DNA from: Mobula birostris
Lineage: Eukaryota
Assembly (NCBI RefSeq): GCF_030028105.1
Contig: NC_092393.1
Coordinates: 52,896,125 to 52,960,124, forward strand
Direction of reading: 5' to 3'
Length of the DNA: 64,000 nt
Shown: positions 1-64,000 of the stretch, piece by piece
How the letters are laid out: every line of letters begins with the position of its first letter
Position numbering within the stretch: the stretch's first letter is position 1
Program-made: the position numbers and the translations under genes
Notes under the pieces: model-generated
What the model was told of the DNA's origin: nothing
Database searches by the model: none
What the model saw: the letters and a program-made list of their open reading frames with translations, nothing else

Positions 1-39
1 ACCTTGATGGAATGCCATGCTTGGGAATTGCCATCTCTG

Positions 40-165
40 ACACCCTGAGGTCAATGAGTACTGTACTAAAGTGTTAGCCTGTATCTTGTACTCGAGTCTC
101 TGGGGTAGATTTTGAATCTGCAGTAGCCTGACTCATTAATGTGAGTGCTCCCAGTAGCACCGCAC
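40..165 (-). mobile_element. Old tRNA-derived (Deu/SacSINE-like) SINE head remnant
   Basis: ctcgagtctctggggtagattttgaatc…ctgactc…gagtgctccca resembles the reverse complement of a tRNA-SINE head. Confidence 0.35.
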
Positions 166-784
166 CACAACCTAACAGTTGCTGTGTGTATGGGGGAGAG
201 CCAGCTGTCTCGCCCACTGTTGCAGAGAAGGTGACATTATGGGGCTGTGCCTGCAGTAATCAGTCTGCTCTTCATTTAAAGTTTATATCTGTAAGAACTT
301 TAAAATTGTGAATAGTCATGATTTCACAAAAAGTTTGTACTTATGGAAATTATTACAAAAATCTAGATGGAATTGCTCTACAATGAATCACAATTTTCCA
401 TTTATTGAATCAAATTCCCCATTAATTTCTCTGTAAGAACATCTCTGCACAGAGTGAAACACAGGGTGGTGGCAATCTAGAGAAATGGAGTGAATGGGAA
501 ACACAAAATCGTATTAAAATTGATGGTTTCCCAATTCTTACCCACTGCTGATTTTAATTCCATTCTGTGAGGTTCAACAACTTTTCTAACTCTGTTCTCT
601 GATGTCATCAATTCTCTTTAATGAAAATATTTTTGAATCAGGGATGCAGAATAACAGAAGGATGTGAATATTTATGATTCTGTGCATCTTTTAAGAGGTA
701 ATTGATGGTGATGTCATCTTGGATTGTGGAGACGATCCCAGCTTTTCTCGATGCCCCAGTTGTTGGTTTGTATCCTGAATGTTA

Positions 785-1350
785 AACTCAAAGTTCAAAC
801 TACGTGTATTATCTAAGTATGTATACTATATACAACCCTGGGATTTGTCACCTTACAGGCAGCCATGAATCAAAGAAACTCACTAGGACCCATTTAAAAA
901 GAAGACTGTCAAGCACCCAATGTGCAGAAAAAAATCAAATCAATATAAGTAACTGAATAATATTCAGAACTGAAGTTCACAATAGTGAGTTCATTGCCAC
1001 GAAGCCAGTCACAGCCGATCCAGGAGCCCATTAGTTGCTGACCATGGCCTCTGTTCTGTGCAGTAATGAGTAAACCTTGCAAGCAGCAAGCTGAACACCA
1101 GCCCATTCCTCTCTTCCGGCCCTGACACCCTCATCTTTTTGATCTGGCCCGGCACTTAAATTGGACAGACTGTGGGTCTTTTTGCACTCTTGGACCCTGC
1201 TGCTTGATATGCCCTGAGATCAACTCCCTCGATTCGGCCCGTACCTGAGCTTTCCAGTCTGCCCTGGTGTCTAAATCGATCAAACGTCAGCTTGTTCCTC
1301 ACTCTCGACCCAGGGCCCTCCACCTCTCCCCTGAGTGATTTAAATGAATT
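785..1350 (-). mobile_element. Non-autonomous LINE-derived element (Rex1/L2-type 3' tail plus GC-rich body)
   Basis: Starts with aagttcaaa tail repeats; 790-1010 is homologous to 40431-40576 plus 41063-41146. Confidence 0.5.
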
Positions 1351-1357
1351 CAAGATT

Positions 1358-1858
1358 ATATGCTAGGCGGACACTTTATTAGGTGCAGGAGCAGAATGCA
1401 GTGTGTTCTTCTGCTGCTGTAGCCTATCCACTTAAAGGTTTGATGTATCTGCTTTCAGAGATGCTTTTCTGCACATCATTGTTGTAACGGGTAGTTATTT
1501 GAGTTACTGTCACTTACTTCTCAGCTTGAACCAGTGTAGCCATTCCAAGCTGACATCTTTTATTAACAAGATGTTTTTGTCCACAGAAATGCCACTCACT
1601 GCATGTATTTTTTTTTGTTTTTCGCACCATCCTCTGTAAATTCTAGAGACTATTGTGCATGAAAATCCCAAGATGGTCTGGTGCCAACAATCATTCCACG
1701 GTCAAGATCACTTAGATCACATTGCCTCCCCATTCTGATGATTGGTCTGAACAACTGAACCTCTTGACCATGTCTGCATGCTTTTATGCATCGAGTTGCT
1801 GCCACATGACATTAACGAGCAGGAGTACAGATATACCGAATAAAGTGGCTGCTGAGTG
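1358..1858 (-). mobile_element. Internally deleted Tc1/mariner element
   Basis: Ends cactttattagg…/…taaagtggctgctgagtg-TA; interior is the reverse complement of the copies at 6155 and 40356. Confidence 0.8.
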
Positions 1859-2299
1859 TATACATTAGCCAACAGTAGGCATCAAGATGGGGAAAGTAGC
1901 TAACTCTTCTTATTCCAGGTTCCATAACCACACAAAACATTTCATTAATAAACTCATTGTCCATAACCTTTAAAAAAGGGTGTCAGAGAGAAAAAGAGCA
2001 ACGGCTAAACACAGCTAAGTTCCCAAAGCAAATCTAATCATAAAAGCCTGAAACGAACCACAAATTAAGATTGAGGTCAGAATAATTAGTATTCATAATA
2101 AATGGCTGATTGATTTCCCAATGTTTTCATAAAAATGTCCACAATCAGCAGTGAATACCCAGTTAAGAGAAGTGATCTTGGGGTTCCAGAACAGCTCAAA
2201 AGGGCTCAAGATGATCTTATTTCTCCGAGACGAATGATATTTTATCCAAGAATATCAAGCAAGACTGAGGATGTAACTTATGTGTAGCTGACCCACTGG

Positions 2300-2520
2300 G
2301 TCATTTGGTTTGGTGGTGACCCACTTTTCTTTCAGTTGAGAAATTGTGGGATTAACTCACTCCAAAGATTCGAGCAAATAATCTAGCCAACACTAAGGAA
2401 ATATGAAGCATGTCATGAGATAAAATATTAAACCAAGGACCCATCTACTCTCAGATGGGTAAAGATCAGATGAATAGGGGAGTTCTCCCATCCTCTTCAA
2501 CACTTCTCCCCCATTTAAGT
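2300..2520 (+). mobile_element. Degenerate Deu-domain SINE (SacSINE/AmnSINE-like)
   Basis: gagataaaatattaaaccaaggacccatctactctcagatgggtaaagatc…ggggagttctccc resembles the Deu core. Confidence 0.5.
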
Positions 2521-2655
2521 GATCATGCATTTTGTTCAATTGCCTTTCTTTGTTAGACTGTCATATATGAATTAACTAACTCATTTCGCAATCTTACAAT
2601 TTAAAAAAAATCTGTATTTCCTAATACCAGTTGAAGTACTACAAAGTCAATGCAG

Positions 2656-2883
2656 CAAATCATAAACACAAGAGATTCTGTAGATGCTGGAAATCCAGAG
2701 TTACATAAAAAGGGTTGGAGGAACTCAGCAGATCAGGCAGCATCTATAGAGACAAATAAACAGTCGATGTTTCATACCGAAACTCTTCTTCAGGACTGGA
2801 AAGGAAGTGGGAAGATGTATCCATTCCTCTCCATAGATACTGTCTGACCTGCTGAGTTCCTCCAGTATTTTGTGTGTGTTTCT
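2656..2883. mobile_element. Penelope-derived hairpin element with degenerate hammerhead (2761-2798, -)
   Basis: Inverted arms ggaggaactcagcagatcaggcagcatctat / atagatactgtctgacctgctgagttcctcc; flanked by aaagtcaatgcag / aaagtcagtgcag. Confidence 0.8.
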
Positions 2884-3974
2884 AAAGTCAGTGCAGTTGC
2901 TATATGATGTAAGTTTGTTCTTAGTTACTGCTCATTGGAATAAAATCAGGCTGCAGGTGAAGAAATGTAATAATCTTTCACTAAATGAAACAATGTTAAC
3001 TCCCAAACCATAATTCTCACTATCAATGTGATAACACAATATACTTTCTTCACAGAGGTAAACCTGAAGAAAATCCATACAGATTCAGTTTTATTGAACA
3101 TATCTTCATACTGAAATGCACCATTTGCCTTTTCAACCACAACCTGAGGACATGCTGTGAGCAAGTGTCGCCACACATTCCAGCGCCAACCGGCACATGC
3201 CCACAATGTTCAGCAGAGCAACAACAAAACAGGATGACAGCAAAACGAGCCCCTTACACACGCACATGCACACAAACACCCGCCCCCACAATCTAGGACA
3301 GGCCATCACCGGCCCTTCAGTCAATCATAACCTATTAAATGAGCAATCAGAATAGGAAGAAGATTCTGTCTACCTAATCTCCTTGACTGTCGAGAAGAGG
3401 ACTGTGAAAATACATCAGACACGCTATTTTGAGAGTTTCCAGAAAAATATTTGGTTAAACTGTCAGTTAAACCCAGTCTTTTGGAGATTCAGGGTAAATC
3501 TTGAAAATGGGCACCAATTTGACAGAAGAACGGCAGCCAACAAGTCCTCAAGGGCATTATATGGTGTGGAAAGGAAATGCTGAGTGGGAATTCATGTGGG
3601 TAATGCAGCTTCTAAATTAACAACTTGGATCAAAAAGTGGATGGCACAGTTACCATCAGCTCTTTCATCGATGACTATCAAAAACGTCAATGTTAATTGT
3701 GCAGTGTTCAATTCCAGATAGTAAATTGGGCCATATGTCTGGCTGGACTCGGGGTGCTTGAGGGGGTGTGCAGCACAGCGTGGAGATACTGTGCTTTGGC
3801 TAGAAAGTGGCAAATGCCATCAAATACCATTCACTCATGGCACAGAAGTGTCTTCAAAAAGTGACAGTCTATTGGCATTCAGTGAGATTGCCACCCATTG
3901 AATACAATAGATGGTAATCTCATTGAATGCTAAGTCTCTCAACAACTATTTCCAAGTGATCAATGTTGGCAAAA

Positions 3975-4690
3975 TATAGAACAGTGTACTACAATATCTG
4001 TACTGCTTGGGAACAGGCCTTTGGCCCACAATGTCTGTGCTGACCAGGGTGCCAAATTACTCCCACTTTTCTGCACAATGCCTGTATTCCTTAATTCCCA
4101 GCTTGTTCACTTGCCTGACTAAATTCCTCTTAAAGATTGCTGCCGTACTTTGTCCATCTCCTCTGGCAGTGTGTTGCAAGCACTTGGTACTCTCTGTATA
4201 AAAGAGGAAACGTCTTATAAAGCTCCTTTAAATGTCCCCCCCCCACCTTAAAGCCCTTTAGTATTTGAAAGATCTTGTCGATCAACCTTATCTGTGCCTC
4301 ACCAGTTTTTATATACCTCCACCAGGTTGCCCTTCAGCTCCATTTGTCCAGAGAAAACAATCTGAGTTAGTCCAACCTCTCCTTAATGCTTGTACTTTTT
4401 GATCTAGGCGCCATCGTTGCCTTGCTGCTGCTTGTGCGTGGGAGGGGGAGTTGTGGGGAGGGGCCTTGGGGTTCTAACGTTTAAACTGTCATTCATTCTT
4501 TAGGGCACTCCTCTGTTTTCGTGGATGTCTGCAAAGAAAAAGAATTTCAGTATGCATATTGTATACATTTTTTGACATTAGATGCACATATTGAACCTAT
4601 CCTGGAGAACCTGTTCTGCGTCCTCTCCAAATCGTTCAAATCTTTCCCATAATGTGACTATCACAGTTGCTCCAATCAGTCCATCTCTGT
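3975..4690 (-). mobile_element. CR1 LINE 3' fragment, interrupted at about 4410-4600 by a LINE-tail element
   Basis: atagaacagt…acaggcctttggcccacaatgtctgtgctgacc CR1 tail and RT-end motifs. Confidence 0.6.
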
Positions 4691-5129
4691 AAATACTGGA
4701 TGTCAGAGTTAGGCAGTGAGTGTTGAGTAACTCATTTACTGATAATATCACCATACCCATCCTGACCCTAAATCTTCAATAGGTTTTTTTTTACAGATAT
4801 CAGCCAGAGGGTGGACAGTTGTAGCAGGAGATAGTGAATTCTTGGTTCTGTAGCACAGGGAGAGGGGGATGTAGCAGAGAGATTAAGGAGGCCCCTGCAG
4901 GGTTAGTACCAGGCAGTGAAAGTCTGCAATGGGCCCATCTGACCTGAGCCACAAACTGCAGGCTAAAGTGAACCTATGCCTGGTTACTGGCCTAGCAAAG
5001 ACTTCATAAAATTCCAGCATGGAAGGTACCTGTGAGGTAAAAGTGAAAATGCACACTGCTCAGATAAGGTTTAGAGATAATGGAGGAAAGATAGGGTAAG
5101 AAATAATTTAAGTATTATGAATACTTTGA

Positions 5130-5335
5130 ATCCGCCACATTCTCCCTCTGACCATGTGGGTTTCCTCCGGGTGCTCTGGTTTCCTCCCACAGTCCAAAGT
5201 CGTACCAGTTGGTTGTTTAATTGATCATTGTAAGTTGTCCCATGATTAGGCTATTATTAAAAAGAATCGGGGGATTGCTGTGCTGCATGGCTTAAAGGGC
5301 AGGAAGGGCCTACTCTGCAATGCATCTCAATAAAT
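5130..5335 (+). mobile_element. V-SINE (HE1-like) partial
   Basis: V-domain gtgggtttcctccgggtgctctggtttcctcccacagtccaaag. Confidence 0.75.
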
Positions 5336-6154
5336 GAATGTCTGTTTTCAGGCGGGAACTCCCCTGTTGATATCAGTTTGTAACAAAGAGAAAGTTTGTT
5401 CTGAATGCAAACCTTAGACTCTGTACATATTCTGTCTGCCTACAATGGTGGAATATTCTCTTCTGCTTGCTTGGATGACAATAGTTTTAGCAAGGCTTGA
5501 GAAGCTTGACAGAACTTGAGACAAAGCAGCCTGCTTCATTGTTACCCACTGCCCCTCCGATATGACTACACATATGCCATCGAAATGATAAAGCTCACCA
5601 AGGCTTTTTCCAAGAGTTCCTCACAAAGCTGTAGATTATAGGGCATCTTGCTTCGATATGAATCATGTTTCCTCCAATGATGCTGGGCAAACTCTTGGAA
5701 TTATTTACAGCCTTGTAGTGGTTCAGTGATATGGGTAGGAACCAGCACTTTAAGGTGGTTCATAAATATTGGTCTTGCCAACAACAAATGCAGTCTATTT
5801 ATAAATAATGAAAACTTACTGGTTTGTTACATTAGAGCAGTTTAAACCATTGCTTTCCAACTCTAGATCTGAGGTTTTCCCAGAATAGAGCATAAAACAC
5901 TATATCACAGTACAGGCCCCTTTCACCCACAAGGTGTACTGACCTTATAAACTACTCTTAAGATCAATCTATGTATGCTAATAAAAATATTCAAAGCATC
6001 CCAAAGCTCCCCATTAGTCCAAAAGAGCTTCACGTGTCAGCCCTTTGGTAGAACTATCCAATTAGTTCCACAGCTCTTCTTTTGTACTTATTCAGTTTTG
6101 TTTTCAATGTTATTGGTAAATCTATCTCCTCCACCCTTTTAAATTGTCCATTCT

Positions 6155-6665
6155 ACATTTAGTGTCCACCTTATTAGTTATACCCGTACACCTGCATGTT
6201 AATGCAAATATCCAAACAGCTAATCATGTGGCAGCAACTCAGTGCCTAACAGAATGCAGACATGGTCAAAATGTTCAGTCGTTATTCAAATCAAATGTGA
6301 TTTGACCATGGAATGATTGTTGGAGCCAGACGGGATGGTTTGAGTATATCAGAAACTGCAGATCCACTGGGATTTTCACGCACAATAGTCTCTAGAGTTT
6401 ACAGAGAATGGTGAAAGAATGAAAGAAAAATCCAGTGAGTTACAGTCTGTGGAAGAAAATGCCTTGTTAATGAGAGAGGTCAGAGGAGAATGGCCAGACT
6501 GGTTCAAGCTGACAGGAAGGTGACAGTAACTCAAATAACCATGCATTCCAACAGTGGTGTGCAAAAGAGCATCTCTCAATGCACAACACGTCAAACCTTG
6601 AAGTGGATGGGCTACAGCAGCAGAAGCCCACGAATATACACAAGGTGGTCGCTTTATTGGGTACA
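6155..6665 (+). mobile_element. Internally deleted Tc1 element with transposase HTH remnant
   Basis: ORF 6490-6687 MARLVQADRKVTVTQIT…SISQCTTRQTLKWMGYSSR is Tc1/Tc3-type DNA-binding region; TIR-like ends. Confidence 0.8.
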
Positions 6666-7882
6666 TGTATCACAGTGTTTACACTAGAGGAAAGATCCCT
6701 CCTCTTGCTTCCAACAATTTACTTATTACCTTTAAATCTATGTCTTTTGGTTATTTACTCTTCTACCACTCAGAACAACTTGTTGCTTTCAGTTTGATTT
6801 CTAACTTATGTAATTATGCTTAGATACCAGGTAATCTTTCTTTATTTTATTTATGTTATGCTTAATTCTAGGTTTCTGTCAGAGGTCCAGGTCTTGCACA
6901 AGCTCTGTTTTACATTACCTTATTCTAGAACTTTTATTCTGAAGTTTGCTTTTCGTTCCAGGTTCTCTGGTCATTTCATATCAGATGCATATCTTGCCAT
7001 CTGGCTTTCCAGAGCCTGTCTTCCAGCCACATTGATCTTGCTGTCTTTCTAGATTATACAGCTTCCAAGCTTTCAAAGGGAAATCAGTACTGACGAATGA
7101 TTTCTCTTTGACTCCTGCAACCTCCTTCATCTCTTGCCAGGAATCTGGATTGCCACCTCTTATTGAAATAATCTCAGAACCAACTTTTGCCAAGTTAAAA
7201 GTGTTATATTTATTTTGAGCCCAGGGAATTTGTCCAGTTGATTATTTGACAAGGAGAACCATACCTGAACAGTGGGGTGAATCAGAATTCGGTTTTATTA
7301 TTGCTGTCTTATGAGGTGAAATGTGTTGCTTTGCGCTAGCAATATAGTGCAAAAGAAAAATAATGAGGTGTTGTTCTTAAAACATAAAACAGTACAGCAG
7401 TTTGGCCCTTCAGCCCATGATATTGGAACTAACTTGTAACTTATTCTAAGATCAGTCTGACCTTTCATATACTTCATATACGTAACCTTTCATAGCCCTC
7501 ATATACCTATCTAAGAGTTCCTTAAGTGCCTTATGGTCTTATTGAGAATCCCAGGTGTATGGGTTGAGTGGGATCTAAGATCAGCAATGATGGAATGGTG
7601 GAGCAGACCTCGATGGGCTGAATGGCCTAATCCTGCTCCTATATCTTATGGTCCCTAATGTATTGGCCTCTACCATCACCAATCACAGGACGTTCCACAC
7701 ACCCACTACTCCCTATTGAAAAAAACATAGCCCTGACACTTTTCTCCAATCACCTTAATATGAGCCATTTCCACCCTGGGGAAAAGACGCGGGCTAAATG
7801 GGTTCATAGGTTCATAGACTCTGCAACTAAGCTTTAAAGGTCAAGAGGCTTTTTTTTTATATCAAATCATTTGGTGACTTAG

Positions 7883-8130
7883 GGGTAGTACAGTGGGTCA
7901 GCTGATAGAGCTATTGGGTCACAGCTCCAGCAACCTGGGTTCAATCTTGACCTCCGATGCTGTCTGTGTGGAGTTTGCTCATTCTCTATGTAGCCAACGG
8001 TGTTTTATATCAGTGCACTGGTTCCTCCCAAAGATATTCGCATTGGTAAGTTGGTTTTCCACTCTCCATGTGAAATTAATGTGGATGCACTATCTTCTCA
8101 TGCTCCTACATGTGGATGAGCAATAGAATC
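7883..8130 (+). mobile_element. V-SINE with tRNA head
   Basis: B-box gggttcaatc followed by gtctgtgtggagtttgc V-domain. Confidence 0.75.
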
Positions 8131-9774
8131 TGAGGTCGATGAGGGACTAGGTATACTTAAAGTGGAGTTATTAGGTTCTTGATTTGTAAGGGTGTCAAAT
8201 ATTACGGGGAGAAGGCAGGAGAGTAGGGTTGAGGGGGACAAAGAATCAGCCGTGATGGAATGATAGAGCAAGCACTTTGGGCAAATGGCCTAATTCTGCT
8301 TCTACAGTTTGTATTATGATTCTATGGACTGTAGGGAGAGTAAAATAGAATTAGCATAGGATTAGTGTATGTAAATATTAAATAGCCTGGACTTGGTGAT
8401 TCAAACAGCCTGATTCTTTGCTGAGTTATTCTATCTATCCTTTTTCCAAGACAGCAGTGTGATAATGTGCTAATAATCTGCTTAGAAATACTGACCAGGT
8501 TTGTAATTGAACTGATTGACATGAATGCTATTTGCAAGATTCTTTTAATGACGCACAATATACAGATTCCTGTATGAGGCTGGATTAATAAGAGTTAACT
8601 GATGGTTATGCAGTCCCTTTGACTGGTATTGCAATTAACTATCAAGATCCTAGGAGCAGCAAGGGAATGGCAGTCCACACGAGCAATGCATTTAATATCC
8701 ATCTCCATTTCAGCTTCATTCTGTCTTCCTGATTTTACCATAATTTTGACTGTTGTGGACTTGAATTTCAAGTGCAGTTTGGGGGAAATGGGCAGATTCC
8801 CTATTTCTGATCACCTTTGACTCTTGCTGGAATGCATGCATTTGTAGAATCATGGAATGATAGCTTCTTAGAAAAGAGGCAATTTGACTCAATTTGCCCA
8901 TGCTGTCTCAATTAGTGACACAGTGGTGTCATGGTTAGCATAACACTATTACTGCGCCAGAGTCTCGAGTTCAACGCTGCCGCTCACTCTTCATCTTTTA
9001 TTGGTGCTGTTTTACATATTTATATGACTGCTTGTTTTAGTATAATAATGCCAGTAACATTATACTGTCTTACATAAACATGCAGCTCGTACTTTTTGTC
9101 AACCTGACAAACTTCACACCATGTCACTCAGGGACCTGTGCTAATATTTATTCTGTGACTGTATGTGCTGGATTGTAACGATATGTGCTGTGTGTGACTC
9201 GATATTGTGTTTGGCAAATTCTTTCCAGAGGAACGATGTTTCATTTAGCTGTATGCTGCGGTTGACTGGCCATAAGCTTGAACTTAAATTCATAGCGAGG
9301 GCTGGGGAAATACAGATTGTCCAATAAGGGGAAGCCGGAGATTTCTGAATGGCTCATGAACTGTACTTCAATATTCATTTTACTGCATTTTGCTGTAATT
9401 TACTGTAATTTTATGTCCTTGCACTGTAAGTCAGTATCCATAATGGAGCTGACTGATGTTCTTTTCAATTTCCTCTACCTTCAACAAGATTCCGCCACCA
9501 AAGCAGTGATTTTGATCCACGGCTGATGGAGCCCTTGACTGTACCTTGGTGCATCTCTGTCCTGAAACCCTCTCCTATACAGAACAAGGAGTGGATTCTC
9601 ACTTCGGCCAAATAGCCTAATCTGCTGACATCTCAGTATTTGAATTTTTAGATTTTCTTTCATAGTAATTTATGGAAATTTTATGTCCTGGCACTATAAT
9701 TTTATGTCCTGGTTGTAATACTCATTTATGTGAACTATCAGTTGCAATCTGAATTCCTTTAAAAAGCACTGTAT

Positions 9775-10073
9775 GTTGTGAACCTCCAATCTTGTAGGGT
9801 TTGGAGGCTTGGGTGTCTCAATGACTCAGAGAGCTATGCTGGCTGGAGTCAAGACCCTGTGCTTTGGCTCTTGGTAGGGTCACCCATGCCAGACAGATCA
9901 AAGGGTAGAGGCCAGACTAAGAGTGGTCCACCAGTCCTCCAGGTTCAGTTCAGGGCTAACAACCCTAACAGGTCAAAAAAGAATTGTTATGGAAACAGCA
10001 ATGAAGAATCCTACACAGAGATGGAAGACCTTCATTGCTGCCCTAAACGCCAGAGGCGTAACGGCCAGTAAGT
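9775..10073 (+). mobile_element. Bipartite non-autonomous RTE element (5' region fused to RTE 3' end)
   Basis: 3' part atggaagaccttcattgctgccctaaac…agtaagta matches the RTE end at 23755-23812; second copy at 25202-25455 (-). Confidence 0.7.
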
Positions 10074-11714
10074 ATGTTGTGAAATTTATTGTTTTGATGC
10101 AGCAATACATTCATACATAATAAGGAAAGCTGTAAATTACAATAAGTGTGAATATACTATATACTTAATTTATTATATTAAATAAGTAGTGCACAAAAAG
10201 GGGAAAATATAGTAGGTAGTGTTCATGGGTTCATTGTCCATTCAAAGATATGATGCATTGACTACATCATATGCCTCAATTATCAAATAAGAGCATCAAG
10301 CTCAGTTGTGATGGCCCCCCACTGTCGAGTAACTGATCAATGCCTACTGTCAGGATTTTTAGATGAAGTATCCATTTTGATTTGTTCTCTTAACAGTCAC
10401 AGTGAACCTAGTTGAGATCAACTTTTTCAGAGTTGGACTAAAGGTAAGCATCTTAAAAGATTAAGATTAGCTCTACCTGTCACATGTACAAATTAGGGGC
10501 ATTTAAGAATTTGTTAGATGAATGATAGAAAAACGGAGTGTTATGTAGGAGGGAAGGGTTGATCATAGAATAGGTTAAAAGGTCAGTACAACATTGTGGG
10601 CCAGAGAGCTTGTACCACGCTACAATATTCTATGTACTACTTATTGAAATATCAGAAACACACAGTGAGATGGTTGTGATTTCCAAGGATGTGCTGGGGT
10701 AGCCCACAACATAGCATGCCCGAAACTTAGTAACCGGATGAAACATAAGAGGAAACCCATGCAGTCACTGAGAGTGCATGCTAACCTCTTTACAGGCAGT
10801 GGTGGGAGTCGAACCCAGGTCACTGCTGCGGTACTGTGTGCTGCCGTTAGTGCTATATTAGAAAGGCTTTTTTATCCAAAATTGTCCCTTTTATTTTTTG
10901 CAGAGAGTGTAGAGGCTGAAGGTCTGCAAAAATGTATATCAAATCTGCACAATTCTACAGCTGATCCTGTGTTAGTCTTTTCGTATGTGAAGATTTATTT
11001 TCATTGCATCAGGATAAATTTCTGAGACCACATGTAGCGGTCTTAGAAATATAAAAGAGTTGTAGAACACCATAAATGCAAATTTTCATCATGTTGGTGA
11101 TACTGCCCTCTTAAAACCTGCTTTCTTTTACATAAGAATGTGAAGTTTACAAGGGCATAACATTAGTCTGCTGTGTGTCTTTCTTATGTAAACACACTGC
11201 ATTATCAAACAGAAATCTTTCATTTTTTTCATTATGTAACTGTTTTAAATATTCAGCTGCTACACCATGGGAAACCTAAAAACTGCATAATTCATCATTT
11301 TGACAATCTTTCACACTTAACAAGCCAACCATCATGTAAATAAGATGCTTTTGCTAAGTATTCATATGTAGGGGTGTAAGGTTCTTTTTCCCTGCTCAGT
11401 ACAATAATGAATTTAATTGCTTTCTCTCTAGACAGATGAAAGTTGATCCATTTATGATAATAGGTATGATTGATTGACAGCCATTTGAATATGGATTAGT
11501 GTTTCAGAAATCCTGCTGTGTGCTGCATTATTCTGTGCCAGTTGATGGTTGTGACATTGCAGTGCTGGCTGTGGTAAAGCTGCGACTCATTTCCCAGTCT
11601 TTTTTTTTTGCAATATGCTCAATTCTAGTGCATGGTGCAGGTTTCCTTATCTCAGAAGTCACTGGATCCAATTTAAACTCTTAAACACTGGCCAACCTGT
11701 TCCTGCGGGTCATA

Positions 11715-12110
11715 GTCAAAGAGAAGTACAGCTCAGAGACAGGTCCTTTGGCCCATTCAGTCCATGCCAAAATAATTTAAACTGCCTACTCCAGTCGACC
11801 TGCACTGGGACCACAGCCCATCATACCCCTAACCACCCATGTATCTATCCAAACTTAACTTAAACCTCGAAATCGAGCTTGCATGCACCACTTGTGCTGA
11901 CAGCTCATTCCACGTTCTCACAACCTACTGAGTGAAGTAGCTTCCCCTCATGTTCCCCTTAAACATTTCACCGTTAACCCATGACCTCTGGTTGTAGTCC
12001 TACCCAACCTCAGTGGAAAAGCCTGCTTGCATTTACCCTATCTATACACCTCATAATTTTATATACCTCTATAAAATCTGATCTCAGTCTTCTACATTCC
12101 AAGGAAAACA
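11715..12110 (-). mobile_element. CR1 LINE 3' fragment
   Basis: Typical CR1 3' end motifs (acaggtcctttggccc, cctctggttgtagtc, tttatatacctctataaaatc). Confidence 0.65.
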
Positions 12111-12139
12111 GAAACTGTGTCGCTGTATTTTTTTAAAAT

Positions 12140-14185
12140 CATGCTTTGGCATTGTGTTCAGTTCTGGTCACCTCATTATAGGAACGATATGGAAATTTTA
12201 GAGTTGGTGCACAGGATGCTGCCTGGATAAAAGAGCATGTTTTGTAAAGATAGGTGGAACAAGCTAGGGCTTTTCTCTTTGGAGTGAAGGATGAGACTTG
12301 ACCTGGTGTACAAGATGCTAAGAGGCATAAATTGAGGTGCTAGCCAAAGATGTTTTTCCAGGGCGGAAATGGCTAATACAAGGAGATTGGAGGAATTTTT
12401 ATTTTAAGCAGAATGGAGGAAATTATGGGGAGGGTGGATGTCAGATGCAAGTTGTTTACCCAGAGAGTTGTGGCTGCATGGGACGTCTTGCTGGGTGTGG
12501 TAATGGAGGCAATTACATTAGGGGCATTTAAGGAACTCTAAGATAGGCACATGGATAGAAACATAGAAAACCTACAGCACCATACAGGCCCTTCGGCCCA
12601 CAATACTGTACCGAACACGTACATACTTTAGAAATTACCTGGGGTCACCCATAGCCCTCTATTTTTCTAAGCTCCATGTACCTATCCAGGAGTCTCTTAA
12701 AAGACCCTATTATATCCGCCTCCACCGCTGTTGCTGGCAGCCCATTCCACACACTCACCACTCTCTGCGTTTAAAAAAAAAACAAATTACCTCTGACATC
12801 TCTATACCTCACACTTATCTGGGTTGGACTCCATCTGCCACTTCTCAGCCCAGTTTTGCAGCCTATCGATGTCCCGCTATAACTTCTGACAGCCCTCCAC
12901 ACTATCCACAACACCCCCAACTTTTATGTCATCAGCAAATTTACTAACCCATCCCTCCACTTCCTCATCCAGGTCACTTATAAAAATCACAAAGAGAAGG
13001 GGTCCCAGAACAGATCCCTGAGGCACACCACTGGTCACCGACGTCCATGCAAAATATGACCCATCTACAACCACTCTTTGCCTTCTGTGGGCGAGCCAAT
13101 TCTGGATCCATAAAGCAATGTCCCCTTGGATCCCATGCCTCCTTACTTTCTCAGTAAGCCTTGCATGGGGTATCTTATCAAATGCTTTGCTGAAATCCAT
13201 ATACACTACGTCTACTGCTCCAACTTCATGAACGTGTTTAGTCACATTCTCAGAAATTCAATCAGGCTCGTAAGGCATGACCTGTCTTTGACAAAGCCAT
13301 GCTGACTATTCCTAATCAGATTATGCTTCTCCAAATGTTCATAAGTCCTGCCTCTCAGGATCTTCTCCATCAACTTACCAACCACTGAAGTAAGACTCAC
13401 TGGTCTATAATTTCCTGGGCTATCTCTACTCCCTTTCTTGAATAAGGGAACAACACCTGCAACCCTCCAATCCTCTGGAACAACTTCTGCCCCCATTGAT
13501 GATGCAAAGATCATTGCCAAAGGCTCAGCAATCTCCTCCCTTGCCTCCCACAGTAGCCTGGGGTACATCTTGTCCGGTCCTGGAGACTTATCCAACTTGA
13601 TGCTTTCCAAAAACTCCAGCACATCCTCTTTCGTAATGTCTATATGCTCAAGCTTATCATTCCGCTGTAAGTCATCCCTACAATCATCAAGATCCTTTCT
13701 CGTAGTGAATACTGAAGCAAAGTATTCATTAAGTACCTCCGTTGTCTCCTCCGGTTTCATACACACTTTTCCACTGTCACACTTGATTGGTCCTATTCTC
13801 TCACATCTTATCCTCATGCTCTTCACAAACTTGTAGAATGCCTTGGGGTTTTCTTTAATCCTGATCGCCAAGGCCTTCTCATGGCCCCTTCTGGCTCTCC
13901 TAATTTCATTCTTAAGCTTCTTCCTGCTAGCCTTATAATCTTCTAGATCTCTATCATTACCTAGTTTTTTGAACCTTTTGTGAGCTTTTCTTTTCTTCTT
14001 GACCAGATTTTCAACAGCCTTTGTACGCCACGGTTCCTGTACCCTACCATCCTTTCCCTGTCTCATTGGATGATAAAAAAAAATAGAGGGCTATTTGGAA
14101 GGGAAGGATCAAATTGATCTTAGGGTAGATTAAAAGGTTGGCACAACATTGTGGGCTAAAGGGCCTGTACTCTCCTTTAAGTTCT
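12140..14185 (+). mobile_element. Older CR1 3' fragment split by a younger CR1 (12140-12556, resumes 14067-14185)
   Basis: cagttctggtcacctcattataggaa RT end; halves rejoin to agataggcacatggatgata…, as in the intact copy near 62521. Confidence 0.75.
12557..14066 (-). mobile_element. Young 5'-truncated CR1 LINE, RT pseudogene
   Basis: ORFs 13242-14066 and 12877-13245 with PGNYRPVSLTS, DFSKAFD, GVPQGSVLGP, FADD motifs; one frameshift; atagaaac tail; internal deletion near 12803. Confidence 0.95.
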
Positions 14186-14454
14186 ATGCCATCCATGTGA
14201 AAATAAAACAGCAAAGTAAAGTCATGAAGCATTCTCAACTTGTATTTAAAACATTGAACTTTTGGTGATCTTAATGTTGATTTGCAATAGGTTTCAGCAT
14301 TAAACATGTGTTCTTTCAACTTGACGCCACAATTCTGAACCGTGCAAAACAATGTGCTCTAAACCCTGAAGATCCAGTGTCAATAAGCCTTAGCCAAATA
14401 ATGGCAATCCACTGGAATTTAAAGGTCAAAGTATATTTATTATCAAAGTACATA

Positions 14455-16978
14455 CAGTGCCTGTAAGTAGTATTCACGCTCCCTTGGAAGTTCTCCTGTT
14501 TTATTGTTTAACAACATTGAATCACAGTGGATTTAATTTGGCTTTTTTGACACTGATCAATAGAAAAGATTCTTTCACGTCAACGTGAAAACAAATTTCT
14601 ACAAATTGGTCAATTATACTCAAAATAATTGATTGCATAATTACTCACCCCCCCCTTAGGTCAATATTTAGTAAATGCATCTTTGGCAGCAATTGCAGCC
14701 TTGAGTCTGTGTGGATAGGTCTCTTATTAGCTTTGCACATCTGGACACTGTAGTTTTTCCTCATCCTTTTTTGCAAAACTGCTCAAGCTGTGTCAGATTG
14801 CATGGGGATCATGAGTAAAATGCCCTTTTCAAGTCCAGCCACAAATTCGCAATTAGACTGAGGTCTGGAATCTGACTTGGCCACTCCAGGACATTAACTT
14901 TGTTGTTTTAAGCCATTTCTGTGTACCTTCAGCTTTATGCTTGGGGTCATTGTCTTGCTGGGAAACAAATATTCTCCCAAGTTGCAGTTCTCGTGCAGAC
15001 TTCATCAGGTTTTCCTCCAAGATTTCCCTGTATTTTGCTGCATTAATTTTACCCTGTACCTTCATAAGCCTTCCAGGGCCTGCTGCAGTGAAGCATCCCC
15101 ACAGCAAAATGTAGCCACTATCGTGCTTCACAGTAGGGATGGTGTGTTTTTGATGATGTGTGGTGTTTGGCTTACACTTGATAACCAGAAAGCTCAATTT
15201 TGGTTTCATCAGACCATAGAACCATCTTCCAGCTGATTTCAGAGTCTCCCACATACCTTCTGGCAAACTCTAGCTGAGATTTCATGTGAGTTTTTTCACA
15301 GTGCCTTTCTCTTTGCCACTCTCCCATAAAGCTGCAACTGATGAAGCAACCGGGCAATGGTTGTTGTATGCACAGTCTCTCCCATCTCAGCCACTGAAGC
15401 TTGCCACTCCTCCAGAGTTGTCATAGGTCACTTGGGGACCTCCCTCTCTAGTCCCCTTCTTGCACAGTCACTCAGTTTGTGAGGACGTCCTGCTCTAGGC
15501 AGACTTACAGCTGTGCCATGTTCTTTCCATTTCTTGATGATTGAGGCTATGTCCACACTAGAGCGGATAATTTTGAAAACTCCGGTTTCGAGTAAAAACG
15601 ACAGGCGTCCACACTAGGCATTTTTCAAAGTATCTCTGTCCACATTAAAACGGATATTTGGGCGAATCTACTCCTACTGGGCATGCGTAGACACATCTAC
15701 AGAAAACAAGCAAAGAGGAAATGGTGTAATATTTGCGTTTCCGCAGCGGCGTTGTGCTATTTCCATTGGTCAAAAACTAGAGTACCAACAACAACAGTGA
15801 AAGAAAGTTTTCAACAGTGTCTTTGAGGAATACAAAGAAAACCTCCGCTGGAAAAAGCAGACCGGACTTCTTCGTTTAGACAGACAATGAAGTTGAACTG
15901 TTTCTGCGAGTTACAAGCGACTACAAAATCAGCAAAGCAGTGGAGAATGTGGAGATGTTTAACTCCAAACAAGCTATTAACGTAGACAATAAAGTAAACA
16001 ACACACGCATGAAGCCGTCCTCTACCCAAGATCAACGAGCAAGTGGAATCTTCTGCCGCCAGACCTGCGCAGTATTTCTGACATTAATACTTTTAAAGAT
16101 AAACTCAATCAAATCAATTTGGGGATCTAGTCAAAAAAGCTCACTTTACAATTTAACTCTCACGCCGTTCACACCGACTGCGCGTTATAACAGCCGTCCG
16201 GCACTGCTTGCGCAGTACCAAGCAGAAGCAGAAAAAGCATTGTTGTTGTGTGTTGTCATGACAGCGTTTTGAAATATCTCTGTTTACCCTGTCCACACTA
16301 CAACGCGCAACAATCGTTTTCAAATTTACACACTCTGGAGAGTGTTTTAGAACAGCTCCGTTTTCGGGGGATGAAAATGCTGTTTCAATGTGGATGGAGG
16401 GTCAAAATGAAGAGAAAAAGCTTCATTTTCAAAATTATCCGGCGTAATGTGGACGTAGCCTGACTTAACTGTACTCTAAGGGATATTCAATGACTTAGGA
16501 AATTTTCTTGTATTCATCTCCTGACTTATGCTTTTCAATAACCTTTTCATTGAGTTGCTTGGAGTGTTCTTTTGTCTTCATGGTGTAGTCTTTGCCAGGA
16601 TACTGACTCACCAGCAGTTGGATCTTCCAGATGCTGGTGTATTTTTAGTACAGTCAATTGAAACACCTTGACAACACCCAGGTCTCCAAAAAGAGATCTC
16701 CATTTAACTAATTATGTGACTTCTAAAATCATTTGGCTGCACCAGTGATGATTTAGTGTGTCATATTAAAAGGGGTGAATACTTATGTTTTATTTACTTT
16801 GTGTTTTATTTTTATAATTAATTTATATCACTTTGTAGAAATCTGTTTTCACTTTGACACGTAAGAGTCATTGTCAAAAAAAGGCAAATTAAATACACTG
16901 TGATTCAATGTTGTAAAACAATAAAGCATGAATAAAAGAATAACACCAAGGAGGGGTGAATACTTTTTATAGGCATTA
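14455..16978 (-). mobile_element. Tc1 (IR/DR type) transposon, defective transposase
   Basis: TA-flanked ~200-bp TIRs (cagtgcctgtaagtagtattcac / gtgaatactttttataggcatta); fragments VLWSDETKIEL, TVKHDSGYILLWGCF, QQDNDPKHKA. Confidence 0.93.
15545..16460. mobile_element. Non-autonomous PIF/Harbinger-like element nested in Tc1
   Basis: TIRs ggctatgtccacactagagcggataattttgaaaa / ttttcaaaattatccggcgtaatgtggacgtagcc; 3-bp TSD TGA (15542-15544, 16461-16463). Confidence 0.88.
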
Positions 16979-17994
16979 TATATGTCACTATATGCAATAC
17001 TACTCAGGCATTAGCTGTCCCTAAGACGAGAAGGGCAAAAAATGTGAGATTTAACTAACCATTTCTAGATAAAGAAGCCTGTGTTTATGCTTTGTTAAAA
17101 TGGCATTGCTAAAGCATGGGTTTGTTATGCAATGTTAATTCCAGATGAGTCTACTTTGATTGTTCCAAATCACATTTGAATCCAGCTTTGGCCTATATAA
17201 TAACCAATTCTGCGTGTACTTTGATTAGTCAATTACCTGAAGTTGGTGTAATCAAGTTCTTACAACTAGATTACACTAACTTTAAAATACGTCTTGGTAG
17301 CTCATCATTTCGGGCGGAAGTAAGATTGGCGTATATCAGCGTTCCCATCACACAGACGCTTCACTCAATGTTCTCTCCCTATCTTATGGAAATTTTAATT
17401 GATGGTAAGGTTTTTGATCACAGGAGAGGGCTTTGCAATCTTTTTCAAGATGAACAAGTCTATAAAATATCACTACTTGAAGATTAAAATTGATCTCAGT
17501 TTGAATATGTGGTAATAATAGATAACCCGAAAACAACTTGTATACAGAGTTATCAGCTGCTTTTAACCTTCCCTTTTTGCTGAAAAAAAAAGCAGTAATT
17601 TATATTGGTCATTCGGTTACAATAGACACTAGCTTGGCTGCTTCCCAGTAGTCTGGCATTCTCTCGTCTGCAGTTTTGCAAATATGATGACAAAAGCTTT
17701 CTGATTAATGGGAAAATCTTGTGCTTTTTCCCTTAAATAGTTTGTGGGGAAAATTGTCTGCATGGACTATTCAGGAAGATCATCTATCCACAGCCATGTG
17801 TAGAATGATCTTTTTAAATAGTCATCTCCTTGGTTTATTGAGTTTAACTTTGTTTCTGGCTGCTACTGAGTTTATCTGATCCTTAATTTAATCTAATCTC
17901 CAGACCTGTCACCTGAATATAATGTTTTTGGCCCTTAATTGCATTGCAATTATCTATCAGATATCTATATGGTGAGATGTTTGTGGATAGCTTG

Positions 17995-18897
17995 GGTAGA
18001 GTTATACTTTATTGTCGCCAAACAATTGGTACTAGAACGTACAATCATCACAGCGATATTTGATTCTACGCTTCACACTCCCTGGATTACAAATATTAAA
18101 TATTAAAAATATTAAAAATAGTTAAAATTAGTAAATATTAAAAATGTAAATTATAAATCATAAATAGAAAATAGAAAAATGGGAGGTAAGGTAATGCAAA
18201 AAAACCGAGAGGCAGGTCCGGATATTTTGAAGGTAAGGCCCAGATCTGGGTCAGGATCCGTTCAGCAGTCTTATCACAGTTGGAAAGAAGCTGTTCCCAA
18301 ATCTGGCCGTGCGAGTCTTCAAGCTCCTGAACCTTCTACCGGAGGGAAGAGGGATGAAAAGTGTGTTGGCTGGGTGGGTCATGTCCTTGATTATCCTGGC
18401 AGCACTGCTCCGACAGCGTGCGGTGTAAAGTGAGTCCACAGATGGAAGATTGGTTTGTGTGATGTGCTGTGCCGTCTTCACGGTCTTCTGCAGCTTCTTT
18501 CAGTCTTGGACAGGACAACTTCCATACCAGGTTGTGATGCACCCTAGAAGAATGCTTTCTATGGTGCATCTATAAAAATTAGTGAGGGTTTTAGGGGACA
18601 GGCCAAATTTCTTTAGTTTTCTCAGGAAGTAAAGGCACTGGTGGGCCTTCTTGGCAGTGAACTCTGCTTGGTTGGACCAAGTCAGGTCATTTGTGATATT
18701 GACCCCGAGGAACTTAAAGCTTTTGACCTGTTCCACTTGCGCACCACCGATGTAAATTGGGTCATGTCGTCCGCTACTCCTTCTGAAGTCAGCAACCAAT
18801 TCCTTCGTCTTGCTGACGTTGAGGGATAGGTTATTGTCTTCGCACCATGCCACCAGGTTCTTAATTTCCTCTCTGTACTCAAACTCATCATTACCCG
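17995..18897 (-). mobile_element. Rex1/Babar-type LINE 3' fragment (RT end, DUF1891-like)
   Basis: ORFs WCEDNNLSLNVSKTKELVADFRR…FKFLGVNIT…FYRCTIESIL and …PLPSGRRFRSL…FFPTVIRLLN. Confidence 0.9.
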
Positions 18898-19440
18898 ATT
18901 ATTCACGGATCTTCCAAAAAGTATCTACTTCCACCTTCAATACTGAAGATCTAGCTTCCGCAGCCCTCCAGAGAACCTCAATACTTTGCAAAAAAAAAAA
19001 AAATAATTCGGTGCACCTTTGTTTTACGTGCCTGCCACTCCCTCCTCTATGGTCCTTCATTTTAGACTGTCCCACTAATGAGGGCATCTCGATAACCACC
19101 CTGTCAGCCCCCCCTCAGAATCTTACGTGTATCCATATGTTCACCCTACTTTCCTAAACTTCAAAGAATACAGCCCCAATTTGTTTAGAATCATAAGACA
19201 ATCCTCTCATCACATAATTATTGCAGAAAATTTCGGTTCCTAGGGAAAACAGGCTGTTCTCTGCTTAATATGCAGTAACTAGTCAGCTACTCTGAGGACT
19301 GAGTGCCCATCTGAGCTAGTCACAGGAGAGATCTGTGATTTAAATGAGATTGCAGAGTATAATGTATCAATGTTTGTTGAAGAAATAAAGCTTGGTAGGA
19401 AAATGAGTTGTGAAGAGGATGTGAAAGGTATAGGTTAGAG

Positions 19441-22330
19441 TAGCCTTTCTCAATCTTTTTGACCTGGAGGAACCCTTGAAATAATTTTGAAGTCTCAGAG
19501 AACCCCTGCATAAAAATTATTATATCTAGAGCTCACGGGTTAGCGTGATCAGTCAGTTGTAGATATAACAACCCAAAGCTCTTTTTAGTAGAGAATGAAT
19601 TTTTAGCCAACCTTTCTTTAAAAAAAACAGATAGTTAAGCTTGGCTTACCTTTCTTGAAACAACTCTTTCTTTCTCTTTCATAATTTTAAATGCTCCTAA
19701 GGCAAACATGATAAATTTCTCATTTCTGGGTCGAATGAAATGAGCACACACAGATTTCACCTTCAGCTGAAATGAGACAATTTCTATCCTTGCTTTTGAT
19801 AGTTGTTAAACAAGAAAAAGCTTGCTCGCACATGTAAGAAGTTGAGAACTGCAACAAAATGTTCATTGCTTTCCTGTGAATGGCAGGATGCTGTTCTTTC
19901 ACAGAAATCCAGAACTTGTCCACTGGCAGGTCAGTAAATCTCATCTTGAGTGCATGATCAGAGTGCACTCAAAGTTCTTCCTCTTCTCTCAAAGTCAAGT
20001 TCTCAGGCTGAGCAGAAGTTACAGAGGAAAGGGTCCCTCACCCAGTCATACACATGTTGAAAGGGAGGAAAAATACTGTTCAATTTTGTTCTGCAGTTCT
20101 TCCAGATGGTTTTCAATAAGAACCGAGACTTTTGATATCCATCCTCACTCTCAAGCCCAAGCAGCAGTGGAAACATTTCAAGATTTCCTTTTGCAACATG
20201 ATTTTTCTTAAGTTTCAGTTGCCTTTTAAATCCAAGAATCTTGTCACTTGAGTTCAACACATTTTCTCCAGAACCTCACAAAGACTTATTCAACTGATTC
20301 ATATGGTGAAAAATATCTGTTCAGTAGGCTAGTTTCTGCCTCCATTCTTCATCTTCAAAGCACTGGCCTACTATTTTCTTGAAAGTACTCCTGCAATTCA
20401 CCTTTCAACTCAAACACCCTGTTGAAAACTTTTCCTCTGCTAAGCAATTAGATTTCTGTATGTAGCAGGAGATTGGTGTGTTCTTTGTCCAGGTTTTCAC
20501 GGTTTTTTAAACATTCTCGAATGAATTGGTCTTAAAGCTACTGAATAATTTGCTTCCTGCATCCTTTTACTGACTGTGACTTTATTTTCAAAAACTTTAA
20601 TCTGTTTGTTTTAAGATTCCAACAGTCATTTAAAATAATCAGCACTTTTACGTGTCAATGGCTGTGATTTGTAGTTGTGTCTTTTCAATTTTGCTGGACC
20701 TTTTGCTATATTTGTATGGTTTTTTTTGCACAGACAAGGCACAATGGAATAGGACAACTTGGATCACCAGTCCATGTGAAACCCATTGATAAGTAGCTTT
20801 CATTGTAAAAATATGGTACCAGTGATTACTTTAGTTCCACCCACTGCTTTTGTCTCCAGGACCCAGAAGAGGCTGGTGGACTTCTGGGGCGACAGAGGGC
20901 ATTGGGTCTCTGCTGCGGTCCTGAGTCTAAAAATCACGGAGGGTGGTCAGTCAGTGGTGTGTGTGTGCACCCATCTGGTGGCTCTGCATCTCAGGACCCT
21001 GCAGAGATACCTACATAATGATCACCCCCTCCCCACCCCCAAGATGGCTCGCGCATGTGACTCACTTTCTCTACTGGGGACACTGCCTGCAGCTGGACAC
21101 ACGGCTTCCAGCGGACAGCGTCAGCTGCTGCCACCATTTTGAAGGGACTGCCTCGTTTTTACCGAGAGCTGTTGACGGTACGGGCTCTAGTCTCATCCGG
21201 ACACAGTGCTCCTGCGCCAGTGGAGGACGGTGTTCTAACTGCGAGGGGATTGGTCTCCATTCTGCCATTCTGTCACAGTAGCTGTGAGGAGGCTGGAATT
21301 GGTCATCGGTAGCAGACCTCGGGACACCACACAGGAGAGGGTCCTGCGTAACTTGAGCCGTCTCACAGGGATGCCTACTGGACCTTTCCATGACTCTCCA
21401 AAGCGTTTCTTTTACAGGCTACTCTTGCACACCTTTCACTTCCATGCCTTCGTTGCCGACCAGACTCGCCTTGGCGATCTGTTTTACCATCTGGCAGCGG
21501 AGGAGGTCCCCAGCGGAAATCTCTTTATGCAGAAGTCCTTCCCCTGTACATTGGGGACCTGGGGTGGAAGGTGTTGCATAGGGCAGCACCGTGCAACAGG
21601 TTTTTAAGCAGGTTCACTGACACCCCATCCACTTGTTCGTTCTGTGGTCAGGAGGAATCAGTGTACCATGCTTATATGAAGCGTCAGAGGTTGCAGCCCC
21701 TGTTTGTATGTCTGACGGGCCTGTTGCTCAGTTTCTGGTTACACTTCAGCCCCACGCTCCTTGTGTTCGGGCACCCAGTACAGAAGGGGGTGGGTTGCGA
21801 TGAGGATCTATTCGTGGGCTTGTTTCTGGGCCCAGCCAAGATGGCTGTTCACAGGTCTAGGTCTAGGTGGCGGAAAGACAAGGGCTCTGCCAGAGCCAAC
21901 TGCCTGCCCCTCTTCTGAGGGTACTTTTATGCCCAGCTATCCTTTGAGAGGGAGCATGCGGTCACCATGAGTACAGTGGGGAATTTCTAGGACCGGTGGG
22001 CCACCCAGGGAATTGACTGTTTTATAGACAGTAGTAATCATATTTTAATTTGAATTTATTTGCTGTCTTGTAAATATTTAACATTTGTACTTTGTGTATT
22101 TGTTGTGCAATTAAACTTTTATAGTTCTGTAAAAAAAAAGATGGACTTCTTTTGTGTCTATTGTTGCACTAGTGCAGTGAAATGACTCAGATGATTGCAA
22201 TTCTTCATCATTATCCTCATCAGAATTGTCTGTAGGCCTAGGCCTAGAATCCTCCTCTTCAAAAGACTGGACAGTCTTTAGAATGAAAATTTCCCTCTAA
22301 TTTTCTTCTACACTGTTAGTTTGTTCGCTC
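19441..22330 (-). mobile_element. hAT Charlie/Buster (SCAND3/ZBED-like) transposon remnant, interrupted by an L1/Tx1 fragment
   Basis: FWISVKEQHP…LLQFSTSYMCEQAFSCLTTIKSKDRN is a hAT dimerisation domain; TIR-like tagcctttctcaatcttttt at 19441; N-terminal remnant [16 protein letters not shown] spans the insertion. Confidence 0.85.
20809..22139 (+). mobile_element. L1/Tx1-clade LINE 3' fragment with poly(A)
   Basis: GC-rich ORF2 remnant with zf-RVT/CCHC-like CSFCGQEESVYHAY…RLQPLF; ends in an A-run at 22131-22139. Confidence 0.8.
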
Positions 22331-22334
22331 CCAT

Positions 22335-22529
22335 AAGTCAGTCTTATAGGATGTGGTTTGGTGCGCTGCTGGGTCCTAAAGCCCACCGCACTGAGCCAGG
22401 TTAAATAAGGGACTTGAGCATACGCGTTTTTTGGTATTTTGGGGGGGGGGGGGGTCCAAAATCCAAAAAATTCTGAATTCTGAAATGCAACTGGCCTTAA
22501 GGATTTCGGATAAGGGATTGTGAACCTGT
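22335..22529 (-). mobile_element. Tigger/pogo-like MITE fragment
   Basis: Right end reverse complement caggttcacaatcccttatccgaaa; 22395-22445 matches the reverse complement of 35445-35490. Confidence 0.6.
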
Positions 22530-23419
22530 GCAACACATTTTTTTTTTATCACTCTTGTATTCTGGTAAATCTCCTCAGCAGAATTTCAATTGCCTTCACA
22601 TTTTTGTTAAAATAAACCACCAGCAGCATGGTGACACCTACAGGCTGCCCAACACAATCCTCACTGATTTGATTTGACACAAACAACACATTTCACTGTA
22701 CATTTCGATGTGCATGTGATAAATAATGCTTTTCTCTAATTTTTTAGATCTTTAATTCTTAAGTATTTTAGCTGCAATGAATAAAGTGTTTAGCATAACA
22801 CCGTTGATTTTGTGTTCTACGGTGCAGCTGATAAAACCAATGATTTTGTGTGCTTTTGTACAGCTCCTCTAATACTTATGCCTAGATGCTTCCTGGTCTC
22901 TGTTCGTGCCGAGCCCCATTAAATTAATGGCATTTATTTAATGCTGGCTCTCACTCTTCTCTCCACACTTTTCAGCATCAGATCCTTGTGCATCTAATCC
23001 ATTTCATCAGTCGATCCACTGTGCGTCCTTCTAAAGTCTGCTGAAGGCTTTACTCTAGTCAAAATGTTGAAAGTGTAACCTTTGACCAGTGTCTGAGTCA
23101 TTAATAAATCTCGAACTATTCAGTGGTGCTAATGTCGATCCCCGAGGACACTGTGCTTTTTTCCAGTCAACTCGTCTCTTCCGTGTTTCTGACCAGCATC
23201 CATGGTGCCGGTGTCACTTTCACCCCAAGCACTCCACTCCACAGAACTAAAACGCTCCAGAGTGTGTGATGTGATTCACTACCCAGCTGCCTGCTTTAAT
23301 TGGAAGGGTTTGGAGGCCCAGAGGCAGCTTGTCTTGAGGTTGGAGGCCTGAGGTGGGGGTGGTGTGTATGGTTAGCAGATGGGTGGATGAAAGGAAAGGG
23401 TTTTATGTTGTACGCCTGA

Positions 23420-23812
23420 ACCTTATAGGCATGTTATGTTAGCTCTTGAATGTTTGACGACAGCTGTGGGCTGACCCCAGTACATCCTTCGGGTGAAATA
23501 GAGCAATTTAGCATGAATAGGGGGCCCTTCCACCTGGGACTCCACATAGCTGACAGTAGTGAAATCCGAGCGGAAACCAGTCGCATGGTGAAGGAAGCCC
23601 TGAACACTGCCAAGACCAGGTACGTCATTGGACTCCTGGAGGGCGGAGGAAATGAGCAGATCAAAAGCAACTTGGTGCCATACCATACAGGCAGAAATGA
23701 GGACACTGAACCACATCTGGGACACAATAGAGAAGATGGCCAATGACAGACAGAGATGGAGGACCTTCATTGCTGCCCTAAACACCAGTGGTGTAATGGG
23801 CAGGAAGTAAGT
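23420..23812 (+). mobile_element. RTE-clade LINE 3' fragment
   Basis: …TWCHTIQAEMRTLNHIWDTIEKMANDRQRWRTFIAAL is an RTE ORF C-terminus; agtaagt tail. Confidence 0.8.
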
Positions 23813-23861
23813 GTTTCAATGATACTGTTGAACCTGCCTCAACCACTTTTTGTTGTTAGTC

Positions 23862-23902
23862 ATAGACGCAAGGTTCTGCAGATGCTGGAAATCTAGAACA
23901 AG

Positions 23903-23933
<31 letters not shown>

Positions 23934-23945
23934 GCTGGAACAACT
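23862..23945. mobile_element. Penelope pLTR fragment with (CA)n microsatellite
   Basis: ttctgcagatgctggaaatctagaac…(ac)n…aatgctgga. Confidence 0.6.
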
Positions 23946-24198
23946 TTCCAGTGTGAAGGACACATTTCACTGTATGTTACAGTGCAGTGAATCTGAGTTT
24001 TTTTTGCCTATGTAAATAAACTCACTCTTTTTGAAGTAAATTGACTTTGTAACAGACTGCTGTGAATCTCACCCCTTTCTCCACCTTCAACTCATGGCTG
24101 CTGCCATTGAAACGCTTTCACTTACCTCACAAGCAATCCCTTGGTGATGTGCACCAAATTTATTTTCCCTATAAATGGTGCAATATCTCAGATGAGTA

Positions 24199-24425
24199 AA
24201 TGCAGGAGATTCTGCAGATGCTGGAAAATCCAGAGCAACACACATAAAATGCTGGAGAAACTTAGCAGGTCAGGCAGCATCTCTGGAAGGGAATAAATGG
24301 TCGACATTTTGGGCCGAGCTCGTTCATCAGGACTTGATGAAGTTTCTCAGCCTGAAACGTCGACTGTTTATTCCTTTCTATACATACTGCTTGAGCTGCT
24401 GAGTTCCTCCAGCATTTTTCGTGTG
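24199..24425. mobile_element. Penelope-derived hairpin element with two opposed hammerhead motifs
   Basis: Perfect 15-bp TSD tatctcagatgagta (24184-24198, 24426-24440); inverted arms. Confidence 0.9.
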
Positions 24426-24785
24426 TATCTCAGATGAGTATTTGTTTTGGTCATCTTACTGTAAAATGCTAGCAAACCTATTTATAATTGAATCTTAATA
24501 TCTATTCCTAAATGGTTGTTTGTTAGTGTGTAATTTTAATACATTGAGCTGCAGCACCCACAGCCATTAAATCCTTCACAGCACAGGAATTGTTGCAGCT
24601 TCATTATCAATTGTTTGCCTGCTGAATAATTAATATATATCCTACAGCATCAAAATAATTATGTGTTCTTAGTGCTGCGAGTGATGTATTAGGTCAGAAT
24701 CTGTGTCATTACTGGGTTAGGAAAGAATTGGCTCTAAGCACTCAACTAATGAGTTCCATAAAAGTGTAAAATAAAGGTATCGACG

Positions 24786-24868
24786 ATGTATAGAAAGGAA
24801 TAAACAGTCGACGTTTCAGGCTGAGAAACTTCATCAAGTCCTGATGAACGAGCTCGGCCCAAAATGTC
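24786..24868 (-). repeat. Perfect 83-bp inverted copy of 24303-24385
   Basis: Exact reverse complement by direct comparison. Confidence 0.92.
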
Positions 24869-25104
24869 TTTAATTACTTCTCTGGTAAGGTCTGACAGAA
24901 ATTTGGGAGGGGGGGGAAATTGGTGACATTTCTTGTATACTGCATTTTACAGCTGTAGAGGTCCTGCTGAGATGTGTTTTTGAGAGTAGAGTGAAGTGAT
25001 GAGTTGGCAAATCAGGTATTAACTACTAAATTATGACAAATGTAATTGCCAATTAAGGAGACTTATTTGAGAGGTACTCAATTCATTCTCCACTTGTTTA
25101 ACGT

Positions 25105-25880
25105 CATAGAGTTGTACAATGCAAGAACAGGGCCTTTAGCCCACTACTTGTATACCTCTCCACACTAATTCCATTTGCCTGCCTTAAGTCCAAATCCTTC
25201 TATTACTTTCTTACTGCCTGCTACGCCACTGGCGTTGAGGGCAGCAATGAAAGCTCTCCATCTCTGTACCGTTACACTCGGATATACAAGGTTTCCATAA
25301 CAATTTTCTTTTTGACCAGTCAAAGTTGTTAGCCCTGAGCTGAACCCTCAAATCTGGAGGACTGGTGGACCACTCTTAGTCTGGCCTCTACCTGCATGGG
25401 TGACCCTACCAAGAGCCAATGCACAAGGCCCTGACTCCAGCCAACACAGGTCTCTGTCTACCTGTGTTGCCACTTTCAGGGAACTATGGACTTGAACCCC
25501 AAAGGTCCTCAGCTATCAATACTCCTTGGTGCCTAAATATTTACTGTATACTGTATGTCCTACTCCCTTTTGACTTCCCAAAATGCATTACTGCATTTGT
25601 CAAGGTTGAATTCCATCTGCCAATGCTCCTTCCGGATTCCCATCTGATCTATATCCTGCTGTAGCCTTCTGTAATCTTCCCTGTTTTCCACAACACCCAC
25701 TTCAGAGTCATCTGCAGACTTACTCATCATACCTTGTGCGTTCATATACAGTCATTAGTTTATGTAACAAGCAAAGGTCCCAGCACTAGTCTCTGTGGTA
25801 ACTCACTAGTTTCATTCTAACAATCTTAAAAAAATCCTTCCAATACTACCCCTTGTACCCAACTACTGTCTTGTATCCCC
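25105..25880 (-). mobile_element. CR1 fragment carrying a nested bipartite RTE element (25202-25455, -)
   Basis: ORF 25560-25745 SKSADDSEVG…WQMEFNLDKC; nested piece is the reverse complement of 9835-10073. Confidence 0.7.
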
Positions 25881-26049
25881 CGTCCTTTTGACTAAGAGAG
25901 AGAAGGAAAAAAAGACCTTATCTACTCTCTGCTCACCTCCTTACTGAAGCCTGACATTCAGTGAAGCCCTCACTTTGTCTCAGTAACAACACTTCCAGAT
26001 CACAGCATTTCTTAGAATGTCTTTTGCTAAACATGCCATACAATAACTA

Positions 26050-26390
26050 CTACGCTCCTTGACGAGATGGAGAGGCTTGTGGGTTCCTGAGATCCTAAAA
26101 TAGATGCTGTCTGGAGCTTACCATGGCGGTAAGGTCAAGGGGAGGTTCCAGCCAAAGAGCAATCCAACCAAGACTTCAGTGGTGAAGCTGGTGGACGGTG
26201 ATAACACATCACAACGGCAGTGAAAGCAGAGGAAGGCCGCAGCAGTGAAGTGTCCGCAGTCATCTTGCACTCCATGCCACTGGACCCTGACACCGATCTG
26301 TCAGGAACACTGTGATGGCTGCCTGTACATCAGTGTCCACACATTTAACAAAGTCAAGGGCTGACATTTCCTGTTAACAGGAATAACATC
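26050..26390 (+). mobile_element. RTE-type 5' region / non-autonomous element (related copy 52640-53010, -)
   Basis: ggtaaggtcaaggggaggttccag…agagcaatccaaccaagac shared in reverse with 52850-52900. Confidence 0.6.
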
Positions 26391-26603
26391 TTACTTGACT
26401 CCAGCACTACCATGCCGTAAAGTCTGCTTCAGAAACTTTACTGAAGTTGACTTAAGCAGTTCAAAAGCATATTAGTGTAACCTTGTAACATAGGGGATGG
26501 ACTTCTACCAGAATTCAGTCTTGTTCTGATCTGTTGATAGGTGAACGACTTGCGGATTTGTTATCACTAATGGGTTAAACATTTACCATTTTCTTTTTCA
26601 CAG

Positions 26604-26722
26604 GGGTGTCATTTAACAGTGTCTACACTCAGATTTGGCGTGTTCTGCTTCACCTGGCAGCAGATCCTTTCCCAGAGGTCTCTGACCTTGCTATGAAGGT
26701 GCTCAACAACACTGCTTATAAG
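26604..26722 (+). CDS. RPTOR: Raptor internal coding exon (119 bp): (G)VSFNSVYTQIWRVLLHLAADPFPEVSDLAMKVLNNTAYK
   Basis: Translation closely matches recalled vertebrate Raptor GVSFNSVYTQIWRVLLHLAADPYPEVSDVAMKVLNSIAYK; polypyrimidine acceptor ttttctttttcacAG (ends 26603), donor AAG|GTACGG; phase 1 in, phase 0 out. Confidence 0.96.
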
Positions 26723-27094
26723 GTACGGTGGACTATAATGGCATTGAAACCAAATGCTATAAAGCGTCATACTGGATTCCTGTCAAGCGCCAGATTTTGT
26801 GTTTCCATCTCAACCAGAAATTATGTGTCAGTCTGGTTCCCAAGTACATAACCTTTAAGATGGAACATTTAAAGAAGTAAATCTGAAGAAGTGCTATATT
26901 ATCTTTTGGATGAGCTGTAGATGATGATCGACATCATCTTTTGGTTCAGTTGAATGTGCAAAGATGTCACAACGTTATGTAAAATTTGTGCAGCTAGTTT
27001 TATCTACAGAATTGTCTGCAGTTCACAATGCAAGGTTCCTCTTTCATAGCAATGATTTATGATTAGGAAGCATGTTCCTTAAGTGCATATGAAT

Positions 27095-27710
27095 TAGCAG
27101 CAAGAGTAGTTAATCAGTTGCTCAAGCCTCCTCCGCCATTTAAGAAGATGACGGCTGAGCGGCTTCTGATCTTAATTCTGCAGTCCCATCTACACACAGT
27201 ACATTTTCACCCTCTTAGAAAGTATGTACAGTACCTATTTCCAACTTAAAGCCATTCAGAGAATCTGCTGTCACAGAGCTTTAAAATAGAGAATTCCAAA
27301 GGCTCATGGCCCTCCAAAAGAAAACAAAAATGCCTCACCTATTAGATTTTGGTGACCCTTTATTTTAAGCAGTGACCTCTGGTTCTAGATTTTCCCACAA
27401 GGGAAACATCCTCTCCAGTTAAGACCATAAGACATAGAAGCAGAATTAGGCCATTTGGCTGGCTGCTCGGCCATTTAGTCATGCTGATCAATTTCCCTCT
27501 CAACTCCATTCCCCTGCCCTCCCTGCCTTCATGACCAACTAATCAAGAACTTATCAACCTCCAGCTTAAATACACCCAGTGTCCTGGCCTCCACGGCCAT
27601 CTGCGGCATCGAATTCCACAGATTCACCACACTCTAGCTAAAGAAATTCCTCCTCATCTCCTTCCAAATTGACATCCCTCTATTCAGCCGCTGTGCTCTG
27701 GTTCTAGTTG
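27095..27710 (-). mobile_element. Two stacked CR1 3' ends
   Basis: accataagacatagaagcagaattaggccatt tail; gaattccacagattcaccac. Confidence 0.65.
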
Positions 27711-28686
27711 CACCCTGCCAAGATGCCTCAGGATCTTGTATGTTTCAGTCCACTGCCTCCGGTTTTAAACTTCGGCAGTGCTATCCTGGCTTGTCCAGCC
27801 ATTCCTCATAAGGCAGACTGTCCACTCCATATCTCAGGTCTGGCTTCTGAGGTATGCCAAATAATGCATCTGCTCAATAATTCATATCTCATATGTTTAT
27901 GTATGTGTACCCCTTACAATTTTAAATGCTTGCAAGAGGCAGTTAATTTTTATGACTCATCAGTTATAGTACTAATTCTGTCTTGCAAGAGAAAGTTACA
28001 CTAAAACACACAACTGTTCTTAAAGCTCAATATCCTCCCACAATCTGTTCACTAGAATTTTCCAGTAACTGTTGTTATGACTTCTTCCGATAAAATGAAT
28101 TTTGAGTACAAAATAGAAGCCATTCAACTTTTATTTTAAAAAAAATAAGTGGGAAGTTGTAATGAATGGCAGCAAAGATGCTAGAGTCACACACAAGTAG
28201 AATATGGGTTTCACAATTCTAGTGAGCCTGACCTCCAGTGCTGTCTGTGGAGTTCGCATGATCTTTCAGTGACCACATGGGTTTCCTCTGGGTGCTCCAT
28301 TTTCCTCTCACATCCCAAAGCTGTGAGTGCTGCTGGGTTAATTAAGCACAGTAAATTTCCCCTGGTGTGTAGATAAATGGTGCAAGATAGGGAGAATAAG
28401 AAATTGGAATCTGTATCAAGAGTGTTTGATGCCTCTAGGATCCCTACTAGTGTGTTTGGGAGAAGGAGCAGGGGAACTCACGGAAACCTATCAAATATTG
28501 AAAGGACAAGATAGAATGGATGTAGAGAGGATGTTTCCTATATTGAGGGGGTCGGGGACAAGAGGACATAGTCTCAGAATAGAAGAATGTCCCTTTAGAA
28601 CAGAGATGAGGATTTTCTTCAGACAGAAGGTGGTGAATCTGTGGAATTCATTGCCACAATGGCTATGGAGGCCAGGTCATTAGGTA

Positions 28687-30265
28687 CAGTTGCAAGAAAA
28701 TGTTTGTGAACCCTTTGCAATTAGCTGGTTTTCTACATTAATTACTCATAAAATATGGTCTGATCTTCATCTAAGTCAAGTAATAGACAAATGCACAAAG
28801 TGAACTAATAACACACAAACATTTGTACTACTCCTCATCAACACTGAGTACACCATTTAAACAATCACAGTCTATGTCTAACAAAGTATGTGAACCTCTG
28901 GGGTAATGCATTTTACAAAAGCTGTTTGAAGTCAGGTGTTCTAATCAATGCAATGAGATTGGATGTGTGGGTTGTTGAGGTGCCCTACCCTATAAAAAAA
29001 GACACATAACATCAGGTTACTACCAGAACCTACTCTTCTCAAGAAAGATGTATGTGCACCATACCTTGATCAAAACAGCTTTCAGAGGACCTTAGAAGAA
29101 GAATTGTAGAGATGCATGAAGCTGGAAAAGGTTACAAAATCATTTCTAAAGACCTGAGTGTTCATCAGTCCACAGTAAGAAATTGTCCAGAAACGGAGGA
29201 AATTCAGTACTATTGCTACTCTCCCTAGGAGCGGGAGTCCTGCAAAGATCACACCAAAAGCACAATGTACAATGCTGAAGGAATTGAAAAAGTACCCAAG
29301 GGGAACAGCAAAAGACCTGCAGAAATCTCTAGAACTTGTTCATGTGTCCACTATAAAAAACGCTGAACAAGAATGGTGTTCATGGAAGGACTCCATGGAG
29401 GAACCCACTGCTCTCCAAAAAAAAACATTGCTGCACATCTCAAGTTTGCAAAAGACCACCTGGATGTTTCACAATGCTTCTGGACAATATTCTGTGGACA
29501 GTTGATTCAAAAGTTGAATATTTTGGTAGAAATGCACACCGCTATGTTTGGAAGGAAAAGGGCACTGCACACCAACACCAAAACCTCATACCAACTGTGA
29601 AGCATGGTGGAAGAGCATCATGGTTTGGGGCTGCTTTGCTGCCTCAGGGCCTGGACAGCTTGCAATTGTTGAGGGAACAATAAATTCAGAATTGTATCAA
29701 GATATTTTATAGGAGAATGCCAGGGTAGTGGTCCATCACCTGAAAACTTAATAGAAGTTGACAACAGGACAAGGATCAAAAACATGAGTAAATTAACAAC
29801 AGACTGGTTTTTAAAAAAGAAAATTCATGTTTTGGAATGATCAAATCAGAATCCAGACTTTAACCCACATAAGATGTTGTGGCATGACCTGAAGAAGTCT
29901 GTTCATGCAAGGTATCCCAAAAATATTGATGAATGGAAACAGTTTTGTATGGAGGAATGGTCTAAAATTCCTCCTCACTGTTGTGCAAGTCTGATCAGCG
30001 ACTACAGAAAATGTTTGGTGGAGGTTATTGCTGCTAAAGGAGGTTCTGCAAGCTATTAAATACAAGGGTTTATATACGTTTTCCAACCCAGACTGTGATT
30101 GATTAAACAATGTGCTCAAAAAGACAAGAAAAGTACAATTGTTTGTTATTAGTTTAGGCGGATTGGGTTTGTCTATTGTTGTGACTTAGATGAAGATCAG
30201 ACCACATTTTATGAGTAATTAATGCAGATAATCACAAAGGGATCACAAACTTTTTCTTGCATCTA
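28687..30265 (+). mobile_element. Near-full-length Tc1 transposon (~1.6 kb), frameshifted transposase
   Basis: TA-flanked long TIRs cagttgcaagaaaatgtttgtgaaccc… / …gggatcacaaactttttcttgcatcta; fragments NILWTVDSKVEYFG, TVKHGG, LWHDLKKSVHAR…VIAAKGG. Confidence 0.93.
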
Positions 30266-30397
30266 TATTCTTAAAGCAGAGGTTGATAACTTTTAATCAG
30301 TAAGGGTGTCAAAATCGCAAAGGGATCACAAACTTTTTCTTGCATCTATATATTTAAAGCAGAGGTTGATAACTTTTAATCAGTAAGGGTGTCAAAA
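30231..30397 (+). repeat. 83-bp tandem duplication spanning the Tc1 right end and flank
   Basis: caaagggatcacaaactttttcttgcatctata…gtaagggtgtcaaaa occurs twice (from 30231 and 30314). Confidence 0.9.
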
Positions 30398-31603
30398 GTT
30401 ATGGGGAGAAAGCAGGAAAATGCTGTTGAGGGTGATAATGAATCAACCATGATGGAATGGCAGAGCAGACTCAATGGTCTGAACAGCCTAATTTTGCTCC
30501 TATGTTTTATGGGTACTTGGTGATAGGTCGAAGGGCTACTTTGCATGTTGTATGACTGTAAATTACTGGAATAATTGAGGTGTTCTGTAAATACCTCCGT
30601 GTCTTCAGTGGTGTCAGTCACTTATGTAAAAGAGTATTATCTTTATGTGAATTGTGTCCAAATGGATTGTGTCACTTTATACCAGAGCATAACTCACGGT
30701 TGTAACAATTATCTCCCTTTGTGATTGCTGCTGGGTAAATGTGTCTCCTGCACGAATGCTTCCATAATATTTCCTAAGGCTAATGGACTAAATGTGTGGT
30801 GAAGTGAGACAAGATCTGAATCAAATGACTGCTTTATTTCACAGCATGTGGATGTACAGAGTGCTGGTCACAATCAAAATTCCTTATCCCACTCAGCTTT
30901 ACTTAGCTTCCCATATTTTAGGGAAATAATGAATTTGACTTTGTATTTCTATTTTTTGAATTCAACCATTAGCAGACAGGATCAGATTGCTGGCCTTAAG
31001 CTCATGCATTCTGCATTCCAACTGCCTGCAGTATTTGCTTACAGGCCAACTGATTATCCCATCTGAGAGCTAAATCAGCCAAAAGATCCAACCAAAAAGA
31101 AGTCCTGCTGAGTTCTACTGACGGATTTGTCATAGAAGCAGAAGTGTTGAAGGATCACTAAAATGTTAAATTTTCTTTCATTGTCTCCACTAATCCTAAT
31201 TTAAATTTGTCAGCCCATTTGAGGGCAAGAGCCTAGTTCTATGGTAACGCCTTGATGCTGTAACCCTTGATTAGTAAGGGTGTTGAAGGTTACGGGAAGA
31301 ATGCAGGAGAAGGAGGTCGATAGGGAGAGAGAGAGAGAATAGCCATATCGGAATAGCAGAGCAATCTCAATGGGCCTAATAGCCCAATTCTGCTCCAACG
31401 CCTTATGGTCTGTAGGGAGGATGAAACTGAATTAATGCAGGATTAGTGTAATTGTTAGATGGTCAACCTGGGTGATTCAAACAACCTGATTCTATGCGGA
31501 ATTATCCTTTTTCTTAGACAGCAATGTGGTAATGGCCAGATAATCTATTGACCAAGTTAACTAGTTTTTAATTGAACTGATTGACATGATGTCATTTGCA
31601 AGA

Positions 31604-32490
31604 CGCAAACACGAGGAAATCTGCAGATGCTGGAATTTCAAGCAACACACACAAAGGTTGCTGGTGAACGCAGCAGGCCAGGCAGCATCTCTAGGAGAAG
31701 GTACAGTCGACGTTTCAGTCCGAGACCCTTCGCCAGGACTAACTGAAAGAAGAGCTAGTAAGAGATTTGAAAGTGGGAGGGGGAGATCCAAAATGATAGG
31801 AGAAGACAGGAGGGGGAGGGATGGAGCCAAGAGCTGGACAGGTGATTGGCAAAAGGGATATGAGAGGATCATGGGACAGGAGGCCCAGGGAGAAAGAAAG
31901 GGGGGGGATCCCAGAGGATGGGCAAGGGGTATAGTGAGAGGGACAGAGGGAGAAAAAGGAGAGAGAGAAAAAGACTGTGTGTATATAAGTAAATAACGGA
32001 TGGGGTACGAGGGGGAGGTGGGGCATTAGCGGAAGTTTGAGAAGTGAATGTTCATGCCATCAGGTTGGAGGCTACCCAGACGGAATATAAGGTGTTGTTC
32101 CTCCAACCTGAGTGTGGCTTCATCTTTACAGTAGAGGAGGCCGTAGATAGACATATTGGAATAGGATGTGGAATTGAAGTGTGTGGCTACTGGGAGATCT
32201 TGCTTTCTCTGGCGGACAGAGCATAGGTGTTCAGCGAAACGATCTCTATCCCATGATCCCCTCATATCCCTTTTGCCAATCAACTGTCCAGCTCTTGGTT
32301 TCATCCCTCCCCCTCCTGTCTTCTCCTATCATTTTGGATCTCCCCCTCCCCCTCCCACTTTCAAATCTCTTACTAGCTCTTCCTTCAGTTAGTCCTGACG
32401 AAGGGTCTCAGCCCGAAATGTCAACTGTACGTCTTCCTAGAGATGCTGCCTGGCCTGCTGCGTTCAGCAGCAACTTTTATGTGTGTTGCT
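31604..32490 (-). mobile_element. Penelope-like retroelement: GIY-YIG endonuclease C-terminus plus inverted pLTRs with hammerhead motifs
   Basis: ORF 32026-32304 RFAEHLCSVRQRKQDLPVATHFNS…RLEEQHLIFRLGSLQPDGMNI; ~240-bp inverted arms; perfect 14-bp TSD tgtcatttgcaaga (31590-31603, 32491-32504). Confidence 0.93.
32391..32427 (+). ncRNA. Minimal type I hammerhead ribozyme motif (best-preserved sense-strand copy)
   Basis: AGTC-CTGACGA-A-GGG tctcag CCC-GAAA-T-GTC-AACT: core CUGANGA/GAAA, stem II, GUC site, stem I with one mismatch. Confidence 0.7.
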
Positions 32491-32764
32491 TGTCATTTGC
32501 AAGATCTTGACCAGTTCTAGTGGTGTCAAAGGTTCTGGGGAGAAGGCAGGAGAATGGGATGGAAAGGGAAAAGTCAATTAGCTGTGTTTAAAAGGCGGAA
32601 TCGGCTCCATGGGCCGAGTGGCCTAAATCTGATCCTATGTCTTATTGTCTTTTGTTGTCTGATGATAATGTCCTTACCCAACACCATCTCCCCAGCCATC
32701 AGTAAAGCCACCGTTCTGGAAGCATTTTGAGAAATTTGACAGTGTGACAGGACTAAACTGATCT

Positions 32765-33660
32765 CTTAGAACATAGAACAGTACCATATATGAACAGGCT
32801 TTTCATCCCAAGACTCAAGTTTGTTTGTAACGTGTAAATCAAAACAAACAGTGAAATGAATCATTTGCATTAACAGCCAACACTCCAGAGGGTCACCACA
32901 CGTCCCTCCCACAATGTCTTTGCCAATCATGATGCAAAATTAAACTGCTCCCAGCAGTCTGCCCATGATCAATATCCTTATATGTTCATGTTTCTGTACA
33001 AATGCCTCTTAAATGTCACTGTTACATCTGCTTCCACTTGGCAGAGTATTCCTGGCACCAACCACTCTCTGTATATAAAAACTTGCCTGAGACGTCTTTA
33101 AACATTCCTCCCTCTAACATTAAAAGCTGTGTCAACTCCTATTTGACATTACCACCATGGGCAAAAGGCGTTGACATCTACCCATAATCTATCAAAATTA
33201 TGCGCCTCTTATAATTTTACAAACCTATATCAGGCCTTGTGGTCAGCCTCCCATGAGAGAGAACAATCTTAGTTTGTCCGACCTCTTCTTACAGCTAATA
33301 CTCTCTAATCCAGGTGGCATCTCAGTAATCCTCTTGTGCACTCTTGCCAAAACCTCCTCATCTTTCCTACATTGCAGAAACCAGAACTGCACAAAAAATT
33401 TCCAAATGTAGCTAGCAAAGTTTTACACAGCTGCAGTGTAATTTCTCAGTTGCAGTACTCACTGTCCAACCAATGAAGGCAAGCATGCCATATGCCTTCT
33501 TTACCACCCTATCTACTTGTGTTGCCACTTGTATATTTGGACCCCAAGATCAATGCTCCTAAGAATCCTGCCTTGTACATTTGACTTCTCAAAGAGTAAC
33601 ACCTTACTTGTCTGGATTAAACTCTGTCTGCCATTTCTCCACCAATTAGCTCTAACTCTA
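32765..33660 (-). mobile_element. Old CR1 3' fragment(s)
   Basis: agaacatagaacagt tail; ccagaactgcac, gccttctttaccacc motifs. Confidence 0.65.
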
Positions 33661-33729
33661 ATTGATCTGTCACATCTCAATGGACCGCATTTGCCTTGAA
33701 GTTCTGGATTGGCCTACCACATAGTACCT

Positions 33730-35195
33730 GGTCACATGTCTTACTATAGTTCATGTTGACAGCGGGAGGTGTGGAGAGGCATGAAGAACATCACTGGCTT
33801 CAATCAGCCTAGCTGTAGTGCCTCAGAATGCAACTGTGAATGGGCTAATGAGTTAAACCAGTTGTTCAATAGGTTTGCCAATGCCCTCCTGTTCACTCCC
33901 CCCTCAGCACACTAGCCCAAGGAACCCAATGCTCTCTCAGTACCAAAGTCTCCCTTCCTCGCCCCCCCCCCCCAGTTGAACATATGGATTAACAACACAG
34001 GCTACCACTGTCTCCGCCTCATCCTTCCCCTGCACCTACTGACTGCTGTTGTCTCGATCTTCACCTCCCTAGCCCCCACCTTCCACCAGCTCCCCAGTCA
34101 TCATGGACTTGTGTTCACTACTGAGCAGGTAAGGAGGGCTCTGGGGAAGCTCAGACACGGCAAAGTATTGGGACCAGATGGTGTGAACCCCAAGACCTTG
34201 AAGGAGTGTGCTGAACAGCTGTGTGGAGTTCTCTAGCACATTTTCAATCTGAGTTTCAGCCTGGAAGGGGCCCCAACTGTGTGAAAAACATCATGTGTGG
34301 ACCCAATACCCAAGAAGGGCCAACTGAAAGTGCTGAATGATTACCATCCAGTGGTGCTGACCTCACACATCATGAAGACCCTAGAGAGGCTGGTCCTGGC
34401 TCATCTCCGACCCCTGGTCAGATCAGTCCTCGATCCCTTGTAGTTTGCATACCAGGAGTACATAGGAATCAATGATGCTGTCATCTACCTGCTGAACCAA
34501 GCCTACTCCCATTTGGATAAGCAGGGTAGAACTGTGAAGATCAAGTTTTTTGACTTTTCCAGTGCCTTCAATAACATAAAGCCCTCATTGCTGAGGAAAA
34601 AGTTCCGTTCAATGCAGGTTGGTACTCCCATTGTATCCTGGATAATGGACTAACTGACTGGCAGACCACAGTTTGTGTGGTTCAGCGCTGTGTGTCAGAC
34701 ATGGCTATGAGCAGCACTAGGGCCTCAAAAGGACTTAATTGGCTTCCTTCCTGTTTACCCTGTATACCTTGAACTTTAGGTACAACACTGAGTCATATCA
34801 TCTGCAGAAACTCTCTAATGACTCAGCAATAGTTGGGTATATAAAGGGAGGACAGGAGAATAAATATTGGGCCCTGGTGGAGGACTTTGTCAAATGGTGC
34901 AAGCTGAATCATCTGCAGCTCAACGTCAGTAAGACAAAGGAGATGGTGATGGACTTTGGAAAGACTAAGCCTGCATTGCTCCCTGTTACTGTTGATGGTG
35001 AGGGCATGGATATGGTGAGAACCTACAAGTACCTGGGGGTGCACCTGGATGACAGACTTGAGTGGAGCACCAACACAGAGGCTGTGTAGAAGAAGGGTCA
35101 GAGTCACCTCCACATCCTGAGGAGACTGAGGTCCTTTGCAGTATCCAGGTCTCTCCTTCACATGTCTACCAGTCCCTACCAGTCTGTTGTAGACA
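33730..35195 (+). mobile_element. Rex1/Babar LINE, decayed RT
   Basis: GPDGVNPKTLKECAEQLCGV; LFTLYT…NDSAIVG…WCKLNHLQLNVSKTKEMVMDF…YKYLGVHLDDRLEW; tail resumes 36128-36222. Confidence 0.9.
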
Positions 35196-35384
35196 ATCCA
35201 GTGTGTCCAGTTTGACTCCTATAACAGAGCCAGCCTTTCTAATCAGTTTGTTGATGCCATTGCCCTAGCACACCACCACATAAAGCATTGTATTGCCAAG
35301 AACAGATCCAGTCTTTTTGATGGGTTTATTTAGTCTTTTTGCATCACCAGCACTGATGCTGCTCCCCCAACATAAAGCAGTATA

Positions 35385-36125
35385 CAGTTGGCCCTCCTTA
35401 TCCGCGGGGGATTGGTTCCGGGACGACCCCCGCCCCCCCCCCCCCGCGGATACCAAAAAACGCGGATGTTCAAGTCCCTTATTTAACCTGTCTCAGTGTG
35501 GTGGACTTTAGGACCCAGCAGAGCCCCGGACCTTATTTAACCTGTCTCAGTGCGGTGGACTTTAGGACCCGGTGAAGCTCTAAATCCATAGTGTTTCTGT
35601 TCACAAAAATAAACACGATCACGGTTGAAAATAAAGTGGAAATAATAAAGCCATTGGAAAGAGGTGAAAGGCCATCGGTCATTGGAAAAGCGTTAGGCTA
35701 CAGTCGGTCAACGATCGGAACAACTTTGAAGGATAAAGTGAGAAAGGCCCTGCCCTGATGAAAGCTACAATTATTACTAAGCAACGCAGTGGTAAACATT
35801 TGACTAACTGATGCTAAATAATACCAGATGTACCTGTTAGGACTTACTTAGTAAGAGAACTTCCAGTTTTTTTCCCCCAATNNNNNNNNNNNNNNNNNNN
35901 NNNNNNNNNNNNNNNNNNNNNNNNNNNNNNNNNNNNNNNNNNNNNNNNNNNNNNNNNNNNNNNNNNNNNNNNNNNNNNNNNNNNNNNNNNNNNNNNNNNN
36001 NNNNNNNNNNNNNNNNNNNNNNNNNNNNNNNNNNNNNNNNNNTGGAGAGAGAACTTCCAGGTTTTCCTGATCCACGGTTAGTTGAATCCGCACATGTGGA
36101 ACCCACGGATAAGGAGGGCCGACTG
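35385..36125 (+). mobile_element. Tigger/pogo non-autonomous element with HTH-psq/CENP-B remnant
   Basis: TA-flanked TIRs cagttggccctccttatccgcgg / ccacggataaggagggccgactg; 35621-35740 reads TVENKVEIIKPLERGERPSVIGKALGYSRSTIGTTLKDKV; internal ~54-bp tandem repeat 35478-35570. Confidence 0.9.
35882..36042. other. Assembly gap (161 N)
   Basis: N run. Confidence 1.
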
Positions 36126-36429
36126 TACAAATATACAGATATTTGTATATCTGTACATGTGTAATGCTATTGTGACACTGTAATTTCCTCTGGGATCAAT
36201 AAAGTATATATTTATCTATCTATCCACTGCTTACCCTCATCAATCATCTTCATCGTACCTTTAAAAAACCTTATAAGATATGATCTACCTGAAAAAAGTC
36301 CAAATGCAAGTAGATCCAATCCACAAGAATCATCTCCAATATCTTCCCTGCCATAAATGTAAGGTTTATCCACCTATAAATTTCTGGATTATTCCTAACA
36401 ACTGTTAATTAAACAAAGGAACATCTTTA

Positions 36430-38640
36430 ACTAGGCCTGTTTACAGAAACCCTGCCCATTTATCACCAGTATGCAACCTGTTGCACCAGAAGTTCCAGCA
36501 CCCTGGATCACTGCTACTCTACGACCACGTGTTGGCAAATTGGATCATTTGGCTGTGTTCCTGTTACCTACATGCAGACAGAGCCTAAAGAAGGCGGCTC
36601 CAGAGATCAAGACAACTAAGAGGTGGTCATGGGAGGTTACAGGATTGCCTTGAGTCAGCGGACTGGGCCGAGTTCAAGAACTCATCTGAGGACCTGAATA
36701 ACTACACCAGAGTCATTACAGACTTCATCTAGACCTGTGTGGATGAGTATGTCCCCATAAAATCGTTCAGGGTTTTCCCCAGTCAAAAGCCCTTTTTGAA
36801 CAATGAAATCTAGAACCTGCTGAGAGCCAGATCAGAGGCATTCAAGTCTGGAGATCAAGAATACTACAGGAGGTGTAGGTATGATCTCTGGAAAGCCATC
36901 TCTTGGGCAAAGTGGAGATCCCTGACTAGACTGGAATCAACAGGGGATATTTGACAGCTGTGGCAGGGTTTGAATGCCGAAACTACCTACAAAGCTAAAT
37001 CTTGCGACATAGGGGCAGCAGACCTTCACTTCCAGATGAGCTGAATGCCTTCTGTGCTCGCTTTGATCACCAGACCAGGTAGGAACCGTCGTGCATCCCC
37101 ATGTCTCAGTATCTGAACATGACATGCAGACTGCCTTCAAGAGAGTGTATCCAAGGAAAGCATCCACTCTAGAAAGAGTAGCTGGCTGAGTACTGAAGGC
37201 CCCCTGTGCCAACTGGCTAGTTAGTGTATTCATGGATTTCTTCAAACTCTTGCTCTGGCAGTGTGTGATACCCATCTGCTTCAAGCAGGCTTCTGTCATA
37301 CCGATGCCCAAAAAGAGCGTGGTAACCTGTCTAAATGACTATTGCCCAGTGGCACTTACATCCACAGTGATGGTGCTCTGAGAAGCTGGTGTTGAAGCAT
37401 TTCAGCTCTTGCCTGAATGGTGACATGTATCTGCTCCAATTCACATACCAAAGCGACAGGTCTGGAGCAGATGCTATCTTGTTGGCTCTTCACACAACCC
37501 TGGAACATCTGGACAGCAAAGGAGCATACATCAGGATGCTCTACATCAATTACAGCTCGGCATTTAACACCGTGTGCAATTGGATCCTGGATTTCCTCAC
37601 TATATTCCAGTCAGTTTGGATTGGCAAAAACATCTCCTGCACAATCTCCATCAGCACGGGAGCACTGCAGGGTTGTGTACTTCACCTCCTGGTCTACTCC
37701 CTTTACACCTGTGACTGTGTGGCTAAGTACAGCTCTAACACAATCTATATGTTTGCTGATGACACCACTGTTGTGGGCTGTATCAAAGGTAGTGATGAAT
37801 CAGCACACAGGAGGGAGAATGAAAACCTGGCTGAATGGTCAAACTTCACACTCATTGTGAATAAGACCAAGGAACTGATTGTAGACTTCTGGAGAGGGAA
37901 ACCAAAGGTCCATGTGCCAGTAATCACCAGAGGATCAGAGATGGAGAGAGGCAGTAACTTGAAATTCCTGGGTGTCACTATTTCAGAGGACCTGTCCTGG
38001 ACCCATCGTGTAAATATTATTGTGAAGAAAGCACAACAGCACCTCTACTTCCTGAGGAGTCTGGGGAGATTTGACAAGTCACCGAAAACCTTGGCAAACC
38101 TCTGTCGATGCGTGGTGGAAAGTGATCTGACTGGCTGCATTGCAGCCTGGTATGGGTACACCAGTGCCTTTGAGCGGAAAATCCTACCAAAGGTAGTGGA
38201 TTCAGCTCAGTACATCATGGGTAAAACCCTCCCAACCATTGAGTGCATCTACATGAAATGTCGCCATAGAAAAGCAGCATCAATCATCAAAGATCCTCAC
38301 CACCCAGGCCATGCTCTTTTCTGCTGCTGCCATCAGATAGAAGGTACAAGTGCCTCTGGACTTGCACCACCAGGTTCAAGAACAGTTACTACCCCTCAAC
38401 CATCAGGCTCTTGAACAAAAGGGATACTGCACTCATCTAAGGACTTCCTTGTTTCATTCTTGTTATTTAATTCTCTTCATTTTTATCTGCATTTACACAA
38501 TTTGTTTACAGTTAACAGTTCCTGTTGTTTACATTTTACATTTACTGTTCTATAGAATTGCTAAGTTTGGCCCACAAAAACAGAATCTCAGAGTCATGTG
38601 GTGACGTATATGTATCTGATAATTAATTTTACTTTGAACA
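36430..38640 (+). mobile_element. Rex1/Babar LINE (RT pseudogene; longest ORF in window, 37389-38414)
   Basis: NYSSAFNT, GALQGCVL, MFADDTTVVG, NKTKELIVDF, KFLGVTISEDLSW; stops upstream; actttgaac tail. Confidence 0.93.
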
Positions 38641-39359
38641 TCTACTCTGCAGTCTTCTGGAACCTCACCCATGGCTAGAGTGGGGGCTGTTGATTCATTG
38701 AATTCTGGCCTTTAAGAATTATCTTGTATTGGATGAATATGCCTGTCTATTTTGAACAAGACATGGATCAGTGATCAATCAATGAATGTGCACAAACATT
38801 TTGAATATATACCTGAAGCTCTCTGCTACCTCTTTGAAAGTGAAGAGGTTGTCTCCTGTGGTACTGAGGAGAAGATCAGAGCTATTTTCAGAATTCAGAG
38901 GTGTGGGAAGTTGCAAGTGGTTTTACTCATCTTGTCTGTCTTTGCCTGTATGAGTAAAATTGAAATTCTGAAGCTAATGAATCATTAAAATGGAAGTTTT
39001 TGTCAGAGAAATATTTCACATTTGACTGTTTTTTGTGTAATTTATACATTTCAACTACAAAGTTTGTATAATATTGAACATAGTTTATCCATATTTTCAG
39101 TAGACTGGCAAGTAATATAATAGAATGAAGACCTGGAAATTTATCTATGAAACCTTGGGAAAGCAAGTTTTGCAAGATTGAAAATCATGCTGAAAGCATT
39201 TTTGCACCCATCCCTAAATGTATTTGTGCCATGTGGTTATTTTGGTGTATTTTTTTCTTATTCTTTACTGCTGGGTTTCAGCATCTAGCTTGATAACAGT
39301 ACAGCAACACCCAAAATTCATTTCCAACAACATATTCAACCATTTTTAAGCCTACAAAA

Positions 39360-39872
39360 CCTGGTGGACACAACCCATTCCATCATAGGCAAACCCTCTC
39401 CACCATTGAGCAAATCTACAAGGAGCGCTGCCACGAGCAAAAAGCATCCGTCATCAAGGACCCCCCCCCCCCCCCAACCGCCACCCAGGCCATGCTCTTG
39501 TCCTGCTGCTGCCATTGTGAAAGTGGTCCCACACTACCAGGTTCAAGAACAGTTATTACTCTTCAACCATCAGACTCCTGAACCAACCTGGATAACTTCA
39601 CTCACCTCAACTTTGATCTGATTCCACAACCTTTGGACTCACTTTCAAGGACTCTACAACTCATGTTCTCAGTATTATGCATTTAGTTTTTTTTTGTATT
39701 TGCACAGTTTGTCGTCTTTTGCGCATTAGTTGTTTGTCAGTCTTTGTTTGTAGTTTTTCATTGATCCTATTGTATTTCTTTGTTCTATTGTGAATGCCTG
39801 CCAGAAAATGAATCTCAAAGTAGTTTATGTTCACGTATGTGCATTAATAATGAATTTACTTCGAGCTTTGAT
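39360..39872 (+). mobile_element. Rex1/Babar 3' fragment
   Basis: Similar to 38190-38640. Confidence 0.75.
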
Positions 39873-40355
39873 AGGCAAGGAGACAGTTCTTGACTCAGAG
39901 GGCATTGGCGCTCCGTAATTCATAGGAATATGAATAGCCAGCCATTCAAGGGGGGGGGAGACAGTTTTTGTGTGGTAGAGAGGATTTGTGGATTGGGTGA
40001 GGAGGTATGGTTGAGAATTGGAATTGATTTCATGTCATATGTACTGAGGTACAGTGAAAAGCTTGTCTGGCATCCAGTTTTGAACTTTGAACACTCAATT
40101 GTAATCCTGCCGCTCTCAAAGAAGTTTTTCATTTTACAACTGTGTTGGAGAGTATTGTAAATTTATTTTGATAGCCAGAACACAGGCCTTTGACATTTCT
40201 CACCTGGTACTCTTTTAATTTTTTTCCTAAGAGTATTAAATCCTACCATTTTCCCAAGCTGTGCACCGTTTGCAAACAGGGAAGAACTAGCAAGTATTCA
40301 CTTTCTTTACTCCTGCTCAAGAATACAATCTGAAATTGCCTATTAGCTTCACACA

Positions 40356-41619
40356 TACTCAGTGGCCACTTTATTAGGTACACTTGTACACCTGCTCGTT
40401 AACACATATATCTACTCAGCCAATTGTGTTCAAGGTTCAAGTTTAAAATACATTTGTTATCTAAAGCATGTATACTATCTACAACATTGAGATTCATCTC
40501 CTTAGAGGCAGCCACAAAACAAAGAAATCCTATAGAGCCCATTTTTTAAATAGGCTGTCAAACACCCAGTGTGCAGTACTGCGCTCAGTTCTGGTCACCT
40601 CACTACAGGAAGGATGTGGAAGTCATAGGGTGCAGAGGAGATTTACAAGGATGTTGCCTGGATCGGGGAGCATGCCTTATGAGAATAGGTTGAGTGAACT
40701 TGGCCTTTTTGCCTTGGAGTGGCGGAGGATGAGAGGTGAGCTGATAGAGGTGTATAAGATGATGAGAGGCATTGATTGAAATGGCTAACACGAGAGGGCA
40801 CAGTTTTAAGGTGCCTGGAAGTAGGTACAAAGGAGATGTCAGGGGTAAGTTTTTTTACACAGAGAGTGGTGAGTGCGTGGAATGGGCTGCCGGCGACGGT
40901 GGTGGAGGCGGATACAATAGGGTCATTTAAGAGACTCCTGGATAGGTACATGGAGCTTAGAAAAATAGAGGGTTATTGGGTAACCCTAAAGCAAGTACAT
41001 GTTCGGCCCAGCATTGTGGGCCAAAGGGCCTGCATTGTGCTGTAGATTTTCTGTGTTTCTATTAAAAAAACAAATTGTGCAAATAACAAAAGCAAGCAAA
41101 CAATTGAAGTTTACAAAATGAGTACACAGCCACAAAGCCAGTCATCATGGGGCATTTACTCAATGCAGAAAAGCATGTCAAGAGGTTCTTCAGGACAGAC
41201 GTTAGAATGGGGAAGAAAGATAATCTAAGTGACTTTTACCGTGGAATGATTATTGGTGACAGATGGGATGGTTTGAGTATCTCAGAAACTGCTGACCTCT
41301 TGAGATATTCAAGGACAGTAGTCTCCAGAGTTTACAGAAAATAGTGCGAGAAACAAAAAAAAAAAATCCAGTGAGCTGCAATTCTGTGGGTGAAAATGCT
41401 TTGTTAATAAAGGAGGTCAGTGGGGAATGGCTAGCCAGGTCCAAGCTGCCAGGAAGGTGACAGGAACTGAAATAACCATGTATTCCACAGTGGTGTGCAG
41501 AAGACCATCTCTGAATGCTCAACATGTCGAATCTTGAACAGTTGCAAAAGAGCATGAAAATCCACTGAGTAGGCGCTTTATTAGGTAGAGCCGGTTCCTA
41601 TTAAAGTGGCCACTGAGTG
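40356..41619 (+). mobile_element. Tc1 deletion derivative containing two nested insertions
   Basis: TIRs actcagtggccactttattagg / cctattaaagtggccactgagtg-TA. Confidence 0.85.
40577..41062 (+). mobile_element. CR1 3' fragment (innermost nested layer)
   Basis: RVQRRFTRMLPG…YENRLSELGLFALEWRRMRGELIEVYKMM; tail tgtgtttctat. Confidence 0.9.
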
Positions 41620-42024
41620 TATAAATGAAATGGTTCAGGGCTGAACGGACAACATCCGGATTGAATTGCTACTCTGCGCTCTTGTTATCGGTGCCCTCTG
41701 GTAGCAGGGGCTGTACTGGCTATGATCTTTTGCACAGCCTGGGAAGAATTGGCCAGTGGTGCCACATTTGCAGTCCAGACACAAACGCAGCAGTGTTCCC
41801 TCATGTAAATAGCTGAACATAATTAGATTAAACTTGGCTGTTAATGGCCTTTGTAGGCAAAAAAAAACTTGATAATGCATTTTCTATTTCTAAAGGTCAA
41901 GTTCTACTTTAAAAGGTCAAGTTCTGACTGTTAATTGTTTTTATTTATTCATTCATGGAGTGTTTGCTTTGTTGGCAATGCCAGAATTTAAAGCCCATCT
42001 CACATTGTCCTTGAACTGAATGGT

Positions 42025-42545
42025 CAATTCAGAATCAAGTTTAATATCACTGGCACATGTTGTGAAATCTGTTGTTTTGCTGCAGCAGTGCAGTGCAATG
42101 CATAAAAAACTATAAATGGAATAAGAAATATAAGGAATACTGTAAGTCAATATATAAGAGAAATATATGAAAATATAATAAAAACATGAAATTAAGTAGT
42201 GCAAAAAGAGAGAGAAAAAACAGTGAGGTAGTATTCAAGGGTTCATTGTGTGTTCAGAAATCTGATGGTGGAGGGGACGAAGATGTTCCTAAAGCTTTGT
42301 GTGTGTGTGTCTTTAAACTCCTGTACCACCTCCTTGATGTTAGCAATGAGAAGAGGGCATGTCCTGGGTGATGAGGGTCGTTAATGATGGATGCCACCAT
42401 TTTGAGGCATTGCCTTTTGAAGATGTTCTCAATGCTGGGGAGGATAGTGCCCATGATGGGACTGGCTGAGTTTATAACCCTCTGCAGCTTTTCCTGGTCC
42501 TGTGCAGTTGCCCCTCCATACCAAACAGTGATGCAACCAGACAGC
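42025..42545 (-). mobile_element. Rex1/Babar 3' fragment
   Basis: LSGCITVWYGG…IINDPHHPGHALFSLLTS. Confidence 0.85.
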
Positions 42546-43829
42546 AACCAGGAGTCACAAAGTGTAAAGGCACCACAGTGTATAACTCACTTGCTTCTCA
42601 TGGGTTGATGTGAATTTTTTTTAATGGATTGTTGTCACTGTTCATCTCCTTCCACTCACATGTCACTCCATTTTCTCACACTTAGGGAATGATTTGAATT
42701 TAACCTTTCTGAGCCAACTCCAAATCGGCAAGTCTTGGTTACCTTCACAAATGATCACTGATCTGTCTGTCCACAGATGTTGACTGCAGGTCTTCACCAT
42801 CACTCATATTTATTGTTAACCATGTGGTATTACAGTGAGGGCCTGTTTGCATTACGTCAGCTGCTAAATCGGTCTATTCTGAGCACTATTAGAGGGTGGG
42901 CAGAGGGAAAGTTTTGTAGATGTTCTCAAAGCCTCTGTGAAAAAAATATACCATTCTCTGCAGCTTTGTGTGAAGCCTTGGTCCAAAGTGTAGAGACATT
43001 CAGGATGGCATTGAGATTCTTGGCCACTGATTGTGAACACACAGAAGCCCTGTGTAAATGGCATTAGATTACCAGCACCCAAGCTATCTACCTGCTCATC
43101 CGTCAAGCTCCTTTCTCCACCACCTATAACAGAATCATCAAGTCCCACATTAGCCTCATCAGCCACCTGTGAAACTACAGAACTGAAGTGGAAACCAGAC
43201 CATCCTTAATTCCAAGTCACTGCTTCTGTTGTCATTGACCGTATCCCAGCTGACTTCTCTACTCATTTATTAAGAGTTGGGACTAAACTTTAAAGATCAT
43301 TGATGTCTCCAAGTTGTTTTCTGAAGTTTTATTTTCACCTTTCATCCATTGAAAGGGTGTTTTCCCCCCTTCTATTTGAGGGAAGCTTGTTTACTTTCTA
43401 GGAAAAGCTTCCCCTAAGCAATCTGAGACTTTGATCCAACTTCGTAAGGTCTACGTTATAGCCCTGACTGCTGCTACTTTTTCGAGTTCCTATGTCATAT
43501 TGTGAACTACAGAAGACAAGATGACACGATCAAACCTTCTGTGAATATTGAGGAAGAAGTTTGGAGCAGCCATTTTATTGCAATGAATGATGACTCACAG
43601 AAAGCTGAATTCAACCAAGGCCATATATATGGAAGCTGACTAGTAAAATAATACCTGCAATACTAAAGTGGCTGCAACTTAAAATCTTTATTAAGGCCAT
43701 GCTCTAAAGCAGGGGTTCCCAACCTGGGGTTCACGGACCTCATGGTAAATGGTAAGGTTCCACGGCATAAAAATGGTAAACATGCTTATCTTGTAAAATA
43801 GTAAAATAGCAACATGTTGGTCATTTGCT

Positions 43830-44590
43830 GCAGTTCAAAGTTTAAAGTAAGTTTATTATCAAGTTGTGTTACAACCCTGAGATTTATTTTCTTGCAGCAT
43901 TCAAAGTTGAAGTAAAATTTGTTATCAGAGTACATACATGTCACTACGTACAACCCTGAAATAGTTAGCAAACAGTAACCGTAAACATCAGGAACGAGCA
44001 TGAAATAACAATATAACAGAGTCCTTAAATGAGAGTAGTTATCCCATTTTGTTCAAGAGCCTGATGGTTGAGGACTGGTAACTATTCTTGAATTTGGTAG
44101 TGTGAGTCCTGAGGCACCTGTACCTTCTACCTGATGGCAGCAGCAAGGAAAGAGCATGGCCTGGGTGGTGAGGATCTCTGAAGATGGATGCTGCTTTTCT
44201 ATGGCAGCATTTTATGTAGATGTGCTCAGTGGTTGGGAGGGCTTCACCTGTGATGTATAGGGCTGAATCCACTACCTTTTACCGGATTTTCTGCTCAAAA
44301 GCTTTGGTGTTGCCATACCAGGCCAAAATGCAGCCAGTCAGCACACTTTCACCACACATCTATAGAAGTTTGCTAAGGTTTTCAATGACATGCCTAACCT
44401 CCACAAACTCCTGAGAAAGTAGAGGCACTGTTGTGCTTTCTTCGCAATAATATTTATATGATGGGTCCAGGACAGGTCCTCTGAGATAGTGGCACCCAGG
44501 AATTTAAAATTACTGACCCTCTCCAACTCCAATCCTCTGATGATTACTGGCTCATGGACCTCTGGTTTCTCTCTCCTGAAGTCTATAGTC
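43830..44590 (-). mobile_element. Rex1/Babar 3' fragment
   Basis: ORFs 44338-44655 and 44039-44272 similar to the C-terminus of 37389-38414. Confidence 0.88.
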
Positions 44591-45354
44591 AGTAGCTGGG
44601 CTTCAGTTTCCCTTTCCGTCCGTCCTTTGAACAGCAGGGTCAGTGTTATGATCAAAGTTACCGGTAGATTGTGATGATGTGGTCAAAATTATACATTAGT
44701 TTTGTGGCCTTTGGAGCATCAAGTTCAGTTGCAGCCTAAGTGGGGAACATTTATTTCTGAACATTTCTCATCAGCTGAAGTGAGTGCTTACTATACTCTT
44801 CCATTTTGCAGTTAATTCATTTAATCCTCAATGCTCAATCATAAAACTAAAGATAGAAATCCTATATTTAGCACAGTGTTGCAGTGATAGGCAAAAGGAC
44901 ACAACTCCACCAAATAATTCTGCAGAAAATGAGTGGTTAATGACAGTGCAGATTTGCCAAAAATCATATGCTGATAGTTCAGGTGTTGTTTTGTTGTAAT
45001 CTTTGTTCCAGGTAAGATGGCCTTTTGGGATTTGTGTTCCAGTTACACCCTATATAAAGTCATTTGAAAGTCGCACTTGGTCTGCTTTTGAAATATAAAT
45101 TTACTTTATCATTATCAGGAAACACAAATTTTATCTGATAATGCTAACTCTGTCACCCTTGTAAATTTTGAAATAATATGTTCTGAAGCCCAATGTCAGT
45201 AAGGATTTACCTGGAGCTCATCTCTTGATAGTATAAGGAGATAATTTTACTTTTTGCCCCTGGCTTTCCAGTTTCTTCAACATCACAATCATTGCTGTCT
45301 GATCTTCTGTGGCTTAGTTGCTTTCTACGCCATCTCCAACTTCCTCATACCATC

Positions 45355-45710
45355 TTAGACCTCAAGACACGGGAGCACAATTTGGCCCATCAAATTCGCT
45401 CCACCTTTCAATCATGACTGATTTATTATCCCTCTCAACACCATTCTGTTGCCTTCTCCCTGTAACCTTTAACCCCTTTACAGATGAAGAACCTATCAAC
45501 TTCCACTTTAAATATACTCAATGATGTGGCCTGCACAGCCAACTGTGGCAATGATTTCCACAAATTCACCACCCTCTGGCTGAAAACATTCCTTCTCATC
45601 TCTGTTCTAAGGCACATCCTTCATTTATTAGGATAAGCTCTCTGGTCCAAGACACTCCTGCTATTCAAAACCTCCTCCCCACGTCCAATCTTTCTAGGCC
45701 TATCAATCTT
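45355..45710 (-). mobile_element. CR1 3' fragment
   Basis: LRTEMRRNVFSQRVVNLWKSLP. Confidence 0.8.
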
Positions 45711-45937
45711 GCGCTTTGTTCTATCTTCAGGATGACTGTTTTTCCACTATCTTGACACAGGGCACCAATATTTGAAAAATGAAAAGGATTAGTCCCACTG
45801 TGCACGTCTGCATTGTAATAATTATTGAAAAAAATGCAGGTGAAACCCAAGCCTTCTATTTAGTATCAAAACATGAAATTAAAAAAAAAACTCTGCTAAT
45901 ATTAAACCTAAGCAGCTATTGATTTTAACCATGTTAC

Positions 45938-46220
45938 AGACGCAAAACGCTGGAGAAACTCGGCAGGTCAGGCAGTGCCAGGAAAGGGGAAGAAGCCCGA
46001 ATAAGCAAGTGGGGGTGGGGGGAAGGAGTACATGCTGGAAGGTGATCAGTGAAGCCAGGTGTGGGTGGAGGAGGGTGGAATGAAGTGAGAAGGTGGCAGG
46101 TGATAGATGGAAAAGGTAAAGGGCTGAAGATTGAATCTGTTATGAGAGTGAATCATGGCAGAAAGGAAAGGAGGAGGGGCATTTTGGATTTTCCTCATCC
46201 GTAGAATCTCTTGTGTTTAT
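45938..46220. mobile_element. Penelope pLTR fragment (related fragment 53965-54275)
   Basis: aaaacgctggagaaactcggcaggtcaggcag plus purine-rich arm as in 31750-31960. Confidence 0.65.
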
Positions 46221-46802
46221 GATTTTAAACATGCTCTATGCATGGTGATATTTTTCGCTACTGTAGAACTCTTTTATCAGGTCTGTGTGCTGTTTATCAT
46301 AGAAGGCCATGTAGTCATGGTCAAAGTTACCTCCATGAACAAATTAACTTTCATTGTTGAAACACTCAAATGAGACTTTTCAGGTGACCACAATGTGTTC
46401 GCTGTGAAAAGGACTCTCAATGAGCAGAAGATGTACTGCCAATATGCACTCAGTTATCTTTGCCACCATATCTTCATAAGCTCCCTGAAAAACATCACAC
46501 AATCTTTTAGAAACTGGTACCTTCTATGCAGTCCGGTCAGGCATCAGCTTGATAGTTTATTGGGTTTACATTTACCCATTTATCAAAAAGACAGTTCTCA
46601 GCTATTAATCATAGGCCAGCAGGACCCACGGCTGCTTTACATTTTATTCAACTCCTGCTGGTAAGGTAAAGGTCGGGTAAAGATAAAGGTTAGCTTTGTT
46701 TGTCACTTGTACATCGAAGCACATGGTGAAATGCGTCATTTGCGTCAAACCAAAGCAGCAAGATTGCACTGGCCACCTGCAATTGGCACCACGCCTCTGG
46801 TT

Positions 46803-46970
46803 NNNNNNNNNNNNNNNNNNNNNNNNNNNNNNNNNNNNNNNNNNNNNNNNNNNNNNNNNNNNNNNNNNNNNNNNNNNNNNNNNNNNNNNNNNNNNNNNNN
46901 NNNNNNNNNNNNNNNNNNNNNNNNNNNNNNNNNNNNNNNNNNNNNNNNNNNNNNNNNNNNNNNNNNNNNN
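46803..46970. other. Assembly gap (168 N) followed by a (CT)n tract to about 47046
   Basis: N run and CT microsatellite. Confidence 1.
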
Positions 46971-47014
46971 CTCTCCCCCCTCTCACTCTCTACCTCTCTT
47001 TCTCTGTCTCTCTC

Positions 47015-47048
<34 letters not shown>

Positions 47049-47189
47049 CATAGCCACAACCCACTAGCCCCTGCATGCATCATCTTTAGAGGAAACTGGA
47101 TCACCTGGAGGAAACATACTTAGATCACCAACGTTGATCACTGGACACTGCAGAGAGTGGTACAGACAGCTCAGCGCATCTGTGGATGA

Positions 47190-47470
47190 GAACTTCCCTC
47201 AAATGAGGACATGTACAGCAGCAGGTACAGAAATAAGGGCTGGAAGATCATCAGGGACACCAGTCACCCCAACCATAAACTGTTTCAGCTGCTTCCATCT
47301 GGCAAATGGTACCGTAGCATTAAAGCCAGGACCAACAGGCTACAGGACAGCTTCTTTCTACAAGCCATTAGACTTATAAATTCAAGTCTGTACATTGCAA
47401 CAGTCGTAACGCAAAGATTTTTACTCCCTCTCGTGGGATGGATGTAAGATTTAAGTAAATTCAAATTCAA
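47190..47470 (+). mobile_element. Rex1-type LINE 3' end
   Basis: IIRDTSHPNHKLFQLLPSGKWYRSIKARTNRLQDSFFLQAIRLIN; (aaattc)n tail. Confidence 0.8.
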
Positions 47471-47542
47471 ATGTGCAGATCCCTGAGAGGCAGCAGTGAG
47501 AATTGAACCTAATCTTACAGCAAAGCGTTGTGCTAACTACTA

Positions 47543-47827
47543 TCACGAGAAAATCTGCGGATGCTGGAAATCCAAAGCCACACACACACACACACACACA
47601 CACAGTGCTGGAGGAACTCTGCAGCCAGGCAGTATCCGTGGAAAAAAGTAAACAGTTGATGTTTTGGGCCAAAACCCTTCATCAGGACTTCCCCCTAAAT
47701 TCTTAATCTGAATTCTTCTCCCTTTCTTTCTAGTCCCGATGACGGGGTCGGCCCGAAACATTGACTGTTTACTCTTTCCCATAGATGCTGCCCGGCTTGC
47801 TGAGTTCCTCCAGCATTCTGTGTTGTG
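47543..47827. mobile_element. Penelope-derived hairpin element, hammerhead motifs at 47653-47689 (-) and 47732-47767 (+)
   Basis: Inverted arms; imperfect TSD gtgctaactacta / gtgctgaccacta. Confidence 0.85.
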
Positions 47828-48069
47828 GTGCTGACCACTACATCCCCATGCAGCCCTGTTGGTGAATAACTCTCTGCTAAGGAGGAAAAGTTGTCAACTG
47901 CATTATAGAATCCTCCTTCACTAAATCACCCTTCCTTGACCATGGGTGTCACAGTGGGTAGTGATGTTATCTCACAGCTCCATTGATCCAAATTGAATCC
48001 TGACCTCTGGTGTTAATTTGAATTTGTACATTCTCCATATGATTCTGAGTTTCCTCCCAAGAAAACATT

Positions 48070-48900
48070 AGCGTATCGGTCAGAATCACACTTTACAGTG
48101 TCAGCAAACTAGGCTCAATTCCCGACTATCCGTAAGGAGTTCATATGTTAGATTATGAAGACACGCAGTCCTCTTTTATTGTCATTTGGTAATGCATGCA
48201 TTAAGAAATAATACAATATTTCCTTCAGTGTGATATCACAAAACACAGGACAGACCAAGACTGAAAAAACTAACAAAACCACATAATTATAACATATAGT
48301 TACAACAGTGCAACAATACCATAATTTGATGAAGAACAGTCCATGAGCACAGTAAAAAGTTCAAAGTCTCTCAAATGTCCCACATCTCACGCAGACGGGA
48401 GAAGGAAGAAAACTCTCCCTGCCATGCCCGACCACAGTCCGACTCTGAGTTGTCCGAAAACTTCGAGCCTCTGATCACCCCTCCCACACCAAGTACCAAG
48501 CACCATCTCTATACGAATGATTTGACCTCAGTCTCGGTCGCCAACAGCAGGCAAAGCCGGGGATTTTGGGGCCTTACCTCAGAAGATTCTTGATCACCCA
48601 GTAACAGCGACAGCGAACCTGTGTTTCAGAAATTTCTCCAGATGTTCCTCTGTGCTTTCACATCTGTCTCCATCAAATCAGAATTGTCCACGGCCCCTAT
48701 TTAACAGATACGATATCATTTTCACCGGAGGGCTGCGTGCGCTGCTATCTCCTCCTCCCTGTAACCACATAGGTTTCCTCCAGTTGCTCCAGTGTCCTCC
48801 CACTTCCCAAGATGTATGGGCTAGTAGGTTAATTGGTCATTTGGGTGGTGCAGGCTTGTTCAGCCAGAAGGGTCTGTTACTGTGCTGTATCTCTAAATAA
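48070..48900 (+). mobile_element. V-SINE interrupted by a ~610-bp insertion (about 48148-48755, -)
   Basis: ggagttcatatgtt | ctccctgtaaccacataggtttcctcc rejoin into the V-domain. Confidence 0.75.
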
Positions 48901-49764
48901 ATATAAAATGTAAAATAAACTCCAGAAACAGGCTGGCTAGGAAGTTCATTGGCCACTTTAAATGTCTCCTTTTGTAGTTAGGTGAAGCAAGAATCAGAAG
49001 GGTGTTGATGGGCTTGTGAGAAAGAATAGGTTGTGGGGTTGTTTGAGAGTTGGGAGCAATATTGCCTTAACTGCCATGAGAAATGTGTGAAGTGAAATGC
49101 TAAGATTGCTCTGAGACCTGGCATTGAGAATGGATCGAATAATGGCCTCCTGAGTTACATGAAAATATGGGAAAATATAATAGTTTGTAAACCAAGCAAT
49201 GTTAGATTGTATTTATGTATAATGTGACAAGCATTTCTCTAAGCATCTCTGTTCGATTTTCTTGAAGAACATGGGACTGTAGTGTAGTCACTAGTGATTC
49301 ATTTTGCTCTCCAAGCCTCAACCACTGTATGAATGATGGCCATTTATTTACAGTGAATGCAAGCTACTGTCATTAAAGTTGTATTTCTATTGTTTCTGTG
49401 CAATAAGCAATGTACTTTGTGCCTCAAAACTCAATTAAAATTATGTCCAGAATTGTTCCGTGAGATACAAGCCATGTATTCCTATTCGAGCAATATAGAA
49501 AGCTCAAGGCTCACTAACTGGCTTTCAGTGTGTCTCTCAGTGCTACATAAGCACTCAAGTATTCTGAGCGGAAGACAGTCAGCTACTGTTTGTAGATACT
49601 TAATGAACAATGTGAGCACCACAGACAATACCAATTATCTCTTTCCTTTGATCTGCAGCTTCCCTCAAATTAATGTAATCATTATCTGTATTTTGCTTTA
49701 CGAAAAGAAACTGAAACACTTGAAGTGCACACTTACTTTGTTCAGCGTCTTGGCATTTCGAACC

Positions 49765-52190
49765 TGGAACAATACAGCATGGGAACACGTTCTTCAGCTC
49801 CCAATGTTGTGCTGAACCAACTACAAAGTATACCAAAACCCCCTCTGGGAAGAACTAATCCCTCCCACCCACACAATGTCCACATCCCTTCATCTTCCTT
49901 TCAATCATGTGTTGATCTAAAAGCCTCTGATGCATTTGCCTCTGCCACCATACCATGCAGTGCATTCCAGGCATCCATCACTCTGAGTAAAAAAAACTTA
50001 CCCTCACATTCCCTTAGAACCTACCCCTCACACCTTCGATGCATGCCCTCTGGTATTAGACATTCCTAACCTGGGAGAAGGATATTCCCTGTCTGTGCCT
50101 CTCATAATCTTGTAAACCTCTATCAGATCTCCCCTCAGCTTCCGCCGCTCCAAAGAAAGCAACGCAAGTTAGTCCAGCCTGTCATGACAGCACCTGCCCT
50201 CTAAACCAGGCAGCATTCTGATAAGTCTCTTCTGCACCCTCTCCAAAGCCTCAACATCCTTTAGTGGGGCAACCAGAACCATATGCAATCCTTCAGATGT
50301 GGCTTAACCAGACTTTTATAGAGTTGCAACATAATTTCTTGACTTTTGAACTCTATGCCTCAACTAATAAAAGCAAGCAGTCCATAAGCCTTCTTAACCA
50401 CCTTATCAATCTGCGTAGCCACTTTCAAGGAGCTATGAACTTGGATCCCAAGATCTCTCTGCTCAGCAACACTGTTAAGGATCTTGTCAACGGTGTACGG
50501 TCTCCTTGCATTTGCCCCATCAAGGTGCAACACCTCACATTTATCTGGGTTAAACTCCATCTGCCAATTCTCTGCCCATATATGAGATTGATCTATAATC
50601 AAGTTGTATTCTTTGCCAGTCTTCTACACTATTCACAGCTCCACCGATCTTGGTATCATCTGCAAATTTACTAACCCACCAACTATATTTTCATCCAGAT
50701 CATTTACATACATCACTAACAGCAGAGGTCCCTGAGCAGATCTCTGCAGAAGACCGCTAATTGCAGACCTCCAGCTCAAATGAGTTCCTTCAACCATTAC
50801 CCCATTTTCCATTTGCAGGCCGGTTCTGAATCCAAACGGTCAGTTCACTGCAGATCCCATGCATCTTAATCTTATGGATTAGCTTCCCATAAGGAACTAT
50901 CAAACATCTTATTAAATCCAGGTAGACAACATCCACTGCCCTACCGCCATCAACCTCTGTCATCACCTTGTCAAAAAACTTAATCAAGTTGATAAGACGT
51001 GACCTGCCCCACACAAAGCCTTTCTGGCTCTCCCTAATTAGGCCATGGGTTTTTCAACGCTCATATATCCAATCCCTAAGAATTTTCTCCACCGATTTCC
51101 CTACGACTGACATGAGACTCACCAGTCTATAGTTTCCAGGATTTTCCCTTCTTCCCTTTATATATAGAGGTACAACATTAGACACTCACCAGTCCTCCAG
51201 GACTTTGCCTGTGGCTAGAAAAGACATGAAGATACTGGTCAAGGACCCAGCAATCTTGTCTCTTGCCTCCTTCAATAACCTGGGTTAAATCCCATCTTGC
51301 CCTGGGGACTTATCCATCTTAATATCATCAGGATCCCCAGCATTTCCTCCTCCTAGTTATATTTATACACTCAGCACTGATCTCCTCGTCCTCCATGTCC
51401 TTTTCTTTGGTAAGTACTAAAGCAAAGTACTTATTAAATACCTCGCTCACGTTCTCTGCATCCAAGCAAATGTTCCTCTCTTTATCCTTGAGTGGTCCTA
51501 CCCTCTTCTTAGTTATCCTCTTGCTCTTGACCAACGTATAGAATGCCTTGGGAGTTCACCTTAATCCTATCTGCCAAAGACTTTTCATGTCTCCTCCTGG
51601 CTTTCCTAATTCCCTTCTTTTGTTCTTTTCTAGCTTCTTTATAATCCATACGTGCTTTGTTTGATCCTAACTTCTGAAACTTTACATTTCCTTTTTCTTC
51701 ATGACTAAGTTCATCACCTCTCTGGCCATCCAAGGATCTCTTGTCTTTCCATCTTTGTCCTTCTTTCTAACAGGAACTTACCTTTCTTGTACTCTGTGCA
51801 CTTGACCTTTAAACACCCTGCACATACCTGGTATGGACTTGTTACCCAATTAATGCTTCTTAGTTCCTGCCTAATGTAATTTGCCCTCCTCCAATTTAAA
51901 ACTCTCCCACAAGGACCATACCTATCTATCTATAGCTATCTTGAAAGTTTAGGTGTTGTGGTCACTGTTCCCTAACTGCTCACCCGTTGAAAGGTCAGTC
52001 ACCTGGCCAGGCTCATTACCCAATACCAGGTTCAGTACAGCCCCTCCTCTAGCCGGACCATCCGCATATTGATTTAATAAACCTTCATGGATACCCTTAA
52101 ATTCTGCCCCATCTAAGGTCCCAGCTTATATTAGGGAAGTTGAAATCCTCAGAGACAACAATCATATTATTTTTACACATTTCCTTAATC
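49765..52190 (-). mobile_element. Long CR1 LINE ORF2 remnant (endonuclease end, RT, tail)
   Basis: WAENWQMEFNPDKCEVLH, RAVDVVYLD, RVGPLKDK, EQLGNSDHN-like endonuclease end near 51960. Confidence 0.9.
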
Positions 52191-53611
52191 TGTTTATTGT
52201 TCAGGGCTTCTGAGCAAAATTGCTTTAGCTGCCATGAGAAATTACATTTTTTTTGCAGGTCCTAGTTAAAAGTTAAGGGCCCTGTTTGTGGCATGTTCAT
52301 GGTGTTAGCCAAGTGCTAGGCAGAGTCCCATTGAGTGGGAATTCCTTGTATGCAATTGCACACCATAACACTTTGAGATCTTAACTCAGTAACAAAGGGA
52401 CTTAGATGGGTAGAGACTATAATTTGTTGCATGGGTCTTAATTCAAATGTATATGGGCTAAGTACGTTTTCTCCTTCTGTTACCCTACCTCCCCTTGAAT
52501 CTTCACACTCCAGTTCTCCATGTTACCAGACCCCTTCACTCTAAGTATTAGGCCCTCAGTCCCTCATTCCACTCTCTCACAAGTCCCCAAGTCCCCAAAC
52601 TGCAACACTTATACCAGCCTCCTCCCCTCTGGGCTCATCTATCCATGTTGCTGACTGGAGAACACCTGTGCATGACTTTGTTTGACGTGGGGAGGCGAGG
52701 TGCACGAGCAACCACCACATGGTCCTTGATCACGGTCAGGATCCAGTGGTATGAAATGTGAAATGACTGAGGACCCTTCTCTGCTGCAGCCTTCCTCCAC
52801 CTTCAGAGTCATTGTGATGTGTCATCATCTTCCGCCAGCTCCCCCACTGAGGTCTTGGTTGGATCACTCTCTATCTCGAACCTTCCCCTTGAACTTACCA
52901 CCATGGGTGACCCTACCAGGAGCTAGGCTCCAGCAGGTATCACTCACGGGATCTTAGGGACTCACAAGCCTCTCCACCACGACAAGGTGATGATTATCAA
53001 AGAAGATATTGACAACTAACTCTCACTATCTTCATACCTACTGCAAGTTGTAAATCTGATTGTTACTATTGTCAGTGCAGTAATATTTTGTTGTAACTTG
53101 GCATAAATCCCACCTGCTCACGTGTAAGTTTTGCTTTAGGACCAAACTCATTTGGTAAAATCACGTTCTCCGTTATTGTGAAATGAACCAAATATTAGAC
53201 ATGTAGTCAGAAACTACATCACAATATACCATTTAAGAAAAAGTGGTGGCACTGCCATTAACAACAGAATAATCCCGTTGGATCATTGAATTTCACGTCT
53301 TGCTCCTAATGCCCAGAATGTGGTCCTGGATGCTATTTCTCTCCTGTACCGTCTGCCTGTCTAGTGATTTCTGTGGAACATGATGAAAATCAGTGGCCTC
53401 CCATTTCCCTCTACGCCTATCGTTACCCCAGTCACATCCTGCACCGTGCACTTGTTGGGATTAACTGCTGAATCCCTATATCTGACTGCTTAATAGATAA
53501 AAATAATTGGCTGTAACTAGTAAGCTTAAACACGGGAAATAGTACTCAAACCGTTGATTCCTGTCGCTGGTAAGATTGAGTGCTAGAACAATGAATGAAG
53601 ATAGCTGAGCT

Positions 53612-53895
53612 GGCATGGCAGTGTGGTTTACAGCGCATTAGTTGTAAGACTGGGGTTCAATTCCCACTGCTCTCTGTAAGGAGTTTGTATGTTCTCACCT
53701 TGACTTTGTGGGTTCCCCCCACATTCCAATGACATACAGTATCATTAGGCTGAGTGAGTGTGGGCATGCTGTGTTAGCTCCAGAAACATGGTAATACCTG
53801 CAGGCTGCCCAGCCCAGTCCTTGCTGATTTGATTTGATGTCAACAGCGCATTTACTGTAAGTTTTGATGTAGATGTGACAAATAAAGCTAATCTT
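53612..53895 (+). mobile_element. V-SINE-type tRNA SINE
   Basis: ggggttcaattccc B-box; ctgtaaggagtttgtatgttctc. Confidence 0.75.
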
Positions 53896-55459
53896 CAATA
53901 TTTTCATCTTGGACCATTTAAAGAGAAACTTTATCATAGCTAAGGAAATAACTAACCTCAATTTACTATGAAAGATGTGAAAGGTGAAGCAAGGTGAGGT
54001 AGAAGTTTAGTAGATGGGGGAAGGGAGGGATAAAGTAAGAAGTTGGGAGGTGATAGGTGGAAAAGTTAAAGGGCTGAAGAAGAATGAGCCTATTAGGAGA
54101 GGAAAGTGGACCTTGGGAGAAAGGGAAAGAGAATGGGCACCAGAGGGAGGTGATGGACAAGCATTCACTATTTATTCCTCTTCATCAATGCTGCCTGACC
54201 TGCTTAGTTCCTCCAGCCATTTGTGTGTGTGTGTGTTGATCTGGATTTCCAGCATCTGCAGAATCTCATATGTTGACAAACTTGGCAGGTAGTGCTGACC
54301 AGATGCCTGTATATTCCTTTTCCACATATCTAACAGGGAGGAAAAAAAAACAGAATGAAAGAGCAAAGTACAGCAGAACATTGCTGTGCATTAAGAAAAG
54401 GAAATATGGCAGTGCAGATGCTGGCTTCCTTTATTGAAGCCCCTCAGTATTTTAGGAGCAACTTCTTCCCCTCCGCCATCAGATTTCTGAATTGACAGTG
54501 AACCAACACCTGAACACTACCTCCCTATTTTAACTCTTCTTGCATTTTTAATTTATTGTTTATCTATATTTCTTATTGTACTTTATAGTTATTATGTATT
54601 GCATTTACTGCTGACACAAAACTACAAATTTCATGACATAAGTCAGTGATATTAAATGTGATTCTAATTCTGACAACTCTATTGACCATAATTGCAGTGT
54701 ACATACAATAGATTTTAAAATCAGTGTAGAGGCAATCTTTTTCCTCTTACAAGAGAAATCAATATTGTTTCTGTGGAATCGTGTTCTTATCAACTAGATA
54801 ATGTTTACTGATGGGCAGAACATGGGATGTTTTAAGTACAGGGGCAATTTGTGTTTTTTTTCTCATTTTATCACATGTTTCAATTGAGCTTCATGCTGCC
54901 ATTATTGTAGTTATGTGCTTGCTAATGCAAGTTTTAATAGTAGCTTATTCTAGTCATCTCTAATGTATAAATATTGCGATTCGTGATACAGAAAAAATGG
55001 ACTAATTCTTACTATGTCAGAAATTGCATTTACTGTACATTTAAATTTAGTGTTACAAGCTAGATTTATAGAAGCAAAGTTAAATTCAAAAATTAGCTAT
55101 TTACATCAAATGAGTCAGGAGTGAAATGAATGTAGATATGCCAGCAATTCTTTTTTAAATTAGTTTTAAGTATCTCAAAGGTTCAGTATGTCAAAGACTG
55201 ATTTGCATTGTTAATTAGAGGAGAAAGTGCAGATGAGAGCACCCTGGTCATTGTCCCTCAGTTGGACTCACTTTCTTTACCAACTATCTTCATTTCATAT
55301 CAATCAAGGCAACTATTCAAGATGCAAGATTGTTTATTATCATTTCCTGTACACAAGTGTAAAAGGAACAGAATAATTCTTACTCCAGATCCGATGCAGC
55401 TCAAAAAAAGGACACAAAAGATACTTCCTACAAAGCGAAACTGAACGTCATGAATGGCG

Positions 55460-56175
55460 GTGATGCTTCATTCCCAGATAAGCTCAATGCCTTTAATCCA
55501 TGCTTTGAAAGGGAGAATAAAACTCCCTGCAGCACCTGGTGACCCAGTGATAGCTGTCTTGGAGGCCGATATCAGGCTGTTTTCAAGAGGGTGAACTATC
55601 GTAAGGAGACAGGCCCCGATGAAGTACCCAGTAGGGCTCTGAAAACCTGTGCCAACCAACTGGCAGGGGCGTTCAAAGACATTTTTAATCTCTCATTGCT
55701 ACAGTCAGAAGTTCCCACCTGCTTCAGAAGAGCAACAATTATACCAGTTGCCTAGAAGAGCAGGGTGAGCTGCATTAATGCCTATCGTCCAGTAGCACTC
55801 AAATCTACAATGATAAGGTGCTTTGAGAGATTGGTTATGGCTGGAATTAACTCCTGTCTCAGCAGGTACCAAGACCCACTCTAGTTTGCATATCGCCACG
55901 ATAGGTCTATGATGGATGTGATCTCAGTGGCTCTTCCCATAGCTTTGGTCACCTGGACATGTATGTCCGTGTGCTGTTTATTGACTATAGCTCAGTGTTT
56001 AACACAATTATTCCTACAGTTCTGATTTTAAAACCTCCAAAACGTGAGCCTCTCTCTATCCCTCTGCAACTAGACCCTCGACTTCCTAACCAGAAGACCT
56101 CGATCTGTGTGGATCAGAAATAAGACCTGCACCTCGCTGATATCATCACTTAGGGATGTGTGCTGAGCCCATCAT
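55460..56175 (+). mobile_element. Rex1/Babar internal RT fragment
   Basis: Similar to 37025-37690 (gcctatcgtccagtagcactc, ttgactatagctcagtgtttaacac). Confidence 0.8.
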
Positions 56176-56599
56176 TCTACTTCATGCTCTGACCAATCAA
56201 GAATCTATCAATCTCTGCCTTAAATTTATTTAAAGGCTTGGCCTCCACAGCTGCCTGTGGCAAAGGATTGCGCAGATTCACCACTCTGGCTGAAAAAAAT
56301 TCCTCCTCGTCGCCGCTCTAAAAGGACACCCCTCTATTCTGGGGCTGTATCCTCTGCTGTTAAACTCTCTCACCATAGGAAATGTCCGCTCCCCATTAAC
56401 TCCATCAAGCGTGGAAGTGAAGCCTTTTTACTTAATGTCTTGAATTTTGCCTTGCAAGAACATTTTTCAGAACAGATACAATTTCTTAGTTCACTTTGTT
56501 CATTTCAGTTTTCGTAGCTGGCCTATTATAACAAATTAACTGGAATTTTGGACTGCTCAGCACTTTTCCAATAAAATAGAATAGCTAATAATATAACTA

Positions 56600-56803
56600 A
56601 GACAACACACACAAAATGATGGAGGAACTCAGCAGCCGGGCAGCAGCATCTGTGGAAAAGTGTAAACAGGACTGGTGAAGGGTCTCAGCCTAAAACATTG
56701 ACTGTTTACTCTTCTCCATAGACCCTCCTGACCTGCTGAGTTCCTCCAGCATTTTATGTGTGTTATTCTGAAATTCCAGCATCTGCACAATCTCTCGTGT
56801 TTA
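56600..56803. mobile_element. Penelope-derived hairpin element about 90 bp upstream of the RPTOR acceptor
   Basis: ggaggaactcagcag / ctgctgagttcctcc inverted arms; degenerate hammerhead ctggtgaagggtctcagcctaaaacattgactg. Confidence 0.8.
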
Positions 56804-56892
56804 CAGTTAGTGCCAGCTAATATTTTGATCTTTGCTGCGTGAATTTGTCACCGTATTAAAATGTGACTCCTTTTCTGACTATTTCCATGCAG

Positions 56893-56996
56893 GCTACAGT
56901 TAATGCCCGACCACAGCGCATCCTGGACTCCACAAACCTTACCCAGTCAGCACCAGCCAGCCCTACCAGTAAGGGAGCACTCATTCATCAAGTTGG
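56893..56996 (+). CDS. RPTOR: Next Raptor coding exon (104 bp): ATVNARPQRILDSTNLTQSAPASPTSKGALIHQV(G)
   Basis: Continues the previous exon in phase 0 and matches recalled Raptor ATVNARPQRVLDTSSLTQSAPASPTNKG; acceptor ctgactatttccatgcAG, donor GG|GTAAGT. Confidence 0.96.
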
Positions 56997-57974
56997 GTAA
57001 GTTATCGAGTTGGGGTGAGTAACTCTTTGAGATAATACATTCTCACAACGGTTTGTATATGCCAGGGCATTTTGTATTTAGTTTATTCCAGAGTTTGCAA
57101 CCAAAGTAATTTTGCCCATGGGTAGATGAGTATTCATATTGAGATACACCGAAAATTTTGTCCCTTCCTATAGTCTAAGAAAGGTCTGATTTTTCAGAGG
57201 TTTGTAGTGTGTTTTAAGTCTTGGTATCCAGTCCCATTCACATATTTCCAGTGGCATGTCTGTTTCCAGGTATATACAAATGTTATGAGTCGCAATTAAA
57301 GTAGCAGTAGTAACATTTTGCAAAAATGAGTTTCTAACTTTCCAGTTTGGTTGCTGTTGCCTGAAATGTCTGTCAGTCTAAGTTACATCTGTTTATAGAT
57401 ATTTCAGTTTCTCTCTCTTCCAGGTCAATGCCATTTACCCCACCCCAATTCTGCCTCGTCCCATCATTGCTACCTGTTCTGTGAGGCTGATAAGGTTTTG
57501 TCCATGCTTTCTCACTTAGACCATAAGACAGGGGAGCAGAGGTGTGCCATTCGGCCCATCGAGCCTGCTCCACCGTTCCATCGTGGCTGATTTATTATCC
57601 CCCTCAACCCCATTCATCTGCCTTCTTCCCATCACCTTTGATGCCCTTGCTAATCAAGAACCTGTCAGCCACCGTTTTAAATATACTCTCTGGTCAATTC
57701 TCCACCCTCTTGTTACAGAAATACCACATTGCTGTTCTAAGGGGACTTTACCATATCTGTTGGTTTCTTCCTATCTTTTTGCACAGTGTGGAGTGCCAGC
57801 CACTGCATCTTCATATTTCTCCTCCATCTTGCATCCTAAGCTGTTCCTCATACCGCAGCATACCCATTCCCTGCTCCTACCATATTTAAACCACAGCCTA
57901 ATGTCTTTCATTTGGCCTCTTGTCCCTCTGTTATTTTCATTGGTGCAAGGAAGATGGCACAGAGGCACAGGAGC

Positions 57975-59312
57975 ATTGTCATAGCAAAGCAGCATCCTTC
58001 ATCAAAACCCTCACCATCCAGGCAGTGTCCTCTTCACACTGCTGCCATCAGGATGGAGGTACAGGAGCCTTGGGTCCCACATCACCAGGTTCAGGAACTA
58101 TCAGCTTTCAACTATCAGGCTCCTGAACCTGTATCAATAACTTTGCTCACCCCAACACTGAGCTCCCATCTGAGCCCATCTACAAGGAGTGCTGCCACAA
58201 GAAAGCAACATCATCATCAGGGCCCCCAGCATCCAACCCGTACTCTCCTCTCATTGCTGCCATCACACCAAGTTCAGGAACAGTTACTACCATCAAGCTC
58301 TCGAAACAACATCAGTAACTTCACTTGCCTCATCACTGAACTGATTCTGCAGTCTACAGACTCACAAGGACTCTATAACACATGTTCTCAGTATTTTATT
58401 ATTTATTATTATTATTAATACTATTTGTTTTTCTTTTTGTATTTGCACAGTTTGTCTTCATTTGCACATTGGTTGTATGTCAGTCTTTGAGCGTAAACTT
58501 TCATTGATTCTGTGTTGTATCTTTGTTCTGTGAATGCTTGCAAGGAAATGAATCTCAGGATTATATATGGTAACATACATGCTTCGATAAAATTCTTTGA
58601 GCTTTGTGTGGGCAGCACAGAAACAGGGATATGTCAAGCCTTTTCACTTCACCGCTCCACACTATGTCAAATCCGACCTGGAAAATAGGAAACAAAATGG
58701 ATGGAGAAAGGATAGTTGTAAGAGAAACTTTGAAGCTCAGTCAGTAAGCACTTGATTGACTGAGGCTTTCTATTTTCCATGGACCACACACCAGCAGATC
58801 CACTTCTGTACAGTGTGGATTGTTGTACTTGGCAATGCTGGTCATTGAGCATATCTACACAGAGCGCTGACGCAGGAAAGCCGGTCCCCCGCCAGCCAGG
58901 TCATGCTCTCTTTTCTCTGCAGCCACAGGAAGAAGGTACAGGAGTCTCAGGACCCACATCACCTGGTTCAGGAACTGTTATTAACCCTCAACCGTCAGCC
59001 TCTTGAACCAGTGGGGATAACTCTACGTAATTTCACTCTCCCCATCACTGAGCTGTACCCACAACATATGGACTCATTTTCAAGTACTCTTTATCTCATG
59101 CTCTTGGTTTTTATTACTTATTTATTTATTATTATTGTTTCTTTTTCTTTCTTTTCAAATTGCACAGTTTGCTGTCCGTCCTATTGGGCGTGATCGTTCA
59201 CTGATTGTATTGTTTCCTTGATTTACTGGATATGCCCGCAAGAAAAATGAATCTCAGGGTTGAATATCGTGACATATATGTACTTTGATAATAAATTTAC
59301 TTTGAACTTTGA
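57975..59312 (+). mobile_element. Cluster of Rex1/Babar 3' fragments (57975-58605, 58835-59312)
   Basis: Repeated caccaggttcaggaac…tcaggctcctgaacc and aatgaatctcagg…actttgaactttg tails. Confidence 0.75.
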
Positions 59313-59764
59313 ATCGAGAATCTGTGTTGAGAGCAAAAATGAGAACTTCCTACTTCTGTCTAAATTCAGTAGCTGTTCAGTATCTGATGAACTAAAACTT
59401 TTCTAAGGAGTACTGTTTTCCTTTTACATTAATTCTGGTCTGATTCTAAGCATATGAAAAATTAGTTGGCTAAGCCAAATAGTTTTATTAATCTGGCACC
59501 ATGTGGGCAGAATGACTGATAGTAAAATAAAGTAAATGAATGCTTTATTAATTTAATTTAATTGCAGCCATAGGGCATATTTCATTTTAAGAGCAAATAT
59601 GGCAGTCCCTATCCTATAGTCGGGGTGCCCCATTATTAATAAGTGCTGAAATCGTTTCTTTATAAAGTCCTTACTTCAGGTGAAAATTGTGCAATTAGGA
59701 CAGATTATTTTCATTATATTGTGCAGTTTGTAAGAACAGATGGGTGGGTTCAAATAGGTACAAA

Positions 59765-59957
59765 CTATTCTTCAGACGCTGGAAATCCAGAACAACACAC
59801 GCAAAATGCTGGAGGAACTCAGCAAGCCAAGCAGCATGTATGGAAAAGAATAAAGAATCAATGTTTTGGGCCAAGTTTTGGCCCGAAACATCGACACTTT
59901 ATTCATCTCCATTCATACTTCCTGACCTGTTGAGTTCCTCCAGTATTTTGCGTTTGA
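59765..59957. mobile_element. Degenerate Penelope-derived hairpin element
   Basis: aaaatgctggaggaactcagca / tgttgagttcctccagtatttt arms; ggcccgaaacatcgac remnant. Confidence 0.75.
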
Positions 59958-62084
59958 ACTATTTCATGAGGTTTAACAAAAGGAAGAGCTCGCATCATAA
60001 TCTGTAATACTGAACATCAATTAAGATGGAATAAAAGACTAGTGCAGGTGTGTTTCACTGTGGTAACTGCACTCACTATTTCCACAAAGAATGAAGATTT
60101 ATCAAGATTGCATTGTTTCCAAGTTCACATCATTTTATAGACCAGAGCTGAACTCTGCAGCACACTCCATCTGCCACAGCTTAATGCCCTTTACAAATCC
60201 ACTACCTTCCTCTCGTCTGGGGTACATGCCTTTTTCCACTAATCCTCCCGCAAAGGCTCCTTACCAAAGACCAGCTGGAAAAATTGTCTGTCTTCCCATG
60301 TTTTACGCTGTCAATGAGCCTTCAACATGGCATCAGTTTTTTATGTTTAGAGTAAAAGTGAAGACTGCTGGTCCCATAAATGCCGAACCAGTTTAGCTCA
60401 TTTAAGCCCAGACGTCAAGGAAAAACATGATCAGTAAAACTGGGTATAGAGCCACAAATTGAATGAATTAGGGTCAGGTTTATGTTCGAGCCCAGACAGT
60501 TCAGCCATAAAATATATGAAAATTATGAAAGCATGAGTTTGTGAAATTAATTTTGATGTGCTGGATCCCTGGAGAACATAATAACTGTTGATCATTACTT
60601 TAAGGCTGTTATTTGACATGTACCGGACTCCATTCTGGAGAGAGTCCCCTCGTGTGCGACCTCTGGCAATTTTATTTACTAATTTATAGATACACTACAG
60701 ATTAGGCCCTTCCAGAACTTTGAGTGTGCCACCGGCAATCCCTAGCCTTATCTCAGGATAATTTACTAACTGGTACGTCTTTGAACTGTGGGAGGAAACC
60801 CACACAATCCACGGAGAGGACAGACAAACTGGGATGGTGGAATTAAATTCTGAATTCCAACACCCCGAGCTGTAACAGCATCGTGCTAACTACTACGCTA
60901 CCCTGGAAGCCCAAATTTCATTTCAATGTATTTTATTAAGCATGTGTCCATCACATTAAAATCTGCAGGAATTTGGCAGGCAGTGCTGAATCTTTTGTAT
61001 ACTTCTCCTGTACAATTGAATGAAAAATAAGTCTCTAAAGCGCCCCCCTAATCTTGCACCATTGGGATAAATTGGAAGTTTGCCATTCTTGAACCAAATA
61101 AAGTTTCAAAAACAGTGTATGTTGGAAACACTCAGCTGATCAGGCTGCATCTGTGGAGAGAAAAACAAGAGTTAGCATTACTTATCAAAGATTCTTCATC
61201 AGAAGCCAGTACTTTGCTTTTGTTTCAGATTTTCAGCATCTGCAGCTTTTTGATTTTCATAGAGTGCTTCCGTTGCCGACAAAGCAACCGTTCCACTTCA
61301 GTATCTATAATGCATGTAAGTCTCTGACATAAACACACGATTGAGGAGCTATAAACTGCATCAGATTGTTTGTTGGCGTAATTCTTCCACCACCTTTTAT
61401 CCAAGCAGTGCTGTATTAGTTGCCAAGAATTATTTGTGCCACAAATATAAATAGCTCCTTTGTTCCCTGACTTGAATGTAACTTCTAAAGTCTATTTCAT
61501 GTCTTCACAAGTTTTACTTACATGAAATGATTGTTAAAATAGAAAAAATATTCAGAACTGACAGCAAAACTAACCAAACTTCTTATACAATAATCTTCAT
61601 GGAACTCCAATCCATGCTGTTTGCTCACACATTACCCTTCAGTGGGAGCACCCAGCATCACATCCAGCTCACATAAGTAGGGTAAGCACATTCTTTGGTC
61701 ACTTGCTATAGGACCCCTGTGTGTAATGAGCTCATTGTCTCAACCCAATACGGAAAAGCATTGTTTCAATTCTCTGAATCTACATTAACCTCCACTACTA
61801 CTGATGTTCGTCTCATACATCTCACAGGCCAAACTTTCTCCTGTTGTCTTTATGGAAAAGGACAACCACATTTACCAGCCTCCAGTCATCCAGTCCTTAA
61901 TTAGTGATGTAAAAATCTCAGTCAGAGTCAAGGAGTCTCTCCCCTTCCCTCCCACAGCAGCAAGAGTTTAAGTTTATATGACCATGGATATTTATATACT
62001 AAGGCATTGACCGCCTCTTTATTCACGAAACTTCCACCTTTGTTTTCGCTTCCAGCTACCTTATTATGGAAAGGATGAGGAATC

Positions 62085-62585
62085 TTTAGAGAGGGTGCAG
62101 AGGAGATTTACCAAGGTGCTGCCTGGATTAGAAAGCATGTCTTTTGAGGACAGGTTGAACAAGTTAGGGCTTTTCTCTTTAGAATGAAGGAGGATGTGAG
62201 GTGACTTCATAGAGGTGTAGATAGAGTGGATGGGCACAGACATTTTCCGTGGCTAATCTGAAAGGACAAATTTTAAGGTGATTGGAGCAAAGTATAGGTA
62301 GGTTTTTAAACAGAGTGGTAAGTGCATGGAATGCACTGCAGGGGATGGTGGTAAGAGCAGATACACGAGGGGCATTTGAGAGGGGTATAATCTTAAGGTG
62401 ATTAAAGGAAATTCAAGGGGTATGTCTGAAGTAGTTTTTTTACACAGAGTGGAGGGTGCATGGAGCACCCTACCCGTGGTGGTGGTAGAGGTAGCTACAT
62501 TAGGGGCATTTAAGAAACTTTTAGATAGGCACATGGATGATAGAAAAATGGAGGGCTCAATGGAAGGGAAAGGTTAGATTGAATA
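62085..62585 (+). mobile_element. CR1 3' fragments
   Basis: agagagggtgcagaggagatttaccaagg…; duplicated 3' segment. Confidence 0.75.
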
Positions 62586-62909
62586 AGAAAAATGGGAAAC
62601 ATTTCGCAGACATGGAGAAATGAAGATGGGGGAAGGCCTGCAAAATTTTCGCTTTTCTCCTGTTCAGCGCTCGATATTCCTGGATATCTAGGATCCCCTG
62701 TACTTGTCACCCTTAGCTTTCACTCCTGTAGGGTCATGTTGCGCTGAACATTCACAATTTGACTTTTGTGGATGTAGACTTACCTGGAAGATATACTCTA
62801 CCAATGCCAGGTTCTAATTTTAATGAAATTGGTTTTCCTGTAATTTGGACCTCTATTCCTGGTCTTTCCCTGCTTTTTCTATAAGCACTTTGAAATTTAC
62901 TAAGTCTAC

Positions 62910-63830
62910 TGAGCCTCTTTACTCCATCTAGCCTACTCATAACTTTCTGCAACACAATTAATTCTTCTCTCAGTCTTCTCCGATTTAACAGACAACATCA
63001 CCCTATCCAGTTAATCTGTCATAGGCATTTTTTTCTAATCCTGGCAAAATCCTCGTAAATCTCTTCTGCGACCTCTCCAGTACAAATGCCACTTCTGTGT
63101 AATATGACCAGAACTTTCTACAGTAGTGTAGCTGTAGTCTAAGTCATCCTGACAATTCGATCGTTTTATCTTTCCTGTTATGTTCTGCCTGTCAGCTCAC
63201 AGAAAGACATCCTATATGTCTCTAACCACTTTATTAAACTATCCTGGTTTCTTTAAGAATCAGTGGATATATACTCAAAAGTCTCTTGTTTCTCCACAGC
63301 TTTTGGTCTCCATTCTACTCTGGATTTTTACCTCATACTTCTCTGGATTACATTGTTTCCTATTTTCTCTGTCCGAATAAGGAGGGCATCTATATCATAA
63401 TCTAAATCTTGGCTGTTCATAATCAGCACTTTTGAATCATCTGCAACCTTTTTTTTTATATCATGCCTCTACATTTACTTTTCATTTATCGGTATGTACC
63501 ACTGGGGCAAGAGAAAGTGTGCAATGGCATCTGCCAGTCACAGAACACGTACCCTTTGCAATTCAATATTCTCCCGTGGACTAACTGGTTTTTACCTTTA
63601 TGGCTAGCTTACCTGAAAAGTCTTGCTAGAATTCAGGTGGGTACCATCAATTACACTGCTCTCATTAAGATTCCTTGACCCATCTTTGCACAAAAGGATT
63701 CATTTGTTAAACAGGTATGACCTTCTCTTATGCTGATTATCTCCAATTAATCTGTGACTTCCTAAGTGAAGTTTTATTCTGCAAAATTAATTCCAATAAT
63801 TTACCCCTTCTGACTGTAATTAATTGGCTA
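62910..63830 (-). mobile_element. Old, highly decayed CR1 LINE
   Basis: aatcctggcaaaatcctcgtaaatctcttctg, ccagaact, tcatctgcaa motifs. Confidence 0.55.
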
Positions 63831-64000
63831 GTTAATTATGCAGTTTTCTCTTCATTTTTAAACCCTTTTATAAAGTTCTTTCATTTGTTTCTAAGTAGTC
63901 ATCATCATTATGTGTCATGTTGTATGATGTGGCCTCATGACCATGATTGTTCTTGGCAAAATTTTTCTACAGAAGTGGATTGCCATATTCATCTTCTAGG

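What the first reader, a model, noticed from the sequence alone, without database searches (positions are those of the whole stretch)
2656..59957. Family of ~200-290 bp non-coding fold-back elements built from opposed hammerhead-bearing arms
Seen: at least five short palindromic copies (2656-2883, 24199-24425, 47543-47827, 56600-56803, 59765-59957), three with recognisable 13-15 bp TSDs. Aligning their motifs by eye gives CAGTC-CTGATGA-A-GGG TCTCGG CCC-GAAACGTC-GACTG: complementary stem I, intact catalytic core, GUC site, palindromic ACGT stem III and one extra A after A9. They look like MITEs but have long variable TSDs and no transposase-type TIRs. The fold-back centre differs in each copy, suggesting each forms during Penelope insertion (truncation plus inversion) rather than amplifying as a unit. 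The alternative is a retrozyme-like non-autonomous family. Either way the genome would be densely seeded with ribozyme relics (about one per 10 kb here).
Basis: partly seen in the sequence, partly recalled or inferred. Interest (0 to 1): 0.7.

Follow-up and report, generated by a model that had tools for sequence, protein, structure and literature searches.

The report
Head-to-head stubs of Penelope retrotransposon
These short mirror-image inserts are real, but they are broken, back-to-back ends of a very common Penelope-type jumping gene in a layout already described, and their one-long-arm, one-short-arm shape likely records copying started on both cut DNA strands at once.

Summary
The five fold-backs and three TSDs (13, 15, 13 bp) are real. 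Each arm is the 3' end (pseudo-LTR) of an EN+ Penelope-like element of Neptune/Nematis type (RT + GIY-YIG ORF, partial tandems). A sixth, 0.9-kb fold-back in the window carries the endonuclease end, and a 3.6-kb one elsewhere carries RT in both arms. The motif is a PLE minimal hammerhead, but none of the ten arms holds it intact; four lack the CUGANGA box. In 1.45 Mb sampled: 329 arms and 54 fold-backs (about 150,000 genome-wide). All 60 mapped junctions differ, arm lengths are independent, and either arm may be longer. That rules out a MITE or retrozyme and argues against simple snap-back; two cDNAs joined head-to-head fit best (inferred). Breakpoints peak at the front edge of the ribozyme with excess untemplated G, possibly the capped RNA start; no cleavage-site peak is shown. 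The layout is published, and this scan reported the same family many times elsewhere in this genome.

The parts
2656..2883 (.). Fold-back a: tailed pLTR arm on - (from about -18), tailless arm on + (from +40), 7-nt junction insert; older subfamily O
2643..2655 (+). Left TSD of a (13 bp; right copy 2884-2896, 1 mismatch)
24199..24425 (.). Fold-back b: tailed arm on - (from about 0), tailless arm on + (from +5)
24184..24198 (+). Left TSD of b (15 bp exact; right copy 24426-24440)
24786..24868 (-). 100% identical inverted 83-nt copy of the centre of b (24303-24385), a later DNA-level duplication or assembly artefact
47543..47827 (.). Fold-back c: tailed arm on - (from 0, expanded CA run), tailless arm on + (from -42)
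47530..47542 (+). Left TSD of c (13 bp, 2 mismatches; right copy 47828-47840)
56600..56803 (.). Fold-back d: tailless arm on - (from +34), tailed arm on + (from +4); no adjacent TSD found
59765..59957 (.). Fold-back e: tailed arm on - (from +16), tailless arm on + (from +19); neither arm reaches CUGANGA
31604..32490 (.). Sixth, longer fold-back (young subfamily Y): tailed arm on - reaching into the ORF, tailless arm on + from -145; exact 14-bp TSD 31590-31603/32491-32504
32029..32244 (-). C-terminal 72 codons of the PLE GIY-YIG endonuclease (85% to the L079 domain; too short for a Pfam hit alone)
23870..23946 (-). Solo short tailed arm
45929..45979 (-). Solo partial tailless arm
54159..54271 (+). 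Tailed arm starting near +25
61115..61202 (-). Old degenerate arm

Best explanation
The fold-backs are dead, doubly 5'-truncated, head-to-head copies of the pseudo-LTR of a Neptune/Nematis-type Penelope-like retrotransposon, each likely made afresh when two cDNAs primed from opposite strands of one staggered cut are joined at their truncated ends. Shown: arm identity, parent element, one-sided tail, variable TSD, unique junctions, neutral decay of the hammerhead. Inferred: (1) the GIY-YIG nicks both strands about 10-17 nt apart; (2) each 3'-OH primes RT at one of two adjacent internal start sites (about +132 with tail, about +102 without); (3) the cDNAs stop independently, most often in or at the front edge of the hammerhead; (4) end-joining, with short overlaps or filler, seals the centre. 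More tentative: many short arms are run-off copies ending at a capped RNA 5' end at position 0/+1. The ribozyme is a passenger from the master element; in a fold-back it faces its own antisense and would be trapped in a long hairpin.
For: Arms map to the 3' end of elements with an RVT_1 + C-terminal GIY-YIG ORF (L159, 638 aa open). All three arm subfamilies are preceded by the GIY-YIG end. In L214, L226 and L228 the ORF end, UTR, hammerhead and tail run straight into the next ORF. Fold-backs range from ~70 bp to 3.6 kb, the largest with RT in both arms (L078). 53 of 58 closely adjacent arm pairs are head-to-head. 40 of 45 scorable fold-backs pair a tailed with a tailless arm (p=4e-8 against 0.5; 9 of 54 unscorable). 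Both arms are of one subfamily in 47 of 48 assignable cases (chance 0.55), and young partner arms are closer to each other than to other arms (p=0.011; older subfamily p=0.13). TSD score >=10 in 19 of 48 versus 0.3% of mismatched flank pairs; lengths 8-17, mode 14. 60 of 60 junction pairs are distinct, near-duplicates 14 versus 12.8 expected, Spearman rho 0.002; tailed arm longer in 23, tailless longer in 23, within 5 nt in 14. In vitro, Poseidon protein cuts and extends both strands and starts RT at two adjacent sites that bound the tail (PMC11167929, main text read). Young-arm 5' ends: 22 of 110 at -4..+4, versus 5 in -24..-5 and 22 in +5..+31 (p=1e-7 and 3e-4); G precedes the start in 16 of 34 arms at 0/+1 versus 46 of 224 elsewhere (p=0.0014).
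Against: Steps 1-4 are read from end products only, and the in vitro data come from a Poseidon, not a Neptune-type, element. Two thirds of arms (221 of 329) are not in close fold-backs, so the two-arm product is not obligatory or many partners are long or decayed. 38 of 60 junctions have 1-30 unaligned bases and only 16 overlap; I ran no chance control for microhomology. Some junctions are perfect palindromes (L257, L276), which suits self-priming. The RNA-start idea was tested after reading earlier notes; A-to-G decay may explain part of the G excess at +1; and 6 of 9 near-full-length copies with an upstream pLTR extend upstream of position 0, so 0 is no hard limit. Junction ends in the older subfamily are uncertain by several bases.
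Confidence: 0.78

Rival explanations
1. Same parent element, but the second arm arises by self-priming: one cDNA (or an antisense template, as proposed for Adineta PLEs) folds back at a short palindrome and is copied onto itself.
For: Palindromes at inverted PLE junctions were read as self-priming in PMC3846280 (passages). Palindromic or overlapping centres occur here (L240 14-nt overlap, L257, L276; 16 of 60 overlap by 1-14 nt). Partner arms share subfamily.
Against: Snap-back of a tailed cDNA requires the tailless arm to lie within the tailed arm. The tailless arm is longer by >5 nt in 23 of 60, as often as the reverse, including window copy c (0 versus -42). Arm lengths are uncorrelated. 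Only 14 of 60 are near-symmetric.
Confidence: 0.13
2. Hammerhead self-cleavage makes the RNA 5' end, and cDNAs run off at the GUC site (+31/+32), so the fold-back centre records ribozyme activity.
For: 8 of 424 arms start at +32 versus 0-1 at +30, +31, +33 and +34. L217 shows repeated restarts at +36.
Against: Equal or larger peaks lie at +19 (10) and +24 (11), also CpG guanines with no cleavage site, so CpG decay can explain +32. The main peak is at -1..+1 (45 of 424). Many arms pass through the site. Hammerhead mutants did not affect insertion in vitro (PMC11167929).
Confidence: 0.05
3. A non-autonomous element (MITE-like or retrozyme-like) that amplifies as a fold-back unit using its two ribozymes.
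For: High copy number and a narrow size mode (median 190 bp; 51 of 54 are <=330 bp). Animal retrozymes derive from PLE pLTRs (bioRxiv 10.64898/2026.07.22.740005, abstract, introduction and passages).
Against: No shared junction in 60. TSD length varies. The ends are asymmetric. Same-strand tandems are 2 of 58 close pairs. Only 4 of 54 fold-backs keep one intact motif and 1 keeps two. The core is not spared relative to flanks once subfamily-variable sites are removed (79 versus 84.8 expected; 19 versus 20).
Confidence: 0.03

Closest known systems
Complex insertions of EN+ Penelope-like elements (PMC8557442 Fig. 2 legend and text; PMC3846280 Pen2a_Av; PMC2377424 Fig. 1C; passages read)
   Same: Partial-tandem pLTR, adjacent inverted 5'-truncated copy, 30-40 bp tail at one end only, variable short TSD, head-to-head junctions.
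   Different: Here both arms are usually cut down to ~100-130 nt with no ORF, in about 1.5x10^5 copies; TSDs are longer (mode 14 versus 8-10 in Adineta).
Minimal type I hammerheads of metazoan PLEs (PMC4209133, results and discussion read)
   Same: Extra nucleotide between 9 and 10.1, palindromic 15.2-16.2, no real helix III, located in the pLTR. That paper already notes dual motifs 100-700 bp apart on opposite strands in Schistosoma and thousands of solo motifs in vertebrates.
   Different: Helix II is short (3-4 bp). Many young copies have G10.1-U11.1. An estimated 66,000 intact motifs here versus 4,000-9,000 in coelacanth and Xenopus (different descriptors).
Poseidon element PAc in vitro (PMC11167929, main text read)
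   Same: Two adjacent internal RT start sites in an AC-rich region downstream of the hammerhead; both strands cut and extended.
   Different: Different clade (no linker Zn finger in Penelope/Poseidon per PMC8557442). In the text I read, that work does not analyse head-to-head products or tail pairing.
Non-LTR retrozymes (bioRxiv 10.64898/2026.07.22.740005)
   Same: PLE pLTR-derived, non-coding, type I hammerhead.
   Different: Retrozymes are head-to-tail tandems with intact motifs; these are inverted, unique at each locus and mostly dead.
LINE-1 twin priming (recalled; search listing only)
   Same: Two primers from opposite strands, inversion inside a TSD.
   Different: L1 inverts a different, non-overlapping part of the RNA; here the same 3' segment is copied twice.

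Membership tests
EN+ Penelope-like element (parent) | Single ORF with RT and C-terminal GIY-YIG | tested here: met
   L159 638-aa open frame: RVT_1 E=7e-5 (below the gathering score), GIY-YIG E=3e-5 (above it)
EN+ Penelope-like element (parent) | Pseudo-LTR formed by partial tandem | tested here: met
   L214, L226, L228: ORF end, UTR, hammerhead and tail continue into the next ORF
EN+ Penelope-like element (parent) | 30-40 bp tail, often at one end only | tested here: met
   3' ends peak at +102 and +131/132; 40 of 45 fold-backs have it on one arm
EN+ Penelope-like element (parent) | Inverted 5'-truncated copy and variable TSD | tested here: met
Neptune/Nematis clades | CX2-5CxxC linker before a CCHH-type GIY-YIG | tested here: met
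Neptune/Nematis clades | RT phylogeny placing it in Neptune rather than Nematis | not tested
   No reference PLE proteins were fetched
PLE minimal hammerhead (master element) | Core boxes, extra nt after A9, palindromic 15.2-16.2, stems I and II | tested here: met
   24 descriptor hits in 1.45 Mb, all inside arms, 0 in each of 3 shuffles
PLE minimal hammerhead (master element) | G10.1-C11.1 pair | tested here: inconclusive
   G-C in subfamilies O and X; G-U in many young Y copies
PLE minimal hammerhead (the five window copies) | Intact core and stems in the copy | tested here: not met
   0 of 10 arms
PLE minimal hammerhead | Self-cleavage at GUC | not testable with these tools
   Monomer minimum-energy fold is a rod, not the hammerhead fold; only contig data were available
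MITE | Unit amplification with a shared centre, fixed TSD, symmetric terminal repeats | tested here: not met
   60 of 60 junctions distinct; TSD 8-17; one-sided tail
Non-LTR retrozyme | Head-to-tail tandem units each with a complete hammerhead | tested here: not met
   2 of 58 close pairs are same-strand; 1 of 54 fold-backs has two intact motifs, on opposite strands
Non-LTR retrozyme | Circular RNA intermediates | not testable with these tools
   No raw-read RNA run was listed

The most novel reading that the evidence does not exclude
The stubs are a genome-scale record of PLE integration. One RNP dimer primes both target strands, obligately using the tailed start on one and the tailless start on the other, on the 5'-proximal pLTR of an RNA whose capped first base is the first base of hammerhead stem I. 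The short fold-backs are run-off products of that 100-130-nt leader, and the ribozyme sits at the extreme 5' end where it would decap the transcript.
Probability: 0.35. Interest if true: 0.55.

Novelty: new member of a known kind. Interest (0 to 1): 0.27.

Why it matters
As an element it is ordinary: a known PLE insertion form that repeat annotators could mislabel as a MITE or microRNA hairpin (its best Rfam hits are chance miRNA models). Its value is as data. How PLE inverted ends and tails form is described as undefined in PMC8557442, and about 150,000 minimal products allow counts that discriminate models: strict tailed/tailless pairing, independent arm lengths, and a breakpoint peak at the ribozyme's front edge. 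The same family and similar readings were already reported from many other windows of this genome.

Tried and rejected
Rfam: no hammerhead family hit in the window or in four young near-full-length copies; only sub-threshold miRNA-type hairpin hits in the window. Cleavage-site breakpoint peak: not separable from CpG-decay peaks. Intron idea: a pyrimidine tract + AG ends exactly at +1 in all three subfamilies, echoing the D. virilis intron end at helix I (PMC4209133). But no ORF-to-hammerhead spliced joint was found in any fetched locus, 24 solo arms starting at -2..+3 share no upstream exon, and no GT..AG joint is among the listed joints in relatives' contigs (one search's list was cut). Unsupported, not excluded. 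Expression: no RNA holder listed; runs are contigs of guessed type, so no inference. Core conservation: apparently significant in the older subfamily with all flank sites (79 versus 115.7), but gone after removing subfamily-variable sites (79 versus 84.8) and absent in young copies. Covariation across families was not tested: the descriptor found no second hammerhead family in the sample. Two tail-only genome searches returned nothing because common words are skipped. The automatic end-mapping over-extended at least two arms (L232, L235); I used BLAST and the stricter local alignment instead. The protein atlas look-up gave no result. Literature searches for a cartilaginous-fish description (0 papers; none relevant among 10 listed) and for short fold-backs or a start-site peak found nothing beyond the papers cited. 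Repbase/Dfam and subscription journals were not searched, and supplements of PMC4209133 and PMC11167929, which may list such motifs, were not read.
Full report
Observation. The five palindromic inserts are at the stated places, and the two I folded are far more stable than shuffles (z -13.7 and -12.5). Three have TSDs abutting the stated ends (13, 15 and 13 bp); the other two have none that is convincing. The window holds 17 arms, not 10, including a sixth fold-back at 31604-32490 with an exact 14-bp TSD. The motif as written is a reconstruction: it occurs nowhere in the window intact. Four of the ten arms begin downstream of CUGANGA, five carry a core substitution, and one has the core but broken stems.

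What the arms are. The long arm of the sixth fold-back runs into 72 open codons matching a GIY-YIG C-terminus. [quoted passage not shown] In L214, L226 and L228 the end of one ORF, the 3' UTR, the hammerhead and a further 30 nt run directly into the next ORF: a classical pseudo-LTR, with the extra 30 nt being the PLE tail. Three arm subfamilies (O, older, holding the five copies; Y, young; X) all have the GIY-YIG end about 270-300 nt upstream. Fold-backs scale continuously up to L078, 3.6 kb with RT in both arms and the tail on one. The host is probably a cartilaginous fish; that rests on recalled resemblance and earlier notes and was not tested.

Genome-scale counts. In 145 evenly picked 10-kb stretches (1.45 Mb) there are 329 arms (227/Mb, 196-260) and 54 close fold-backs (37/Mb, 26-49), extrapolating to about 9x10^5 arms and 1.5x10^5 fold-backs. 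Of 58 arm pairs within 30 nt, 53 are head-to-head. Arm 3' ends peak at +102 and +131/132. Of the 54 fold-backs, 40 pair a tailed with a tailless arm, 3 have no tail, 2 have two, and 9 cannot be scored. Among 48 fold-backs with usable flanks (43 sampled plus 5 from the window), 19 have a direct repeat scoring >=10 versus 0.3% of mismatched flank pairs; lengths run 8-17 with mode 14. Both arms share a subfamily in 47 of 48 assignable cases (6 unassigned dropped; chance 0.55).

Unit amplification or fresh formation. I mapped 60 tailed/tailless fold-backs (window, random sample and loci chosen on the tail alone). All 60 junction pairs differ, near-duplicates (14) match the permutation expectation (12.8), and the two arm lengths are uncorrelated. 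So there is no master fold-back: MITE and retrozyme models fail. The tailed arm is longer in 23, the tailless in 23, and 14 are within 5 nt. Self-priming of one tailed cDNA, close to the explanation offered in PMC3846280 (passages), requires the second arm to lie inside the first and cannot give the 23 reverse cases. Two independently truncated cDNAs can. That fits PMC11167929 (main text), where Poseidon protein nicks and extends both strands and starts RT at two adjacent internal sites bounding the tail. The joining step is inferred: 16 junctions overlap by 1-14 nt, 6 are blunt and 38 have 1-30 unaligned bases, with no chance control run.

The ribozyme. A type I minimal-hammerhead descriptor finds 24 motifs in 1.45 Mb, all within arms, and none in three shuffles; the features match those listed in PMC4209133 (results and discussion read). 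Only 4 of 54 fold-backs keep one intact motif and 1 keeps two. Within copies, CpG positions decay fastest (about 0.42 in O), including G12. The non-CpG core mutates at the base-matched flank rate once subfamily-variable sites are removed (79 versus 84.8; 19 versus 20), although with those sites kept the older subfamily looks conserved (79 versus 115.7). The core is nearly constant across the three subfamily models while nearby flanks differ, as expected if selection acted on master elements only. In a fold-back transcript the motif pairs with its own antisense, so cleavage is unlikely (inference).

Why the stubs are about 200 bp. In 30 young tailed arms chosen on positions +66..+132 only (one is the window's own), 13 start within +1..+40 and none within +41..+66. 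Earlier notes of this scan suggested the front edge of the ribozyme marks the RNA start, so I tested it afterwards. Of 110 young arms, 22 start at -4..+4 versus 5 in -24..-5, and an untemplated G precedes 16 of 34 starts at 0/+1 versus 46 of 224 elsewhere (p=0.0014), as a reverse-transcribed cap would give (recalled from LINE work). The site also fits a recalled initiator consensus in O and Y, and the Penelope start site lies in the pLTR (PMC2377424 and PMC8557442 passages). Against it: 6 of 9 near-full-length copies carry pLTR sequence upstream of 0, A-to-G decay can mimic part of the signal, and no RNA ends could be examined. A peak at the cleavage site (+32, 8 of 424) is matched by peaks at +19 and +24, also CpG sites, so cleavage is not shown.

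Comparison and verdict. Inverted truncated pLTR, one-sided tail and variable TSD are published for PLEs (PMC8557442, PMC3846280, PMC2377424), and opposite-strand dual minimal hammerheads were noted in Schistosoma (PMC4209133). My searches found no paper quantifying such ORF-less stubs or the tail pairing, within the limits of the library; supplements and repeat databases were not seen. The scan's own index lists 198 matching notes in this genome, with the same basic reading in the 8 shown (none near this window). Verdict: real, a new member of a known kind, mostly dead relics; modest interest as a large dataset for PLE integration mechanics.

Noticed in passing
window 24786-24868 (inverted copy of 24303-24385): An 83-nt stretch is a 100% identical inverted copy of the junction region of fold-back b, private mutations included, 400 bp away; the element's own arms differ by ~24%, so this is a much later templated duplication or an assembly artefact.
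   Followed up: partly
L217:745-798: A 5' piece of a tRNA (Rfam tRNA 28.4 bits, E=0.017; GUC anticodon, so Asp-like) sits at the centre of an inverted PLE junction, followed by three stuttered restarts at about +36; suggests RT template jumping at the junction.
   Followed up: partly
window 32386-32392 and the same position in all three subfamilies: A pyrimidine tract ending in AG lies exactly at hammerhead stem I, with a branch-point-like motif upstream in the young subfamily (recalled consensus); it resembles the D. virilis intron end, but no spliced form was found.
   Followed up: partly
window 37371-38423 and 44030-44600: LINE RT fragment (RVT_1 plus ALKBH8_N hit) with an 84%-complementary inverted partner about 6 kb away.
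   Followed up: no
window 3872-3933 and 41558-41624: Two short near-perfect hairpins unrelated to the PLE arm (chance miRNA-model hits).
   Followed up: no
L170:5526-5949 and L171:5260-5681: The PLE ORF has an in-frame ~210-nt Pro/Ser-rich tandem duplication upstream of RT, with variable copy number among copies.
   Followed up: no
L225:358-924 (reverse-complement coordinates): A PLE fold-back is inserted in an integrase-like frame of an LTR-type element (label from recalled motifs; observed only).
   Followed up: no
young subfamily, stem II: Most of the youngest copies read CCT instead of CCC before GAAA, turning the usually conserved G10.1-C11.1 pair into G-U in the master element.
   Followed up: no

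What the first reader, a model, noticed from the sequence alone, without database searches (positions are those of the whole stretch)
31604..32490. Penelope insertion with inverted pLTRs, each carrying a minimal hammerhead ribozyme motif
Seen: a perfect 14-bp TSD bounds 887 bp that folds back on itself (arms about 31640-31880 and 32245-32490) around a GIY-YIG endonuclease C-terminus. Each arm holds a hammerhead-like motif: 31705-31740 (-) AGTC CTGGCGA AGGG TCTCGG ACT GAAACGTC GACT and 32391-32427 (+) AGTC CTGACGA AGGG TCTCAG CCC GAAATGTC AACT. Established: Penelope-like elements carry minimal type I hammerheads in their pLTRs, with a tiny palindromic stem III that favours dimeric cleavage, and form inverted pLTR structures. 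Inference: this is the parent-type element of the short hairpins in the window, and one motif is in the RPTOR sense orientation.
Basis: partly seen in the sequence, partly recalled or inferred. Interest (0 to 1): 0.7.

Follow-up and report, generated by a model that had tools for sequence, protein, structure and literature searches.

The report
Decayed Penelope insertion with inverted arms
This is an ordinary, truncated copy of a very common Penelope-type jumping gene, likely inside an RPTOR intron; its two self-cutting-RNA motifs carry mutations and are predicted to be zipped up against the opposite arm, so they likely do not cut the gene's RNA.

Summary
Observation confirmed: exact 14-bp TSD, 887-bp insert, arms 90% alike, a 72-aa endonuclease C-terminus and both hammerhead-like motifs. 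It is a 5'-truncated endonuclease-bearing Penelope-like element. Longer copies carry the RT, GIY-YIG with CxxC, and a CX4CxxC linker, which points to Neptune type rather than Penelope/Poseidon (motif only, no tree). One arm has the 37-nt tail, the other lacks it: the published inverted-pLTR structure. It recurs here in 20 two-arm loci of 58, with a TSD in 11 of 14 testable. The family motif is an intact minimal hammerhead: 12,888 exact matches, 0 in the control. Both motifs in this copy are damaged, and in RPTOR-sense RNA the plus motif is predicted to pair with the other arm. Being antisense to each other, they cannot form the dimer. The window's short hairpins are an older sister subfamily (69-79%), not offspring. 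The scan noted such elements before: 1035 notes in at least 57 genomes. Interest low.

The parts
31590..31603 (+). left target-site duplication (14 bp)
   Evidence: (D3)
31604..31640 (-). 37-nt 3' tail, on this arm only; true 3' end of the element
   Evidence: alignment; the same 3' end (within about 10 nt) in 29 of 30 loci
31641..31879 (-). sense pLTR / 3' region (left arm)
31705..31740 (-). minimal hammerhead motif, damaged: core A6 is G (31733), G10.1-C11.1 is G-U (31717), third stem II pair is G-A (31719)
31880..32025 (-). 3' UTR between stop codon and arm; not duplicated
32026..32244 (-). [quoted passage not shown]
32246..32490 (+). inverted, tail-less pLTR arm, joined head to head with about 1 nt overlap
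32391..32426 (+). minimal hammerhead motif in RPTOR sense, damaged: palindrome ACGU is AUGU (32419), first stem I pair is C-A (32423); 32410 is a loop change. Both look like CpG decay
32491..32504 (+). right target-site duplication; its first two bases also fit the element
26604..26722 (+). context: RPTOR coding exon (about Raptor 801-840), AG/GT bounded, 4.9 kb upstream

Best explanation
This is a single, 5'-truncated insertion of an abundant endonuclease-bearing Penelope-like retrotransposon, likely of Neptune type, whose inverted arm was likely made at insertion by priming reverse transcription from both nicked DNA strands, and whose two hammerhead motifs are likely inactive passengers. Shown: TSD, one tailed and one tail-less arm, head-to-head junction, family ORF, base changes in both motifs. 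Inferred: the endonuclease cut the two strands 14 nt apart; one 3' end primed at the outer start site (tail) and was copied about 640 nt into the endonuclease codons; the other primed 37 nt further in and was copied 245 nt; the two cDNAs were joined. Each arm has since drifted about 4% from the family. In RPTOR pre-mRNA the arms are predicted to form a long duplex that blocks the ribozyme fold. The family's intact ribozyme would act, if at all, in same-sense pLTR-ORF-pLTR tandem transcripts.
For: Family: RT motifs and GIY-YIG in long copies; CX4CxxC linker in 5 of 6, CxxC inside GIY-YIG in 5 of 6. Shared 3' end, variable 5' ends in 30 loci. Two-arm, 3'-ends-outward loci: 20 of 58; TSD of 13-17 nt in 11 of 14 testable (10 over the script threshold, plus this one by eye; 0 of 200 random pairs); in all 11, one arm is tailed and the other ends about 35-42 nt short. 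PMC11167929 (parts 1-2 read): a PLE protein cleaves and extends both strands and starts RT at two sites that bracket the tail. Arms of one insertion agree at 139 of 189 informative cells (74%; shuffled mean 57%, max 69%, 300 shuffles) and share 12 rare variants in 7158 positions (rate 0.0017; shuffled max 0.0006). Same-sense upstream pLTR joined to the ORF start in 8 of 30 loci, 5 with the motif. Motif intact in 19 of 75 copies but in neither arm here. Fold: 38 of the 43 positions 32388-32430 pair with the left arm in the MFE (36 at probability about 1.0), none inside the motif.
Against: No cleavage, expression or editing was measured. For this copy the arms agree at only 2 of 6 informative sites and share no rare variant, so a common template is not shown for it; 26% discordance overall exceeds the post-insertion drift of about 4-5%. 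Gene conversion between arms could also give arm similarity. 3 of 14 testable two-arm loci had no TSD, two of them with symmetric ends. Loci were top hits to my queries, not a random sample. Non-CpG motif columns vary less than flanks (30/2100 vs 351/13415), but flanks include subfamily variants. Co-transcriptional folding could let the plus motif fold briefly, although the left arm is made first. Neptune rests on a motif, no tree. The next RPTOR exon was not found, so the intronic position is inferred.
Confidence: 0.8

Rival explanations
1. The inverted arm came from fold-back self-priming or a template switch after ordinary one-sided TPRT (or from an antisense template), not from second-strand priming.
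For: PMC3846280 (passages) proposes self-priming on an antisense template for head-to-head PLE inversions; junction overlaps of 1-10 nt in several loci; arms of one insertion are more alike than random.
Against: Fold-back would make the arms symmetric up to the junction; here about 365 nt (31880-32245) have no partner and the junction is no palindrome. The outer end of the inverted arm falls about 37 nt inside the 3' end in 11 of 11 TSD-bounded loci, as expected of an RT start site rather than a random stop.
Confidence: 0.25
2. The plus-strand motif is an active or co-opted ribozyme that cuts RPTOR pre-mRNA, alone or paired in trans with one of the genome's many intact motifs.
For: Its CUGANGA and GAAA boxes and stem II are intact; it is in RPTOR sense; intact partners are abundant; a PLE ribozyme can be protein-assisted (PMC11167929).
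Against: Palindrome and first stem I pair changed; predicted buried in duplex; intact minimal motifs show no monomer and low dimer activity in vitro (PMC4209133, parts 1-2 read); this arm is as diverged as an average copy (11 changes in about 240 nt).
Confidence: 0.04
3. The 887-bp fold-back is itself a replicating non-autonomous unit and the parent of the short hairpins.
For: One other locus (L002) matches over nearly the whole length at 87%.
Against: L002 has other inner ends (arm to -251 vs -280, sense part running further 5') and its own TSD; inner ends differ among the two-arm loci; the short hairpins are 69-79% identical and their centres differ among 29 distinct loci (by eye).
Confidence: 0.03
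4. Two independent insertions side by side, or an assembly artefact.
For: The family is very abundant; arms are no closer to each other (7.6%) than to other copies (about 4%).
Against: One perfect TSD bounds both arms; junction without spacer; same geometry at many loci; the arms differ, unlike an assembly duplication.
Confidence: 0.02

Closest known systems
EN+ Penelope-like elements with inverted 5' pLTR and one-sided 30-40-bp tail (PMC8557442 text and Fig. 2 legend; Adineta Pen2a_Av, PMC3846280; passages read)
   Same: Inverted 5'-truncated arm adjacent to the 5' end, tail on one end only (37 nt; 31 in Pen2a), TSD, hammerhead in pLTR
   Different: Here the ORF is cut down to 72 codons, there is no direct upstream pLTR, TSD 14 vs 9-10 bp
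Neptune clade PLEs (PMC8557442, passages)
   Same: RT then C-terminal GIY-YIG with CxxC, CX2-5CxxC linker, DKG and GxKF motifs in family copies
   Different: No (TA)n target seen; Nematis also has the linker; no phylogeny made
Minimal PLE hammerheads (PMC4209133, parts 1-2 of 4 read)
   Same: Type I, extra nucleotide between 9 and 10.1, G10.1-C11.1, palindromic 15.2-16.2; that paper already reports pairs 100-700 bp apart on opposite strands (here about 650-690 bp)
   Different: Stem II is 3-4 bp rather than 7-8; both motifs in this copy are damaged
Poseidon of Anolis, PAc (PMC11167929, parts 1-2 of 4 read)
   Same: Two start sites bracketing a tail; both strands cut and extended; the ribozyme is not needed for insertion in vitro
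   Different: Other clade; that paper did not model inverted insertions in the parts read
L1 twin priming (recalled, no call)
   Same: Inversion with TSD, two primed strands
   Different: L1 inverts the adjacent upstream part of one RNA; here the same 3' sequence is copied twice

Membership tests
EN+ PLE | single ORF with telomerase-like RT and C-terminal GIY-YIG | tested here: met
   family copies: DKG, YxDD, GxKF, GIY-YIG; PF01541 weak, below cut-off; window fragment 92% identical to L036
EN+ PLE | CCHH motif, two Cys between GIY and YIG | tested here: met
   CxxC in 5 of 6 long copies; His residues seen by eye downstream; the CxxC part is truncated away in the window copy
EN+ PLE | pLTRs in partial tandem or inverted, with optional 30-40-nt tail | tested here: met
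   37-nt tail; inverted loci; same-sense upstream pLTR in 8 of 30 loci
EN+ PLE | variable-length TSD | tested here: met
   14 bp here; 13-17 in 11 of 14 testable loci
Neptune clade | CX2-5CxxC linker between RT and EN | tested here: met
   5 of 6 long copies; the sixth has a deletion there
Neptune clade | RT phylogeny | not tested
   no reference PLE proteins fetched
Penelope/Poseidon clade | linker Zn-finger absent | tested here: not met
   linker present (definition PMC8557442)
minimal type I hammerhead (family motif) | core boxes, G10.1-C11.1, palindrome, stems I and II | tested here: met
   19 of 75 copies intact; 12,888 exact matches vs 0 control
minimal type I hammerhead (family motif) | covariation in stems | tested here: inconclusive
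   none within this family, only CpG decay. Between motif families yes: with the second stem II pair forced off G-C, 146 matches vs 3 control; 17 of 30 fetched are Watson-Crick (A-U 10, C-G 5, U-A 2), 2 wobble, 11 mismatched, and a second family has stem I AGAA/UUCU. A-U can arise from two transitions, and copies are not independent
minimal type I hammerhead (the two motifs here) | intact core and closing pairs | tested here: not met
   minus: A6>G, G-U at 10.1-11.1, G-A in stem II; plus: AUGU palindrome, C-A at first stem I pair
minimal type I hammerhead | self-cleavage after GUC as dimer | not testable with these tools
   needs in vitro assay
non-LTR retrozyme | non-coding head-to-tail tandem units, each with a hammerhead | tested here: not met
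   inverted, ORF-bearing, single unit; definition from bioRxiv 10.64898/2026.07.22.740005 (part 1 and passages)

The most novel reading that the evidence does not exclude
Inverted PLE insertions are made by twin priming: both nicked strands prime at the two fixed start sites, usually on RNA from one source element, so thousands of such copies in this genome are a natural record of a dimeric insertion complex. The one-tailed/one-tail-less rule (11 of 11 TSD-bounded loci) and excess allele sharing between arms support it. Other agents of this scan reached the same idea on other genomes; this copy adds nothing special.
Probability: 0.55. Interest if true: 0.45.

Novelty: new member of a known kind. 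Interest (0 to 1): 0.2.

Why it matters
The copy itself matters little: one decayed member of a family with over ten thousand intact motifs. At family level, the genome offers a large sample for two open questions: how PLEs make inverted ends, and whether intact sense-strand minimal hammerheads are selected against in introns. A predicted 245-bp duplex in RPTOR pre-mRNA would be an A-to-I editing substrate like inverted Alus (inference), but the same holds for thousands of such copies.

Tried and rejected
Rfam scan: no hammerhead family, two chance hits. Pfam on the 72-aa fragment: nothing. ESM Atlas: no answer. Sequencing runs: no RNA holder listed, 17 rows, all contigs of small share. Laying four runs on 31300-32800 gave 6,264-71,568 contigs per run, evidently from other family copies, none spanning the locus, so nothing on expression, editing, RNA ends or an empty site; it only shows the family in other organisms' runs, most carrying the majority base at 31719, 31733, 32419 and 32423. 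Haplotype test on this copy's arms: inconclusive, no linked haplotype for either arm. tblastn for a PLE ORF near the other motif families: hits in 6 of 30 loci, all of the main motif type, none for the two other types. Lünse et al. 2017 not held; seen only as cited in PMC6765202 (passages). Literature searches listed no paper on this family in cartilaginous fish; three searches of an open-access library do not show absence, and Repbase/Dfam could not be checked. No supplements were opened; those of PMC4209133 (motif lists) may bear on novelty. No earlier notes near this place. L025 was left out because it is the reference copy.

Full report
Observation. The 14-bp TSD (31590-31603, 32491-32504) is exact and occurs only twice in the window. 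The arms are 31641-31879 and 32246-32490, 90% identical with a 6-nt indel; the left arm has 37 more bases at its outer end. The minus strand holds 72 codons ending at 32026. Both quoted motifs are there. An RPTOR exon lies at 26604-26722 on + and the Raptor_N exons lie upstream on +, so the plus motif is in gene sense. About 500 residues of Raptor remain to be encoded, so the element is inferred to be intronic; I recognised no further exon among the window's 279 plus-strand frames of 48 aa or more (by eye).

Family. The genome is 4.0 Gb; the search had 10,379 candidates, of which 40 were scored. The 30 loci fetched share the 3' end (29 within about 10 nt) and vary at the 5' end. Six longer copies give an RT with DKG, YxDD and GxKF motifs, a CX4CxxC linker (5 of 6) and a GIY-CxxC-YIG domain (5 of 6); the window fragment is 92% identical to one of them. 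Pfam support is weak (E about 0.015, below cut-off). By the definitions in PMC8557442 (passages) the linker excludes Penelope/Poseidon and fits Neptune or Nematis; I made no tree. Of 30 loci found with the 5' ORF region, 8 have a same-sense pLTR joined to the ORF start (5 with the motif) and 9 an inverted upstream arm. That the repeat looks like those of rays and sharks is my recollection, not a tested result.

Structure. Of 58 loci (59 less the reference), 20 have two arms with 3' ends outward. Six run off the fetched stretch; of 14 testable, 11 have a TSD of 13-17 nt (0 of 200 random pairs reach the threshold), and all 11 pair a tailed arm with one ending about 35-42 nt short. Inner ends differ between loci. 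These are top hits, not a random sample. This layout is published: inverted 5'-truncated copy with one-sided tail (PMC8557442, PMC3846280, passages), and minimal hammerheads 100-700 bp apart on opposite strands (PMC4209133).

Mechanism. PMC11167929 shows a PLE protein nicking and extending both strands and starting at two sites that bracket the tail. That fits each outer end being an RT start, with a head-to-head join inside. Across 20 arm pairs, arms agree at 74% of informative cells against 57% when shuffled, and share rare variants about eight times more often. This favours a common source in many cases, but gene conversion is not excluded, and this copy's own arms are uninformative (2 of 6). 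This step is inferred.

Ribozyme. The family motif meets the min-HHR description of PMC4209133. It is intact in 19 of 75 aligned copies; variation is mostly CpG decay (14.7% at CpG columns, 1.4% elsewhere) with no compensatory change inside the family. The genome holds 12,888 exact intact matches, 0 for the reversed pattern. Other motif families have different, complementary stems, which supports the fold for the class but not for this copy. Here the minus motif has G at core A6 and two changed stem II pairs; the plus motif has AUGU for ACGU and a C-A pair next to the cut site. That such changes lower activity is established knowledge, recalled and not measured here. The motifs are antisense to one another. 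Folding the RPTOR-sense strand gives 245 arm-arm pairs, a longest perfect helix of 57 bp, and the plus motif paired with the left arm rather than with itself. Even intact minimal motifs cleave poorly and only as dimers (PMC4209133), or need the element's protein (PMC11167929).

Short hairpins. Five related stretches in the window are 69-79% identical. Relatives of the one at about 24200-24430 are hairpins in all 30 loci fetched (29 distinct), with different centres and flanks. They look like independent insertions of an older sister subfamily by the same process, not offspring of this copy.

Verdict. A real, well-read but ordinary feature: a new member of a known kind. After forming this reading I found that the scan holds 1035 similar notes in at least 57 genomes, several with the same twin-priming idea; these are not independent evidence. 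Interest 0.2.

Noticed in passing
window 2664-2880, 24200-24430, 47544-47832, 54188-54262, 56600-56802: Older sister-subfamily pLTR remnants; four look like hairpins with one tailed arm, two with a visible TSD by eye (about 13 and 15 nt); motifs decayed.
   Followed up: partly
L099, L101, L102, L111, L125, L126; L103, L105, L122: Two other minimal hammerhead families in this genome, with longer stem II and different stem I; no PLE ORF within 1.5 kb of these nine.
   Followed up: partly
G000:C17, 0.26-80.7 Mb: 13 of the 100 listed matches are a GTG...CAC stem II variant on one contig (counted by eye): perhaps a local expansion with a compensated pair.
   Followed up: no
L034 1630-2584 (reverse-strand coordinates): A 955-bp head-to-head palindrome of the same family with almost no spacer, 96% arm identity.
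   Followed up: no
L035, L133, L137, L140, L153: A duplication of about 190-210 nt in the 5' ORF region shared by a subset of copies (7 of 40 scored hits have a second match).
   Followed up: no
window 29070-30056 (+): Broken Tc1/mariner-like transposase, recognised by eye in the translations.
   Followed up: no
window 20780-21915, 28342-28680, 34285-35086, 37190-38411, 40465-41042, 55543-56120, 62011-62574: LINE reverse-transcriptase-like fragments, recognised by eye.
   Followed up: no
window 31279-31326 and 32522-32569: A 48-nt direct repeat (77%) on both sides of the element, likely remnants of another common repeat.
   Followed up: no
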